DNA from: a virus | Direction: 5' to 3' (one strand) | Virus record (IMG/VR): IMGVR_UViG_3300027969_000055 | Coordinates: 52,371 to 116,370 of that record | DNA: 64,000 bases | Shown here: piece by piece, positions 1 to 64,000 of the stretch | Layout of the letters: every line of letters starts with the position of its first letter | How positions within the stretch are numbered: position 1 is the first letter of the stretch | Made by a program: the position numbers and the translations under genes | Notes under the pieces: generated by a model | Database searches by the model: none | What the model was told of the DNA's origin: nothing | The model's input: only the letters and a program-made list of their open reading frames with translations

Positions 1-12
1 CAATTGGCCATT

Positions 13-39
13 AAACTTATTTTGGCTAATTAGTATTAG
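13..39 (+). promoter_or_regulatory. non-late promoter motif AAAC-N16-GTATTAG upstream of dnaJ
   Basis: Same motif and spacing recur upstream of 8 other non-structural transcription units. Confidence 0.55.
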
Positions 40-63
40 ATACTAAATTACAATTCACATTTT

Positions 64-972
64 TTGAAGAATCACTACGAGACCCTTGGAGTTTTAGAAA
101 CCTCGACTCATGACGATATACGAAAAGCATATCGAAAACTTGCAACCAAATATCATCCAGATAAGAATAGCGGAAGCTCTGAAGCAGAAGATAAATTCAA
201 AGAAATTGCGGAAGCTTATGAAACTATCGGTAATGAAGATAAGCGTAAGGCTTATGACAATTCCAGAAAGTTTAATGGTTCAGCTAATGCTGATTTTTTT
301 GGTAATTTTGGATCTTTTAGAGACTTTTCATTTGGCGGAAATAGACCTCATGATTTTAGGAATTTAACAATAACTGTTGATAAGTGGGCAACTATTAAGG
401 AATTAATGGACGGAGCCTCATTTGATATACAATATATTGTAAATAAAACTATTTCAGGCTCGGCAAAATCTGAAAATAAACAAGTTAGGGTTAAAATTGA
501 CTTGACTAATGAAAGTTATCCGATTACATTTGATAATGGAAGATATTTAATTACGTTAAAGGTTAGAGGAGGCGGGTCAAGTCAAGAAATTGAAGAATTT
601 GATTATTTTAGTAAAAAAAGAAATGCAGTAGTTACTGGTGATTTAATAGTTCGTATAAACATTGATATGTTAGGACTTACAATTGACCAAAGTGATATTA
701 TTCAGGACTTTGAGCTAAGTTTACACGATATATTATTCACGGAAGAAGTTATCCTGGAGAGCCCAATGGGCAAAAAGTATCGTATTAAATCATTTAATCG
801 GGATACCTTAAGTAATATAACAGTTAAAATACCGAGTCAGGGCTTACTCTCTGCATTTGGCCATAAAGGAAATTATGTGTTTAAGATCTTGGTTAAAAAG
901 CCAAATTTTTCAAACATAAGTGAAGAAAACTTACAAATTTTAAAAGACTTGCTGATTGACGTTAATAAATAA
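64..972 (+). CDS. dnaJ: DnaJ/CbpA-like J-domain co-chaperone (no zinc finger)
   Basis: N-terminal J domain with HPD motif (KYHPDKN), G/F-rich linker, GDL motif of the C-terminal domain; TTG start. Confidence 0.85.
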
Positions 973-1011
973 TGTTAGTACGGCCTATCTAGAGTAATAA
1001 GAATGGGCGCG

Positions 1012-1019
1012 TATAAATA
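1012..1019 (+). promoter_or_regulatory. T4-type late promoter TATAAATA
   Basis: Exact T4 gp55 consensus about 20 bp before the prohead protease gene. Confidence 0.7.
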
Positions 1020-1039
1020 ATCAAAAAAGTCTGACTAAG

Positions 1040-3028
1040 TTGACTACTACTAATATTAAAAGTTTAAACCAGCCTGCTGTCCCAGAAAATTCAGTGTTTA
1101 TCATTGAACATCTAAATGAAGCGGTTACGGTAACTAGAGAAAACAATGATGTTATTCTTGAAGGTACTGCGGCAGTTTTTGGAGTAATGAACGAAAACAA
1201 TCGTATTTACGAAAAACAGGAATACTTACCTCATTTAACTTACTTAAATGAGAAGATCAAACAGCGTAGACTATTTGGTGAACTTGATCATCCACAAAAA
1301 TTTGACGTTTCATTAGCTAATGTATCTCACGTAATTGAGGGACTTACTTATGATGAACCAACTAATAGTGTAAAAATTAGACTTCGTCTATTAGATACAC
1401 CATGCGGTAGAATTGCAAAAACCTTGGTTGAAGCAGGTTGTACTACTTCAATTTCTTCAAGAGCTGCAGGTAATGTTGCTGAGAATGGAAAGGTTAAATT
1501 AGCAAAAATATTCACATACGATTTGGTTGCAGAACCAGGTTTTGCACAAGCAGCGCTTGGCCAAGTATCTGAAAGTTTGCAAAATAATTATTCAGCAATC
1601 TTTGAATCACTAGATTCATTAAGAACTACGGCAATCACTACCAAGTTAACAGATATTTCTGAAAACTTTGGTTTCGAGGATTCTGTGAAGATTTACAGAA
1701 TAAATAATCAAGAAATACCAACTAAACAAAATAACACACAGCAAATGGCTAATGAGTTTGTAACAAAAGAAGAGATGAATCAGTATTCTGAACTGGTTAA
1801 AAAGAAATTTTCTTCACTACAAGAGAACATCTCTAAAAACAACAAAGGTCTTCAAAAGATCAGCGAAAACGCAACCGAAGGAGAATCTCCAGTTGTTGCT
1901 AAAATGGTAGAATACGTTAACTATTTAGCTGGTGAAATGGAGCAATTGGTTGAATATTCTAACTATCTTTCAACAATGTTGAATCAAGGTATTAATTACA
2001 CTGAGCATGTTGCAGAGAAAGTTAATACAGTAATCGACTATTCTGACTACTTAGCAGAAAAAGTAGAAAAGAATATTCAATACTCTGACTATCTAGGAGA
2101 GAAAGTTAATCAAAACATTAACTATTCTGAATATATTGCAGAAAACGTAGAAAAAACAGTTGAATACGCTAACTACATTGCAGAAAACGTAGATAAAGGA
2201 ATTCAATACACTGAATACGTTGCAGAAAGTGCAGAAAAAGGAATTAAGTATTCTAACTATTTAGCTGAAAACTTAGATGCAGCTATTAAATACTCAAACT
2301 ATCTTGGAGAAAATCTTCAACAAGGTATTAAATACTCAGAATACATTGCTGAGACTCTAAATGAGAAAATTACACCATCTGCTTTAACTAAAACTCGTTC
2401 TTTACTTGGAGAAGTTAAAAAATTAAACGAAGGTGTAGAATTTGAAGTTAATGAAACTTCTTCAGTTGACGATTTAGTTGGAGCAGTTGATGGAATCTTA
2501 ACTCACATTAAGTCAAATTCAGCTAAAGCTGTTTTGGAAAACAAATATCCATTCTTAAAATTGTTAAACGAAGGTCGTAAACAAGCATTCTATAATTTAG
2601 ATCAAACTACTAAATCGGCAATCGTTGAAACAATGCAAGGAGCGATCTACTTTAACGAAGGTGAAGTAGTTAATATTATGGAAGCTGTTCTTAACAAACA
2701 AGTTGAAAACACTCCTAACTATATTAAACTTATGCCAGCTGCATACAAGCAATTATTTGAAAGTATGACTGAAGGAGAAAGAAATTGGATGGCTTCTCAA
2801 GCTAACAACTTCACTCTAAATACTTCGTATCAAGTTAAGTCTTTCTGGGATTCTCGCGATTTCAGAGGAATTAATGAAAGAATTGCAACTGAGACAATTA
2901 TAAATAATAATTCTATTAACGAAAACCAAGGTAAAGAAGGTTACGTATCGTTAAACCAAATAAACGAAAGTCTACGTGGTTATTCTAATAACTACATGGA
3001 CGCTCTTAAAAGAAGAGCACAAAATTAA
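1040..3028 (+). CDS. gp21: Prohead protease (gp21-like) fused to a scaffold/core (gp22-like) region
   Basis: NENNRIY, GELDHP, SHVI, ISSRAAG and YDLVAEPG motifs in the first ~170 aa; long helical repeat region follows; directly upstream of the major capsid gene. Confidence 0.85.
   Translation: MTTTNIKSLNQPAVPENSVFIIEHLNEAVTVTRENNDVILEGTAAVFGVMNENNRIYEKQEYLPHLTYLNEKIKQRRLFGELDHPQKFDVSLANVSHVIEGLTYDEPTNSVKIRLRLLDTPCGRIAKTLVEAGCTTSISSRAAGNVAENGKVKLAKIFTYDLVAEPGFAQAALGQVSESLQNNYSAIFESLDSLRTTAITTKLTDISENFGFEDSVKIYRINNQEIPTKQNNTQQMANEFVTKEEMNQYSELVKKKFSSLQENISKNNKGLQKISENATEGESPVVAKMVEYVNYLAGEMEQLVEYSNYLSTMLNQGINYTEHVAEKVNTVIDYSDYLAEKVEKNIQYSDYLGEKVNQNINYSEYIAENVEKTVEYANYIAENVDKGIQYTEYVAESAEKGIKYSNYLAENLDAAIKYSNYLGENLQQGIKYSEYIAETLNEKITPSALTKTRSLLGEVKKLNEGVEFEVNETSSVDDLVGAVDGILTHIKSNSAKAVLENKYPFLKLLNEGRKQAFYNLDQTTKSAIVETMQGAIYFNEGEVVNIMEAVLNKQVENTPNYIKLMPAAYKQLFESMTEGERNWMASQANNFTLNTSYQVKSFWDSRDFRGINERIATETIINNNSINENQGKEGYVSLNQINESLRGYSNNYMDALKRRAQN
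1907..2368 (+). repeat. 11 tandem 14-aa (42-bp) repeats, consensus I-x-Y-S-x-Y-[LI]-A-E-x-[VL], in the scaffold region
   Basis: VEYVNYLAGEMEQL / VEYSNYLSTMLNQG / ... / IKYSEYIAETLNEK. Confidence 0.85.
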
Positions 3029-3046
3029 AAAAACATTTTTTAAAAA

Positions 3047-4768
3047 ATGGCAACAAAAATTTTCAAAAAATTGAACGACGCTTCAATTAAGGAAACTTGG
3101 ACCCCAGTTTTAGAAGGTTATGGTGCAAACGTTACAGCTCGCCCTTGGTTAGTTGACTACGCTCACAATCATGCTATCTTCGATAACGCAGGTTCAATCA
3201 ATGAAGCAAACACTGGAGTAGCTCCAGGTTTATTCTTACAACAACCTGGTTCTATCAGTGCTATGGGTGCAATTAGTTCTCCAACGAGTTCTATGACTCC
3301 ATTCACAGGTGGTGCTAAAAACGGTTACGGTGCTTCTGTATCTGGTTCTGGTGATAAATTCCCAAGCCTTTTACCAGTTGCAATCCAAGTAGCTGCTAAA
3401 ACTATTGGTTTCGACCTAGTTGGTGTAGTTCCTATGGATTCTCCAGTAGGTTTCCTACCTTACTTGGATTATGTATACCAAGGTGGTAACATCGACAAAC
3501 AATATGAGCCTTATTTAATTAAGATCACTGGTTTGTTAGAAAATGCTGCAGGTTCTACAGTAAACGGTATTGCAAATGGTGATAAATTCCCAGTATCTAA
3601 ATTGCCTTTTACTGAAGGTCTTAACTACGGTATTAACGAAAGTAATACTGACTTAGTTTTACAATTCGTTGGTAAATCACGTGTTGATGGTTCTCCAATC
3701 TTCAAAGTTATCCTATCTCATGATGGTGGTACTCTTGCTGATTACTTTGCAGCTGACGTTGATATTCAACCAGCAAATGCAACTGACGTTTCAGGTACTG
3801 CGGTAGTAACTTTCCGTACAGCTGATAACAAAGTTGAATTAGTTTCTGCTTTAGAAAACCATATTTCTGGTTTTACTTCAGTATCTGACGCTGATTACGC
3901 TACATCTGATTTCAACGGTCCTTATATGGGATCTACTGGAACTCAAATGGAAGGTATGGCTCGTCAAACTGCTGAAACTTCTAAATTCCGTCAAATGGGT
4001 CTTCGTATGTTCACTAAGTTCATCGAAGCAAAAGGAGATCAAGTTTCTATTTCAGCAACTGTTGAACAAATCCAAGATCTTAACCGAGTTTGGAACTTTG
4101 ACGTAATCTCTATGTTAGAGAATGTAGCAGTTAACGAATTAGCTCAATCAATCAACAAAAAGTTAGTTGACCGTGTTCTTAATTTAGGATCAGTTCACGC
4201 TACTGCTGTTGAAGGTGTTGAAGGTGCAGGTATCACTACTTTGGACCTAACTGTTGGAACAACTGGATTTGAGAATATCTCAACTCTACAACGTCGTGTT
4301 GTAACTAAAATTCTTGAAATGGCTAACTTGATTTATCATAGAGGTCGTTTCGGTGCAGGTACATACATCGTTACTAACGGTCGTGTTGCTTCTGCTTTAG
4401 CAGATGTAGCTGGTTACTCTTTCGCTCCATTCAATAATGATCTTCCATCTACTGCTGGTCAATTGTATCCTGCAGGTAAAGTACATGGTTTAACCATCTA
4501 CGTTGATCCTAACTTGAAATTCAGCGATAACCGTATCCATATCGGTCGTAAAGGTGCTGATGAAGAGCCAGGTGTTAAATTCCTTCCATATATCATGGCA
4601 GAGAGTCTTCAAACAATTGCAGAGGGAACTTTCTCTCCGAAAATTGGTATGAAATCTCGTTATGCTATTACCGAAGCTGGATGGCACCCAGAAACTCAAT
4701 ACATTACGTTGGCTGTAACAGGTCTAGGAGTATTGACTGGTTCAACTCGCCCTGCTTCTTCTTACTAA
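3047..4768 (+). CDS. gp23: Major capsid protein (T4 gp23-like)
   Basis: DLVGVVPMDSPVG, EQIQDL, ELAQSINK, YIMAES and PKIGMKSRYA match the gp23 family; strong codon bias. Confidence 0.93.
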   Translation: MATKIFKKLNDASIKETWTPVLEGYGANVTARPWLVDYAHNHAIFDNAGSINEANTGVAPGLFLQQPGSISAMGAISSPTSSMTPFTGGAKNGYGASVSGSGDKFPSLLPVAIQVAAKTIGFDLVGVVPMDSPVGFLPYLDYVYQGGNIDKQYEPYLIKITGLLENAAGSTVNGIANGDKFPVSKLPFTEGLNYGINESNTDLVLQFVGKSRVDGSPIFKVILSHDGGTLADYFAADVDIQPANATDVSGTAVVTFRTADNKVELVSALENHISGFTSVSDADYATSDFNGPYMGSTGTQMEGMARQTAETSKFRQMGLRMFTKFIEAKGDQVSISATVEQIQDLNRVWNFDVISMLENVAVNELAQSINKKLVDRVLNLGSVHATAVEGVEGAGITTLDLTVGTTGFENISTLQRRVVTKILEMANLIYHRGRFGAGTYIVTNGRVASALADVAGYSFAPFNNDLPSTAGQLYPAGKVHGLTIYVDPNLKFSDNRIHIGRKGADEEPGVKFLPYIMAESLQTIAEGTFSPKIGMKSRYAITEAGWHPETQYITLAVTGLGVLTGSTRPASSY

Positions 4769-4795
4769 TCATAAGAATTAATAAGCTTAATACGG

Positions 4796-4830
4796 AAAAG
4801 GCTCCTCACAAGGGAGCCTTTTTCTTTTTT
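4796..4830 (+). terminator. Rho-independent terminator after the major capsid gene
   Basis: aaaaggctcc-tcacaag-ggagcctttt followed by a T-run. Confidence 0.85.
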
Positions 4831-4844
4831 AAGGACGGGTCGCT

Positions 4845-4853
4845 AATAAATAA
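4845..4853 (+). promoter_or_regulatory. late promoter-like AATAAATAA
   Basis: Immediately after the terminator, upstream of the small head-protein cluster. Confidence 0.55.
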
Positions 4854-4886
4854 CATTCTAAAGTACTTAAAAAATAATACAAACAA

Positions 4887-5252
4887 ATGAGCAATTCTGT
4901 TTTAAACTACTCACAATTTCTTTTAGAAAAGAAAGCAATCAACCAAGAAATGGCTGAATTACCTAAAGGTAAAGGTTCAAAATCTAACACTACTGTAAAA
5001 CCAGCAATGTCTGAACTTCCTAAAGGAAAAGGAAAGGGTATTAGCAAATCAGTAAAACCTGAAATGGCTACTCTTCCTAAAGGAAAAGGTAAAATGATTG
5101 GCAAATCAGTAGATACAAAAGTTTCTAAATTACCTACAACTAAAGGTTCTTCACCTAAAAAATCAGTAGACTCTAAAATGTCTAAATTGGTAATTAAAGG
5201 TAAAGCTATTAGTAAGAAAGTTGAGCCTAACATGGCTAAAATGCCTAAGTAA
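4887..5252 (+). CDS. Lys-rich repetitive basic protein, putative internal head/DNA-condensing protein
   Basis: N-terminal LNYSQFLLE motif, then about five 19-aa M-x-x-LPKGKG repeats. Confidence 0.7.
   Translation: MSNSVLNYSQFLLEKKAINQEMAELPKGKGSKSNTTVKPAMSELPKGKGKGISKSVKPEMATLPKGKGKMIGKSVDTKVSKLPTTKGSSPKKSVDSKMSKLVIKGKAISKKVEPNMAKMPK
4950..5249 (+). repeat. about 5 degenerate 57-bp (19-aa) tandem repeats
   Basis: MAELPKGKG.. / MSELPKGKG.. / MATLPKGKG.. / VSKLPTTKG.. / MSKLVIKGK.. Confidence 0.8.
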
Positions 5253-5271
5253 TTAAAAAACCCATTCTGAA

Positions 5272-5577
5272 ATGTCAGATCAAAACAAACATAAGGTCAC
5301 GTCCTTTCAGTCGTTCGTTGTTCAAGAAAATTCAATAAAGGATTTAGTTGGAAAAACTGATGATGAGCAATTGGACTTAGATGATGCTCGTAGTATCGGA
5401 AAGAAGATTTCAAAAATGAAAGGTGAAGATCGTAAGAAATACGTTGGAATCGTTAATTTTATGGGAGCATCTTGTAGAATTTACAATGAGATTTGGGCTA
5501 ACTATAAACCAGTTGATCCATCAACTAAAAAATCAAACCGTGGAAAAGAATTCCAAGGTGAAAAAGAAGTAGGTTAA
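5272..5577 (+). CDS. hypothetical protein, putative internal head protein
   Basis: ORF in the late cluster; VTSFQSFVVQE N-terminal motif. Confidence 0.65.
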   Translation: MSDQNKHKVTSFQSFVVQENSIKDLVGKTDDEQLDLDDARSIGKKISKMKGEDRKKYVGIVNFMGASCRIYNEIWANYKPVDPSTKKSNRGKEFQGEKEVG

Positions 5578-5580
5578 TAA

Positions 5581-6720
5581 TTGAGCGCACAAGGAGTAAT
5601 AGCTGAATCAACCGTAAGTTTTAAAATAACTTGGGATAATCCAGGCAATGGTCAACAGCCAAAGTGGGATCAAAATAAACAGTCAATTGAGTTACATCAA
5701 ACTGATGTTTATCCTGATCTGGAATATGTATCAGCATTTGCAGCTCCAATCTATACTAAGTATACGTCTGGATCACTTCTAAATGACTTAATAGTTGAGA
5801 TCAATAAAGTTATTGACTCTAAATTAGCAAGTAAGTCTGACAAAAAGAAAAAGGTTGATGAATTGTATCTTAATTCTGGACCTTCTGCTCCTAAACAATT
5901 AGGGGCTGGCCAAGAAGAAGATGCTGAAGAAGATGATGAATTGTATCTTAAGGCTGGACCTTCTGCTCCTAAACAATTAGGGGCTGGCCAAGAAGAAGAT
6001 GCTGAAGAAGATGATAAATTATATCTTAAGGCTGGACCTTCTGCTCCTAAACAATTAGGTGCTGGCCAAGAAGAAGAGACCCAGATTAAAGCAGATGATG
6101 AGAAGCCCGCTGAGATTATTGATACTAATAAAGAAGTAGATGATGAACCTAATGTGAAGACTGATGATCAGGAGTTAGTTACTGCAACTACCACCATTGC
6201 ACCAGAAAAAAGAGCGTCATCTGCGTACACAGTTACAGTATACGGAGATAAACTAAGATTTTTAGAGGGTCAAGAAGGAAGAGGAGCTTATTCTGCTGGA
6301 ATTAAGTTTCTATATAAAGTTTCAAATAACCTGACCAAACAAGTAGCTGGAGATAAAATTGATAACCGGGAAAAGATTTGGGCAGAAGTTTCTGGATCTG
6401 GTCTATTATCAAATGTAATACGATTTGAATTTGCCGAGTTTGATGAAATTGAATTTAAGTTTGGAGGAAATTTACTAGCTCAGGTATTTCCATCAATTGA
6501 ATTAAGTTTTACGCCTGATCCAAATTCAGTGTACTCAAAAGAAAAGCCTGAACTTGATATTGCAGATGTTATTAAGGCAACTAATATTACGTTAGGCACC
6601 AAAACAACCTCTGAGATTAAGTCTCTACAGAAACAAATACAAAAAGAAATTGAATCGCGTGAACCTGTTGAAAAACAAAAGCAACCTGGTAAACAAAGCG
6701 CTTCGATTGATAATAAATAA
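5581..6720 (+). CDS. hypothetical virion-associated protein with an internal tandem repeat
   Basis: 379-aa ORF, TTG start, between head genes and tail tube gene. Confidence 0.7.
   Translation: MSAQGVIAESTVSFKITWDNPGNGQQPKWDQNKQSIELHQTDVYPDLEYVSAFAAPIYTKYTSGSLLNDLIVEINKVIDSKLASKSDKKKKVDELYLNSGPSAPKQLGAGQEEDAEEDDELYLKAGPSAPKQLGAGQEEDAEEDDKLYLKAGPSAPKQLGAGQEEETQIKADDEKPAEIIDTNKEVDDEPNVKTDDQELVTATTTIAPEKRASSAYTVTVYGDKLRFLEGQEGRGAYSAGIKFLYKVSNNLTKQVAGDKIDNREKIWAEVSGSGLLSNVIRFEFAEFDEIEFKFGGNLLAQVFPSIELSFTPDPNSVYSKEKPELDIADVIKATNITLGTKTTSEIKSLQKQIQKEIESREPVEKQKQPGKQSASIDNK
5857..6077 (+). repeat. about 2.8 near-identical 78-bp tandem repeats (DELYLKAGPSAPKQLGAGQEEDAEED)
   Basis: Copies start at 5857, 5935 and 6013 and are nearly identical at DNA level. 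Confidence 0.95.
6712..6720 (+). promoter_or_regulatory. late promoter-like AATAAATAA upstream of the tail tube gene
   Basis: Overlaps the upstream stop codon, about 20 bp before the ATG. Confidence 0.55.
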
Positions 6721-6739
6721 CTAAAAAATACGAGATAAA

Positions 6740-7327
6740 ATGGCAGGTCTACCACATTTTAAAAATTCAACAGCAGGTCCAGCTAAGTATGAACCCTTGT
6801 ACCTTAATCAATTTGAGGTGATTATTACTCCGCCGCCTTTGGTTGCAGGTAAAATCGGCTTTGGTAATAATTTAATGCTTGAACATGTACTTAAGGTAAC
6901 AAGTTTGCCAGAATATGCAGGTTCAGGTTCAGCAGTAGTTACCCAAAACTATAAATTCTCTCAAAGAACTTTTGCTCCAGCTAAACCGGCTCAAACATAT
7001 CATCAATTTACAATTGATTTTGAGGTTAACTTAAATAACAATAATGATATGTATATCTACAATGCTTTAAGAGCATGGGCAGATTTAATATACGATCCAT
7101 TGACTGGTCGTCAAGGCCTAAAGACTGATTACGCCGATGCAAGCATTCAAGTAACTCAGTTTAATAGAGCTGGTGTAATTTATAGAGATTTTACATTTGG
7201 TCCAGTATTTATTGGTCCAAACAAAATGACTGAAACTGTTCTTGACTATACAGCGGATAATTCAATTTATAAGTTAACTGCACAGTTCACAGCAGATGCT
7301 TACAAAGAATCAAGAATTGGTCAATAA
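6740..7327 (+). CDS. gp19: Tail tube protein (T4 gp19-like)
   Basis: Size 195 aa; NQFEV, WADLIYDPLTG-x-GLKTDY, QFNRAG and LDY motifs typical of gp19. Confidence 0.8.
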   Translation: MAGLPHFKNSTAGPAKYEPLYLNQFEVIITPPPLVAGKIGFGNNLMLEHVLKVTSLPEYAGSGSAVVTQNYKFSQRTFAPAKPAQTYHQFTIDFEVNLNNNNDMYIYNALRAWADLIYDPLTGRQGLKTDYADASIQVTQFNRAGVIYRDFTFGPVFIGPNKMTETVLDYTADNSIYKLTAQFTADAYKESRIGQ

Positions 7328-7345
7328 AATAACAGGTATTATCAC

Positions 7346-8002
7346 ATGGACATTTTTAATGTAAAACGCAGAGACAATCCTTCAATGGATAGTTATATGG
7401 ACCTAAAGAAACCTGGTTTTGGCGGTCCAAATTCAAAGGAAGACTTTGATAAATCAAAAAGAAAATCACTTGAAGGATACCAACGAGTAGTTGACAGAAA
7501 TGCCGATTTCGAAGGTGGAAATTTCAATCATAATTATGATCCAACGTGGAAAGCAGTAACCCGTGATTTAATTTCAAGAACTGCAAAGAAAAAACCATTT
7601 AATCCAATGTACGCAAAACAAACAATTGCAACAGTTAATGCTGTTGAAGAAGGTACTATCAAACGCTTTGAACAATTCGTTAATGAAAACGAAGGTTTTA
7701 ATATGTTCGCTGAAGCCGAAGAAGAAACTCCAGAAATGGAAGAAACTCCAGAAATGGAAGAAGAATCAGAAGTAGATCAAGAACAAGTAGAAATGCTAAT
7801 GGCAGATTTCGGAGACGATCTTGAAGAAATGATTGATGAAATCGCTGAAAAAATGGAACTTGAAAAAGAAGAAGTTTGTGATATTTTATGTGCAGCTATT
7901 AAAAAGATGTGCGCTCCTGCTGAAGAAGAGGAAGAAGAAAATCAAGAAGGTGAAGAAGAATCTACTGAAGACGAAGAAGAAGAAGAAGAAACCGAAGCAT
8001 AA
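7346..8002 (+). CDS. hypothetical protein with a very acidic C-terminal half, putative head core protein
   Basis: Glu-rich C-terminus; internal IKRFEQFVNE motif. Confidence 0.7.
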   Translation: MDIFNVKRRDNPSMDSYMDLKKPGFGGPNSKEDFDKSKRKSLEGYQRVVDRNADFEGGNFNHNYDPTWKAVTRDLISRTAKKKPFNPMYAKQTIATVNAVEEGTIKRFEQFVNENEGFNMFAEAEEETPEMEETPEMEEESEVDQEQVEMLMADFGDDLEEMIDEIAEKMELEKEEVCDILCAAIKKMCAPAEEEEEENQEGEEESTEDEEEEEETEA

Positions 8003-8005
8003 TTA

Positions 8006-8359
8006 ATGAAGCTGATTAAATTATTTGAACAATGGGTTTCTGAAGAAGAAAAGGCCGTAGATTCTCCTAAAGCTGAGGATACTACAAAACCATCTAATTC
8101 ATATAATCTTAAAGTATCAACTAATCAAGTTGGTAACTTTGAAGTTGTCGGAACATCTGAGTCAGAATTAACAACTGACTCGACTAAGTCATTTAACGTA
8201 ATTAGCTCTACTAATGCAAGTATTAAGAACGGCGCAACTATTATGGTTTCTCCAAAAGCTGATACTGATGGAGAATTTGATATTGTTATTGTAAATGACA
8301 AAAGTAAACCGGAAGAATCATTAATTTATTCAGGCACAGTAGAAACTACTAAATCGTAA
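8006..8359 (+). CDS. hypothetical protein, putative internal head protein
   Basis: MKLIKLFEQWVSE N-terminus. Confidence 0.65.
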   Translation: MKLIKLFEQWVSEEEKAVDSPKAEDTTKPSNSYNLKVSTNQVGNFEVVGTSESELTTDSTKSFNVISSTNASIKNGATIMVSPKADTDGEFDIVIVNDKSKPEESLIYSGTVETTKS

Positions 8360-8383
8360 ATTCTAAGTATACAAAATTAAATT

Positions 8384-8406
8384 AGGGGCTTTACTGCCCC
8401 TTTTTT
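8384..8406 (+). terminator. terminator between convergent units
   Basis: aggggc-tttact-gcccct followed by a T-run. Confidence 0.7.
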
Positions 8407-8792
8407 ATTGTATATACTCCAGCTAATTCACCTATTTCCAATTCAGAATCAATTAGATGTGGAACAAAGGTTATTGTTGAATAGGCTGTATTCAAGAACT
8501 TAACCGTATTATTAATATTACTTGTGCTAAGCCCTGCGTTAACGTAAATTATTCGATTATACTTTCGATTTCTAACATTAACCGCTTTGTCTATGAGTTT
8601 CTTAATCTCATAGTTAATTAAGAATGACTGTATTCTATTTGGGACTAGAATGTCCTGATCAAATTTTTCCTTAATGATTTTATTTACGTTTAGTAAATAG
8701 TCACATTTTTGTTTTTTAGTAAAAATTTGAATGAATTGTTTTTGATCCTTTACGAAAATTATTTCGAGAGTACGATCTATTGAATCTATCAT
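8391..8792 (-). CDS. hypothetical protein
   Basis: ORF coupled to the dCMP deaminase gene by an ATGA overlap. Confidence 0.65.
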   Translation of the reverse strand: MIDSIDRTLEIIFVKDQKQFIQIFTKKQKCDYLLNVNKIIKEKFDQDILVPNRIQSFLINYEIKKLIDKAVNVRNRKYNRIIYVNAGLSTSNINNTVKFLNTAYSTITFVPHLIDSELEIGELAGVYTIKKGQ

Positions 8793-9250
8793 ATCGAATC
8801 ATGGTCGATTTTTTTAACCTCAATTCCAGCACGGCGTAAAAAATCTAAGCCGTGTATATCTCTATATTCTTCAAGATACACAACTCTTTTAATACCTGAT
8901 TGTAGAATTAATTTGCTACAGTCGGTACATGGAGAATATGTGATGTATAAGGTTGCGCCATCGCTACTTTGAGTAGACTTAGCGACTTTTGCTAGTGCAT
9001 TGGATTCGGCATGTAAAACATACCATTTGGTTTTATATTCTTTAAACGAACCGTCTTCATTATTAATAGCCTCTTCGCATTCATTTTCAAAACCAGACGG
9101 GGTTCCATTGAATCCATCTGATATAATAGTGTTGTTCTTTACGATTAAAGCGCCAACTTTTTTTCTAGTTGCATGAGATAGCTCTGCCCAAACTTGGGCC
9201 ATTTTAATGTATGCTATATCTATTTTATGTTGCTTTTGAGACATTATCAT
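8789..9250 (-). CDS. cd: dCMP deaminase
   Basis: KVGA, GFNGTPSG, HAESNA and SPCTDC zinc-binding motifs. Confidence 0.92.
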   Translation of the reverse strand: MIMSQKQHKIDIAYIKMAQVWAELSHATRKKVGALIVKNNTIISDGFNGTPSGFENECEEAINNEDGSFKEYKTKWYVLHAESNALAKVAKSTQSSDGATLYITYSPCTDCSKLILQSGIKRVVYLEEYRDIHGLDFLRRAGIEVKKIDHDSI

Positions 9251-10131
9251 TTAGATTTAAAGGTTTTATCATATATCCATTTAAAAATATCTTCTCCATC
9301 TTGGAATAAGATAATATCATTGGAACCTGATATAATAGAATTAAAAAGTGTTTTAAAGTCAGAAGTTTGACTGCCGTCTATTTCAATTAAATCTGATATT
9401 ATTGGAGGTAGTGTTATTGAGGTGAATGGTTCAGCTATCATTCTTGAAGCAATATCATAATGCCTATCGTAGACATGATATGAGTTTGCAACATGAGTAT
9501 AGGTTCCTAATTCAAGATCTGGATAAAAGCGCTTTAGATGAGATAGTATTTGCATTTGTAATGAACAGAAAAATGCAACATCAGTTGCTGTACCCCATAT
9601 TGCATCATTACTTCTCATGAATACGCTCATGTACAACTTATTTTGTCTAATATGTAAATTTGCATACATTGTACAAACAAAATCTTTATTTGAAGAATAT
9701 TGGTGTTTAGGTTTATTAAAATGTAATACGGCTTGCCTGGTGTTTTGATCAGTTGCTAAGCTTTGAATTGCCCATTGATACTGGTTTATTTCATGCTCAT
9801 TCTTTTCGGTAAAGATTAGATTACCATACGCTGAATTAACCGTTCCATCAATGTTTTGAATTTCTTCCCAGAACTTTGCCCATTTTGAAATAAAAGCTGC
9901 ATCATTACGACCTGAATAATACCATAAGAACTCGGCAGCAATGTACTTCTGCTGAGAACTTCTAACTGAATTTTCATAAAGGCACTGGGTTGGATCTTCA
10001 ATAACTAACGCAACATCTAATAATTCTTTACTAGTGGTACCTCGTGCATTATTAATCAGCCCATCAGTTAATAAAAACTTAATAGAGTCACGATATGCAT
10101 CAGCAAATGTTAAACCTTTAAATACTATCAT
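9247..10131 (-). CDS. Thymidylate-synthase-family enzyme, dCMP hydroxymethylase (gp42)-like
   Basis: EFLWY, AYG, DFVCT (catalytic Cys), MRSND, GTATD and SYHVY motifs. Confidence 0.8.
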   Translation of the reverse strand: MIVFKGLTFADAYRDSIKFLLTDGLINNARGTTSKELLDVALVIEDPTQCLYENSVRSSQQKYIAAEFLWYYSGRNDAAFISKWAKFWEEIQNIDGTVNSAYGNLIFTEKNEHEINQYQWAIQSLATDQNTRQAVLHFNKPKHQYSSNKDFVCTMYANLHIRQNKLYMSVFMRSNDAIWGTATDVAFFCSLQMQILSHLKRFYPDLELGTYTHVANSYHVYDRHYDIASRMIAEPFTSITLPPIISDLIEIDGSQTSDFKTLFNSIISGSNDIILFQDGEDIFKWIYDKTFKSK

Positions 10132-10174
10132 ATTTTTTGTTAATTTTAATCAAACTTACAGTTAGATCTTATCT

Positions 10175-10202
10175 AATATACTAAGAAAATAGAAAAGGGT
10201 TA
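10175..10202 (-). promoter_or_regulatory. non-late promoter motif TAAC-N17-GTATATT
   Basis: Variant of the recurring motif upstream of the TS-family gene. Confidence 0.45.
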
Positions 10203-11861
10203 AACTATTGTTAGGTCTGAGAAGTGATCGGTATTTTCAACTTGGATTTTTGTATCAAAATATTCTTCCGGAAGTGGGTCATGTGAAATTACAAAGACTG
10301 TCATGTTATATTTCTTTGAAAATGTTTTAAGTAAATCAACTACTCTAAATATTGAATCAACGTCTAACGACGAAAATACTTCATCTAAGAAAAGAAGATT
10401 TACTTTATTGTGCTTTAGTTTAATTAGTTCAAGAATACATAAAAGTACGATTAAATTCATTTTCTTTTGTTCTCCAGAAGACAATGAGTCTGGTGAAACT
10501 TGCATTCCTAAATGAGTAATGATTGGATTAAATTCCAAATCAAACTCAAATGCAAATTTGAATTCAAGAACCTTGGCAGTCTTTAAGATCTTCTTGTTCA
10601 ATAATGGAATAATTTGACTCATTAACATCCGCTTCATACCATTATCGGATAGAATCATTTCCATTTCTTGAGAAACTTTTAATTTTTCGGCTTGGCTGGC
10701 TAAACTAGTACCAGCGGTTCTTATTTCAGTTTCGATATTTTTTATTACTTCAACTAGGTGTTTATCGGACGTTTGTTTACCTTGCTGAGATAACTGTTGG
10801 ATTTCTCTCTTTGCTGCGGACAACTGTGCATCAATTTTATAAAATTTATCCTTTGCTTGACTTTGATTATTATCAATAGTAGATAAGGTAGATTCAAAAC
10901 CTTTAATTTTTTCAGAAATATCTGGGATTGAAGTTTCCTGAGTCTCCTTTAATTTTAACAATTTATCTTTGATTTGACTGTGAATTTCATCAGTTAAGTC
11001 GGAAAGGCAGTGAGGACACTTATTTTTATTGTAAAGATCAAGTTTCTTTTGTATTTCTGAAATATTTGCTCTAACTGTAGTTAATTCATCACGAGATGTT
11101 CTAACCATTGTTTGTATTTCTGAAAGCTTTGTTGTAAAACTACCTGCTTCAACCCGAGCTGTCTCTTTTAACTCAACCAATTTAGCAAGTTCGGCAGTTA
11201 GTTCTTCAATTCTAGCTGTGTTAGTTGCCTGGATTTCGTTTTTTAAATTTTCAAGTTGGTTAACTGATGATTCTAATAATCTTTGGTTACTTGCAATTGA
11301 AGACTCAAGAGGAGTAATTTCTCCCTTAACTCTTTTAGTATCTTCTTTTGCAATTTTAGACATATCATTAACAATATCTAATCCAAAAATTTTATCAATG
11401 ATTTGGCGCTTATCTGCTGGGCTCAACTTAACAAAACTTTTAAAGTCGTTTACTGATAAGCTAATAGTATTTGAAAATACGTTAAACGGTAACTTAGTTA
11501 GTTCCTCTTCAATGAAGTCATCAACTCTTCTTTTATCTGGTAAATTATATTCAGCTCCGTCAATTGATAATTTTGAAAAATTTGGCTCAAGTCCACGTTC
11601 TATATCAATAAGCCTACCATTACCAGTTGTAAATTTAATTTGAGTATAGGCATTTTTATTAATACGATTTGGAATTTCTTTGGTTTTACGAATTGCCGAC
11701 TTTCCATAAATTGCAACAGTTAATGCATCGGAGATTGACGATTTACCGCTACCGTTTTTACCCTGAACTAAAATTAGTCTAGGGTCATCAGTAAATTTGA
11801 AAGTCTGTAATTTATTGCCGTATGAGCAAATATTTCTAAAGGAAAATTCGTGTATCTTCAT
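10200..11861 (-). CDS. gp46: Rad50/SbcC-like ATPase (T4 gp46)
   Basis: Walker A GKNGSGKS, zinc hook CPHC, signature LSSGE, Walker B LFLDE, ISH. Confidence 0.92.
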   Translation of the reverse strand: MKIHEFSFRNICSYGNKLQTFKFTDDPRLILVQGKNGSGKSSISDALTVAIYGKSAIRKTKEIPNRINKNAYTQIKFTTGNGRLIDIERGLEPNFSKLSIDGAEYNLPDKRRVDDFIEEELTKLPFNVFSNTISLSVNDFKSFVKLSPADKRQIIDKIFGLDIVNDMSKIAKEDTKRVKGEITPLESSIASNQRLLESSVNQLENLKNEIQATNTARIEELTAELAKLVELKETARVEAGSFTTKLSEIQTMVRTSRDELTTVRANISEIQKKLDLYNKNKCPHCLSDLTDEIHSQIKDKLLKLKETQETSIPDISEKIKGFESTLSTIDNNQSQAKDKFYKIDAQLSAAKREIQQLSQQGKQTSDKHLVEVIKNIETEIRTAGTSLASQAEKLKVSQEMEMILSDNGMKRMLMSQIIPLLNKKILKTAKVLEFKFAFEFDLEFNPIITHLGMQVSPDSLSSGEQKKMNLIVLLCILELIKLKHNKVNLLFLDEVFSSLDVDSIFRVVDLLKTFSKKYNMTVFVISHDPLPEEYFDTKIQVENTDHFSDLTIV

Positions 11862-12355
11862 TAATTTAAAAAATAGGTAAGTTCTTGATCTGGGTCGATG
11901 TCTTGTACTGTATAGAATTTATATAGTTTTTTATTAGAGTCATAATCCCAATTAATATTAGGTGAAGCTGATCTTCTATAAATTGAACCAAACCCTAACA
12001 GGATTGCATGTGAATCAATATGAAGCATTTTATTTGGATTAATTACATCATATACAATTGCTTTAAATTGGTCAGTTGAAATAAGGCCGCGATCCAGTCT
12101 CTCTTGTAAATTAAGTTCTGCTAATTTTTCTCCAATCTCACGTTCCTTATTCATACCGTCAGGATTAACAAATAACCGATTATCTAATATCGGATCATTG
12201 TTTTTAAGTAGAATTTGAGTTTTTTGGCTAATTGGAATCCATGCACAAAATTCAATTGTGGAATTTCTATAAATTTGAGCATTACTGAATACTCCAAACT
12301 CTTTAGCATTTATAGGTTTTACGTATAAACTTGATAATATACTTGGGTTACTCAT
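11861..12355 (-). CDS. degenerate SET-domain protein
   Basis: GVFSNAQI, GFGSIYRRSASPN (canonical GxGSLYNHSxxPN) and DIDPDQELTY (canonical DIxxGEELTxxY). Confidence 0.65.
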   Translation of the reverse strand: MSNPSILSSLYVKPINAKEFGVFSNAQIYRNSTIEFCAWIPISQKTQILLKNNDPILDNRLFVNPDGMNKEREIGEKLAELNLQERLDRGLISTDQFKAIVYDVINPNKMLHIDSHAILLGFGSIYRRSASPNINWDYDSNKKLYKFYTVQDIDPDQELTYFLN

Positions 12356-13460
12356 CGGATGTTTGTTGTTTTACTAAGTTATGAATTTCGATAAATTTTT
12401 GAGCTAATTCAGTTTTAAAAGTCTGTGAGTAGTCTTTTGTTTTTAGGTAGCTTTTAAATATATCAATAACATTAAACTGGTCTTCTGGATTAAAATCAAC
12501 GGTAGTAGATTCGTCAGAGGTTTGATCGACATATGTAAAAAATTCAACCTTTCGATGAGTTGATTTTGAAATAAGTTCTAAAAATCTAGTTACTGAGAAT
12601 TTATTAACGAAATTTACGCTAATCATAATATCAACAAATGAATTATTTAATTTTTCAATTACTTCATTTGCTGGCATTTCTAATAATTCAAATATATCAA
12701 ATTTCTTATAGACTGGAGAGTTAGTGTTTTCGATAAATTTCTCAGTTAACGTCTGGGAAGATACGTCAAGTTGATAAAAACCTTTAGTATTGCCACGGTC
12801 TCCTCTATCCATTTGATATGGAGTTCCAGTATAAAGAACATTTTTAAATTCTTGACGATGGTGTATATGGCCAGCATAAACACGTTTATATGAGGATAAC
12901 ATGTCAACTTCAATTCCATGTTCAACCTTCGTCCATTTATTAAATCGTAAACCTTTAATATCTGCATGGCAGACAATATACTCGCATAACTCTTTATGAT
13001 CCGTTATTATTTGATTTAAACGATTTGTATCTTCAACCCAAGGTAACATTAAAAAGTTATGCGATCCATTAATTGTAATAATTTCTGGATTTTCAAATAC
13101 GTGAATGTTGTCAGCAATATGAGAGATTGCTTTTAACGAGTGAACCACGTTTCTATCTTTATAATAAACGTCATGGTTTCCTATAATAATATAGATGCCT
13201 CTTTTAAATTTCTCAGAAAGCTTTTTAAAAATAGTTAAGGCTTCATCATGTACTCTAACATTAATTGATTCACGTGAATGAAATACGTCGCCTTCTAAAA
13301 ATAACACATCGCGGTCTTCATCAAAATCTTCATCTACTTTATTAATTAAAAAGTCCAATAGAAAATCCTTTTGTATTTGAATCCATTCTATTGAATTATT
13401 TTTTATTCCTAAGTGTAAATCACCAACTAGTGTTATTTTTCGAATATTTGTAAGCTTCAT
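12348..13460 (-). CDS. gp47: Mre11/SbcD-like nuclease (T4 gp47)
   Basis: Metallophosphoesterase motifs GDLHLG, GDVFH, GNHD, GHIH. Confidence 0.92.
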   Translation of the reverse strand: MKLTNIRKITLVGDLHLGIKNNSIEWIQIQKDFLLDFLINKVDEDFDEDRDVLFLEGDVFHSRESINVRVHDEALTIFKKLSEKFKRGIYIIIGNHDVYYKDRNVVHSLKAISHIADNIHVFENPEIITINGSHNFLMLPWVEDTNRLNQIITDHKELCEYIVCHADIKGLRFNKWTKVEHGIEVDMLSSYKRVYAGHIHHRQEFKNVLYTGTPYQMDRGDRGNTKGFYQLDVSSQTLTEKFIENTNSPVYKKFDIFELLEMPANEVIEKLNNSFVDIMISVNFVNKFSVTRFLELISKSTHRKVEFFTYVDQTSDESTTVDFNPEDQFNVIDIFKSYLKTKDYSQTFKTELAQKFIEIHNLVKQQTSDE

Positions 13461-13461
13461 G

Positions 13462-14133
13462 TTAAAATATTTTATAGTTCTTGCCCATGCTATCTAAAAA
13501 TCCGTATTTACTATTTAACTCAACTAATAAAAGTTCTTTATTTTCATAAGTTAACATATCAAATATTTTTTTATATTCCATGTTAAGAGTTGAAGAAATT
13601 GATTCAAGTACTTGGATTGGGCTAATGAATACTGTTGTCATTGTTCCAGCACTCAACCCGTTTAAAATTATACTAAATATTTGGTTAATTTGTACTTTTG
13701 TAAATTTCTGCTTTTCAGGCTCATCACCTAGGATCTCCTGTAGTTCAGAGCAACCTTTGATAAAGTTATATATGTCTCTTTGTACAATAGTATAGTCTAC
13801 ATGATCAGAATATCTGTCTGGATCGGACATTGAATGCGCAGCTGAACCACTTTCTAATTTAATAGCTGAACTTGACGTTGGCGAATTATTATCGTCTTCG
13901 TCATTATGTTCATATCCTAAATTATAAGTATTTCCAAAAATCTTATCATTTCTTTTTAGGTCAGAATAGGCAATCTTACGGCGTTCTAATTCGTCTTCAT
14001 CATAGTCTCCTTCAATTAATCCATCTTCTTCAATAATGATGTCTTCATCGTCGAATTCTAAGGTATCGTCTTGTTCAACGGTTAAATCATTATCTAGATC
14101 TGAAAAATCGTCAGGGTGTTTTCTTGGTGCCAT
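13462..14133 (-). CDS. acidic protein with a C-terminal region resembling late-transcription coactivator gp33
   Basis: C-terminal IQVLESISSTLNME..LTYENKELLLVE..FL pattern resembles gp33; similarity judged by eye only. Confidence 0.4.
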   Translation of the reverse strand: MAPRKHPDDFSDLDNDLTVEQDDTLEFDDEDIIIEEDGLIEGDYDEDELERRKIAYSDLKRNDKIFGNTYNLGYEHNDEDDNNSPTSSSAIKLESGSAAHSMSDPDRYSDHVDYTIVQRDIYNFIKGCSELQEILGDEPEKQKFTKVQINQIFSIILNGLSAGTMTTVFISPIQVLESISSTLNMEYKKIFDMLTYENKELLLVELNSKYGFLDSMGKNYKIF

Positions 14134-14149
14134 TTAGTTATGTGTATTT

Positions 14150-15685
14150 TTATATCGAATTTAACAGATCATCATAATCTGCAGAAGTTCGATGGGCTTG
14201 GACTGGTACTGGCATAGCTAGTGCAACATCCATAGGTATTAAATTTTGAGGTAACGTTGTCGTATTCGTATGAGCCGTTTGATATTGAGTTCTCATTTGA
14301 TTTTCAAGAGATTGAGTATCATCATCATCAGAATAAAATTCACTAGCTGGATCGTATTCTTCAGTTAGTTTAGCAAATTCATAACTCATTCTATACATTT
14401 TAAAACTTTCGGTATAGCCGCCATCCCTATTTGCAATTAACTTAATCTTCATACGCTTTTCCATAGGTCCACGGATTAATCCAAATAGCGAATCTACTGT
14501 ATGCACTAGACCAAATGATTCTGCAATATCGGACATGCTTAAATCTTGATCATCAACTGCATCTCGTTTAATTTGAGTAGCTGTAATGATACACCATTCG
14601 TTTCGAATTGCAACTGCTCTAAGTTCTTCAGAAATAACTTTTATCTTTTCATAAGTATTTCCTTGCTCACGAAGAGGTCTCATTAAGTTAATATAATCAA
14701 CTACAATTACGGTAAATTTAATTCCAGAGTTTTGCTGAACTTTTAAAAAGTAGTTTTCCACATCAATCGCCGAAGCAGTGCCAGTTGGAAATTCCTTTAC
14801 TATTAACTGGCCAAGCTGAGGCATGTCTGATTTAAGCTTCTGTATTTTACTAGTAACTTCAGACACTTGACTATTATCTAACATTGAATCATAATCCTTA
14901 AATGGAATACTTAATATGCTTGAACCGAGTCTTTTCATGTATTTACGGTCAGATAATTCAAGAGTTCCTATTCCTACATGACAACCTGCCATAAATGCTC
15001 TGGCTGCAATATTTGAAAGTACCATTGATTTACCAACCTTCGGTCGACCTTGGAAAACAACTAGAGTTTTTGGGTTCCAACCTCCACCTAATGTTTTATC
15101 AAAGAATGGAAAGCCTGTTGGATTTCCAATTTTTGAAAGTTGAACGTGATCTACTGAAGTAAAAAAATTTAGACCGGACTCAGCACTAGTGAATGAAACA
15201 TTTAATTTACTGTTGAACTTCTCCCTAACATCATTTGTAATTAATTCAACATTCTCTGGATTAATATCAGTTGTCTTTAAATACGATAATACATCAATTA
15301 CTGACGCATTTAGGTTTTTATAGAAAATGAATGCTTTTGTGTACTTAAATAAAAATTCATAATTATAACTAGATAAGTCTACTTCAAACAGTGCATTAAA
15401 TTTTTGCTCTGAAATATCTAGATTTGAAAGATTTGCAATTTGTCGCAATTCATTTCGGGTTGGGATTTTAGAATATTCAATAAACCATTTTTTAGCTTCA
15501 CGATATAACCTTTGTAGAGTATCATCGTTAAAGTAATGAGCTTTAATTAATGGAATAACTTCTCGCTTGTCCAATGAGTCAAAGTTTTTAGGCTTAATGA
15601 TTACATCATTATCATCTTCAGTTAGAACAAAGTTAAAAATTATTTTTTCGAGAAGCTCAATGTTCTCTTTGAAATCTATCATCAT
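14150..15685 (-). CDS. gp41: Replicative DnaB-like helicase (T4 gp41)
   Basis: PTGF, Walker A GRPKVGKS, TLEL, KEFPTG, VVDYINL, TATQ and AESFG motifs. Confidence 0.9.
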   Translation of the reverse strand: MMIDFKENIELLEKIIFNFVLTEDDNDVIIKPKNFDSLDKREVIPLIKAHYFNDDTLQRLYREAKKWFIEYSKIPTRNELRQIANLSNLDISEQKFNALFEVDLSSYNYEFLFKYTKAFIFYKNLNASVIDVLSYLKTTDINPENVELITNDVREKFNSKLNVSFTSAESGLNFFTSVDHVQLSKIGNPTGFPFFDKTLGGGWNPKTLVVFQGRPKVGKSMVLSNIAARAFMAGCHVGIGTLELSDRKYMKRLGSSILSIPFKDYDSMLDNSQVSEVTSKIQKLKSDMPQLGQLIVKEFPTGTASAIDVENYFLKVQQNSGIKFTVIVVDYINLMRPLREQGNTYEKIKVISEELRAVAIRNEWCIITATQIKRDAVDDQDLSMSDIAESFGLVHTVDSLFGLIRGPMEKRMKIKLIANRDGGYTESFKMYRMSYEFAKLTEEYDPASEFYSDDDDTQSLENQMRTQYQTAHTNTTTLPQNLIPMDVALAMPVPVQAHRTSADYDDLLNSI

Positions 15686-15690
15686 ATTTT

Positions 15691-16029
15691 TTAGTTCGAA
15701 ATTATATAAAATTTTAAAAATTCAGATTGGCTAATTATTATAAATTCACCTTTCTTAATTAGAATATTATCTTCTATTAAGTCTTTCATTAATAGTTTTA
15801 ATTTTTCTAAAAAATCGCTGGTCAATTTATCACCAAACACATATTTTAAAGTCTTAGTTGAGAATTTAATATCATCTAGGTCAAATTCCTTAGATTTGAC
15901 TTGGGTAACTTTTACAATGTATGAAATAATATCGAATACAAAGTCTTGCCTAGTTGGGTAGCTAGGCAAGGCTGTATGCGAGTCCAGTAAGTATTTAAGC
16001 GGAATATTTGGCTGTAATTTAAAGGTCAT
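15691..16029 (-). CDS. hypothetical protein (possible winged helix)
   Basis: ORF between uvsX and the helicase gene; C-terminal helix plus beta-hairpin pattern. Confidence 0.55.
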   Translation of the reverse strand: MTFKLQPNIPLKYLLDSHTALPSYPTRQDFVFDIISYIVKVTQVKSKEFDLDDIKFSTKTLKYVFGDKLTSDFLEKLKLLMKDLIEDNILIKKGEFIIISQSEFLKFYIISN

Positions 16030-17209
16030 TATCTGAATCAGTTAAATCTTCTAATTCGTCTATTTCCATTTCATCTATTCCATCTTGTGTTTCAGGAAAT
16101 TTAAACGTAGGCTTAATTGTAGTTTCGTCTAATTGAGTTAATACTTCATGAGTAAATAACCTAGCTGAGAAAAATTCTTTAACTGGAACAGCATCACCAT
16201 TATGTTTAATGATATAAGTTTTTCCAAGTTTCTTTGGTAGAAAATAGAATGTTTCACCAGCTACTTCAAATTTTGAACATAAGTCAGATTCATCTGGCTT
16301 TAGTTTAGAGAATTCCTTTTCAGTTAACTTATTACCTCTACCAACTCCACATGATTCCCAATTAACATATTGCTCAAGGCCAACGAATTGATTCATACCT
16401 TTATGGAATGAAATATGGAATTCAATATCAATAGGCCTAGCTAAACGATTCTTTTTAGTTTTAGAACGAACAATAATTCCAGTAGTAGTTTTGGCCTCAT
16501 CGCGAAGAGTTCCTTTACTCAACATTAAAATAATTGATGCAGAGAATTCCGGACCTCCACCACCTGACATACCCTTTGGCGTATATTGATCCATTGAGGC
16601 ATATGTATGATTTGTAAAAATAAATGGAACTTTATAATTTGAAAGATCTAGAGTTAATGATTTGAATAGAGACCTCATTTCCTTTGCACGAAGTCCCATA
16701 TCTGCAGCATTCTTACCTGCATCCATATCGCGTTGACTTTTATCCGTATCCAGCATTCCTACTGAATCTACAAATAGTGCAATCTTAAGTCCTGGGTTCT
16801 CCTTAATTGTTTCAATTAAGTCATGGACATAAAATTTAACTTCGCTAATAAGACCCATACGTAAATATTTTAATTTACTTAAGTCCACTCCGAATTTAAC
16901 ATAGTCACTTGAATCAATTGCACCTTCAGTGTCAATGTAAATTACCATGTAATCCATTTTTTGTAATTCACGAACTGCATTTAAACATAGGAATGTTTTA
17001 CCTGCACCGGAGTCGCCAGCAATTCCAATACTACGAGTATTGGGATAGCCTCCAAATAAGGAACCTGACATTTGAGCGTTTAATAAGTAATTTCCAGTTG
17101 GAATGTACTCTTCAATATCAGAGAATCCTCTGATTTCGATTTTTGATTTGACTTTTTTCTCGAGCAAGTCGTTAAACTTGGCGAATGCGTCCATTGTTGA
17201 TTTTGCCAT
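16019..17209 (-). CDS. uvsX: RecA-like recombinase UvsX
   Basis: GDSGAGKT, YIDTE, VDSVG, NHTY and MSGGGG motifs. Confidence 0.9.
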   Translation of the reverse strand: MAKSTMDAFAKFNDLLEKKVKSKIEIRGFSDIEEYIPTGNYLLNAQMSGSLFGGYPNTRSIGIAGDSGAGKTFLCLNAVRELQKMDYMVIYIDTEGAIDSSDYVKFGVDLSKLKYLRMGLISEVKFYVHDLIETIKENPGLKIALFVDSVGMLDTDKSQRDMDAGKNAADMGLRAKEMRSLFKSLTLDLSNYKVPFIFTNHTYASMDQYTPKGMSGGGGPEFSASIILMLSKGTLRDEAKTTTGIIVRSKTKKNRLARPIDIEFHISFHKGMNQFVGLEQYVNWESCGVGRGNKLTEKEFSKLKPDESDLCSKFEVAGETFYFLPKKLGKTYIIKHNGDAVPVKEFFSARLFTHEVLTQLDETTIKPTFKFPETQDGIDEMEIDELEDLTDSDNDL

Positions 17210-17231
17210 GTGTATAAAATTAATATTTAGT

Positions 17232-17261
17232 ATCTTTTACAAAGGATACTGAAATGGGTTT
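17232..17261 (-). promoter_or_regulatory. non-late promoter motif AAAC-N17-GTAAAAGAT
   Basis: Upstream of uvsX. Confidence 0.5.
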
Positions 17262-17829
17262 AGTTAAAATATGAAGCAAGTAAAAAAGATCCTGATAGAA
17301 CCGTTGCATCTGGAAATTCGCCATTAACTACTTGGTGAAATCCTATATTGATGATTTTAGAATCATCCTTTGTAAAATTATCTTTTGACAGATTTCTAGT
17401 AAATTCAAAACCTTCTTTTGCTGGCTTGCCTAGATCAATTCCGTAACAGTGCATTGTTAGAGTTATTGGCGAATTCATTGCAATATCTCCCAAATAAAAT
17501 ATCTGATTTTCGGTTAAACCAAGCTGTTCAATATTTAATCCAGCTTCTTCGACTAGCGCTCTACATACTGAATCGTATGGGGTGCGATCTAGGTCTGAAT
17601 TAACTTCGTCTATAATTAGAGTATGTGCAGTTTGGCCGTTTGATTTATTTTGAAACTCAAGAGCATAAATAGACTTAATTTCATCTTCTGATGTTTTAGT
17701 AAAAGGTATCAAACAAATATATTCTGAATCAACTGATAAGTATTGAGCTGAGTGTTGATCGCGATTAACTGTTAATAAGTTAAATTTTCCTATTTTACTA
17801 GGAGTCTCATTAGATACTTGATTATGCAT
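17260..17829 (-). CDS. Nudix-fold protein with a degenerate Nudix box
   Basis: TPYDSVCRALVEEAGL resembles the second half of the Nudix box; the first Gly is absent. Confidence 0.55.
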   Translation of the reverse strand: MHNQVSNETPSKIGKFNLLTVNRDQHSAQYLSVDSEYICLIPFTKTSEDEIKSIYALEFQNKSNGQTAHTLIIDEVNSDLDRTPYDSVCRALVEEAGLNIEQLGLTENQIFYLGDIAMNSPITLTMHCYGIDLGKPAKEGFEFTRNLSKDNFTKDDSKIINIGFHQVVNGEFPDATVLSGSFLLASYFN

Positions 17830-18487
17830 TGGCTGTAGATTTTTTGGTAGGTGTTGTACTCAACATTTTCTTCATAGTCTTTTTAATTGAGTCAGCAGTT
17901 ACGTTATTATTTATATAGTCAGACAATTTTGTCAAAAACTCTTCTTTATTCTTAGAGTTTGAGTACATCATCTTTAATAAATTTTTACTAGGTAATTTAA
18001 TTTTAACGGAGAGCGCTAAATCTGTGTCTTCTAGTGAAAACATACCAAATAAGTCACCTGGATCAGTAGAAACTTTAAGTTGAGCTGGTTGAGCAGGCGG
18101 CGGAGCTATTGGTTTTGGTGCAATAACTTCAGCTCTAAATTCTTCTGGAATTTCTTCAGATACTTTAAAATCGTCAGTTAATGAAGGAATGTAATTGATT
18201 GACTGAATTTCAGCCATTGACATTGGCGGTTGATCTTCAGTGATCATCATTAAGTCAGAAGAAACTCTGTCAGTATCAAGTTGAGTACCGTCTGATAGTA
18301 CTGCCATGAATCTACCGTTTCTGGAAGGCAGAACATCTCTAACTTGAACTACTTTTCCTAGTTTAGTTTTATCATTGGTTTTTATCCATTGAAAGTCATT
18401 CGATTGGAAGCTGCTCTTTATTGCAACTAGGGTATCAATATCGTAATTCATAATTATGTTTTTTATTTTTTTAAGCCACTTTTTCAC
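17822..18487 (-). CDS. hypothetical protein
   Basis: 221-aa ORF overlapping the polymerase 3' end; no PolB motifs. Confidence 0.65.
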   Translation of the reverse strand: MKKWLKKIKNIIMNYDIDTLVAIKSSFQSNDFQWIKTNDKTKLGKVVQVRDVLPSRNGRFMAVLSDGTQLDTDRVSSDLMMITEDQPPMSMAEIQSINYIPSLTDDFKVSEEIPEEFRAEVIAPKPIAPPPAQPAQLKVSTDPGDLFGMFSLEDTDLALSVKIKLPSKNLLKMMYSNSKNKEEFLTKLSDYINNNVTADSIKKTMKKMLSTTPTKKSTANA

Positions 18488-19853
18488 TTGATAATTGCTC
18501 TTCTAATTTTTTCATTTGATTCTTTGTATCAACTCTACCGTTGTATAATCTAGTAAGAATTGTTCGAGCGGCTGAATCATTTTTATTTGTGAAGACCGTA
18601 TCGTTTTTTGTTAATATTTGGTCAGGTTGTATTTCAATACCAGGTTTGGTTTTTCCTAAATAAGAGTCTGGTGAAATATTAAATTGAATTTGAATGTTTG
18701 GATACATTGATGCAAAGTCAAAACATGAAACGTATTTGTAATATCCAGGTTCAGGCTTTGCAACATAGGCTCCATCGTATGTTGCATCTTCTTCCAATTC
18801 TCTTCGGTCGTTTGCCATATACCGGCCTCGGTCTAGAAACTCACGACACATTAATGATTCAGTAATGAATACTGCTGAGAATACTTTTGAAACATCGACC
18901 TTTGCAAATTTTGAAATTGCAAATGCAACATCAAGTAGTCCAAGTTTATCTTCAATCAACTTAATAAGAATTGTATCGATGATATTATACTTAATAAAGT
19001 TTTCAATATCTTGTTGAGCTTCCATCATGGTTGCATATTCACTATGGAGTTTGGTTGTTCCTAATACTAAATTCGCAATATAGTCTAACTTATAATTCTC
19101 AACTACTTTATAAGGTTTAGTATTCATAAATACTTCCATGTAATCTAAAAGACCTAAATGAACCGGCATTTTTGATTTACCAATTAATGTTTTAGAAGGC
19201 ATGGTTTTCATTGGATCAATATCTAATTTTTTACAACGGTTAATTAGATAAATCCAGTCAAATCCAATAACATTCCAACCAGTTAAGAATGGAATCTTTG
19301 GAAGAACTTTATGGAAGAAGGTTTTCATTAACTCTTCTTCAGTTTCAAAGAACAAATATTTAAGAGTAAAGGTTTGACCGTGAGCTTTGAAATATTCATT
19401 GACTTCATCTTGCATTTGTAAAATTGGAGACTCTTCTAATTTCTTCATGGTTGACATTACAAAACAAATATTATCTTCATTAACAAATGTAATCAAGTTA
19501 ACTGGCATTGCTGCTTTTGCTGGATCAGGAAACTCTTGCGAAGTTAACTGAATCTCAATATCTAAATAGTACTTCTTTGGGCTATCATCTGAATAAATTG
19601 AAGCAAGTTCGGTTTCGTCTAATCTGGTTTGAGTTAATTCCTCAAGTCTAAAACGACTTAACCATTTACCTTGAACCTTCTTTAGGAACTTTCCATCCCA
19701 ATTTCTGTGTTCAGTTGGAGTTGGAGTTAAGTTCCAATTATAGAGATCATGTGGAAGTATTGGCTTTTTCATAAAGCCAATGTTACCGTCTGGTTTATAA
19801 TAAGAAATAACAAGAGTCGAGTCTTCTGTATGAAATTCTGTGCTTACAATCAT
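18471..19853 (-). CDS. gp43: Family B DNA polymerase, N-terminal part only (exonuclease plus motif A; gp43A-like)
   Basis: ExoI DIEI, ExoII GWNVIGFD, ExoIII YNIID and motif A DFASMYP are present; the ORF stops before motifs B and C. Confidence 0.88.
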   Translation of the reverse strand: MIVSTEFHTEDSTLVISYYKPDGNIGFMKKPILPHDLYNWNLTPTPTEHRNWDGKFLKKVQGKWLSRFRLEELTQTRLDETELASIYSDDSPKKYYLDIEIQLTSQEFPDPAKAAMPVNLITFVNEDNICFVMSTMKKLEESPILQMQDEVNEYFKAHGQTFTLKYLFFETEEELMKTFFHKVLPKIPFLTGWNVIGFDWIYLINRCKKLDIDPMKTMPSKTLIGKSKMPVHLGLLDYMEVFMNTKPYKVVENYKLDYIANLVLGTTKLHSEYATMMEAQQDIENFIKYNIIDTILIKLIEDKLGLLDVAFAISKFAKVDVSKVFSAVFITESLMCREFLDRGRYMANDRRELEEDATYDGAYVAKPEPGYYKYVSCFDFASMYPNIQIQFNISPDSYLGKTKPGIEIQPDQILTKNDTVFTNKNDSAARTILTRLYNGRVDTKNQMKKLEEQLSSEKVA

Positions 19854-19871
19854 ATTGTATATTATACTAAA

Positions 19872-20351
19872 TTAATAACCTCTTTGTTGGCGAGCTTTAT
19901 TCTCTTCGTTCTTAGACATGTACATATTGAACATTTCTTGAGAAGTCATTCCAACTGATATTGCATAGTTCATAAAGAAGTGAAGCATATCGACTATTTC
20001 AAATTTGCACTCAATCTGATCAGATTCTGATAAATCTGAGAACTTTTTATCTGAATATCCTTCATGTGCTGATTTCCAGCGCTTCCAAATTGCATTTCCT
20101 GAACCGTCATTGATTCCGCCAAGAGCATCGGTTGCTTCGTGGATTTCGTCAATCATTGCATGGTTATTCATATGCCAAAATGTCATAAGTTCTCTAAGAT
20201 TCATGTTTGCAAAGTCATACCCGTAAACATTCTTTTGAGTATCAGCCTGAATGTCCATGATTTGACCTAGGGTGTCTTTGTTTACTTCTGTTCGGTCTGA
20301 CCAGTGATCTTTAATTTCTAATTTTGCGCAAGAGTTATCTATATTTGCCAT
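19872..20351 (-). CDS. gp56: dCTPase/dUTPase (T4 gp56-like, all-alpha)
   Basis: DEIHE, WKRWK, EIVDMLHF and C-terminal KNEENKARQQRGY. Confidence 0.82.
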   Translation of the reverse strand: MANIDNSCAKLEIKDHWSDRTEVNKDTLGQIMDIQADTQKNVYGYDFANMNLRELMTFWHMNNHAMIDEIHEATDALGGINDGSGNAIWKRWKSAHEGYSDKKFSDLSESDQIECKFEIVDMLHFFMNYAISVGMTSQEMFNMYMSKNEENKARQQRGY

Positions 20352-20369
20352 ATTTATGTAGTTTATATC

Positions 20370-20398
20370 ATCTTTTACCCTAAAAGTGAAAAAGGTTT
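20370..20398 (-). promoter_or_regulatory. non-late promoter motif AAAC-N16-GTAAAAGAT
   Basis: Upstream of the gp56/polymerase unit. Confidence 0.55.
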
Positions 20399-20419
20399 AA
20401 CTTTGGATACAATATTGCT

Positions 20420-20491
20420 GATAAATAACTTTATCAACTCGTAGACAGTCTTTAAATTTATGAATTTGGGGCGAATGCGATAAATAAATAA
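20420..20491 (+). promoter_or_regulatory. tandem late promoter-like GATAAATAA sites (20420 and 20479)
   Basis: Upstream of the tail sheath gene. Confidence 0.55.
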
Positions 20492-20514
20492 CTTCAAAAT
20501 AATACGCAAAAGCG

Positions 20515-23500
20515 ATGGCAGAAAAATTAAATCTGAACAGATACAAGTCAAGCGGTGTCTATACAGTAGAAATTGATGAGAGCACTAACCTTTCATTACC
20601 TCTTTCAACTGGAAGATTGGTAATTGGCTCGAGTAAAAAAGGACCTATCAATTCAGTAGTACTAGTTAATGACTTACGTACTCTATCGGCAGTCTATGGC
20701 GATGTTGACTCTAAATTAGAAAAAAACGGTAATTATTTTCATAGAACAATTCAAGTTGCACTAAGAAATGGACCGGTTTATGCTCTGAATTTATTGCCGA
20801 TTGCTGACTCAGATGTTGCATACTTTACAACATTTAATACAGAAGCAGCTTCAAATAATTCTACATGGTCTGCAAGTTCCTATAAAAGTAGCATAGCTGA
20901 TTTTTATAATACTCAGAAACTATGGTTTGCTGATGTTGATGCGGTTAACAAATATAAAAATTTAGCCCTAGGCGATTCATTCCCAGCGACTGGAACAGTA
21001 GATAAAGATGCAAACAAATTGCTAAGCTTAGTTAACTTGTCTAAGAAACCTGTTACCGCATGGGCTAGAATAGCAGATACCACTGGATATGATATTAAAG
21101 TTAAGGAATATTATAAATTGCTTGGAGATAAGGTTGAGGTTCCTGATTTCTTACATCCAGATGATTATGTTGCTGACTACTTTGTAGAATTAGCAGTGGT
21201 TGAAGGAGATTGGTCAGACTCTCTTAGATTATCTAAAGACCCAATTTATCAACAATATTTTAATGCAAGCGGTATTATTTTAGCAAAGTTAAATGATTTC
21301 TTATCATTAAAAGAAGTTACAGTAGTTAACCGTACAATTGGAGCAATTATCCCAGAATTTACAGACCTAGCTGGATCGCCAGCTTCACTAGACCATTTAT
21401 TTAATAATAAATTCTCTCAATCCGGAGTTTATTGTGCTCTTGACTACAAGAAAATTGATATGATTGATTTACTGAACAATCCGGTATTTGATAGTGGTAG
21501 TGCAACTGAATCAATTGAATCACAGCGTCTTGACCTAGTAGGTTACGGATTTGATGAAATTGATTCTCAAGTTTATTCAGTAGATACAGGTAATCCAGAT
21601 CTATCAATTGAGCCAGTTAAATTAATTGATGTATTGAGTTACAAAAAAACTGCTGGTTACAAATATTATTTCAATATTCCAACAACTTCACCTGATAATT
21701 ACGATATTTTACCAGGCGACCCTCTTTCTCTCGGTCAAATGTATACGGTTAATCCAACTGGTTCTGATAATAATTATATTATTGCAACAATCGGTAGTCC
21801 ACTGTATAATGCATGGGCAAATGGATTTATTAAAACTGGAGATACTCTACTTACGGGATCTACTAGATACTTATCAACGGATGGAGTAGTTAAAACAGTT
21901 ATGAATGGAATGGTTAAAGTTAGCTATATTGAATTTTATGCGTATAGCGATTTAACTTATACTAACCAAGTTGATGCAGCTGCAATAACTAGTGGATCTA
22001 ATAAGTATTTGCATATTGTGTCATCTACGCCTACTGAATTTAACATTGATTTTGACTTGACTGACACTGACATATTTATGCCAGGTTTTAATTATTTTGC
22101 GCCTAACCAATTAGTATTTACCTTAACTCCTACCCTTTATGGAAATCCAGCAAAAAAGGAAACTGCAAATACCAATGCACCCTATGATGCAGATTTAAGA
22201 GGTGATATTGAAAGTTTTATTAAAACAGGTCAATACGTTAAAGCTGGAGTACTTACTGACGTAAATGGTGATCCAGTTATTCGTGAACGCTTATTGAAAA
22301 TTAAGTCAGTTTACGCAAAGGCTGTAACTGTTACCTATTTAGGAGATCCTACTAAGACTCTACAGTATACAATTACAGTAGACTCTCCATTAGACTCAAA
22401 TGTAACAGGTATCGATCTTACTGGTTCAATACTAAAGGTATATAAAGGAATTAAAAATTACGTAACTAACCTTAGAGGTTTTTATGTACCAGCAATATCA
22501 ATTGATGAAGTTGGTTTATATCCTAATGGAACATCGGCTCGTCAAGATAAGATCCTTGATTATATGTTCAATGATACTAATATTGCAGCAACTATTGCAG
22601 ATAATGAGACCTTAAACTTCCGTTATATTATTGATTCGTTTGAAGGTCAAATTGCACCTGCTTCTAAACAGCAACTTGCACAACTTGCAGCAAATCACGG
22701 AAAAGCACTAGCTATCTGTAATGCTCCATCTTTTGCTCAATATGAAAAATCAATTGACCCTAGTTTTATCGATTTTAATACTAACTTAGTATCAACTGAA
22801 TATATTTCAACTGGTGGTAACCTATCTTCAAATCCTCAATTTGTATTTGGATTTGCAAGTGGAGATAAAAATGGTATTGCAATTTCTTCTTATGCTGCAT
22901 ACTTTATGCCTAACTTGGTAATATTTGATAACGGTAGAAGTAAATCAGTTCCGCCTGCTGCGTATATTGCAAATGCATATATGCGAAAATATTCAAGTGG
23001 AAATACTTTCTCAATCGTTGCAGGTAAACGAGGTATTATTACTGATGCCGAAGTAACTGGAGTAGAATATGATTTAACTAATGATGATAGAGATTATTTA
23101 GAGCCAGTAGGCTTTAATATGATCGTTAGACGTAGAGGTTTTGGAGTAATGATTTTCTCAAATAACACAGGTTATCAAAGAGTAAAATCTGCACTTAATA
23201 ACGTTCACGTTAGAGAAGCCCTAGTAACAATTGAAAGAGATATTGAGAGAATCTTATTGAATTACCTATTTGAATTCAATGATCCAACTACTAGACTAAG
23301 AGTTAAAACATTAGTTAAAAACTATTTAGAAGCAGTTCAAGATGCTAGAGGTATTTCAACGTTTGACGTAATATTTGATGATTCTAATAATGGATCTGAG
23401 GTTCTTGAAAATAACGCTGGTGTAATTGATATTATTGTTGATTTCCCAAGAGGTATTCAAAAGTTCATCAACCGTATCACAATCACAAGAGCTGGAGGCC

Positions 23501-23541
23501 AATTAGCTTCTGCGTCTACTGGATTTACGCCTTCATTCTAA
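20515..23541 (+). CDS. gp18: Contractile tail sheath protein (gp18-like, enlarged)
   Basis: SGVYTVEIDES, KGPIN, VPPAAY, AGKRG, NVHVRE, FEFND and DDSNN motifs. Confidence 0.9.
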   Translation: MAEKLNLNRYKSSGVYTVEIDESTNLSLPLSTGRLVIGSSKKGPINSVVLVNDLRTLSAVYGDVDSKLEKNGNYFHRTIQVALRNGPVYALNLLPIADSDVAYFTTFNTEAASNNSTWSASSYKSSIADFYNTQKLWFADVDAVNKYKNLALGDSFPATGTVDKDANKLLSLVNLSKKPVTAWARIADTTGYDIKVKEYYKLLGDKVEVPDFLHPDDYVADYFVELAVVEGDWSDSLRLSKDPIYQQYFNASGIILAKLNDFLSLKEVTVVNRTIGAIIPEFTDLAGSPASLDHLFNNKFSQSGVYCALDYKKIDMIDLLNNPVFDSGSATESIESQRLDLVGYGFDEIDSQVYSVDTGNPDLSIEPVKLIDVLSYKKTAGYKYYFNIPTTSPDNYDILPGDPLSLGQMYTVNPTGSDNNYIIATIGSPLYNAWANGFIKTGDTLLTGSTRYLSTDGVVKTVMNGMVKVSYIEFYAYSDLTYTNQVDAAAITSGSNKYLHIVSSTPTEFNIDFDLTDTDIFMPGFNYFAPNQLVFTLTPTLYGNPAKKETANTNAPYDADLRGDIESFIKTGQYVKAGVLTDVNGDPVIRERLLKIKSVYAKAVTVTYLGDPTKTLQYTITVDSPLDSNVTGIDLTGSILKVYKGIKNYVTNLRGFYVPAISIDEVGLYPNGTSARQDKILDYMFNDTNIAATIADNETLNFRYIIDSFEGQIAPASKQQLAQLAANHGKALAICNAPSFAQYEKSIDPSFIDFNTNLVSTEYISTGGNLSSNPQFVFGFASGDKNGIAISSYAAYFMPNLVIFDNGRSKSVPPAAYIANAYMRKYSSGNTFSIVAGKRGIITDAEVTGVEYDLTNDDRDYLEPVGFNMIVRRRGFGVMIFSNNTGYQRVKSALNNVHVREALVTIERDIERILLNYLFEFNDPTTRLRVKTLVKNYLEAVQDARGISTFDVIFDDSNNGSEVLENNAGVIDIIVDFPRGIQKFINRITITRAGGQLASASTGFTPSF

Positions 23542-23565
23542 TTAATAAAAGCTTACTACAAATAA

Positions 23566-23589
23566 AAAGGACCTCAATTGAGGTCCTTT
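23566..23589. terminator. bidirectional terminator (perfect palindrome)
   Basis: aaaggacctcaattgaggtccttt between convergent genes. Confidence 0.8.
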
Positions 23590-23646
23590 CTTGTTTAGGG
23601 CCGACAGGATATGTCAGATTCCACCACTTGGTTTAAGTCCAAGAAC

Positions 23647-24219
23647 TTAGTCTTCAATTTCCATAATACCTTCCAGAACTCGAATAGAGTCAGTTGAGTC
23701 ATTATGCAAAATACCGGTTCCGCCAGCATCAGTCCATTTATTTAGTTTAGTATCAAAATCGTCAATTAAAATGTCAAATTCATTTCTGGCATATTTCCAT
23801 TTGTCTTGATCTAAAATAATTCTGGTTTTACTTGTAAAATCTTCAGGTTTAGTAACAGGTTCTTCGTCAATATGGAGGTGTAATTTAATCCATTTTGTTT
23901 TACCGGCTAAACATTCAGGACTTCTACTTGGAGCAGACAAGATAATTGGATCGTATTGTTTTAAATAGTCCCATAATTCTCTGCCGTCTTGCGTCCATGG
24001 TAAATCTGACCAAAAGTCTTCTCCCAGTTTATCTAGAATTGGCCAAATTGAATTTTTACCATGAAGTTTTTCGTATGCATGTGGAGAAAGTTTTTCAGGA
24101 TTTTCTGGGATTTCCATAAAGCCTCGATTAAAATCTACTAAGACTCCGTCTAGGTCGCAGAAAATTGTGTATTTTCCGCCTCTTTTTTCAAAGATAAATT
24201 GGTCAAATTTCTTAAGCAT
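23647..24219 (-). CDS. HAD-family 5'(3')-deoxyribonucleotidase-like protein with an N-terminal capsid-targeting-like motif
   Basis: DLDGVLVDF, ILSAP, GKTKW and LIDD motifs; probable start at MLKKFDQFIFE (24219), overlapping the groES stop. Confidence 0.8.
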   Translation of the reverse strand: MLKKFDQFIFEKRGGKYTIFCDLDGVLVDFNRGFMEIPENPEKLSPHAYEKLHGKNSIWPILDKLGEDFWSDLPWTQDGRELWDYLKQYDPIILSAPSRSPECLAGKTKWIKLHLHIDEEPVTKPEDFTSKTRIILDQDKWKYARNEFDILIDDFDTKLNKWTDAGGTGILHNDSTDSIRVLEGIMEIED

Positions 24220-24544
24220 TTTCTTTAAGTTCAAATTGGGTATCTTGATCTTTGTTAATTATGGCCAAAAGATCGTTTGCCATTACTAGGTGATATCCGA
24301 TACCGTCCCAAGTTACGTCAAGGCCTGAATATCTTTGATATAGAACCTTATCACCAGCTTTAACTGGGCATTTTGAATTATCTGGAACTGAATGCCCTAC
24401 TGAGATTACTGTTCCAGTATTTGGTCTCTTACGTGCATCAACTGATAGAATAATTCCAGTTTCAGTTTTTTTCTCTACTGTATCTGGTAAAACCAGGATT
24501 CTCTCGAATAGCGGCATAAAGCCTTTTGTTATATCAACACTCAT
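24212..24544 (-). CDS. groES: Co-chaperonin GroES
   Basis: PLFERILV, mobile loop TETGIIL, GTVISVG, VKAGDKVLY, DLLA. Confidence 0.9.
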   Translation of the reverse strand: MSVDITKGFMPLFERILVLPDTVEKKTETGIILSVDARKRPNTGTVISVGHSVPDNSKCPVKAGDKVLYQRYSGLDVTWDGIGYHLVMANDLLAIINKDQDTQFELKENA

Positions 24545-25656
24545 TAGTATTTATAATTTTTTTTGAATTTGTAATAATTAAATTTACGGCGAACGGTTAA
24601 ATCAACGCTTGCTTTTATTGCATCAAGTACGTCAGTTGGAAAAAGCTTTGTACTTAATCTTACTAGTGTCTTATTACGATGGATGTTATTCTCGATCGTC
24701 TGCCATTCACCTGGTTCCTTTATCTTTAGAGTATCACATGTTATTTCACGCATTACATCAAGGAACCCAGAATCACCCGAATCGATTAGTTCTTTAACAT
24801 CAGACCACTCATATGATTCTCTAACATGCTCTATTATTTTAGTTACTTTAGAAGCAGTCATTTTTGGATGAACTCTTGGAATATTATCAGAACTGTCTCC
24901 AGCTAAACACTTTGTTAAAATATCTAGGGTTGGATCAATTGTTAAGTGTTGATAGTCTTTTTGGGTTAAGTCATTTATTATATTGATAACTGCTGAATTA
25001 TCAATTGACTCAATATCAAAATCAAATAAATTAATTTCTGCGGGCTTTTCGTCTTTACCAAAATCTTCAGTTGTATAAATCTTTTTATACTTTGTCATTT
25101 GTTTTGGCATAATTAAAATAACCTTTCGCTTATTGCTTTCTAATAATTGAGTTAAGTCTTTATCCACTGACCAAATACAAATATCTTCATTTAGATTTTC
25201 GCAAATGTAGGCAATTAAATCATCGCCTTCTGCTCCAGGTACTCGATTGACGACTACCCCGTATTCATCTGAAATTATATTTAGTATTTCAGTTTGAAAG
25301 TATTCAAAGAACAGATAAATTTTGTCATCGTATTTTCTTTGACCTTTATAACTGAAGTCTCCTTCTCCGTGAGTTTCAAAATGTTCCTTAATATATTTTT
25401 TTCTCCAACTCTTAGAGTCAAATACAAAAAATACTGATTGGATATTTTCCTTAAACGGAGCAAGAATACTTCCAAAATAATTTGTTGAAAATGATTTAAA
25501 CGAATCTTTACTACCTTGTTTAAGAATAAATTTATCATCGTTTAATAAATCAGCAACGTAATACTTTTCGCCTATCCTCTTATCGTTTGCAAGAATGTTT
25601 TTAACAATACTTACTGCTACGTTTAAAAAAGCATTTCCGTCTATGATTAAATTCAT
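24544..25656 (-). CDS. rnh: 5'-3' exonuclease / T4 RNase H-like flap nuclease
   Basis: IIDGN, SWRK, YKGQR, EGDD, DKDLTQL and GDSSDNIP motifs. Confidence 0.88.
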   Translation of the reverse strand: MNLIIDGNAFLNVAVSIVKNILANDKRIGEKYYVADLLNDDKFILKQGSKDSFKSFSTNYFGSILAPFKENIQSVFFVFDSKSWRKKYIKEHFETHGEGDFSYKGQRKYDDKIYLFFEYFQTEILNIISDEYGVVVNRVPGAEGDDLIAYICENLNEDICIWSVDKDLTQLLESNKRKVILIMPKQMTKYKKIYTTEDFGKDEKPAEINLFDFDIESIDNSAVINIINDLTQKDYQHLTIDPTLDILTKCLAGDSSDNIPRVHPKMTASKVTKIIEHVRESYEWSDVKELIDSGDSGFLDVMREITCDTLKIKEPGEWQTIENNIHRNKTLVRLSTKLFPTDVLDAIKASVDLTVRRKFNYYKFKKNYKY

Positions 25657-25657
25657 T

Positions 25658-25936
25658 TTAATTAGTTGGTTGTTTAGGAACTTGTAATTTCTTTATTGCT
25701 TTTACAATAAGTTCAGATTCTTCTAGTGTAAATATTCCTTTAGCTTGGCAGTGGTTAGCTGATGCTACTAAAATAAGAACTGCATGTTCTGGAGTTAAAT
25801 TTACCAAAAAGTTTTCATAATCTTCAAGATTAGTATAACTAATTGAAGAAAGTAGAGTAGCTATTGGAGCGGCCTCAGGTTGATTCGCGTCAACCTGAGG
25901 AGCTTCAACTACTGGTGGTGTTTTTGATTTTGCCAT
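25658..25936 (-). CDS. hypothetical protein
   Basis: ORF fills the gap between the gp32 and rnh genes. Confidence 0.6.
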   Translation of the reverse strand: MAKSKTPPVVEAPQVDANQPEAAPIATLLSSISYTNLEDYENFLVNLTPEHAVLILVASANHCQAKGIFTLEESELIVKAIKKLQVPKQPTN

Positions 25937-25955
25937 TTTGTAGTTTAATTATTTT

Positions 25956-27008
25956 TTATAAAGATGCAAATAAATCGTCTAAGTCATCTGCTTTTGGGGC
26001 AGCTGCTTTAGCGGTAGGTTTAACTTCCGGCTCAGGTGAAGAGCTTCCAAAGTCATCATCTAAATCAATGAATGAGCTTACATTTTTTACTGCTGGAGCT
26101 GGAGTGAATTCAATATTTTCTCCAAGTGGTGCTTGCGTTCTAGCAACTGGTGCAGATAATTTAAAGTGCTTCTTCATTCTTTCATCTTTAGTGTTTGCAA
26201 CTAAATTGTCAATGATTTGTTTGTAAGGAACAATTGCTTTAATATAGTCTGCAACTTTTTCGTATTCAACATCAGTCCATTCCTTTAAGAAATATTGACT
26301 CATATCTGGTGAATTCTTTTTAAAGTATTCGCTTACAAATTGCATAACCTTAGGCTCAGTAGAAACTGGAATTTCTTTACCTTGAGTTGAGATAATTAAT
26401 GGGCTAACTTCATTCATGAATTTACTAGCACTAAAATCTCTCCATGCTTTAGTCTTACGCTTAATAACCAAAACAAAATCCTTACCGGTAGTAAGTGAGA
26501 ATGGATTGATTTTTTGAGTAGTAACTAATTCTTGTTCAGGATTAATTTCTTGTTGGATTAAGTTATCAATTGTATATCCATAAGAATATATTTTGATTTT
26601 ACCTTCCATTGTAGGAAATTGTGGATCCTTCTTGATATAAACACAAGAATAGTAATTGTAATAACGATTGAAATACTTTTGAATCTCTTCAACGATTGAA
26701 GGCTCTTCATTTTTTAATCGCTTTAATTCAAGATCAAGCGTCCAAAGAATTGATGATGCGCCGGTTGTTGATGGACAATCTACATACAACTTTTCATTGG
26801 TTAACGGGTTTATTAATTTAGCTGCATATTTTTTATAGCGGCTCTTAGTTGGATCGGTTACCCAAGGGATAAAACGAATAACTGATTTGTAAATACCGTT
26901 TTGACCTTGGTCTGGACCGGGATTGTACACGTTGTCGTCGACTTTGCGACCAGCGGATGATGATTTACCTGAGAAATCATCGAGATTAAGATTGAATAGA
27001 TCTTCCAT
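25956..27008 (-). CDS. gp32: Single-stranded DNA-binding protein (T4 gp32-like)
   Basis: VIRFIP, CPST, NPFSLTTGKDF and acidic C-terminal tail DDLDDLFASL. Confidence 0.85.
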   Translation of the reverse strand: MEDLFNLNLDDFSGKSSSAGRKVDDNVYNPGPDQGQNGIYKSVIRFIPWVTDPTKSRYKKYAAKLINPLTNEKLYVDCPSTTGASSILWTLDLELKRLKNEEPSIVEEIQKYFNRYYNYYSCVYIKKDPQFPTMEGKIKIYSYGYTIDNLIQQEINPEQELVTTQKINPFSLTTGKDFVLVIKRKTKAWRDFSASKFMNEVSPLIISTQGKEIPVSTEPKVMQFVSEYFKKNSPDMSQYFLKEWTDVEYEKVADYIKAIVPYKQIIDNLVANTKDERMKKHFKLSAPVARTQAPLGENIEFTPAPAVKNVSSFIDLDDDFGSSSPEPEVKPTAKAAAPKADDLDDLFASL

Positions 27009-27038
27009 ATTGTTTATAATGTTTAATAATTTAATAGA

Positions 27039-27065
27039 ATTGTACTAAATAAGTGTGAAGAGTTT
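27039..27065 (-). promoter_or_regulatory. non-late promoter motif AAAC-N16-GTACAAT
   Basis: Upstream of the gp32 gene. Confidence 0.6.
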
Positions 27066-27067
27066 TC

Positions 27068-27100
27068 AAAAAAAAAGGACAAGTTTTAAAACCTGTCCTT
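27068..27100 (-). terminator. terminator after the Hc1-like gene
   Basis: aaggaca...tgtcctt stem with an A-run on the + strand (U-run on -). Confidence 0.75.
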
Positions 27101-27124
27101 AAATGTGAACTTTTAGTCTAAAAA

Positions 27125-27316
27125 TTAGGCTTTAGTATCAACTTTAGATTCTTGAACGTGAGTTCGGCCTTCTTGACAAAGTGCTTTAATGTCTTGAAGA
27201 ACTTTACGAGTTCTAGTTCCAGCTGATTTATTTCCTTTTTCGTAGAATTTTCCAGCTTCTGCTTCTAATTGAGAAACGTGTTCCTTTAGCGATGTTAACC
27301 ATGTAGGTGTTGTCAT
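27125..27316 (-). CDS. Histone H1-like (Hc1-family) small basic protein
   Basis: KGNKSAGTRTRK..L..R motif typical of short Hc1-like proteins. Confidence 0.75.
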   Translation of the reverse strand: MTTPTWLTSLKEHVSQLEAEAGKFYEKGNKSAGTRTRKVLQDIKALCQEGRTHVQESKVDTKA

Positions 27317-27335
27317 AATTTCAAATATTTTTTGT

Positions 27336-27364
27336 ATCTTATATTTGAGAAATCCACCCGGTTT
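27336..27364 (-). promoter_or_regulatory. non-late promoter motif AAAC-N16-ATATAAGAT
   Basis: Upstream of the Hc1-like gene. Confidence 0.5.
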
Positions 27365-27370
27365 TAAATA

Positions 27371-28096
27371 TTAGTGATATTTGTTTGAAAATTTAGCTGC
27401 TGGGTATACTTTTTTAGCAAAAGCTATCCAAGAAGCCATAACTTTTTCAAATTCAGATTGAGAAATTACACCAGTTTTAATAAATGGGTTTAGGTATTCC
27501 GAAAATTCCTGATCAATTGGGACTCTTTTCTTTTTAGCAGATGCATACATGCCGGCTACCATTGCTGGAATTTCATCAGCTAGTAAAAAATACTGATAAT
27601 TATTTTGAGCACGAGCCCTTACTGATTTTCGGGTATTGATAATATGCCCAGCCCTTTGGTTTATACCTTTTTGTAAAAGATGTTCAAGCTCGTGTCGGAT
27701 ATTATCAACAAGTTTATAATTTAGCGCTGGATAACATTGAGGTTCGGCTTCTGGACTAATGTAAATAACTACTTCAATTTCAGGTTCTTCTACTGAATTT
27801 GCATTTGGAATAAATGCATTTGCGTCTATTGCAAAACCTTTATTTTCAAAATTAATTATCTCTGAAGGAATACCGCTAAACTCCTTAGCGATAGAAGTAT
27901 CAAATTCCTCAACTCTAACCACTTTAATTGATAAAGTAAATTCAAGTGGATTAGTATATGTAAATTCTTTAAATATTTCTTTGCCTAGCTTAGACCCTGA
28001 GGTTTTCTTAATTACGCTAAATAAATCTTTAGCAAAAATTGAGGCAAGAGAATCGTACTTTGATTCAAATATGAATTGTGAAAATCGTTTTATCAT
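27371..28096 (-). CDS. HExxH putative zinc metallopeptidase with an N-terminal capsid-targeting-like motif
   Basis: IRHELEHLLQ plus downstream Y...DEIPA; N-terminus MIKRFSQFIFE. Confidence 0.65.
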   Translation of the reverse strand: MIKRFSQFIFESKYDSLASIFAKDLFSVIKKTSGSKLGKEIFKEFTYTNPLEFTLSIKVVRVEEFDTSIAKEFSGIPSEIINFENKGFAIDANAFIPNANSVEEPEIEVVIYISPEAEPQCYPALNYKLVDNIRHELEHLLQKGINQRAGHIINTRKSVRARAQNNYQYFLLADEIPAMVAGMYASAKKKRVPIDQEFSEYLNPFIKTGVISQSEFEKVMASWIAFAKKVYPAAKFSNKYH

Positions 28097-28671
28097 TTTT
28101 TAGATTTGATAAAATTTACTTCTAATTTATTGGTTGACGTCGATAGTTTAGCATCAAAATCTATATCAATATCACCTTTGTCAATACCTAGTTTTTTACT
28201 AGACATTGCTGATTTTAGTTTATCATAAACTTCTTTATCTAGAAAACCTTCACCTCTAAGGGCATCAACTATGTCATTTTTCTTTGAATCTAATTGGTTA
28301 TCCGTGATCCATTTATCCAAATCGGCTTGATTAATTTGATATTCTTTAAATCGCTTAACTCCTCCGCCTCCAGTATATTTAGAATGCCATTTCTTATCAT
28401 CATCAATTAATACTACGTTAATATCGCCAGTTTGACCAGCGGTTGGAGCTGGCGCATTTGGGTCTGGTGGTAATTCAGCAGTTGCAAATGGATCAGTTGG
28501 AGCCGGAGCCGTTGCTGGCGCTGGTGAATTTTCGGAAGGTAATGGAGCAGGTTCAACCGCTGGAGCGGCGTCAGTCTCACTAGGAGATGGGGGTTCAACT
28601 GGTGGTGGAGTTGGAGCAGGTTCATCAGCTTCCAATAATAACTTAAATTGTCTAAAGTCTAGTATTTCCAT
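28093..28671 (-). CDS. Pro/Ala-rich protein, putative internal head protein
   Basis: MEILDFRQFKLLLE N-terminus, long PA-rich linker, late promoter upstream. Confidence 0.65.
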   Translation of the reverse strand: MEILDFRQFKLLLEADEPAPTPPPVEPPSPSETDAAPAVEPAPLPSENSPAPATAPAPTDPFATAELPPDPNAPAPTAGQTGDINVVLIDDDKKWHSKYTGGGGVKRFKEYQINQADLDKWITDNQLDSKKNDIVDALRGEGFLDKEVYDKLKSAMSSKKLGIDKGDIDIDFDAKLSTSTNKLEVNFIKSKK

Positions 28672-28691
28672 AAATATCGTAATTGTTATGG

Positions 28692-28700
28692 TTATTTATA
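28692..28700 (-). promoter_or_regulatory. late promoter TATAAATAA
   Basis: Exact consensus right after the nrdA terminator, about 20 bp before the 28671 start. Confidence 0.7.
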
Positions 28701-28706
28701 AACAAA

Positions 28707-28729
28707 AATAGGAGCACAAGGCTCCTATT
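28707..28729 (-). terminator. terminator after nrdA
   Basis: aataggagc-acaag-gctcctatt with a U-run on the - strand. Confidence 0.8.
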
Positions 28730-28748
28730 CAGATTAGGTTAAGTTAGA

Positions 28749-31178
28749 TTATGATCCGCAGGCCTCACATGCTTCAGGATTATCAAGGGAGCATGAAATA
28801 TTTTCTAAATTATCAGTATCGTCTATTATAATTGGCACAAACGATTGAACTGGCTGAACTATTTTAGCTGCAGTATTTAAACCCAATCCAGCAATCGCTG
28901 AACTAGCGGCTTCCGTTCTAAGATAATACATGCCGGTTTTTAAACCTCTTTTCCATGAATGAAAATGGGCTGATGTTAATTTTGCAGTATTTACATCTCT
29001 AAAAAATAGATTTAGTGACTGTGATTGGCAAATAAATTTACCGCGATCGGCTGACATATCAATTATGGTCTTTTGAGAAATTTCCCAAACTGTTTTATAA
29101 ACTGATCTTAATTCTTCAGGAATTTCAGCAATATTTTGTACAGAGCCTTTTTCTAAAATAATACGGTTTCTCATATTATCTCCCCAAAGACCTAATTCAA
29201 CAAGATCCCTAACTAGGTGTTTATTAACAACTATAAATTCGCCAGCTAATGTTCTTCTAGTTCCAATATTTGAGGTAAACGCTTCAAACGCTTCGTTATT
29301 ACCCATAATTTGAGCAGTTGATGCAGTTGGCATAGGAGCAAGCAATAGAGAATTTCTTGCTCCATGTTTCATAAGTTTCTTACGAAGTGCTGCCCAATTC
29401 CAACGACCTGATAATTGATCTTCGTTAACGTCCCAAAGATTAAATTGAAATTGGCCAGTGCTTAATGGAGAACCTTCATATGATGCGTATGCCCCATCCT
29501 TCTTTGCAAGATCAATTGATGCTTCCATTGCGGCAAAGTAAATCGTTTCAAAGATCTCAGAGTTTAATTTCTTTGAGGCTTCTCCACCAAATTCAATTCC
29601 CATTATTGCAAAAGTATCAGCTAACCCCTGAATACCGATTCCGATTGGACGATGCATTAAGTTAGATGTTTTAGTTTCTACAGTAGGGTAGAAGTTTACG
29701 TCAATTACTTTATTTAGGTTTAAAGTTGTTTGGTATGCTACCTCATATAGAGCCTCATGGTCGTACTCGCAATGCGGTTTTTTTAATTTACCAGTACGTT
29801 TGCCTATCGTAATAAATTGATTTACTGGAATAGAGGCTAAGTTACAAACAGCCTGTTCTTCCTTTGATGTATATTCAATAATTTCAGTACATAAGTTTGA
29901 AGACTTAATTGTTCCTAAATTCTTTTGATTTGATTTACGGTTAGCTGAGTCTTTAAAAAGAATATATGGGGTTCCAGTTTCAACTTGAGATTCAAGAATT
30001 TTTTGCCATAGTGTTCTAGCTTTCATGGTAGAGCGGCCTTTGCCTTCAGCTTCAAGTCTTTCATAATTGGTTTCAAATTCTTCTCCGTACATTTCCCAAA
30101 GCTCGCAATCAATTTCAGCTGGACAGAATAGTGTCCAATCTCCATCTTCTTCCACGCGCTTCATAAAGAGATCAGGAGTCCACATAGCTAAGAAAAGATC
30201 CCTAGCCCTACGTTCTTCTTTACCGTGATTTTTTCTTAAATCTAAGAAGTCTTCAACATCTGCATGCCAAGGCTCTAAGTAAATAGCAAAAGAACCTTTT
30301 CTTTTTCCTCCGCCTTGATCAACATAACGAGCAGTCTCATTATAAACTTTTAACATTGGAATAATTCCGTTTGATGTACCGTTGGTTCCTTTAATATAGG
30401 CACCAGTTGCTCGGATGTTTGAAATTGATAAACCTATACCTCCAGCATTTTGAGAAATAGCAGCAACATCAGAGAGTGTTTTGTAGATACCTGCGATTGA
30501 ATCCTCTTGCATAGTTAATAAGAAACACGAAGATAATTGTGGACGCTTTGTTCCAGCATTAAATAGAGTAGGAGTTGCATGAGTCATTTTATGTGTTGAT
30601 AAAAGCTCATAGGTTTTTAATACATTCTGGATATCAGTACCCCAAATACCAACTGCGACTCTCATATATAAACTTTGAGGAGTTTCTGCTGGCTGGCCAT
30701 GGGTTTTTAATAAGTAACTTTTCTCAAGAGTTTTAAATCCAAAGTAGTCAAAGTTAAGATCGCGATCATGGATAATCGCTTCGTTTAAAGTTTCTCTGTT
30801 CTTCTGTACAGCAGCATAAGTTTCATCAGAAATTATACCAGCCACCTTTCCAGTCTTTGGATCTATGTAATTATATAGATGATCAATGGTATCACTGAAT
30901 GACTTGTGGGTCGTTTTGTGTAATCTTGTAATTGCAATTCTAGCTGCAAGGATTGAATAGTCTGGATGTATATGGGCTAATGCTGCAGCGGTTTCAGCTG
31001 CAAGTAGATCAAGTTGTTGAGTACTAATTCCATCGTATATTCCAGATACAACTTTGGTTGATACTTCAAGAGCATCAACGTATTCTGTGTCTAATCCATA
31101 AGTTTGTTTTTTAATTCGGTTTGTTATTTTATCTAGCTTTAGGGTTTCGCTATGCCCGTCTCTTTTTATTACCTTCAT
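28749..31178 (-). CDS. nrdA: Ribonucleotide reductase class Ia alpha subunit
   Basis: ATP cone, ATPTLFNAG, SSCFL, SNLCTE, APMPTAST, KTGMYYLR and C-terminal CEACGS. Confidence 0.96.
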   Translation of the reverse strand: MKVIKRDGHSETLKLDKITNRIKKQTYGLDTEYVDALEVSTKVVSGIYDGISTQQLDLLAAETAAALAHIHPDYSILAARIAITRLHKTTHKSFSDTIDHLYNYIDPKTGKVAGIISDETYAAVQKNRETLNEAIIHDRDLNFDYFGFKTLEKSYLLKTHGQPAETPQSLYMRVAVGIWGTDIQNVLKTYELLSTHKMTHATPTLFNAGTKRPQLSSCFLLTMQEDSIAGIYKTLSDVAAISQNAGGIGLSISNIRATGAYIKGTNGTSNGIIPMLKVYNETARYVDQGGGKRKGSFAIYLEPWHADVEDFLDLRKNHGKEERRARDLFLAMWTPDLFMKRVEEDGDWTLFCPAEIDCELWEMYGEEFETNYERLEAEGKGRSTMKARTLWQKILESQVETGTPYILFKDSANRKSNQKNLGTIKSSNLCTEIIEYTSKEEQAVCNLASIPVNQFITIGKRTGKLKKPHCEYDHEALYEVAYQTTLNLNKVIDVNFYPTVETKTSNLMHRPIGIGIQGLADTFAIMGIEFGGEASKKLNSEIFETIYFAAMEASIDLAKKDGAYASYEGSPLSTGQFQFNLWDVNEDQLSGRWNWAALRKKLMKHGARNSLLLAPMPTASTAQIMGNNEAFEAFTSNIGTRRTLAGEFIVVNKHLVRDLVELGLWGDNMRNRIILEKGSVQNIAEIPEELRSVYKTVWEISQKTIIDMSADRGKFICQSQSLNLFFRDVNTAKLTSAHFHSWKRGLKTGMYYLRTEAASSAIAGLGLNTAAKIVQPVQSFVPIIIDDTDNLENISCSLDNPEACEACGS

Positions 31179-31192
31179 CGTTTTTAATATTT

Positions 31193-32155
31193 TTAAAATT
31201 CTGCGTCTAATGAAAAACCTGTGTTATCTCCAGATTTTACCCCTGCTTTTTGATATTCACCTACTCTTTTTTCGAAAAAATTAGTTTTTCCATTGAGTGC
31301 AATATTTACCATAAAGTCAAAAGGATTTGTTGAATTAAATACTGGATTACAGCCTAACTCTGATAATAATCGATCGGTTACAAATTCTAAGTATTGAGCC
31401 ATTAAATCTGAATTCATGCCGATTAATTTAACAGGAAGAGCGTCTATAATAAACTCTTTCTCTATTTCTAAGGCCGATAATATAATTTCTTTGATTCTTT
31501 CTGGCGATACTTTATTTTCAATGTGATTATTATGTAAGTGTACTGCAAAATCAGTATGCGAGCCTTCATCCCTAGAAATAAGTTCATTAGAAAAACTTAG
31601 TCCAGGCATAAGTCCTCTTTTCTTAAGCCAAAAAATTGAACAAAATGAGCCTGAGAAGAATATTCCTTCAACTGCAGCAAATGCAATAAGTCTTTCCTGG
31701 AAAGTAGAGTTTTCAATCCATCTTAGTGCCCATTCAGCTTTTTTCTGAACGGCTGGGATTGTATCAATTGCTCTTAATAGATGCATTTTTTCTTCTTGAT
31801 CAGTAATATACGTATCAATTAGGAGAGAATAGGTTTCAGAGTGAATATTTTCCATCATGATTTGAAATCCGTAAAAGAATTTAGCTTCCGGGTATTGGAC
31901 TTCTTTTAAAAAGTTCTCAGCCAAGTTTTCATTAACGATTCCATCACTTGCGGCAAAGAATGCAAGTACATGTTTAATAAAATGACGTTCTCCATCATTA
32001 AGATTTTTTCTCCAGTCAACCAAATCAGCGGCTAAATCAATTTCTTCAGCTGTCCAGAATGAAGCTTCTGACTTTTTGTAAAATTCCCAGAGGTCGTGGT
32101 GCTGGATCGGGAAGACAACGAATCGGTTTGGATTCTCGGTTAAGATTTTTTCCAT
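31193..32155 (-). CDS. nrdB: Ribonucleotide reductase class Ia beta subunit
   Basis: [31 protein letters not shown] and NFFEKRV motifs. Confidence 0.96.
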
Positions 32156-32205
32156 TTCTATGATTTTTTTGGTTTAAAGGTATGTGTTGAATAGTTAAAA
32201 TAGTA

Positions 32206-32300
32206 TTAGCCAGGTCAACTGGCTAACAATAAAATGCGTGGTATTTTTTGTTTCAAATAATAAGTTTTTATTATTTATACTGAAACTATAATACCACGCA
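32206..32300 (-). promoter_or_regulatory. structured nrdB leader: 66-bp imperfect inverted repeat containing TATAAATAA, plus an 8-bp hairpin
   Basis: tgcgtggtatt/aataccacgca, gtttca/tgaaac and aataataa/ttattatt stems; ttagccag/ctggctaa. Confidence 0.65.
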
Positions 32301-32310
32301 AGTATTAAAA

Positions 32311-33495
32311 TTAGACGAAATCGTATCTTAATTGTTTACGAATTGCGTCAACTTTATGGACATGTAATTGGCCAGAGTCAGAAATTTTAGTTCGGCCCTT
32401 TAGATGGTTTACATCACTTTTAAAAGTACTTTCACCATCTGGCATATTTATTGTAATTGAGAAATCAGATTTATCTAATGAATAGTTTAAGGTTTGACCT
32501 TCAATTTTGTTTTTAAGATCTTGCCATTGAAGCTGCTCTTGACCTATTTTTGAATATGAATCGGTTAAGATGATACGAGGTTCACCTTTTTTAATTATAA
32601 CGTCCTTAACGTAAAATTCAATAGTATCACCAGACCGATATTGTTTACTAACTTCTTCATAATTTTCAAACTCCGTTTTATGAAGTAATCCAGTAAAGTA
32701 GTTTTGGAATTCAACAAACATTCCAAAGTCATATGGCTTATTTGTTAAAATACCTGTGTATTTTTCTCCAATATTAAGGTCGTGAACTTTTTGAGGCAGA
32801 GTTTGTTTAATATATTTCTTGTATGAAACAATGAATAGATCATTAGTTGCATCGTAATTCTCAATCATTACTGGAAGTTCCTTATTCAAATATTCATTAA
32901 AGTCTCTAATTACGTTAGCTGCAGCATGCGAACCTGGTAAAAAGCATTTAACAGTTCCTTTATAAAGTGCAAGGTATCCTCCTTTAACTAAGTTGGTAAC
33001 TTTAACATAGAACCATTTTTCAGTTTTTAAGTAGTCTTCTAAATCTTCACGATGAGATAAAGCAGCACAACGTTTTTCTGAACCTAAGAAGTCTCCATTA
33101 TCATTTTTGTAAATAATAACTTTAAAACTGTGGTTAACTTCATTGTGTACTAATAATGAAGGCTCAGAGCTAAATTCTCTAAATGGAACAAAGATAGTAG
33201 ACAAAGATGCATTATCTTGAACTTCAATCATTTTCTCATCAAAGTCAATTTTCTTAGCAGTAACTGTACACACTTTACCGAGTTCAAAATCTTTATTTGA
33301 TGGTACAAATGAGGTTTTTGAATTTGATGAAAAGTACATATCGTACAATTCTTGAGCATAGGGCTCTTTACAGAAAATTTTAAGACCAGAGCGTTGATCT
33401 TCTGGCGTTAATTTAATTGTTTGATTGATTTTAGAATTCCCTTGACTGAACAGTAGGTCGAAGTCAATTAATTCTTTGGTGTTGTCTTTTTGCAT
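32311..33495 (-). CDS. Ribosomal protein S1-like multi-S1-domain protein
   Basis: KGGY..CFLPGSH..IVSYK and G.LTNK.YDFGMFVEF..TGLLHKTE are bS1-type S1 repeats. Confidence 0.8.
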   Translation of the reverse strand: MQKDNTKELIDFDLLFSQGNSKINQTIKLTPEDQRSGLKIFCKEPYAQELYDMYFSSNSKTSFVPSNKDFELGKVCTVTAKKIDFDEKMIEVQDNASLSTIFVPFREFSSEPSLLVHNEVNHSFKVIIYKNDNGDFLGSEKRCAALSHREDLEDYLKTEKWFYVKVTNLVKGGYLALYKGTVKCFLPGSHAAANVIRDFNEYLNKELPVMIENYDATNDLFIVSYKKYIKQTLPQKVHDLNIGEKYTGILTNKPYDFGMFVEFQNYFTGLLHKTEFENYEEVSKQYRSGDTIEFYVKDVIIKKGEPRIILTDSYSKIGQEQLQWQDLKNKIEGQTLNYSLDKSDFSITINMPDGESTFKSDVNHLKGRTKISDSGQLHVHKVDAIRKQLRYDFV

Positions 33496-33522
33496 ATGTT
33501 ATTGTTTAAACGTTGCTATTTA

Positions 33523-33549
33523 ATTATACATAAAAAAAGTCAGTAGTTT
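33523..33549 (-). promoter_or_regulatory. non-late promoter motif AAAC-N16-GTATAAT
   Basis: Upstream of the S1-like gene. Confidence 0.6.
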
Positions 33550-36500
33550 TATGAAGTATGCATTCCTGGGTCAATAAAAATACTAGGTGACCATGCGGTT
33601 GGATAGAGTCCTGGCATTTTTGATTGGAACAACAGAGTACCAGTTGAAGTTATACTTCCTCTCCATGCAAGTTCATCTAAAAATATTGCAAATAATGGGT
33701 TTTTATGAGTTAATCTTTCCCATGGAGGAAGATCGTCCTGGTTAAAAAATGGGCTTGATGCAAGTCTGGCAACTTGAACTCCAGGTTTACTACCAAAGGC
33801 ACATGCTAGAATTGCAGCTAAATAGGCAATTTCTTTAACAACCGGTTCAGTTGCAGTAATTACTGGAATATACGCAGCTTTTAATAAATTAATTGCATCT
33901 AAATTTGCTAATTTAAGTTTAGATGAGTTTGGTATTTTTAATTGAATTGCCATTAATGCTAGTTTAAGTGGAAGAATATATGGATTAGCTGAATCAATTA
34001 TAGTAAAACTTAAGTCTTTTAAAGTTTTAGTTAGGGACAAAATCGGATCAATTATTGTTTTTAATGGTTGTAAAATTCCATCAATTGCTGCATTTAATAA
34101 ACCTTTAATTAATTCAACCAAATCAGTTGATGTAAGTAGAGCAAAATAGCTAACAATGTCAAGCGGTAACAATGGAATTTTTGGAAGTTTTATATTAAAC
34201 CCATTCGGTAATGTTACTGAAACGTATTTTGATGAGTTGTTGGTAGAAACTGTTGCAAATTCAGAATTTCCACATGGAATCTGTTTAAGAATATCTTGTA
34301 GAGAACTTGAGTTTGTTCCTTGGTTTGCAGTTAGCATATCGCCAGCATCAGATAACATTCTAAGTATTAATTCAAGTAAATACGCAATTGCTGCTTTAAG
34401 TAATGGTTTAATTACAATATCCAATGGTATTACTATTTGAAGTGGAAATGGTGCGCCTAGTGGATTTGGAGATTGTGGAATTGTTAGTGCAGTTAATATT
34501 GGTAATATTATTGCTTGTGAAATTGATATAATATCAGGTTTTTCAGGTAAAACAATCGGTGGAAGTAATCCAAGTAATGAATTAAATAGAGTGGTTATTG
34601 TAGATATTCCAATTTCTTCAAGTGAATCACCTAACAAACTTTTTAAAACATCAACTGTTAGCCCTGATAAAAATGCATCAAGTAGTGCATTAAAAATTCC
34701 AAGAGCTGCAAGAATTTGTGGTGAAACTATGTCTAATGGAGGAGGCGGAGCTGCACAGCACGGAGCAGCTGGGTCAAACAGTTTTAAATTAGGAGCAGCA
34801 ACTGATAGCGTAGTAAACGTTAAGGCTTTTTGAAGACGTTCTTTTCTTAATTTTGCGGCTTTTTTAATTTTACCTTTCTCAACATCACTTAAGTTTGGGT
34901 CAATATCTTCATCTGCTGGATTTGAATTTCCTTGTAAATAGTCTAATGCTTTATTTGAATATTCTTTAATTGCTTTTTTAAATTCTCTAACATCTTCTGC
35001 TTTATTTAAGTTAAATGTTTTCTTACTTTTTAACTTAGAGGTATCAACTTGAGCCGCCATTCTTTTTATTTTTGCAATAAGGTCAGTCGATTCAAGATCA
35101 AAACCTAATAGACCTTTTGCTGCTTTTTCAATAGTTGGTTGCAATCCACTAATTGCTGATGGCAGTTTTGGATTAAGTTTAGTTGGACTATCCGGAAAGG
35201 AAATTGTTCCTAATTTTATTTTATCAATATACTTATCAAAATCAGCCAATACTCCTGAGATTTTAGAAGATAGTTGGATTGGGTCCAATGATCGTGCGGC
35301 TTTTTTTGCTTCGCGTTTCTTTTTTAAGTCGGACTCATTCTCTGCGCCCATTACTTGGGATTGACGGTCCTTTCTGGTTTTATCCTTTAACTTAGTAACG
35401 GCAGTTATTTGCATTTCTCCCAATTTATCAAATTGGCGATTCAGACTTCTTTTAAAATCAGCAATTTGTTTATCAAAGTCTTTTGACAAATCTAAATCTA
35501 GAAAGTTCATCATTTTTTCTAAATCTGATGTGTATTTGGTTATATAGGTTAATGGATCGATTTCGCCAATTGGTGTTCCATCCCTTGTTGTAATTTTAGG
35601 TTTTTTACCAAGTGCTAAATCAGCAGTAAACGCTGCAAGCCTAACTGCTTTTGCTGCATTTCCTGAAACAGTTAAGGGTATACTTAAGGCACCTTTAACT
35701 AATTGTCCTTTAAATGGATTTGCTGGATCAAGACCTATTGGATTTTGAGATGCAGAGGTTTGGTCAATTTCAAATCCATATTTTATAGACATAGGGGTAG
35801 AATACAATAATGGAATATTTGGAGCAAGTAACATATACTTATTACCATCTGGCGCAAAATACAGTATATAAATGCTAGGTAATGGTATTCCAACTATTGC
35901 GATTGGCATAGTTATGAAAGTAACAAGTGTTCCAACTGGCGTGGATAAAGTAAATAGAGTTCTCCATTTTTGAGGTAATGTAATTAAGGCAATGCCAATT
36001 GGGGTTGGAATAATATTATTAATTGGATAATATCTAAATGGCGGAGCAGTTAGGTCTGGAATCGGTAAAAGGCTTACTTTATTTAATGATTTTGTAAATT
36101 CTTTCCAATAACAACTATTGGTCATATCTGGTAAACTTGCATCATTGCCGCCTAGTGTTCTAATGAATAGCGGATCTTGTCCAAGTTTTTTCTTTGTTTC
36201 AGCTTCGCAATCTTTAGTTGGAATAGAGGTTGCGGCCGGTCCTTTAAAGCAGGCAACATCAGAAATTCTTTTGGCTAGAACTTCTTGATCCATTGAATTT
36301 TCCTTTATTTTTGAGTCCAATAATTCAATTTCAGTATTACACTCTTTTATTTTTTCAAGTAATTCAGAATAACACTTAGTATAATAAGCTAATTTTTCAG
36401 GTAAAACTGAATCAAGCGGACTATACTTAAAGGTTCCATTTGAGTAAATACTTGAGGTGTTTGCTCTGTATGAAGTAGGTCTAGCTAATTTAAGTTGAGA

Positions 36501-37910
36501 ATCGGAGGTCCTTCTAAAAAAGTCGGCCACTTCCCTTTTTGCTAAAACCTTTAATTCATCAAGTGCTGGCCTTATTTGATTTGGAAAAACTGTCGTTAAT
36601 TCAGTCTTTCGTTTTACCTCAATCGTTGAATTTAAAGTCTCATAAAATTTTTCATAGGTCGCTTGACTTTGAATATAAAATCGAGTATCTCCATCTTTTA
36701 TTGAAACAGGTGCATTTTCAACTCCATTAAAAATAGGATCAATTTTATTTGGGTCAACTGATAATCCTCTCTCTTCTAGAGTATATAAATATTGGACTGG
36801 ATGTGAAAGCTTACGATATAATCCAGGATAACCGTCTGGCATTTGATTGTATAAAGCTCCTGGAATATTGCTATAGTTTGATATAGATTTATTTAAGCCA
36901 AAATCATATGGAATACTTGAACAAAATGATGCAATTGTATTATTAAATGGAGCAGTTGTTAAATAAGGATTGGTTCTAATTGCAATATCTTTATCTATTG
37001 ATTCAGAGGTTCCGTCCGCTTTTATTTGAGGTACGGTTATTCGAGTTATGTCCAAATCAATTAACCTAATTCCAAATGTTGCACTTCTTGCTGGAACCAC
37101 AATTCCTGAGAATACTGCTTCTGTTTCATTAAATTGAGGAATTAATTGTCCACTTATTTTTTCACAAGATGAGTTGAGAGTTTGAGAAACTATTGTTGCT
37201 TGATCAAGGGAAGGCAGTGATTCAAGTTTTTGGGATAGAGCATTGGTTGCTCCTTGTTTAGCAACAATTTGATTTTCTTCTGCAAAAATTCTATTTTTCC
37301 GAGCTTCATAATATAGTCGATATACTGAACCGCTTATTAGAACGTTATAGTAGCTATCTGGCATATATTTCTTTATTGCTTGGGAATCGTATTCTGTAAT
37401 TAATTTAAACTGATCGTCACCTATAGCATAAATTACTCTAAGCGCATAATAATAAGTCTCGTAAGTTTGATTGGTTGTAATATAATCATTCCAAATTTGA
37501 TTTTCAATAGCTAACGTTCGAGTATATTCATCGGTCCAATATAAGTATTGAGAAGTTAATGGCTCAACTATTGATATTGTAGAATTAAAAAAATCAAGTC
37601 GTTCTTTATAATAATTTGAAATAATATTGTAATGGTCAAGTGCTTCCTGTACTCTACCTTTAACTACTGAAATTTCAATAGCATTAGCCTGCTTTGCCAT
37701 TTGATCAACTAAAATTGCCTTTACGTCATTAACTCCTTGATTAATGCAGCTGCCCTCAACTGGCATTGGAATTTTAACGTCCTTTGCAACTGGGGCAACC
37801 GGTTCAGGTAAACACGCTTTTACATTAGCTAGGTCAGCCTCAGTAAAAACAGGCGATGCAAGTTTTCCGCACTTAATATCGTTAATTAGGCTTTTAAATG
37901 TGACGTTCAA
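33549..37910 (-). CDS. large hypothetical protein with Pro-rich hydrophobic segments and helical regions
   Basis: 1453-aa uninterrupted ORF; no recognisable family. Confidence 0.75.
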   Translation of the reverse strand: MNVTFKSLINDIKCGKLASPVFTEADLANVKACLPEPVAPVAKDVKIPMPVEGSCINQGVNDVKAILVDQMAKQANAIEISVVKGRVQEALDHYNIISNYYKERLDFFNSTISIVEPLTSQYLYWTDEYTRTLAIENQIWNDYITTNQTYETYYYALRVIYAIGDDQFKLITEYDSQAIKKYMPDSYYNVLISGSVYRLYYEARKNRIFAEENQIVAKQGATNALSQKLESLPSLDQATIVSQTLNSSCEKISGQLIPQFNETEAVFSGIVVPARSATFGIRLIDLDITRITVPQIKADGTSESIDKDIAIRTNPYLTTAPFNNTIASFCSSIPYDFGLNKSISNYSNIPGALYNQMPDGYPGLYRKLSHPVQYLYTLEERGLSVDPNKIDPIFNGVENAPVSIKDGDTRFYIQSQATYEKFYETLNSTIEVKRKTELTTVFPNQIRPALDELKVLAKREVADFFRRTSDSQLKLARPTSYRANTSSIYSNGTFKYSPLDSVLPEKLAYYTKCYSELLEKIKECNTEIELLDSKIKENSMDQEVLAKRISDVACFKGPAATSIPTKDCEAETKKKLGQDPLFIRTLGGNDASLPDMTNSCYWKEFTKSLNKVSLLPIPDLTAPPFRYYPINNIIPTPIGIALITLPQKWRTLFTLSTPVGTLVTFITMPIAIVGIPLPSIYILYFAPDGNKYMLLAPNIPLLYSTPMSIKYGFEIDQTSASQNPIGLDPANPFKGQLVKGALSIPLTVSGNAAKAVRLAAFTADLALGKKPKITTRDGTPIGEIDPLTYITKYTSDLEKMMNFLDLDLSKDFDKQIADFKRSLNRQFDKLGEMQITAVTKLKDKTRKDRQSQVMGAENESDLKKKREAKKAARSLDPIQLSSKISGVLADFDKYIDKIKLGTISFPDSPTKLNPKLPSAISGLQPTIEKAAKGLLGFDLESTDLIAKIKRMAAQVDTSKLKSKKTFNLNKAEDVREFKKAIKEYSNKALDYLQGNSNPADEDIDPNLSDVEKGKIKKAAKLRKERLQKALTFTTLSVAAPNLKLFDPAAPCCAAPPPPLDIVSPQILAALGIFNALLDAFLSGLTVDVLKSLLGDSLEEIGISTITTLFNSLLGLLPPIVLPEKPDIISISQAIILPILTALTIPQSPNPLGAPFPLQIVIPLDIVIKPLLKAAIAYLLELILRMLSDAGDMLTANQGTNSSSLQDILKQIPCGNSEFATVSTNNSSKYVSVTLPNGFNIKLPKIPLLPLDIVSYFALLTSTDLVELIKGLLNAAIDGILQPLKTIIDPILSLTKTLKDLSFTIIDSANPYILPLKLALMAIQLKIPNSSKLKLANLDAINLLKAAYIPVITATEPVVKEIAYLAAILACAFGSKPGVQVARLASSPFFNQDDLPPWERLTHKNPLFAIFLDELAWRGSITSTGTLLFQSKMPGLYPTAWSPSIFIDPGMHTS

Positions 37911-37952
37911 TGAATTAAGTTCTTTATTTTATCTATCATTCTCTCTAAATAG

Positions 37953-37988
37953 AACAGCGCTTGTGAGGTTTACTCAACAAGCGCTGTT
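37953..37988 (-). terminator. long stem-loop after groEL
   Basis: aacagcgcttgt-gag..ctc-a-acaagcgctgtt. Confidence 0.7.
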
Positions 37989-38010
37989 TGGTAATGGTAA
38001 TTTAAAATTA

Positions 38011-39591
<1,581 letters not shown>

Positions 39592-39607
39592 TTATTATTT
39601 GGTTATT

Positions 39608-40351
39608 TTACTTTATTATTATATCCGATTTTTCAATTTGGTTTAGGTTAGAAAGTTTTAATGCCACTTGAATTAGCGTAATAACGTCTTTTTGGCAGTA
39701 TTCTTTAATTCCGTCAACATTTCCGGCCCAATAATTCTCATGCACTTGCTCGCCTTTCATTGCATCTTTTGGAGAGTCAATACCAAGAACCGTTGCTAAA
39801 AGATCAAGCGATGTGAATCCTTCTTGCCATGCGCCAAATGACCAAAGTTCAGAAGTATCAATTATTGAAGTTTCCCAAGGTTTTTTATCCCATACTTGAA
39901 GAGGGGTTGCTGGCTCAATATTTAGAATGAATGCTCGTTTACATAGGAACGGAACATCAAATCTTTTAACATTATGCCCAGCAATCTTTACGCCTGTTTT
40001 TGAAAGAGCTGACATTAGTTTAAAGGACTGACGTAGGATTTCAGCTTCATCATCTCCAGCATAGGAAACAATTTGAGCAGTAGGCACGCCATCTATAAAT
40101 TTCATTTTTCCAAAAGAAACACAGACGACTCTGCCAAATTCAGCGTGTAAAGCTGATTTCATTTGGAAAAGTTCTTCATCTGACTTGTCTTTATTATCTG
40201 GGTATTTAGCCCCTAACTGATTTTTAAGGATTTCTGCTTTAGCTGACCATAGTTCTTGCATTTTAGACGAAAGAGAATCAGCATGATTGACAGTACCGGC
40301 TGTTTCTATATCAAAAAACAGCATTTTTTCTAATTGGTGTGGATCGAACAT
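39608..40351 (-). CDS. DnaQ-like 3'-5' exonuclease (PolB-exo2-type)
   Basis: [27 protein letters not shown] and YCQKDV motifs. Confidence 0.85.
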
Positions 40352-40507
40352 GACTTTAGTGTTATAAGTTAGGGTAATTATACTAATAAAGATAAAAAGT
40401 AGCCTTTAATTAGGATCTAAGGGTTAAAGTTTACTTAATTCTTTATATTAATAAAATAAGTAGACTAAGTATCAGAGTATCTGTTGCTACACCCACCCAA
40501 CACCCTT

Positions 40508-40567
40508 ATTCTACAGTACATTTTACAAAGGTTTTAAAGAAAACTAAAAAATATTTAGTAGTAGAAT
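40508..40567. promoter_or_regulatory. back-to-back divergent non-late promoters, each AAAC-N16-GTAGAAT
   Basis: attctac-N16-gttt-taaaga-aaac-N16-gtagaat symmetric arrangement. Confidence 0.65.
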
Positions 40568-40590
40568 AGTTAAAATGATTAAAATGAACC

Positions 40591-41256
40591 TTGGTAGTAA
40601 TTGGTATAGACTTTTCAATACAGTTTCCAGCTGTATGCATTTGCAAAGACTTTAAGAGTCTGCACTGGATAGCCTGTGTTAATACTAATACAACTAAAGC
40701 CTATCGAAAATTACTTGAAGATACTCAGCTTCAATTTCCTGGACTAGAATTCATATTTTTACCCCCCAAGAACTTTAAATACGATACTTACTCTGGTGTA
40801 GAACGCGCTAAGTTAGCAAACTATTCACTTCTAGTTGATACCTTAATAAATCGAGTAAAAGAAATAGTTAAACCAGAACCAGACCGAATCATTTCAATCG
40901 AAGGTATTGCATATGGAGCCCAAGGTAATGCTCTGTTAGATATAGCTCAGTCAACTGGTATGCTTAGAAAAAAGGTACTAGATGACTTATTAAATAACAA
41001 GCAAGAAAGCCTATTCATATTTTCACCAGGGGAACTTAAAAACGCAATTGGCGCAAAGGGTAATGCTGGTAAAATTGATGTTTACAAACAGTTTATGGAA
41101 ACTCCGCTTCTTGCAAAAGACAGCAGTTTACATAAAGTATTAATTCAATATAATGATCAAATTATTAAAAAAGACGTAGTAGGTTCGCCATTTATGGATA
41201 TGATTGATTCGTATTTAGCCGTCCTTAAAATCTACACATCACTAAAAGAATCCTAA
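40591..41256 (+). CDS. RuvC-like nuclease / Holliday junction resolvase
   Basis: GIDFS, IEG, P.ELK...G.GNA.K and DMIDS acidic catalytic motifs. Confidence 0.75.
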   Translation: MVVIGIDFSIQFPAVCICKDFKSLHWIACVNTNTTKAYRKLLEDTQLQFPGLEFIFLPPKNFKYDTYSGVERAKLANYSLLVDTLINRVKEIVKPEPDRIISIEGIAYGAQGNALLDIAQSTGMLRKKVLDDLLNNKQESLFIFSPGELKNAIGAKGNAGKIDVYKQFMETPLLAKDSSLHKVLIQYNDQIIKKDVVGSPFMDMIDSYLAVLKIYTSLKES

Positions 41257-41260
41257 TTAA

Positions 41261-41680
41261 ATGGCAAAGGCTAAAGAAAGTAAGTACTACATCAACAATC
41301 GAGATTTTACTAATGAAATTATTCGGTGTAAACATGGATTACTTAATGAAGTTACTGGTTACCAGCACACAGCTGGAGAATTATCCCCTATTGCAATTAA
41401 CTATTTTATAATTTTAGCAAATAGAGCAATTCTAAAACTTAGATTTAGTAATCCACTAGATAAGGAGGACTGTATTCAGTCAGCCCTATTGGATCTACTT
41501 AGATATTGGAGAAACTTCAATGAAGAAAAATCAAACAATGCATTTGCGTATTTTACGCAGATTGCAAAAAACGGATACGCAAAAGAATACAAAAAGATTT
41601 ACAAACACATAGGTAAAGGTGAAAAGGTTGAATTTGTATCATTAAGCCATTCCGGCGATAGCGAAATTTATACAATATAA
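41261..41680 (+). CDS. gp55: Late-transcription sigma factor (T4 gp55-like)
   Basis: YINN.DF, EDCIQ and NFNEEKSNNAFAYFTQIA signature. Confidence 0.88.
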   Translation: MAKAKESKYYINNRDFTNEIIRCKHGLLNEVTGYQHTAGELSPIAINYFIILANRAILKLRFSNPLDKEDCIQSALLDLLRYWRNFNEEKSNNAFAYFTQIAKNGYAKEYKKIYKHIGKGEKVEFVSLSHSGDSEIYTI

Positions 41681-41728
41681 ATCTGAATTTTACCAGCAGT
41701 TTATAAATCCACTAGTACTAACACCCTT

Positions 41729-41737
41729 AATAAATAA
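41729..41737 (+). promoter_or_regulatory. late promoter-like AATAAATAA
   Basis: Upstream of the baseplate/tail block. Confidence 0.55.
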
Positions 41738-41760
41738 AGGTAAAGAGCTGGCAATAACTC

Positions 41761-44700
41761 ATGAACATTAATAATCTAGTATTTTTTGATAAAAACGGTG
41801 AATCTTATAACTTTTCACAAAACGCTGAAACCGGTGCTTGGGAAGGTTCTGACTATTTTTTACCGATATCAACTGCACTATATGATGTTTCAAACTTGTT
41901 TATTCTTGAAAAGGTTGGATCCAACTATCGATTCCCAGTTTTAGAACCAGGCTCTAAATTAACTGTTACTTGGCAGACGGCTGAGTCTTCTGATAATTTT
42001 TTCTTATTTACAATAGCAAAAGAGGATCAACATACCGATTCAACTACCTACTTATCAAGACAATCTAGGCTTGATATAAATTACGAAGATCTTTCGCCAG
42101 GCGGATTTGTTAATCTGGATCTAGCCTATCCATTACAACTAAATGTAGGATTTTCTCCATCTGAAGAGGTTAGCTATAACCGAATCTTAAATATTCACTA
42201 TGAAACCGGTTCAAGTAAGACACTAATTGCCTCTATTTACTTTTATGGTGAAGGCGAGGATGAAGATGAACGTTTTAGAATTTGGTTAGCCAATTTTGGA
42301 ATCAAGTTTAATCGAGAAGACGCTCTTTTACTAAAAGACTATGATCTAAAAGAAGGTTTACCTGACTGGAAACAAATTAACCAAGCCAGAAAGCAACTAT
42401 TAGTAAACCGTGATCAAATTTATCCATATGTTGGTACCTATAAAGGACTTATTAATATTATTAATATTTTAGGTTATCGAGATGTACTTAGAGTAAAGGA
42501 ATATTGGCAAGATCAGGACTCAAAGTCTGGATACTATGGCAAATATGCAATGGTTGACGTTACTGATCTACTTACAACTGGTTCAATCGATGAATTGGAT
42601 TTAGTTGATCTAAATGGCCAACTTAAAAAAGGCGGAAAATTTAAAAAGACCGAATTTCTTGCACTTGTTTATGAATTTTCAGTTGCCAGCAATGTTTATG
42701 ACGATGATGGTGTCCCGGAAGTTGAATTTACCACCGATTTCACAGTAGACGAAATATTTTATAAATTAAATCGCCTTTCTACCAAATTAAAAACTGAAAT
42801 TTTACCAATAAACGTTGTAATTAAGGACGTTATTGGAGAATTCATATATTTTAGTAAATTTAATATTAGAAGTTGGTCAGATTCTGCAATAATTACTGAA
42901 TTACAGATAAATGATGACTATAATACTGTCATTAATCATCCATCTTCTAAATCTCAATTGCTATTAATTAGAGATATTAAACCTCTATACCCTAAGCTTA
43001 ATGGAACTTCAGAATTTCCTGAAATTACGTTTAACGAAACCACAATTTTTCCATATCAAAATGGCCAAAAGTATACAATATCAGAAATGCCAAGTTTTAT
43101 CACGGCTATTGCTGATTATTATACTGATATAAACCGATATGACTTTGAATTACATGGACAAACCAATCCAACCGTAACTGGAGATGATATTGACGGAAAG
43201 GTAGGTTGCCCAATTACGCTTGAAGCCTATATTCCAGATTTTATGTTAGCGGATTTAGATGGATCAAAATTTGGTGATTTTACGGGTAGCCATTTTACAA
43301 TAGGAAATATTCGATACCGTAACGGTTATGAAATTGAATGGAATATTACAGGACCTCAAGGTTATGTATTTAATTGGAGAAGCGCTCTTACTGACTTAGT
43401 TAAACTACCTCATATTTTACCTTATGTTGGAGACTATTCAATTAAATCAACTGTTTATGATTTACAAGGTGGTCAAAATGTTAGTTATTTACACACAACT
43501 GTCCTTAACGAAGAGCCAATAATTGAAGTATTTATGAAGGTCCAAGATAAACCCAAATACCAAATTAAGGACTTGCATAATATAATGATTAAGGATCTTG
43601 GAGATAGTTCACTATATTTACCATTTGCAAATGTTGTTCAAGGAAGTACTTTTAATTCAGGATTATCTCAACACTATTTAGACTGGAACACCTATTCAAA
43701 TAATTTTGGAGTAGGTAATCCACAAACTGAATCTGAAATATTTACAGAAGGTACTGGCTTTGAATTAATTAAAAATTCTATGAATTCTGCTAAATTACAA
43801 TATGGGACAGGTTCAAGTCAAGAAGGCCAACCTACTCTTGGAGATTATAGAAATGCAACACTTCAAGACCTAATTCTAAATAGACTATCTGATTTTTCAT
43901 ATACAGCTGACCGATTAAACGGATTTATAATTAAATTAAAAACTGAATATCCAAGCCATACGCTAACTCATATCAATTTCTATTCGGATAATACAGTAGG
44001 TGCATATGCACTGGGTTCATATATTGATGCTGAGGATTTAGCGGATCAGTTAAATCATGAAGCCGATGATCTAAATATTCAAGAATATCGATACGTTGCG
44101 GTAAACGAAAATATTCATGCTCACGCAAAGAGACAAGATAGAACTCTACACCGAGTTTTAGCCTTAACCTATCAAGGCTCTCCTAGGTTTACCGAACATG
44201 TATATACGTTTAGTTATCCTAGACTAGTATATTCACCGACCCTAGTTAGTACCTTAAATTCACAGCTTTCTCAAATTGCTAAAGAAATAGATGAGGACTT
44301 ATTATTTTTAAGTGTACCGTTTGATGACTGTTTAAGAAAAACTGGAGAAACCACGTATTCTCTCCAATCTGTTACCATTCCAAATTCTTTTCCAAGCTCT
44401 AAAACTTTTATCCTAACTCGTCCTCAGGAATTTATAGTAGGTAAAAAGATCAGGGTCTCTAGTATATCAAACCCATCTGATTGGGCTGAAGGTATAGTGA
44501 CTCAACCTTCTGGCATAGATAGAATCCTTATAACTTTCTCCGGTAGTTCATTAACTGGTAATACTCGTTCTGACTGGAAATTTGAATATGTTGAAAGTAT
44601 CGCTAATTTGACCCCAACCGAAGCAGTTGCTGGTACTCCGGATTATTGGATTAATAATCAATTTGGAAACTATATTGAATTTTCATCAATTACTGATCCA

Positions 44701-45099
44701 GCCGCAACGGTTACCGGATTCTTACCTTCTAACCTAGACCAAAATACATTTAGTCTTTCTAACCTAAAAACTGGGCCAGATGGACTTGTTATTCCATTAC
44801 ATCAACCAATATTTGCAGCAGTTGCAAATATCGAATCTAAAAAGGAATGTATTTGGACACTAACCTTATTTGGTAAACAGGTTGTACAAATTAAAAATAC
44901 TTCAACCTTTATTTGGAGATTTTCAGATCCTGGAGAATATTCATTAAACGTAAAAGTAACAGACATTAATAACAACGAGTATACACTGGTCACTAATTTT
45001 AATGCAATTCATGCAAATGGAATAAAGGACTATATCAAATACCTTGAAGGAACGCTTAATCGCCGCAATCTATTATACGGTTCACGTCGATTTGCTTAA
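41761..45099 (+). CDS. putative baseplate wedge protein with PKD/Ig-like domains
   Basis: YVGTYKGLINIINILG wedge-like motif; FSDPGEYSLNVKVTD PKD-like C-terminus. Confidence 0.55.
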   Translation: MNINNLVFFDKNGESYNFSQNAETGAWEGSDYFLPISTALYDVSNLFILEKVGSNYRFPVLEPGSKLTVTWQTAESSDNFFLFTIAKEDQHTDSTTYLSRQSRLDINYEDLSPGGFVNLDLAYPLQLNVGFSPSEEVSYNRILNIHYETGSSKTLIASIYFYGEGEDEDERFRIWLANFGIKFNREDALLLKDYDLKEGLPDWKQINQARKQLLVNRDQIYPYVGTYKGLINIINILGYRDVLRVKEYWQDQDSKSGYYGKYAMVDVTDLLTTGSIDELDLVDLNGQLKKGGKFKKTEFLALVYEFSVASNVYDDDGVPEVEFTTDFTVDEIFYKLNRLSTKLKTEILPINVVIKDVIGEFIYFSKFNIRSWSDSAIITELQINDDYNTVINHPSSKSQLLLIRDIKPLYPKLNGTSEFPEITFNETTIFPYQNGQKYTISEMPSFITAIADYYTDINRYDFELHGQTNPTVTGDDIDGKVGCPITLEAYIPDFMLADLDGSKFGDFTGSHFTIGNIRYRNGYEIEWNITGPQGYVFNWRSALTDLVKLPHILPYVGDYSIKSTVYDLQGGQNVSYLHTTVLNEEPIIEVFMKVQDKPKYQIKDLHNIMIKDLGDSSLYLPFANVVQGSTFNSGLSQHYLDWNTYSNNFGVGNPQTESEIFTEGTGFELIKNSMNSAKLQYGTGSSQEGQPTLGDYRNATLQDLILNRLSDFSYTADRLNGFIIKLKTEYPSHTLTHINFYSDNTVGAYALGSYIDAEDLADQLNHEADDLNIQEYRYVAVNENIHAHAKRQDRTLHRVLALTYQGSPRFTEHVYTFSYPRLVYSPTLVSTLNSQLSQIAKEIDEDLLFLSVPFDDCLRKTGETTYSLQSVTIPNSFPSSKTFILTRPQEFIVGKKIRVSSISNPSDWAEGIVTQPSGIDRILITFSGSSLTGNTRSDWKFEYVESIANLTPTEAVAGTPDYWINNQFGNYIEFSSITDPAATVTGFLPSNLDQNTFSLSNLKTGPDGLVIPLHQPIFAAVANIESKKECIWTLTLFGKQVVQIKNTSTFIWRFSDPGEYSLNVKVTDINNNEYTLVTNFNAIHANGIKDYIKYLEGTLNRRNLLYGSRRFA

Positions 45100-45106
45100 T
45101 AAATAA
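45098..45106 (+). promoter_or_regulatory. late promoter-like AATAAATAA
   Basis: Upstream of the 45131 gene. Confidence 0.5.
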
Positions 45107-45130
45107 AAAAGACAAAAAATTACTTAAAAA

Positions 45131-46192
45131 ATGGCATTTACTAACCTAAATTTAAACACAACACCTTTATTGGAAACAACCTTTATTTCTGATATGCGAC
45201 TAATTGTTAACGCTAACGTTGCTGTCGTTAAGGGTAAAGTTGAAGACTTAATCAATACTTTTGAATTTGACTTAACAAACAAATACATTGGCGTTGATAA
45301 TTACTTTAACCAAGTTAAAACAAATAACGTAATCCTAGGAAATAGTATCTCCTTTATGGATTCTACCAATGTAATTGGAAGTTTAACCAAATCTTCTGGA
45401 AAATCAATATTTTCAGTTGATAAACTTATTATTCAAGCTGGCGGATCAATTGATATGACTGGTACTGGCAATGCAATGGCAGTAAAGAAATTAGGGGTAG
45501 GTATGTCATTGGTTAATTTACAAAACGTTGCCCTATTCGCAGATGATGGATTCTATGTAGGTTCTCCAAGTACATCAACTCCTGCTAAAACTCAACTTTA
45601 TGGAGAAACCTTATTGTTAGGTCAAGCTGTTACTCAAAGTACTGATACTGAAGCAGTTCCTAATTTAATTACACTAAGTGCTGAATCAACATACTATCAT
45701 AAGACTCTAGTTTTAAGTAAGTCAAGTAATCAATTCATTTATCTTACCCTTCAAGCTGGAGATGCAAGTCCTAGTGGAAAACCAGTTTACTTATTCCTAA
45801 TGGAAGATGCAGCAAATCGCCCAAATCCAGGACAAAGTTTTACTGTTATAATTAAAGATTATAAAGACTCAGGCGGTGTAAGTTCAGTACCACTAGCAGA
45901 TTGGGGAGATATTCGTATTGCTCCAGGCTATATTGACGGAACAAATACCCAAGTTTTAATAAATGGTGGAACTCATTCAACTGCTGCTACTTCTGCCAAT
46001 GCGGTAACCTTTGCATTAGCTAATCAATATATTGAAATGTACAATACTTCAATCCAAGCAGATCTTGGTGGATTTTTAAAATTTGGAGCATCAGTTACGT
46101 TAACTAAATTCCAAAATTTACCAGCAATTGGAACAGTTACCGATGCTCGCTTTGTTATTACCGGATCACATAATATTACACTAGTAAACTAA
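45131..46192 (+). CDS. putative virion structural protein
   Basis: Gly/Thr/Ser-rich, beta-rich, in the late block. Confidence 0.6.
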   Translation: MAFTNLNLNTTPLLETTFISDMRLIVNANVAVVKGKVEDLINTFEFDLTNKYIGVDNYFNQVKTNNVILGNSISFMDSTNVIGSLTKSSGKSIFSVDKLIIQAGGSIDMTGTGNAMAVKKLGVGMSLVNLQNVALFADDGFYVGSPSTSTPAKTQLYGETLLLGQAVTQSTDTEAVPNLITLSAESTYYHKTLVLSKSSNQFIYLTLQAGDASPSGKPVYLFLMEDAANRPNPGQSFTVIIKDYKDSGGVSSVPLADWGDIRIAPGYIDGTNTQVLINGGTHSTAATSANAVTFALANQYIEMYNTSIQADLGGFLKFGASVTLTKFQNLPAIGTVTDARFVITGSHNITLVN

Positions 46193-46207
46193 TTTAACTA
46201 AATACCT

Positions 46208-48385
46208 ATGGCAGTTGCACCACTAATAAAACCAATACAGACTCAAAAAGGAATGTTTTATACATTCCAGAGCTCTATTGAAGATTTAAGTTTAACCTTT
46301 AATAATAATACAAATAAGTTTAAATTTTCTAAATTTGCCCTGTTGCGTATTCCAGAAATTGGAATCCCAACTACTATGACAACTGATAATAAAATGCAGT
46401 TTTTTGCACAAGGCGAAACTCCAGTACTTTCTAATTTATCAAATAACGAAAATTTAAACCTAGCAAATAGCTTTCAAAACTATGCGCTTAATCTTGAAAG
46501 TTTACTAATTTCTCAAACTTCGTATAAGAGAGAGAAAAAATTAAATGTATCTGAAAGAGTATTTTGGAAATGGTTAAAAGAGGCTGGTGCAATTCGTTGG
46601 AGAGATTCAAACACAACTGAAGTTATCCAAACTTTACCAGCTGGCCAAAGTCGATGGAGTGAAGATTGGTTTGATCCTACTTCTACAACGTATAACCGAG
46701 TAGTTAAATATATTGGGGAAATTGATGTTGTAAATTCAGTTCGTAGTAAAGATAATTCATATAGCGAATTGTATATACATGTACCAACAAATGTCGGTTC
46801 AACACCAACCGTTCTATTTGAATCAAAGCCTGATGAGAATTACGGACCAGACATGATCATCGTGAATACTCCAGGCGATCCATTAGATCTTGAATATCTT
46901 AATGGCCGACACTATAACGATACTCATCCATTTGCTGGAATGAGTTTACAAGCATTCTATGACCTAGATGCAAATATTGTTGATAATTATATTTCAGATA
47001 ATTTATCAGTACAGCCAACTTCTACTGGATTTTGGTGGGGATCTCATTCTGTTCAAAATGCATACTATACCGATAAAGCCGAATATTTTGGAACACCGTA
47101 TGGCGGAGTACTAAATTCTGCTCCTAAAAGCCAAAGAATTTTTAAAGACTACCCAGCGTCATCTAGATCAGTTGAATATATTAGATCTACCCATGACGGT
47201 ATGGCTATTGATTTTAATTTATCAAATTACTTATTAGCTCAACAAAACACCAATATTAAATCATTTGCTCAATTGAATGATAGTTATACAAATAGTGATT
47301 TTGAATTTAATGCAATTTTGGTTTATTATGATGTATATGATCCATCACCAAATGCAGTTGCTGGTACAGAACCAGTTACCGTAACCAATTTATACGGAGT
47401 TTATTTCTTAAATAAAGTAGTTCAAAGTGGTAGTGAATACATCATACCGATGATAACTAAGAATAAGCCAGATACAATTAATAAAACAAATGGAAACGCA
47501 TTTGCCTTTAAAGTAAATTTAAAATTTGATACTTCAATCGAGGACGTATCAGTTGAAAAATCGGTTAATGATTATAGCACAGTTGCATTAGAATTATTTT
47601 ATGATGTACTAACTCAAATGAGATCATTACAAACTAAATTTAATGATAAACTACTTGAACTTGAATCTTTAAAAACCGACGTTAATTTAGCAAAAGATGC
47701 TCTATTAAATACAACGTCTTTAACTAGTATTTCTAATAGACTTAGTAGTCTTGAAACAACCGTTGCTGCCTCAACTTCTGCCTTTGCTGAAGCTACTTCA
47801 ATAATGATGTTAATTGACAGTGTAAATAGTAGAATCGATGAACTATTAAGTGGAACCGTTTCATTACAGATAAAATATAACACCGATTCGTTTAAACCTG
47901 GATATGGCATGGTTCTAGATAAAACTATTCCAGGTCAAATTGTATTTGCATCAGGCGTTCAGAATTATTCAGTAATTAACGAAGTTGACTTTAGTGTTAA
48001 TGTCCAAGGAGAAAAATATGTAAAATTAGGAATTGGTGGAACCCAAATTCGCCATCTTAAATTAAATGGCTCAGGTAATCCAATACCATTTACTCTAACT
48101 AGAGATTTAACTCTCTATGTTGATGATTCAATCAATGCATGGAGTCTTGGCCAAACCCTAAGAATTGTTTGTGATTCCCAAATCATTCCAAGCTCTTACA
48201 CAATTACTCTAAAAACAGATTCACAAAATATAACAAATTCGCTTACGTCTTATAATACAATAATTGCACAATTAAATGCAGCAGATTTTCCTACAACGTA
48301 TGGAAGAACCGGTACAACCATTATTGATATTATATGTACAAATGCTAAAACTTTAACGTTCAGCGTTGATAAAATAATAAGATAA
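46208..48385 (+). CDS. putative virion structural protein with a coiled coil
   Basis: 725-aa ORF in the structural block. Confidence 0.6.
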   Translation: MAVAPLIKPIQTQKGMFYTFQSSIEDLSLTFNNNTNKFKFSKFALLRIPEIGIPTTMTTDNKMQFFAQGETPVLSNLSNNENLNLANSFQNYALNLESLLISQTSYKREKKLNVSERVFWKWLKEAGAIRWRDSNTTEVIQTLPAGQSRWSEDWFDPTSTTYNRVVKYIGEIDVVNSVRSKDNSYSELYIHVPTNVGSTPTVLFESKPDENYGPDMIIVNTPGDPLDLEYLNGRHYNDTHPFAGMSLQAFYDLDANIVDNYISDNLSVQPTSTGFWWGSHSVQNAYYTDKAEYFGTPYGGVLNSAPKSQRIFKDYPASSRSVEYIRSTHDGMAIDFNLSNYLLAQQNTNIKSFAQLNDSYTNSDFEFNAILVYYDVYDPSPNAVAGTEPVTVTNLYGVYFLNKVVQSGSEYIIPMITKNKPDTINKTNGNAFAFKVNLKFDTSIEDVSVEKSVNDYSTVALELFYDVLTQMRSLQTKFNDKLLELESLKTDVNLAKDALLNTTSLTSISNRLSSLETTVAASTSAFAEATSIMMLIDSVNSRIDELLSGTVSLQIKYNTDSFKPGYGMVLDKTIPGQIVFASGVQNYSVINEVDFSVNVQGEKYVKLGIGGTQIRHLKLNGSGNPIPFTLTRDLTLYVDDSINAWSLGQTLRIVCDSQIIPSSYTITLKTDSQNITNSLTSYNTIIAQLNAADFPTTYGRTGTTIIDIICTNAKTLTFSVDKIIR

Positions 48386-48389
48386 CTAA

Positions 48390-51300
48390 ATGGCAGCAGA
48401 CAAATCATCATTAAGCGATTACTTAGCTGAGCTCGGCGTCGATATTAATAATCTTCAAGAATTTTTACTTAAACTTTCTTTAATATTATCAACGAAATCC
48501 GACTCGGTTACAATTAACCAAACTCTACAAGATGGAACACAAGCAAAATATCTAGTACCATCGTTTGGTTACTTAAGCGGCCGCGTTAATAGCATAGAGC
48601 AAAAATTTAATGATCTATTAAGCGGCAATGCTAACCAATTAGGCGTTAAAGATGCTAATGGTAATTTAAGGACCTTTGAATTAAAGGATTTATCCGCTGT
48701 TATTTCTGATTTAGAAAATGTTAGTAATTCTGGAGTTGCTTTACCTGCGAACTTTAATTATAAAACAAATTGGTTTTTTGAATCATTTTTAAATCCATTA
48801 CTCTATATTAATGTAGATACTTCTACAATTACAACTGACCCAGACATTAATAAATTTGAGGTTAAGCGCTTAATTATTACAAGTAAAACTCAAGCTAATT
48901 TAGACTATTTTGATGCAACATATAAAGGCAAAAATGATTTAGTATATACAGACGTAATTAAAGATCTAGGCACTCGAATAATTGAATATTTTGAAGATGA
49001 ATCTGAGATTGAATTACCTCCATCTAAAAATACAGTTAGAGGAACCTTTGATATATTAGAGATTTTAGAAGATTCGTCAACTGCCCTAGTTGGTGGTCAA
49101 ACTTTAACAAATGCAATTCGCAGATACAAATTGAATACCTTAAGATATTCAAATATTTCAGGGTCAACTACTGTAGATAAATCACTAGCGGAAGGAGATG
49201 TATTACTTTCAGCCGATAATTCAGAATTTAAAGTTGAAACAATTGATGCTAATTCAAAAACGGTAATTTTATCTTTAATTTTCGGAACGGCCGGCCTAGC
49301 AAGAGGATCTGTTCTAAGGATAAAACCTAAATTAACTACAGAATCAATTATTCAAGTAAATTTAGGTTATAATGAAAGAAACCTTATTTTCTTACGCCCA
49401 ATTAGTAATAGGCTGTCAGTAACCACTGACAAATATTCTAAAGGCTTTGGACTATTTACAAATGAATTAAAAATTACCATGAATAATGGTAATCAATTAT
49501 CATTAACCGATTTCTATACAACATATGTTTCAGATTTTGGAATGCTTTTCTTAAGTTATGCAAAGGAAAAGAAAATGCCATCTTCACTTGGAGAAACCCC
49601 AAATCGGGTAGCAATTTCAGCCGATAATTTTAGAGTTATTCAAATTGATCAGCATATTCAAGATGCTGATAATACTCTAGCAATCAAACAAAAGATTGCA
49701 GCAAAGGAACAAGCAGTTGCGCAAATTAGAGAAATAGATACTCAAATTTCAGCAGCTAGAGCTAACTTAAATACTAATGCGTCTTTAAATGAATCACAAA
49801 GGTTAAAATTACAAAAGGATCTATCAACTTTTTCTGATACTAGGTCAACGTTAACTAATACGCAACAAAGTTTAATTTCTGATATTACTTCATCAATTAA
49901 ATCAACTCCAAGTTTCATAACTAATCCAATTTATAGAGTTAGAGGTTTTTGGGCAATCCCAGCACCACTTACCAGTGCTTATGGAGTTCAACAGGTTGCT
50001 CAATTTAAAATAGCCTATCGTACCTTAAGTAAAACCGGTAGTTCAAAAACAGCCGATCAATTAGAATTTGTAGATGCAACCGGTAATAAAGTAACAGGTG
50101 CATTTTCTCCATGGACAGAATTTTTATCAAAGCCTAGAACCAAAAAATTAAATACCTTAACTGGATTTTACGAATGGTCTGACGAAAATATTTCTGATCC
50201 AAATGTAGTTAATTCAAACCAATTAGATATTCCAATTAAAAAAGGTGAAGTTATTGAAATCAGAATAAAGAGTTTATCTGAAGCTGGCTGGCCAGATTCA
50301 CCAGTTGAATCAGATTGGTCTGACACAATTCTAGTAGAATTTCCAGCAGGTATTGAAACAGCTGAGGACGCAACAATTGTCTCTCAGCAAGCATTTGCTG
50401 ACGAAACTCGAATAAATTTTCAGTCTGAATTAAATGCAAAGGGCTTAGATATTCACTTAAGTTCTTCATTTACTACTCGCGATAAATATTTTGCGCATAA
50501 ATCTGAAGATATTGCTAGTGGCTTTTTTTCTAGTGATGGAAGTGTAGTTGATCTTTATACAAAGGTTAAAAGTATTTCTGACTCAATTAGTGCAGTACAG
50601 ACTGCTTTATCTACTGGAGCTGGTGCCCTATCAGTAAGTATAGTAGACCAATCAGGAAATCAACAAACTATTACTAATGGTCAATCATTAGAATTATTTG
50701 CTGGATATTATAAAGATTTAATTAAAGACACTAGTGTTGTTCCAGTGTTATATAATCACGGTAGAGTACTAGCAACTCAATATTTAATTCAATTACAAAA
50801 TACCTCACAGACTCCACTGCAATTAATTTCTACCTTAAACGGTGGATTAGCTGAAATTGCACCAATTACAAATGCTTATATTAATCCAACTGTTAATTAT
50901 CATGCTAATTTAAGATACGATCGATCTCCATTAGTTATCAATAATGCAGTTAGTTCAAGTATTGGTGGATTTGTGCAAAAAGACGGTTATCAATCATCTC
51001 AAGTTAAAAGTCAGTATATTTACTCAAGATATAAGAGCGTAACTTTAGCTGATACGCTATATGCTGGAGATAATCAAAACGGCGATGGTGATTCTTCTGG
51101 TACTGTATATTCAGCATCAACTTCCAACTATACGTATGCTGGTATAACAATCAGTTCTACCAAAGTTCCATATTCATCTGGTCACTATTTACCATTTAAT
51201 CCAACTACTGCAACTCCATTATATGGGGCAGCGGCTGTTACAAATACAAATATTTGGAATGGAATAGTTACCTCAAACGTTCCACAAGGTGGAGGCCAAG

Positions 51301-51995
51301 TTAGCGAATTCTGTATTCATAAAAGCCACCCAAGTATTATTGCTGGAGGTTCAGCAAATATTACCTGGAATAACTCAACATATAATATATCCAGGCCAGC
51401 GTATTCAACTGGAGAAACAATTCAAAGATATTTACCATTTAGCCATGCAATTCATTTTGAAACAACTGAGGCTGAATCTCAAAATATATTTGGTGCTAAG
51501 TATTATCAACAAGCAATTTATGTAAAACCAGCTTCTGTAACTTTAGGTACAACTGCTGTTAATATGAGAGAAGATCAATATCCTATTAAAATGGGATTTG
51601 TAACTAACGATGAATTTTTAGTTGGAAAATACACATGTGGAGCATATTTATATATTGCACCGCAATCTCATACAACTATTTCAGTAGAGGGCCTTAGTCC
51701 AGCAGGTTCTCAAAAAATGTTGGAATTTGGCTCTGACTCAGCTATTAAAATTCCATTAATTTTTCAATTTAGAGCATCTGATAAATTAGGATACGTAGGA
51801 GGGTGGAGATCAGCTGTTCCAGCTGGATTGAAAAATGTAAGATATGCTAAAAAGATAGGTATTGATATTTACTCATTAAATTCAGTATTTTCATTTGATA
51901 TTTTAGTTAGAACTCAATACGAAAAAGAAACTGCAGTTGTTACACCAGTTAGTGCTCTAGCAGCTTCATCAATTGGTACTAGTGCTTCTGCTTAA
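48390..51995 (+). CDS. putative virion structural protein with a coiled coil
   Basis: 1201-aa ORF with a central heptad region. Confidence 0.6.
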   Translation: MAADKSSLSDYLAELGVDINNLQEFLLKLSLILSTKSDSVTINQTLQDGTQAKYLVPSFGYLSGRVNSIEQKFNDLLSGNANQLGVKDANGNLRTFELKDLSAVISDLENVSNSGVALPANFNYKTNWFFESFLNPLLYINVDTSTITTDPDINKFEVKRLIITSKTQANLDYFDATYKGKNDLVYTDVIKDLGTRIIEYFEDESEIELPPSKNTVRGTFDILEILEDSSTALVGGQTLTNAIRRYKLNTLRYSNISGSTTVDKSLAEGDVLLSADNSEFKVETIDANSKTVILSLIFGTAGLARGSVLRIKPKLTTESIIQVNLGYNERNLIFLRPISNRLSVTTDKYSKGFGLFTNELKITMNNGNQLSLTDFYTTYVSDFGMLFLSYAKEKKMPSSLGETPNRVAISADNFRVIQIDQHIQDADNTLAIKQKIAAKEQAVAQIREIDTQISAARANLNTNASLNESQRLKLQKDLSTFSDTRSTLTNTQQSLISDITSSIKSTPSFITNPIYRVRGFWAIPAPLTSAYGVQQVAQFKIAYRTLSKTGSSKTADQLEFVDATGNKVTGAFSPWTEFLSKPRTKKLNTLTGFYEWSDENISDPNVVNSNQLDIPIKKGEVIEIRIKSLSEAGWPDSPVESDWSDTILVEFPAGIETAEDATIVSQQAFADETRINFQSELNAKGLDIHLSSSFTTRDKYFAHKSEDIASGFFSSDGSVVDLYTKVKSISDSISAVQTALSTGAGALSVSIVDQSGNQQTITNGQSLELFAGYYKDLIKDTSVVPVLYNHGRVLATQYLIQLQNTSQTPLQLISTLNGGLAEIAPITNAYINPTVNYHANLRYDRSPLVINNAVSSSIGGFVQKDGYQSSQVKSQYIYSRYKSVTLADTLYAGDNQNGDGDSSGTVYSASTSNYTYAGITISSTKVPYSSGHYLPFNPTTATPLYGAAAVTNTNIWNGIVTSNVPQGGGQVSEFCIHKSHPSIIAGGSANITWNNSTYNISRPAYSTGETIQRYLPFSHAIHFETTEAESQNIFGAKYYQQAIYVKPASVTLGTTAVNMREDQYPIKMGFVTNDEFLVGKYTCGAYLYIAPQSHTTISVEGLSPAGSQKMLEFGSDSAIKIPLIFQFRASDKLGYVGGWRSAVPAGLKNVRYAKKIGIDIYSLNSVFSFDILVRTQYEKETAVVTPVSALAASSIGTSASA

Positions 51996-52010
51996 AATAA
52001 AAACTAAATA

Positions 52011-55000
52011 GTGATAAATCAAAATTTAACATATACTCGAATTGCTGAAAGAAATGTTAGTTTTCAATTACTTAGAACTAACCCAAAATTAACAACTAAT
52101 ATAAAATTAACAGTTGATTCAGGTGGTGATTTATGGCTTAATTCAATTAATGCAAATTCTCAATTATCTAGTCAAAAATATAAAAGATTTGCAATTTCTG
52201 AAAATTCTAACCATGAAGTTAATCTATATAGATTTTACGATAATGGTAGAACTCCAACCTCAATTTCATATCAATTAGGATCAACTATTGGATTAACCGC
52301 AGTTGCTAAAGACCTAAAAGATCAATATGATTTTGATCTATACACAAGTGGCGCTAAATACTTAATGGATAAACAATATTCTGAGAAGTTTACTTATTTT
52401 GCACCAGTTTATTTAGATAAAGTACTTCCTGAAAAATTTGTAATTTTTAAAATACCCGGAGCGTCTAATTACACAGCTGGCGTAGGTCGGGAATTGCAAA
52501 TAAATGAACAGCTAACAACTCAAAAATTTGCAACTGACCTATTTACAAATGCTGAAATTATAAAAGTATTTGATTTAAGTGAATCTTCTAAACTTGGAAA
52601 ATACATACATAATATTTCAAAAAATCCAATGTTTACGCAAAATCCGCTTTACGTTAATTATAAAGATGGAGGATATTCAATTTATAGAGGGGCTTCAATT
52701 TCGTCAGGTACCTATGTTGAACTACCTGAATTAATTAGTAGCGTATTAAGCAGATCATTACCTCTATTAAAAGTTGAACAATTTATAACCTTAGGCTTTG
52801 AACGAAATAATATTGTGCATCCAAAGATTTTAAATTTAGAATTTTTATTTGACGATGCTACTGCAAATCCATACGAATTTAATAGATACTTCGGAGTTTA
52901 CTGTAACGATATTGATCTTGAAACTTTTGAATTTGATTTATCAAAAATGTATGAATTAAGTCTATCTCAAAATACTGCAGATAACGATCAAACTTTTTCA
53001 ACTAATTTTATACAGTCAGACGATATTTCATTTACTTTAACTAATTCAACTGGTGTTAAGTTAAGAGGTCATGGACTATCACAAAATCTATCTGACCTTT
53101 ATTTTAATCGTACCAGCACTGATACTTTATTTTTTCCATATTTAAAAACTAAAAATAATCAAATTCATTTAATTAAACCTCTATCTTGGAATCAGTCAGA
53201 TACAATCGTTGATTTCCAATTAGACGATAATCAATTTGACTTAGGTTTAGCATTTGGTCCAACTAGCTTAATTACTCAAGAAATCTCTGACTTATCGAAA
53301 CTTGATACTAAGTCTACTGTTCTTATTCAAGTTTTTAATACTCCACAACACTTAGATAAATTACGAATATATCATCCAAGTGGATCAGCCTTTAGTATAA
53401 CTGATAACGGTGGAAAATATGATGAACTTGTTTTTGTCTCTGGTTATTTTATGGATAACGAAAGCTATTCACTATCGTATTTGTCAACTGGCGAATCTTT
53501 AATATATGTTAATGCAGATAAAGATTTAGACCAAATTACTCAAGCAATCACTGATATTGTAAGTGAACTTAAGGATTCTTCAATTATTGGAATACGCATG
53601 AATAACCATGCATTTATTCAAACTCAAAGTTATGGAAATACATTTGGCGTATTAAAAGTTAGATCGCTAGAAGCTGTGTCCGCTCTGCCTAAGTTCAAAA
53701 TAAATGACAAAATTACTAGTGATTTAGTTTTTGCAGATGGAGGATTCCTAAATAGACCTCACCCAATTATTGCATTGGGTAATGCTGCTAAGCTTGATGG
53801 ACAATTAGACAATATTGTGGTAAAGACAAATCAAAATTGGTCAAAAATTAGTAGAATCTGTAACTTAACTGATTCAATTAAGAGTGGCCTTTCATTAACC
53901 GACCAAGCAAAAGCAATCAGTGAGTTTAAAACAAAAGCATCAATTCAATTAGTTGATAATGAAACCGTGAGAGTTGATCATGGTAAAATTGAAATAAGAA
54001 AAAATTTCAAACCATCAGTTGGCGTACTGTCTATATTTGAAACAATGGATTTTAATTTTTCAACTTATTCTAGTGACTATTCTAGAAATTTATTATTAGA
54101 CCTTTATAAAGATTTCTATATTCCAGAAAATACTCTATTATTAGATTTTACTAAATATACCTATCAACTAATTGGAGATGGTACCGTTGAGATAAACGGA
54201 ATATATTATTCAGATCCATCTACTTTAATTTGGCAAAATACTTCAACTTTATCTAAATATAATGTTAAGTCAAATGGGCCTAGCGGAAAACCTATTTTGA
54301 TATATGGTTTAAAAATGCCAGGAACTACAGTTGATCCAAATAGTTCAATTTATAAAGACCGACTCGATATTCCATATTTTGATGAATCGCAAGATCCTTT
54401 AAACTTCATAGGTACCTTTTCAATAAAAGCTGATCACGTGCCAATTGAATCGAAGTCTCCAACTTACCAAGTTAGGGATAAATTTTTACAGGGCAATTTA
54501 TCTAGTGAATACCATGCGTATTTAGAAAATTATACAAAGGATTTTGCAATAGACGGCAGAGTAATTCCATATATTACCAAATGGGGAATTACTGACTCTA
54601 CTGACTCTAGAGATAACCCGTATCGATTAAATTCTGATATTGTTTTTGGAAAAGATAATTTCGGGCCGTCTCATAGAGAGACCTCAACCACTCCTGAAAA
54701 ATTAACACATGAGTGGTTTTATATTGAATCTAATTTTGGATATACCAAAGACGTTTCACTAGCTAGAAGTAATTTTTATTATTTTGATCAACCTATGCTA
54801 ATTGATCAATTAACAAGTTCCGCCAGCTATTTCGATGAATATTTTACCTATATTCCAACAGTAGATGGAGTTCAAGTAGGCAGACCTCAATACAGATATT
54901 CATTATTATCTAAAAATCAATTTACTAAGCAGTATGAAACTGTGTTTAAGGGCTCTCTATTTAGATTTTATGAATTAACTTCAAGCCAAACCACCGTTTC

Positions 55001-57845
55001 AAATTCAACTAGATTTGAAGATTATAAATTTACTGCACTATTAAAACCAATTAAAGAAGATCCAAATGAGGTTAAACAACCTGTTAAATATCGTGTAATT
55101 GAAAATACAAATTCAAAATCAATTACCCTATTAATTGAACTTGCCCTTGGGTATAAAGCTCAATTAAATGATTCAATTTTTTTAACTGACTGGAATACAA
55201 ATCTTTTTGAAATAGGATACGGTAGTGATTTAAGTGTAATTAGCCAAGCAAGTTTATTTAATGGAACTATTAAATCAGCACCAATTTCATATACTATTGA
55301 TTTATGTAGTGACGTTAATGGGTATTCAGCACCAACTTCATTAATTGATTATCAAAATCAAATCTCAGGCGTATCAATAATTCCAGGATTGGCATTAGGC
55401 CAAGTCGCTCATATTAAATACGGTATTCTATCTACCATTATTGCAACCCCTGGCTCAGATGTATATAATGCAATTCAACTAGATAAAATCGCAGCTGGCG
55501 ATAAATTAGGTAATAGAGTATACGCAAATGTTCAAAAGGGAACAACCATACTCTTATCATCCGGTGCATATCAAGCCGCAACAATTACTGCCTATTTTGA
55601 AGATGCTTGGCAAAATGGAGATCCTGATTTGGGTACAATAAACCCTGGCCAAATATATGAACAAACTAATTATGTGCCGGCAATTCCAGGCCCAGGACAA
55701 ATTGCTCAAATTGATCTAAATACGAAAAATATACTATTTCACAATACCTCATACTCAGATACAACCCATAAATATTTTAATGATAGTATAAGTATTGATC
55801 AGTCGCCTAAGCTTGATATTCTATTTAATACAGTAGGTCAAACGCCTAGATTTAGTCTATCTGCACTAGATGGTGTAAATTATACTGAAATTGTTTTTGA
55901 TAAAACGTCAACCAATAGTTATACCTCTGGCGTTTACGATATTCAAATAAATTATGTTTCTGGAGATTTAGGACCAGCGTATAATATTCCAAATTTTGAG
56001 CCGCTCCTATTTAAAACTCAATGGTTTATTCCAGAATATACTAATTCAAATACTCCAGCTCTGTATAGTTTTACAGTTGAGAATTCAACTGCATATTTTG
56101 ATTCAATGTTTGGAGATTATCGAATTGAATTTGATCAAAATGAAGTTTCAAACTTAACACATTCATTCCTATACTATGCAAAAAATAAAAAGTATAATAA
56201 TAAAAGGTCAGCATATTCTACAATTAAATTATCTAGGGGAATTGACTTATCTGCTAGTGGAATTCATTTAGCACCATCATTATTACCAGATTATGCACAG
56301 ACTGAAAAACTAACAGGTCTTGAAAGCTATGATGTATCCGCTGACTCTGAAATCAATCAAATTAGTACAAATTTTGCTCCACTGTATATTATTAAACCTG
56401 GAGAAAAAAGCATACTTGTTCAAAGATCGTTAGGGACTCCTCTAACCCTGTCCACCTTAATTGATCAAGCATTTACTAAAGATGGAGTAGATGGAGCATT
56501 TCAAAATATTATTAATTTTACCATAGGCACAAGTCCAGTAACTTTAATTAAACCAGTTCCAAATAGTTTAGGTGATACTTCTAATTTTTCATATACTGAG
56601 AATGGCCTACCTACTGGAGTTACTTTTAACTGGACAAATGATGCAAACCATTTTCAAATATTTGGAGGTGTTAACTATTTTCAAAAAGTATTTGAAAACT
56701 TATCATTTGCAAAGTTATTTCAGCTACTTGATAAAAATCAAAGTGTTATAAGTTGGGAATCATATACTAACGGTATTCTAAGTGGTTACAAAACACTATC
56801 TATTGAAATAGCTGACGCCGATACTGTAAATAAATCTACTATTATTAATATTACGCCAGACCAGGTAACTGAAGGTAAAATTAATATAATTGCAGGTTAT
56901 GAATTAACTGAGGTTCCATCCAAACCATATGAAATTAACCGGTATTCTGCTGAATATGAAATAATTACCAAACCTATTGCTGGTTTTAAATATAATTTTT
57001 CAATAAATTCAAATAGTTTACCTGGAGCAAATATTTGCCTTGATCCAGAGATTGATAATTTTTTTATTATTCCAGATTTTGAATATGTTAAGTATTCTAG
57101 GCAAAATATTTTAGCTCTTGAAAATAGTCGAAATTACTCAGCAGTCTATCCTTTAATTAATGAGACTCCAATTAGCCGTACTAATTTTAACAGTCTGTCA
57201 TCAAGCTGGGATTATAATTATCATTTTGAATCGCTAAATAAAAGTGAATCCATTGGAGTTGCCGGCAGTAAGCGAGTAGTTGAAGATTATTCATTTATTT
57301 CAAAGCTATTAAATCTTCCAAATGAATTTATAATTGAAGATTATACATCAATTGAACTTAGTCAAAATTTATTTAATACGTCGCAAGCAACTGAAGCTGA
57401 TATAGTATATGCAAATTATCCAGAGCAGGTTAAATTCAAAATTAATAAGTCAGCTTTAATTACAAAGCACCTATCAAACAATGGGCTTAGGGCAGAATTC
57501 CAAAAGTTTTTTAAATATGATGATGGTTCCCAAATTATATCAGACCCTGACTTTTTAGGAGAATTAACCTTTGAGGAATTTCTTTCTCAATATTGTCTAC
57601 TTAATTTAATTAAACTATATAGAATAGATTCATTTGAATTCTATGAATTAGATGACAGAACGATTCAGGGTAACCTAGTTGAATTTACACAAGTTGGTTA
57701 CAATTCGCTTAATAACTTAGGCTATGACCTAATCAAGAATATTAGAATAAATAATACCAAATCAAGCGTGGTAGAAGGTTCTATCCTATTAAAACCTAAT
57801 ACTGGAGTTAAATTGGTTCCAAAAATAAAAATTAAATTCATTTAA
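52011..57845 (+). CDS. very large putative virion/baseplate protein
   Basis: 1944-aa ORF, GTG start, coupled to the fibre gene by TAATG. Confidence 0.6.
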   Translation: MINQNLTYTRIAERNVSFQLLRTNPKLTTNIKLTVDSGGDLWLNSINANSQLSSQKYKRFAISENSNHEVNLYRFYDNGRTPTSISYQLGSTIGLTAVAKDLKDQYDFDLYTSGAKYLMDKQYSEKFTYFAPVYLDKVLPEKFVIFKIPGASNYTAGVGRELQINEQLTTQKFATDLFTNAEIIKVFDLSESSKLGKYIHNISKNPMFTQNPLYVNYKDGGYSIYRGASISSGTYVELPELISSVLSRSLPLLKVEQFITLGFERNNIVHPKILNLEFLFDDATANPYEFNRYFGVYCNDIDLETFEFDLSKMYELSLSQNTADNDQTFSTNFIQSDDISFTLTNSTGVKLRGHGLSQNLSDLYFNRTSTDTLFFPYLKTKNNQIHLIKPLSWNQSDTIVDFQLDDNQFDLGLAFGPTSLITQEISDLSKLDTKSTVLIQVFNTPQHLDKLRIYHPSGSAFSITDNGGKYDELVFVSGYFMDNESYSLSYLSTGESLIYVNADKDLDQITQAITDIVSELKDSSIIGIRMNNHAFIQTQSYGNTFGVLKVRSLEAVSALPKFKINDKITSDLVFADGGFLNRPHPIIALGNAAKLDGQLDNIVVKTNQNWSKISRICNLTDSIKSGLSLTDQAKAISEFKTKASIQLVDNETVRVDHGKIEIRKNFKPSVGVLSIFETMDFNFSTYSSDYSRNLLLDLYKDFYIPENTLLLDFTKYTYQLIGDGTVEINGIYYSDPSTLIWQNTSTLSKYNVKSNGPSGKPILIYGLKMPGTTVDPNSSIYKDRLDIPYFDESQDPLNFIGTFSIKADHVPIESKSPTYQVRDKFLQGNLSSEYHAYLENYTKDFAIDGRVIPYITKWGITDSTDSRDNPYRLNSDIVFGKDNFGPSHRETSTTPEKLTHEWFYIESNFGYTKDVSLARSNFYYFDQPMLIDQLTSSASYFDEYFTYIPTVDGVQVGRPQYRYSLLSKNQFTKQYETVFKGSLFRFYELTSSQTTVSNSTRFEDYKFTALLKPIKEDPNEVKQPVKYRVIENTNSKSITLLIELALGYKAQLNDSIFLTDWNTNLFEIGYGSDLSVISQASLFNGTIKSAPISYTIDLCSDVNGYSAPTSLIDYQNQISGVSIIPGLALGQVAHIKYGILSTIIATPGSDVYNAIQLDKIAAGDKLGNRVYANVQKGTTILLSSGAYQAATITAYFEDAWQNGDPDLGTINPGQIYEQTNYVPAIPGPGQIAQIDLNTKNILFHNTSYSDTTHKYFNDSISIDQSPKLDILFNTVGQTPRFSLSALDGVNYTEIVFDKTSTNSYTSGVYDIQINYVSGDLGPAYNIPNFEPLLFKTQWFIPEYTNSNTPALYSFTVENSTAYFDSMFGDYRIEFDQNEVSNLTHSFLYYAKNKKYNNKRSAYSTIKLSRGIDLSASGIHLAPSLLPDYAQTEKLTGLESYDVSADSEINQISTNFAPLYIIKPGEKSILVQRSLGTPLTLSTLIDQAFTKDGVDGAFQNIINFTIGTSPVTLIKPVPNSLGDTSNFSYTENGLPTGVTFNWTNDANHFQIFGGVNYFQKVFENLSFAKLFQLLDKNQSVISWESYTNGILSGYKTLSIEIADADTVNKSTIINITPDQVTEGKINIIAGYELTEVPSKPYEINRYSAEYEIITKPIAGFKYNFSINSNSLPGANICLDPEIDNFFIIPDFEYVKYSRQNILALENSRNYSAVYPLINETPISRTNFNSLSSSWDYNYHFESLNKSESIGVAGSKRVVEDYSFISKLLNLPNEFIIEDYTSIELSQNLFNTSQATEADIVYANYPEQVKFKINKSALITKHLSNNGLRAEFQKFFKYDDGSQIISDPDFLGELTFEEFLSQYCLLNLIKLYRIDSFEFYELDDRTIQGNLVEFTQVGYNSLNNLGYDLIKNIRINNTKSSVVEGSILLKPNTGVKLVPKIKIKFI

Positions 57846-60319
57846 TGTCAGTAGTCATAAACCTTAAGGAAATATTCTCAACAGATAGTCAAATTGACGT
57901 CTCTAGCAAAGTAAATTTTAACTTTAATCAACTAATTGCACTTGGTTTTGGACAAACTGGGCTAACTGGTGACCCTGGTATACAAGGTCCTCCGGGTCCA
58001 ATTGGGCCAGATGGACCTCAAGGCCCGATTGGTACGGTTATTTTTGGATTAACCCCAATTTCAACCACTGCTCCAACTAGTCCTCCAACTGGCATGGTTA
58101 CTGGCGATCTATTAATTACGGCTGACTCTATTATTCGAAAAATAGAGTCAGGTACTGGTTGGGAAAAGCTAACTGATTTTAATTCACTCGTATTAAGTGC
58201 ACTTGGGTCAAATGCTTCGCCATTTGTTAAACTAACTGGAACTTCTAGAATAATTAAACCTAGAATTACGTCAGGTTTGGATTTAACTAATGCAAGTAGT
58301 CCTGCTCCGAATTATCAAACTCCTGGATTAGGTACAAATAACCAAACGGTTCTCTATAATTTTAATGAGCTTAATACAAGTTCCGTAATTATAAATGGTT
58401 CAGGTAATATTGTAATTAGCTCAAATGGCTCAAGTACAGTTCCATTTGATTCAACTAGTGGAGGTGTTAATCTTACAACTAATGTAATTACAGCATTAAA
58501 CGTATCAGGCCATGGATTAGTTAATAAGCAATATGTAACTTATTCTGCTGGAACCGGCACCGTTATTGGAGGTTTATCTAATTACTCAGGCTACTATGTA
58601 TTATACATTGATGCATATACTTTTAAATTGTGCGATACTACGCTAGATGTAGATAATAATAATCCAAAGGACCTTACTAGTTATGGTACTGGAAATCAAA
58701 CTATTTTAACCTATCCTTCAACTGCTGAAAAAATATTTCCAGCAACTGCAAATTTATCATTATATTCAGTATTTGGAAGTGATGCAACTCAAGCAAAAGA
58801 ATTTGCAAGTACAAGTAAAGGATATCGACATCAACTTGAACTAGGATCAGTCGATGCATTGCCTACTGCATATAGCGGAATATCTGGTGTAACTTATGTA
58901 ATTAGTCCAAGTTTTGAAAATTTAAAAGTTAAGAAATATCGAGTAGGAAGTTATAGTGGAAATGAGGCTTATCCTGGCACCTATTACCTAAGAGCAGAAT
59001 ACGACCTTTCTTCAGCTGGCGGAACTACCGCTGAATCATTTTCTCCAAGAAGAAATAGTGAGCAAATTTGGAAAATCAATAAAATTGCAACCACTCAAGC
59101 CTCAGGCCAAACATTTGAACTTAAATTAACCAATTCAAATTTATTAGCAGTTAATGAAAGTAGTAGTGGAGTTAGTGTTGATGGTTTATTATTAAAACGT
59201 GGAGCGCTAGATGGAGGTGGAGGTTCTGGGTATATTGGATTTGGATTTGATCCTAGTGATGCAACTAAAGCTAAACTTGATGCATCTAGTGGAATTACAA
59301 AATTTTCATTTGATGGAATTAAGTTTGAATTAAAAAACGGAACAGATTTTGCAACTCTTGAAATAGATACAACTATTTTTTCCGGAGATCCATGTTTGTT
59401 AATTACCTCACCTTTTAATAAAGTTGAGTCAGTTAATGGAAATTCATACGAAACTATTAATTACAACAAGTACGAAACAATTACTGGTATTAAAACGGTA
59501 ACAATTAATGGAGCTGCAATAACTCTAGCTAAGTCAGGTAGCTCATTACTTGAAACTATCGCAAGCAGTTACAATTACGGACTCATTACCCAAAATGGAG
59601 ATATTCAAATAAGCTCACCAGGATCAGGTAAATTTATTGCACTAAACGATGCAATTAAAGTTAGTGGAGACAGGTTAGTGCATGGTATTCCTTTTCCAAC
59701 AACACAAGCTTCATCGGCTGATGTAAATACGCTTGATGATTATGAAGAGGGAACTTGGGGAGGAACTGGTAATTCTGATTTGTTGTATATCCGTAGAACT
59801 TGGTATGATAATTCTCAAAGTTATTTCGGTTGGCTTGACGTAGTAGGCGGATATATTTCAGGTACTCCAAATGCGCTAGGCTCTTATAACTATAATCGCT
59901 ATACTAAAGTTGGAAATCTGGTAACTTGTACAATCAACTATACTATAAATATGGATTTTATTTACTTAGCTGCAGGTGATCCTCCAGGCGGTGACCTTAT
60001 TGGCGGGCCTGGTACAACCTATGGTGAGGATCCATATTCAGGTTACTTAGGTATTAAATTGCCTTTTACCCCAAAAGCTGATTCCCCAATCAGTGCTAGA
60101 GGGATTGCACTAGGTTCTACTGCAGACATTACTAATATTGAAATTGCACAAATCGGAGACGCAAATACTCTATCGATTGCGTCATTATCGTATATTAACG
60201 GTAATGAGCTAAATCCGTATACTCCAGTAGTTTCTATTAATAATGCCCCAGGCGGATCACCCGGTTATGGAAATGAAATTGTAATCGCTTTTACCATTAG
60301 TTATTTTGCAGCAAATTAA
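57845..60319 (+). CDS. Tail fibre-like protein with a collagen-like segment
   Basis: Nine Gly-X-Y triplets; LDDYEEGTW and YTKVGNLVT fibre motifs. Confidence 0.7.
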   Translation: MSVVINLKEIFSTDSQIDVSSKVNFNFNQLIALGFGQTGLTGDPGIQGPPGPIGPDGPQGPIGTVIFGLTPISTTAPTSPPTGMVTGDLLITADSIIRKIESGTGWEKLTDFNSLVLSALGSNASPFVKLTGTSRIIKPRITSGLDLTNASSPAPNYQTPGLGTNNQTVLYNFNELNTSSVIINGSGNIVISSNGSSTVPFDSTSGGVNLTTNVITALNVSGHGLVNKQYVTYSAGTGTVIGGLSNYSGYYVLYIDAYTFKLCDTTLDVDNNNPKDLTSYGTGNQTILTYPSTAEKIFPATANLSLYSVFGSDATQAKEFASTSKGYRHQLELGSVDALPTAYSGISGVTYVISPSFENLKVKKYRVGSYSGNEAYPGTYYLRAEYDLSSAGGTTAESFSPRRNSEQIWKINKIATTQASGQTFELKLTNSNLLAVNESSSGVSVDGLLLKRGALDGGGGSGYIGFGFDPSDATKAKLDASSGITKFSFDGIKFELKNGTDFATLEIDTTIFSGDPCLLITSPFNKVESVNGNSYETINYNKYETITGIKTVTINGAAITLAKSGSSLLETIASSYNYGLITQNGDIQISSPGSGKFIALNDAIKVSGDRLVHGIPFPTTQASSADVNTLDDYEEGTWGGTGNSDLLYIRRTWYDNSQSYFGWLDVVGGYISGTPNALGSYNYNRYTKVGNLVTCTINYTINMDFIYLAAGDPPGGDLIGGPGTTYGEDPYSGYLGIKLPFTPKADSPISARGIALGSTADITNIEIAQIGDANTLSIASLSYINGNELNPYTPVVSINNAPGGSPGYGNEIVIAFTISYFAAN
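57950..58033 (+). repeat. collagen-like (Gly-X-Y)9
   Basis: GQTGLTGDPGIQGPPGPIGPDGPQGPIG. Confidence 0.9.
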
Positions 60320-61107
60320 ACTTTAAGCTTATATGGAATTGGCTTCTTTTTTTCAAGCAGCCGATTACAGTCTAGTAAGACATTTGCATCAAAGCCGTGG
60401 CTTGGATTCATTATTTTATTTAGTAGGATAATATCTTTAGTTAAGGATATTCCATCAGACAAAACAACATGATCTGTACCTGAAACTACAATAACATTTT
60501 TTTCAGGTTGAAAATCATTAAGACCAGGTTTTTCAGTAAGTAGTCGGTCCCTAAATTCGCTATTTTTAAGTCCAGGTAAAGTCAATACGGCCTTTCGGCT
60601 AATTGAATAACCTAAGCTGCGATTACTTTTTGTATTTAGGGTATAAATTTCATAACGATCTAATTTAGTAGACTTACAAACAATATAGATCTTTTCCTGT
60701 TTATGAATATTCGTATTATTAAAATGAAAGTGCAAATTTTCAAGAACTGGAATCTGTTTCTCTAAGTATTTTTGCATTACCTCAGATAGGATTTTAGATC
60801 CCATTTTCATGATTGCCTTACCATTAGAGTCATCCGATTGCGCAAGTTGAGTTACCACATTCGTTAAATTGGAGTGAGCTCTAACCGCATTCAAATGTGA
60901 ATCGTAGACCTTTTTATCTGCGATTATTGTATTAATATTTAGGTAATGGAAAACAATTTCGTAAAAGTTCAGAAAGTCATTCTGTAAATTAGTGAGATAC
61001 TTTTTCTGTGCGTCCAGTAAGACGTATGTATAGTATTCCAGATCAACAAAATTCGCTTGACATAGCCACATCGGGTCTAGTACAAGCTTGGGGTTTAGAG
61101 GTTTCAT
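60316..61107 (-). CDS. hypothetical protein
   Basis: 263-aa ORF sharing TTAA with the fibre stop; late-like motif upstream. Confidence 0.65.
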   Translation of the reverse strand: MKPLNPKLVLDPMWLCQANFVDLEYYTYVLLDAQKKYLTNLQNDFLNFYEIVFHYLNINTIIADKKVYDSHLNAVRAHSNLTNVVTQLAQSDDSNGKAIMKMGSKILSEVMQKYLEKQIPVLENLHFHFNNTNIHKQEKIYIVCKSTKLDRYEIYTLNTKSNRSLGYSISRKAVLTLPGLKNSEFRDRLLTEKPGLNDFQPEKNVIVVSGTDHVVLSDGISLTKDIILLNKIMNPSHGFDANVLLDCNRLLEKKKPIPYKLKV

Positions 61108-61126
61108 AGGTACCCCGGTTTTCTTA

Positions 61127-61168
61127 TTATTTATTTTGGGTAAAGACGTAATACTCTGCGATAAATAA
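61127..61168. promoter_or_regulatory. divergent late promoter-like sites (- strand 61127-61135, + strand 61160-61168)
   Basis: ATAAATAA on each strand, 17-20 bp before each ATG. Confidence 0.55.
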
Positions 61169-61184
61169 CAAAAAGACCAAATTA

Positions 61185-63248
61185 ATGCAAGTAGTATCCT
61201 ACAAGATCATTCCGGAGCCAGATAAGAACTCGGTCACCTACAGTAAGAATTATCGAATTTTTTCTGCAGCTGAACCTGTCCCTGGAGCTGTGAAAATTGT
61301 AGACTTTAGTGAATCTATTGATTTGGGAACAGCATTACCTCAAAATATAATTCGTAAGTTTAGATATTCCTTTGATATGGGAAATTGGTCATTATGGTAT
61401 GACCTTGATCCAACCGATTTAAGTAATATCGAAGACCTGTTATTTAATGAAGCTGACGTATTTTTTGAAGTCAAATACGAATATGATGATACTACCTACA
61501 ATCCATTAACTACCGAATTAAAGGTCAATTTTGTAAAATTTAATATTCAGAGCACCAAGATTTCTGAATCATTATATACGCCAACTGTCTATTGCTCATC
61601 TGAACGCTGCCCAGCCATTGTTGCTGAAAGGGAAGCCTCATTTAAACCATATGAAGTTGGAACCGCAATTGGAATTGCCAGAGAATTAAGTTATCAAACT
61701 ACCAAAATCTTTGGACATGAAGTTGTCTATTTTAAAACTGAACCTGATCGTACAGGCGGAGATTTTATATTTAAGGAATGGACTCTATTTGAAACAGTTG
61801 ATCGTAAATGCGTAAAGGTTGTTGTACCCAATAATACTTTTCCAGATAATAAGCCTCAATTTACTGAATTTGGAATTGATTTTGAAGTTCCATTTGAAAT
61901 TCATATTGATCATGTTTATTTTCAGTCAATATTTGGACCAGGTACTCAACCTCGAAAAAGAGATTACATGTACTTTCCATTAACTAATCGCATGTATGAA
62001 ATTCAAGGTTCTTATCTGTATCGTGGATTTATGATGGAGCCTTTGTATTGGAAAATACAGTTAACTAAATTTCATCCAAATATTGATATGGTAATGAAAG
62101 CAGTTGATCGCAAATTCCTAGACAATATTATTATTTCTAGTGATCAGCTTTTTGGTAAACAGGCAGAGGTTCAGAAAAAAGATGCTCTTGATAAACAACA
62201 ATATAAAACAATTTCCAATAGGTTTGATGAAACTCGTAGGTCATTGCATCCTGACCTAATTAACCGAATTTTAGATCATACTTTTAACTATGCTCCATTA
62301 ATTGAATACTACTATGATATGAGTGGTGTAAAACAAGTAATTGCAAATTATGTAATTGCCTCAAATGGAAATTCAGAGGATCAATACTTAACGCCAACCG
62401 CTCCATATTCAGTTTATGCATATGAAGGTAGTCCTATATTTAGTGCATGGCAACGTCGCCAACTAAATACTGGCGATACAAATATTGGAGCGTCAAGCCA
62501 AGCAACGATTAAAATGGATGGGCCTAAAGATTCGTACACTGCTCTTGGTAAATATGTGGTAGTTGAAGGTTATAAAAATTTAGCACTAAATCCAACCAAA
62601 CGCCAATCAATTACTGTTAACTCAAGCGGATCTCTTCAATTTAAACAGTCTGATCATGCAGTTGTATATAAAGCAGTTGCCTCAACTGGTAATACTCCAA
62701 ATATGACATTTAGTGCCTTAATTAAATTTAATAAGGGCACCCAGGATATCCGAATATTGGATGGATATGATAACTTATTAGGTATAGGATTGAGAGTAAC
62801 CTGTTCACTCGTAGATAATAGTGGAACACCATATTCAACCTTCTATGTACAAATTAATGGTACCTCATATCCTTTTGTAATTGGTGATTTGGAATATGAT
62901 AAATGGTATTCATTAATTGTGCCAGTATCATCTCAATATGGGCAATTACAACTTAACCTATATTCATTTGGTCAGGATCCAGCAAATATCAAGAATTTTA
63001 ACAGCCTAGTTAGCGTATACTCTGGGTCTGCTAATCCTGGAAACTTTACATTTGTGACTGACCAAAATTGGGCACTACCGTCTGCCAATTATTCAATTGC
63101 AAATATCCGATTGTTTAATACAATGGTTCAGCCAGAAGATCATGAATTTATAGTAAGTCAATTATTCATAAGAGATGAGTCTTTACTTGAACTAATTGAT
63201 AATGCCCGACCTAAATTAAATGTACCATTCATTGCAATAAATAGCTAA
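61185..63248 (+). CDS. Neck/head-completion protein (gp14-like) with a C-terminal LamG-like extension
   Basis: FGHEVVYF, FGIDFE and P...DYMYFPLTNRMYEI resemble gp14. Confidence 0.55.
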   Translation: MQVVSYKIIPEPDKNSVTYSKNYRIFSAAEPVPGAVKIVDFSESIDLGTALPQNIIRKFRYSFDMGNWSLWYDLDPTDLSNIEDLLFNEADVFFEVKYEYDDTTYNPLTTELKVNFVKFNIQSTKISESLYTPTVYCSSERCPAIVAEREASFKPYEVGTAIGIARELSYQTTKIFGHEVVYFKTEPDRTGGDFIFKEWTLFETVDRKCVKVVVPNNTFPDNKPQFTEFGIDFEVPFEIHIDHVYFQSIFGPGTQPRKRDYMYFPLTNRMYEIQGSYLYRGFMMEPLYWKIQLTKFHPNIDMVMKAVDRKFLDNIIISSDQLFGKQAEVQKKDALDKQQYKTISNRFDETRRSLHPDLINRILDHTFNYAPLIEYYYDMSGVKQVIANYVIASNGNSEDQYLTPTAPYSVYAYEGSPIFSAWQRRQLNTGDTNIGASSQATIKMDGPKDSYTALGKYVVVEGYKNLALNPTKRQSITVNSSGSLQFKQSDHAVVYKAVASTGNTPNMTFSALIKFNKGTQDIRILDGYDNLLGIGLRVTCSLVDNSGTPYSTFYVQINGTSYPFVIGDLEYDKWYSLIVPVSSQYGQLQLNLYSFGQDPANIKNFNSLVSVYSGSANPGNFTFVTDQNWALPSANYSIANIRLFNTMVQPEDHEFIVSQLFIRDESLLELIDNARPKLNVPFIAINS

Positions 63249-63255
63249 CACATAT

Positions 63256-64000
63256 ATGTATAAAGATTTAACAAAAAGCTCACTATTTGATAACGTAAAA
63301 TTAGGATTTGAATTTGAATTCTTTTCTCCAATTTTGCGTGCTGATTTAGCTGAGAAATTAACAACCATTTTAGGTAAAAAAGTAATTAGTACTAATGAAT
63401 ATGGTTCAGATATTCCAGTAAGCTATGATACTTTTAAAATTGAACCTGATTTTTCAGGTGGATTTAAAATGAACGAGCTAATTACTGGCGTAATGCCATA
63501 TAATGAGGCAATCCATGTATTATATAAAGTCTTAAATTTCATTGATGAAAATGGATTTACCACTGAACGAACTGGGTTACACATAAACATGTCATTAAAC
63601 GAATTTGATCTTGGACTAAATGAACGTCTGCAAAATCTAAATGTATTTAAGTATATTCTAGGTCTTAATGAAGAGAAAATATTTGAATTATGGCCATCCG
63701 CTAAATCAAGAATTCAAAAAATTTACAAGAATTCAGTTAGCAATATTTACCCTAAAACTAAATTCCTAGCTGAGACCTCAATTGACTATGCCCGACCAAA
63801 CAGTCCACTTGATTTTTCATATCCTCAATCAAAGTATTTTGGTTTAAATTTTGAAAAGTTAAATAAAGGTTATTTAGAAATTAGATACGCCGGCGGAATT
63901 GACTATCAATTAAAAAGAGCAAGTGCAACTGAATTAATTAATTATATTGCTGAATCTCTATACAATACTCTTCAAGTAAATCACTCATATTCAATTGATG
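63256..64000 (+). CDS. putative amidoligase (COOH-NH2 ligase type 2), runs off the window end
   Basis: Manual translation: LGFEFEF, EPD..ELIT, TGLHIN, KYFGLN and LEIRY motifs; not in the ORF track because no stop is in the window. Confidence 0.7.
   Translation, partial: MYKDLTKSSLFDNVKLGFEFEFFSPILRADLAEKLTTILGKKVISTNEYGSDIPVSYDTFKIEPDFSGGFKMNELITGVMPYNEAIHVLYKVLNFIDENGFTTERTGLHINMSLNEFDLGLNERLQNLNVFKYILGLNEEKIFELWPSAKSRIQKIYKNSVSNIYPKTKFLAETSIDYARPNSPLDFSYPQSKYFGLNFEKLNKGYLEIRYAGGIDYQLKRASATELINYIAESLYNTLQVNHSYSID

Follow-up and report, generated by a model that had tools for sequence, protein, structure and literature searches.

A T4-like leader motif on unrelated proteins of an uncultured phage, a probable capsid targeting sequence

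What could a Lys-rich repeat protein, acidic proteins and a nucleotidase of one phage have in common that each should carry the same short motif near its N-terminus? The window, by which we mean the whole 64-kb stretch of DNA analysed, forms the latter half of a 116,370-bp record, rated 43% complete, in which open reading frames were called crudely as the longest ORF from the first ATG, so that some starts may be wrong. The original prediction had read seven copies of the motif in this window as a portable, T4-like tag on unrelated proteins including enzymes. In silico tests bear out the tag itself, whereas the packaging, cleavage and injection that the prediction attached to it are steps that we infer.

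Copies of the motif and their placement

All seven copies are found where the original prediction had placed them. On the plus strand, VLNYSQFLLE occupies residues 5-14 (nt 4899-4928) of a 121-aa Lys-rich repeat protein (4887-5252), VTSFQSFVVQE residues 9-19 (nt 5296-5328) of a 101-aa protein (5272-5577), with its Glu shifted by one residue (V-V-Q-E), and IKLFEQWVSE residues 4-13 (nt 8015-8044) of an acidic 117-aa protein (8006-8359); an internal copy, IKRFEQFVNE, lies at residues 105-114 (nt 7658-7687) of a 218-aa protein (7346-8002). On the minus strand, LKKFDQFIFE (nt 24216-24187) and IKRFSQFIFE (nt 28093-28064) occupy residues 2-11 of a 190-aa HAD-type 5'(3')-deoxyribonucleotidase (23647-24219) and of a 241-aa HExxH protein (27371-28096), and ILDFRQFKLLLE occupies residues 3-14 (nt 28665-28630) of a 192-aa Pro/Ala-rich protein (28093-28671), its Glu shifted by two residues (L-L-L-E). 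Outside the window, the motif is N-terminal in a 281-aa GH24 lysozyme (MKH-INLFESWVNE), a 520-aa MoxR-type AAA+ protein (MSRI-IKSYPEFLAE) and two acidic proteins of 193 aa (MK-VLRFNQFITE) and 256 aa (MK-LQRFQQFINE). The earlier figure of at least 7 tagged proteins was thus an undercount, since this partial record holds 10 or more N-terminal copies. The consensus from regex and logo is [ILV]-K-x-[FY]-x-Q-[FW]-[ILV]-x-E, and about 80% of tags keep the terminal Glu. When all six frames of the window were scanned by regex, 10 matches came up, namely the seven copies and three others, of which two fall in short frames running antisense to genuine genes and the third lies inside a 98-aa ORF.

The original prediction had proposed scanning all N-termini, and by regex the motif proves enriched there both in the 116-kb record and in a complete 270-kb relative, G005. 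In the record, it falls within the first 16 residues in 10 of 122 ORFs, that is, 10 matches in 1,952 N-terminal positions against 3 in the remaining 34,569 (odds ratio 59, one-sided Fisher p 4.6e-11). In the relative, 22 of 320 ORFs are tagged, a NUDIX hydrolase, a lysozyme, a VanY-type peptidase and a peptidoglycan-binding protein among them; its 76,042 internal positions hold 10 matches, and shuffles average 0.5.

Such similarity could also come from chance, from the codon bias of AT-rich N-termini or from an RNA or DNA signal in the start region, and the genome is indeed only 34% G+C, the codons of Lys, Phe, Ile, Asn and Glu being AT-rich. However, when residues 2-28 of each ORF were shuffled 2,000 times with composition kept, matches averaged 0.059 and never exceeded 2, compared with the 10 observed. 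The same strict regex, applied to three other AT-rich phages with S77 proteases, found 0-3 matches each: 3 of 261 ORFs in T4 (ipII, ipIII and gene 61.1, all at the N-terminus), 2 of 196 in Pelagibacter phage HTVC008M and none of 217 in Flavobacterium phage immuto. The 11 tag-coding 24-mers are on average only 52% identical, so the tag is no DNA repeat, and third codon positions agree at 44%, which together with the low counts in HTVC008M and immuto indicates that the motif is neither compositional nor a nucleotide-level signal. Further, the internal copy and the scaffold repeats described below are conserved far from any start codon. We therefore regard an origin in chance, codon bias or a nucleotide signal as very unlikely, with next to no probability left to it.

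The head module and the protease tail

Four of the tagged genes adjoin the major capsid gene (3047-4768, plus strand; gp23 family, Pfam Gp23 E 2.9e-41) on its downstream side. The tag is under selection, since orthologues hold its key positions: the hydrophobic, aromatic, aromatic, hydrophobic and Glu positions stay constant and the x positions vary. In a 12-sequence alignment of the 117-aa family, the only invariant columns are K5, L6, E8, Q9, W10 and E13, all of them in the tag, and the retention of the tag by nucleotidase homologues, given below, points the same way. The Lys-rich protein retains it in orthologues as VLNY/VLSY-x-x-[FY]-[LI]-[LFA]-E, and those of the 101-aa protein vary (VTSFQSFVIQE, IDSFRNFVIQE, LTPFKQFVIQE, VLKFRDFATNE). 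For the Lys-rich protein, Pfam and PHROG searches returned no family; a DNA-condensing role, as originally proposed, is a possibility suggested only by the charge of the predicted mature form (107 aa, pI 10.4). In the 218-aa protein, the tag separates a basic N-terminal half (pI 9.3) from a very acidic C-terminal half (pI 4.1), and 9 of 13 relatives examined have it in the same position.

Conservation has its bounds. Of 80 related loci, 39 lacked an N-terminal match to the regex of the conservation scan; some of these are regex misses, because their second aromatic is Y, and some stop at the capsid gene. None of the 17 loci with 60-66% capsid protein identity (L061-L070 and L072-L078) gave an N-terminal match, and the 462-kb phage LR756500 has no tags in the 20 kb inspected and just 3 scattered core motifs in its protease. 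The set of bearers also changes between relatives.

Upstream of the capsid gene lies a 662-aa prohead protease of the S77/gp21 type with a long scaffold-like tail (1040-3028, plus strand; Pfam Peptidase_S77 E 4.1e-10; PHROG 207 head maturation protease E 4.5e-35), which begins at a TTG codon conserved in relatives. Its family profile matched only T4 gp21 in the PDB (5jbl, E 1.2e-4), H84 (GELDHP) and S139/S140 (SSRAAG) do not vary across 18 sequences, and its N-terminus holds a conserved h-x-E site. The tail contains eleven 14-residue repeats (residues 292-438; nt 1913-2353, plus strand), eight of them perfect copies of Y-x-x-Y-[ILV]-[AG]-E (starting at 334, 348 and so on to 432) and three degenerate, in register in all 18 relatives examined; helix is predicted here, with a pLDDT of only 31-46. 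The repeat core Y-x-x-Y-h-x-E is the core of the tag, although the upstream hydrophobic spacing differs (I-K-x-F in tags, I-x-Y in the repeats), and this likeness is an addition to what had originally been observed. With a tag PSSM whose training set was regex-selected windows, the array unit VIDYSDYLAEK ranks 5 among about 34,500 internal windows, and the copy in the 218-aa protein is the top internal window at 20.4 bits. The capsid protein has [ILV]-[NF]-E at the column aligned with I51-N52-E53 in 20 of 20 sequences, a candidate maturation site where cleavage would fall before A54. A gp20-family portal is also encoded, and the nearest named phages show 30-38% capsid protein identity, none above 38%.

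In the T4 record, ipII and ipIII begin MKTYQEFIAE|A and gp23 has ...AFGSFLTE|AE. The four constrained positions of our tag logo correspond to Y4, F7, I8 and E10 of the IPII/IPIII leader, and, according to section 2.6 of PMC9026906, residues 4 and 7 of the leader govern targeting in T4, and 8 and 10 govern processing. Could the leader instead be a general amphipathic N-terminal helix, used outside the capsid with phage chaperones, the membrane or a cytoplasmic complex? The pattern h-x-x-aromatic-x-x-aromatic-h would be expected to form a single hydrophobic face, and the phage has an unusual chaperone set (DnaJ, GroEL/GroES and a ClpB-like protein). This reading leaves unexplained the frequent terminal Glu, the agreement with the T4 processing residues as that section of PMC9026906 gives them, and the fact that the scaffold repeats have the identical core. 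Nor does it account for four tagged genes clustering next to the capsid gene or for a regex that in T4 picks out internal proteins specifically, and we consider it decidedly unlikely.

The promoter-like motif ATAAATAA lies at 4846-4853 on the plus strand, 41 nt ahead of the first tagged gene of the head module and downstream of a hairpin-plus-T-run (about 4797-4830) that follows the capsid gene; on the minus strand it recurs near 28699, 28 nt upstream of the Pro/Ala-rich gene. In the genome, 24 of its 36 copies precede a start on the same strand by at most 80 nt, among these the starts of the tail sheath, the tail tube and large structural ORFs. The original claim placed most tagged genes downstream of late-promoter motifs, which is directly true of 3 of 10; about 5 more would qualify only through presumed operons, and the nucleotidase has no motif of its own. 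A small sigma-70 region-2 protein (139 aa; 41261-41680, plus strand; Pfam Sigma70_r2 E 1.8e-6) is a candidate late sigma factor, which we take to be comparable to T4 gp55, and may be what recognizes ATAAATAA.

Tagged enzymes

The nucleotidase (PHROG 2643 E 9.1e-23 over residues 16-179; Pfam Hydrolase and NT5C below cut-off) has its catalytic FCDLDG motif from residue 21, and its family profiles begin at residues 16-19. Among the matches listed, 26 of 30 cultured-phage homologues align only from residues 16-19, and of four inspected, two, those of Atu_ph07 and Cr30, have no leader. The tag is kept in all 5 relatives and present in 109 of the best 120 homologues. In the HExxH protein, modelled with a pLDDT of 90.3, residues 1-6 score below 50, and helix first appears at residue 12. 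Taken together, the low-scoring N-terminal residues of the HExxH protein, the profile starts of the nucleotidase and its leaderless homologues show the tag to be an add-on outside the fold. R134-H-E-x-E-H139, Q142, G144, N146 and E175 of the HExxH protein are invariant in 23 sequences; it has no Pfam or PHROG family and no clear fold match, so its original assignment as a metallopeptidase finds no backing in any of these searches.

These enzymes raise an alternative, in which the leader marks its bearers as substrates or propeptides for the prohead protease yet does not serve to load every one of them. Head-core proteins (the Lys-rich, acidic and 218-aa proteins) would then use it, and the enzymes would not be delivered to the next cell; on the nucleotidase, NUDIX, lysozyme, VanY and MoxR proteins it might, for instance, keep the enzyme inactive or tethered until late infection. 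The enzyme genes do lie outside the head module; the nucleotidase gene belongs to a replication and nucleotide-metabolism gene run, ending a series of GroES, RNase H and gp32 genes, and the lysozyme, VanY and peptidoglycan-binding proteins could be plain lysis enzymes. After the MoxR ATPase gene, for which 1 of 5 relatives searched has an orthologue, come DUF2201 metallopeptidase-like and VWA partner genes without a tag, and both the ATPase and the nucleotidase would be odd cargo, which counts against loading. On the other hand, the portions of PMC9026906 and PMC5694885 used here describe gp21-type proteases as working within the assembled prohead, and a substrate must therefore be inside it. 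The enzyme tags also match the head-module tags at all constrained positions, and their retention in so many nucleotidase homologues counts further against this alternative, which we consider unlikely.

Probable capsid loading and its known counterparts

The reading that we favor is that the motif is probably this lineage's T4-type capsid targeting sequence (CTS), with loading, cutting and delivery steps. Because the tag matches both the T4 leader and the phage's own scaffold repeat unit, it is probable that the tagged proteins are packaged in the capsid and injected along with the DNA. The leader, of about 10 N-terminal residues, (M)(K)-[ILV]-K-x-[FY]-x-Q-[FW]-[ILV]-x-E, would bind the prohead core during core assembly, its likeliest partner being the protease's own scaffold tail with its predicted helical Y-x-x-Y-h-x-E array, and the closing gp23-type shell would trap the tagged proteins. 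The S77 (gp21-type) serine protease would then cut after the Glu to release the cargo, and would also dice the scaffold array into short peptides that exit the head. Finally, the mature proteins, retained in the head, would pass into the cell along with the DNA. Candidate cargo includes the very basic Lys-rich protein, several acidic proteins, the 5'-nucleotidase, the HExxH protein, the lysozyme and the MoxR ATPase, and in the complete relative also the NUDIX hydrolase, the VanY-type peptidase and the peptidoglycan-binding protein. An anti-defense role for such cargo is speculation.

Encapsulin cargo-loading peptides are likewise short and portable and bring unrelated enzymes into a shell of the HK97 fold; they sit at the C-terminus, attach directly to the shell protein and are not known to be cleaved, the likeness being one of logic only. 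The CTS of T4 (on IPI, IPII, IPIII and Alt, and removed by gp21) is closer: it too is a short leader, placed at the very N-terminus of proteins that are otherwise unrelated, with aromatic, aromatic, hydrophobic and Glu residues in the same register. This phage shares with T4 a gp21-family protease, a gp23-family shell and a gp20-family portal; its bearers include small basic and acidic proteins, and the bearer set varies among relatives in its lineage too. The lineage differs in being very distant, uncultured and known here from sequence alone, and in its number of bearers (10 in a 43%-complete record and 22 of 320 ORFs in the complete relative, versus 3 regex matches in T4), many of which are enzymes or enzyme-like proteins of 190-540 aa. 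In T4 the scaffold gene, 22, is separate, whereas here the scaffold, made of repeats of the tag's core, is fused to the protease, the repeats having been compared among relatives of this phage only.

Giant phages such as phiKZ, 201phi2-1 and SPN3US offer a second parallel, as large phages with many head-internal proteins and a gp21-like protease cutting after Glu. In the portion of PMC5694885 used here, their ejection and inner-body propeptides are cut at A/S/G-x-E, are believed to direct proteins to the prohead, have lengths of mostly 79 to >160 residues and lack one common short motif, whereas the leader of this phage spans 10-19 residues and follows a strict common motif of the T4 kind.

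Distribution of the N-terminal tag

The phage carries a short leader, about 10-19 residues long, with the form [ILV]-K-x-[FY]-x-Q-[FW]-[ILV]-x-E (the tag) on proteins whose Pfam or PHROG families differ or are absent. All seven copies listed in the original prediction are present where it placed them. Six begin 1-8 residues past the start codon, on a Lys-rich protein (4887-5252), a 101-aa protein (5272-5577) and a 117-aa protein (8006-8359) of the head module, and on a HAD nucleotidase (23647-24219, -), a protein with an HExxH motif (27371-28096, -) and a Pro/Ala-rich protein (28093-28671, -); the seventh lies at residues 105-114 of a 218-aa head-module protein (7346-8002). Four more N-terminal copies are found outside the window, on a GH24 lysozyme (Pfam 2.1e-7), a MoxR-type AAA+ ATPase and two acidic proteins. 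Among the 122 crude ORF calls made on the whole record, a strict regular expression matched 10 times in the first 16 residues (1,952 positions) versus 3 times in the 34,569 other positions, an N-terminal enrichment with an odds ratio of 59 (p 4.6e-11), and shuffling residues 2-28 of each ORF for 2,000 rounds gave a mean of 0.059 matches and a maximum of 2. These 10 copies start at residues 2-13, or at residues 2-9 if the ORF at 5141 uses a later ATG, at 5174. Additional degenerate N-terminal variants, such as MKHIKLFEDFDLD and MSNKILNFNDFKTG, were recognized by eye and with a position-specific matrix and were left out of the counts. Searches of PHROGs and Pfam returned no family for the Lys-rich, 101-aa, 117-aa, 218-aa and Pro/Ala-rich proteins or for the two acidic proteins outside the window, and an Atlas look-up of the 218-aa protein scored 0.82 or less, again with no family. 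The tag is a peptide signal and not a DNA repeat: in the DNA that codes for it, identity between copies is 52%, falling to 44% at third codon positions.

The tag can be laid over the capsid targeting sequence (CTS) of T4 in the same register. In the T4 record, ipII and ipIII start with MKTYQEFIAE followed by Ala, ipI starts with MKTFKEFTSTTTPVSTITE, and the gp23 propeptide has AFGSFLTE at its end, followed by AEIGG. Work on T4 IPIII reports that the first 10 residues are enough for incorporation into the head (PMC9026906, section 2.6), and that residues 4 and 7 of the CTS mainly govern targeting, with residues 8 and 10 governing processing (PMC9026906). The T4 residues at these positions are Y4, F7, I8 and E10, with Glu at the cut. 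Over the 10 tags of our record, the corresponding positions are [FY] at 0 (100%), [FW] at +3 (100%), [ILV] at +4 (90%) and E at +6 (80%), and the logo also favors [ILV]-K at -3/-2 and Q at +2. Taken on the sequences, the tag is best read as a capsid-targeting and cleavage signal, and its bearers in this phage are probably packed into the head.

A motif of this kind might also arise from AT-rich composition or be a trait of T4-like phages in general. Run on 261 T4 ORFs, the expression derived from our phage finds only the N-termini of ipII, ipIII and the 54-aa gene 61.1, plus one internal match, and in other AT-rich phages with an S77 protease it matches 2 of 196 ORFs (HTVC008M) and 0 of 217 (Flavobacterium phage immuto). 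Composition therefore does not account for the motif, nor is it common to T4-like phages as a whole; the tag is expanded in the present lineage. The T4 match in gp61.1, a hypothetical protein, reads MKTFKEFIKE (NC_000866, 18966-19130, -).

Two further terminal motifs were seen outside the window. A 520-aa protein without a known family (genome 42866-44428, +) ends with the tag-like ILGFADFIKE, 4 residues before the stop, which is not part of the tag counts; the motif is kept in the counterpart (137701-139257) in G005, a related 270-kb record, and the gene that follows opens with a degenerate tag, MKLVKTFENFMH. By analogy with T4 Alt, for which a C-terminal propeptide is reported (PMC9026906), this motif may be a C-terminal propeptide. 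Two proteins (genome 3367-3762 and 10009-10773), each adjoining a tagged gene, one just upstream and one just downstream, have in common another N-terminal pattern, MSILNWELYHQTKEVSKIHTDLIFEAKKPE and MKQLLDWNEYHKYADFTKSDLILEAEE, which may represent a second leader type or a paralogous domain.

Conservation in relatives and position outside the fold

The source is a single record of 116,370 bp with 34% G+C, of which the window covers bases 52,371-116,370. CheckV rates it 43% complete, and the related 270-kb record is rated complete, so the phage is probably a jumbo phage of about 270 kb; every count made on our record is a lower bound. It encodes a gp23-family major capsid protein (3047-4768; Pfam Gp23, E 2.9e-41), a prohead protease of the S77/gp21 family with a long fused tail (1040-3028; Pfam S77, 4.1e-10) and a gp20-family portal (Portal_T4, 5.1e-68), together with further T4-type core genes (UvsW, gp32, a RecA-like recombinase and a split family-B polymerase). 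The best capsid matches, at 30-38% identity, belong to uncultured phages of 460-735 kb, Prevotella Lak phages and Tenacibaculum phages, with no close named phage among them. Membership in the bS21-encoding freshwater Bacteroidetes phage group described in PMC9723584 was considered and rejected, no S21 gene being found in any of the five records searched, including the complete one. The window has no tRNA gene that we could find. Several other features of the gene content may be recorded here. A chaperone set (DnaJ, Pfam 1.8e-25; a Cpn10/GroES homologue; a Cpn60/GroEL-family protein; and a ClpB-like double AAA+ protein) is encoded at window 64-972 (+), 24212-24544 (-) and 38011-39405 (-), and, outside the window, at genome 18413-20392 (+). 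The family-B DNA polymerase appears to be in two genes about 39 kb apart (window 18471-19853, -; genome 31404-33026, -, outside the window), one with the exonuclease domain and the first part of the polymerase domain, the other with the remainder of the latter. Among the replication genes of the window are those for a histone H1-like Hc1 protein (27125-27316, -; Pfam 1.3e-17), a SET-domain protein (11861-12355, -) and a dCMP deaminase (8789-9250, -).

A search of IMG/VR with the capsid protein gave 80 related loci at 60-100% identity, of which 41 have at least one N-terminal tag match. Several of the other 39 are misses of the expression because their second aromatic residue is Tyr (MKSVLSYEEYLFE), and others end at the capsid gene; the 17 loci L061-L070 and L072-L078 from this search (60-66% identity) have no tag match at all and differ in gene content past the capsid gene. 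In orthologs of the Lys-rich, 101-aa and 117-aa proteins the constrained positions are maintained and the rest vary, as in VLNYSQFLLE, VLSYGEFLLE, VLSYDEFILE and VLNYFEFIAE, and in the 117-aa family the only invariant columns (K5, L6, E8, Q9, W10 and E13) are those of the tag. Of 13 loci examined, 9 have the internal copy of the 218-aa protein at an unchanged position. In the complete 270-kb relative, 22 of 320 ORFs are tagged, compared with 10 internal matches (76,042 positions) and a mean of 0.5 on shuffling; this set includes a NUDIX hydrolase, a HAD nucleotidase, a lysozyme, a PG_binding_1 protein and a VanY-type peptidase, and 16 of the 22 have no Pfam family. The MoxR ATPase has an ortholog in only one of five relatives, and that ortholog is tagged. 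In our record its gene is followed by those for a DUF2201_N "putative metallopeptidase" protein and a DUF2201 VWA-like protein, both untagged (genome 8445-11917, +, outside the window), and two ATAAATAAC motifs precede the trio.

The nucleotidase and the HExxH protein are the two bearers in which we asked where the leader stands relative to the fold, and in both it is set apart from the folded domain and the family fold does not depend on it. The nucleotidase matches PHROG 2643 (E 9.1e-23) and has a conserved FCDLDG (HAD motif I, DxDG), by which it is predicted to be a HAD-superfamily 5'(3')-deoxyribonucleotidase; the subfamily rests on PHROGs and on the annotations of cultured phages, because the Pfam scores (NT5C, 16.8 bits; Hydrolase, 19.2 bits) fall below their cut-offs. 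Its tag is kept in 5 of 5 relatives and in 109 of the 120 best database homologues, the other 11 having mostly a one-residue-shorter F-x-x-F-L-E or a truncated start. Residues 16-19 are where the family profiles begin, and 26 of the 30 cultured-phage homologues listed align only from there. Homologues in Atu_ph07 (MNTLFCDLDG) and Cr30 lack the leader (2 of the 4 read), and those in HTVC008M (MKYSAFKAE...) and immuto (...LADLLLEE) each have a distinct leader. In the model of the HExxH protein (pLDDT 90.3), the score of residues 1-6 is under 50, and the first helix begins with residue 12. The closest of its 39 homologues, 23 of which were aligned, carry MIKRF-x-x-FI-x-E, the first aromatic being lost in about seven of the most distant members, and HExEH together with E175, 36 residues further on, is invariant in the 23 sequences. 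A zincin-type metallopeptidase would combine HExxH and a third ligand further downstream with a zincin fold or family match. The label of metallopeptidase, which the original prediction had attached to this protein, finds no family or fold support: Pfam and PHROGs give no match, Foldseek against the PDB returns nothing at E <= 1e-3, and a wide VIA-align search reaches at best Z 6.2, on helices only, with M1/M3 peptidases and PprI at just Z 4.1-4.5.

The prohead protease, its repeat array and a candidate mechanism

The protease ORF (1040-3028, +) has a TTG start that is conserved in relatives; its catalytic H84 and S139/S140 are invariant, and its sole PDB profile match is T4 gp21 (5jbl). Past the protease domain lies an array of eleven 14-residue repeats (residues 292-438), 8 of which are perfect Y-x-x-Y-[ILV]-[AG]-E at an exact spacing of 14 residues, and the array is in register in all 18 relatives examined. 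The region is predicted, at low confidence, to be helical. The core of the repeat is the core of the tag and of the T4 Y-Q-E-F-I-A-E, a link that the original prediction did not draw, whereas the upstream hydrophobic residue of the tags stands at -3 and that of the scaffold repeats at -2. Sites of related form occur in the capsid protein ([ILV]-[NF]-E at residue 53, conserved in 20 of 20) and at the protease N-terminus (conserved F-I-I-E and h-N-E). The best full-length match to the protease is that of the 462-kb phage LR756500, but the same system was not found there, the protease having just 3 scattered core motifs and the 20 kb searched having no tags.

A 379-aa head-module protein (window 5581-6720, +) has an apparent TTG start, and its relatives start at ATG with M-[IV]-G-x-G-[VI]-I-[AV]-E-S, so that the protein opens with a short leader whose last residues are I-A-E. 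This leader resembles sites of the T4 gp22/gp24 type but is without the aromatic pair. It also contains three acidic repeats of about 27 residues each (DELYL..GPSAPKQLGAGQEEDAEEDD). Read-through from the 101-aa ORF into this one, which is in the same frame (5272-5577 to 5581-6720), was rejected because two consecutive TAA stops stand between them.

The identity of scaffold repeat and tag suggests how the signal could work. On the simplest reading, the tag, the scaffold repeats and the h-x-E sites of capsid protein and protease would all be sites for one protease with an extended specificity, and the tag would be recognized as a unit of the 14-residue repeat from which the scaffold is built. 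We offer such scaffold mimicry tentatively, as possible rather than probable. A protein gaining a repeat unit would co-assemble with the aromatic-zipper array of helices joined to the prohead protease, and would be set free by the same cuts that take the scaffold apart. Such a mechanism would also explain how the lineage could make injected cargo of about 7% of its genes.

Expression, cargo and comparison with T4

The sequence ATAAATAA(C) occurs in 36 copies genome-wide, 24 of them within 80 nt upstream of a start on the same strand, with about 1.5 expected from the fraction of such positions. It lies 12-51 nt upstream of many starts (window examples at 1013, 4846, 6713, 20480-20484 and, on the minus strand, 28699) and precedes the genes for tail sheath, tail tube, protease and large structural ORFs. 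It resembles the T4 late-promoter sequence and is a candidate late promoter like that of T4. The original prediction placed most tagged genes downstream of such motifs, and this holds directly for three (Lys-rich, Pro/Ala-rich and MoxR) and fails for the nucleotidase gene, which has none; the motif heads presumed operons with most other tagged genes. A small sigma-70 region-2 protein is encoded at 41261-41680 in the window.

The predicted mature Lys-rich protein has 107 aa and a pI of 10.4, five other predicted mature products have pI values of 4.1-4.6, and the tagged enzymes are near neutral or acidic, except for the basic lysozyme (pI 9.2). Basic DNA-associated and acidic core proteins of this kind would parallel the internal and core proteins of T4. 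Cell-wall hydrolases carried in the head could help entry; if injected together with the DNA, a nucleotidase and a NUDIX hydrolase could attack host nucleotides immediately. Both groups of enzymes could be active during the first seconds of infection, with host signaling or defense nucleotides as possible targets.

If these readings are true, the four functional positions of the T4 CTS would be far older and more widespread than the T-even phages, and sequence alone would predict cargo in uncultured large phages. The head would carry a large and varied enzyme kit (nucleotidase, NUDIX hydrolase, lysozyme, VanY-type peptidase, HExxH protein and AAA+ ATPase), a pool of candidate first-strike or counter-defense proteins without known families. 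The identity of tag and scaffold repeat would provide a concrete model of CTS recognition, and a physical answer to what a T4-type CTS binds, where T4 reviews describe recognition just as an affinity of the sequence for the core (PMC9026906; PMC5694885). Should hosts be found, the tag might likewise be used to bring foreign proteins into the capsids of Bacteroidota-type phages.

The T4 CTS and its use on the varying internal proteins of T-even relatives are textbook knowledge (PMC9026906; PMC3012670; PMC5694885). A literature search, covering main texts and few subscription journals, found only work on T4, T-even, P1 and phiKZ/SPN3US-type phages, with no CTS-like tag in the present lineage and no scaffold of CTS-like repeats. 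Giant phages of the phiKZ/SPN3US type have propeptides that, as described in PMC5694885, are much longer than the tag reported here. Compared with the T4 CTS, both the signal and the machinery are alike, but the lineage is far removed and the cargo set is much larger and rich in enzymes.
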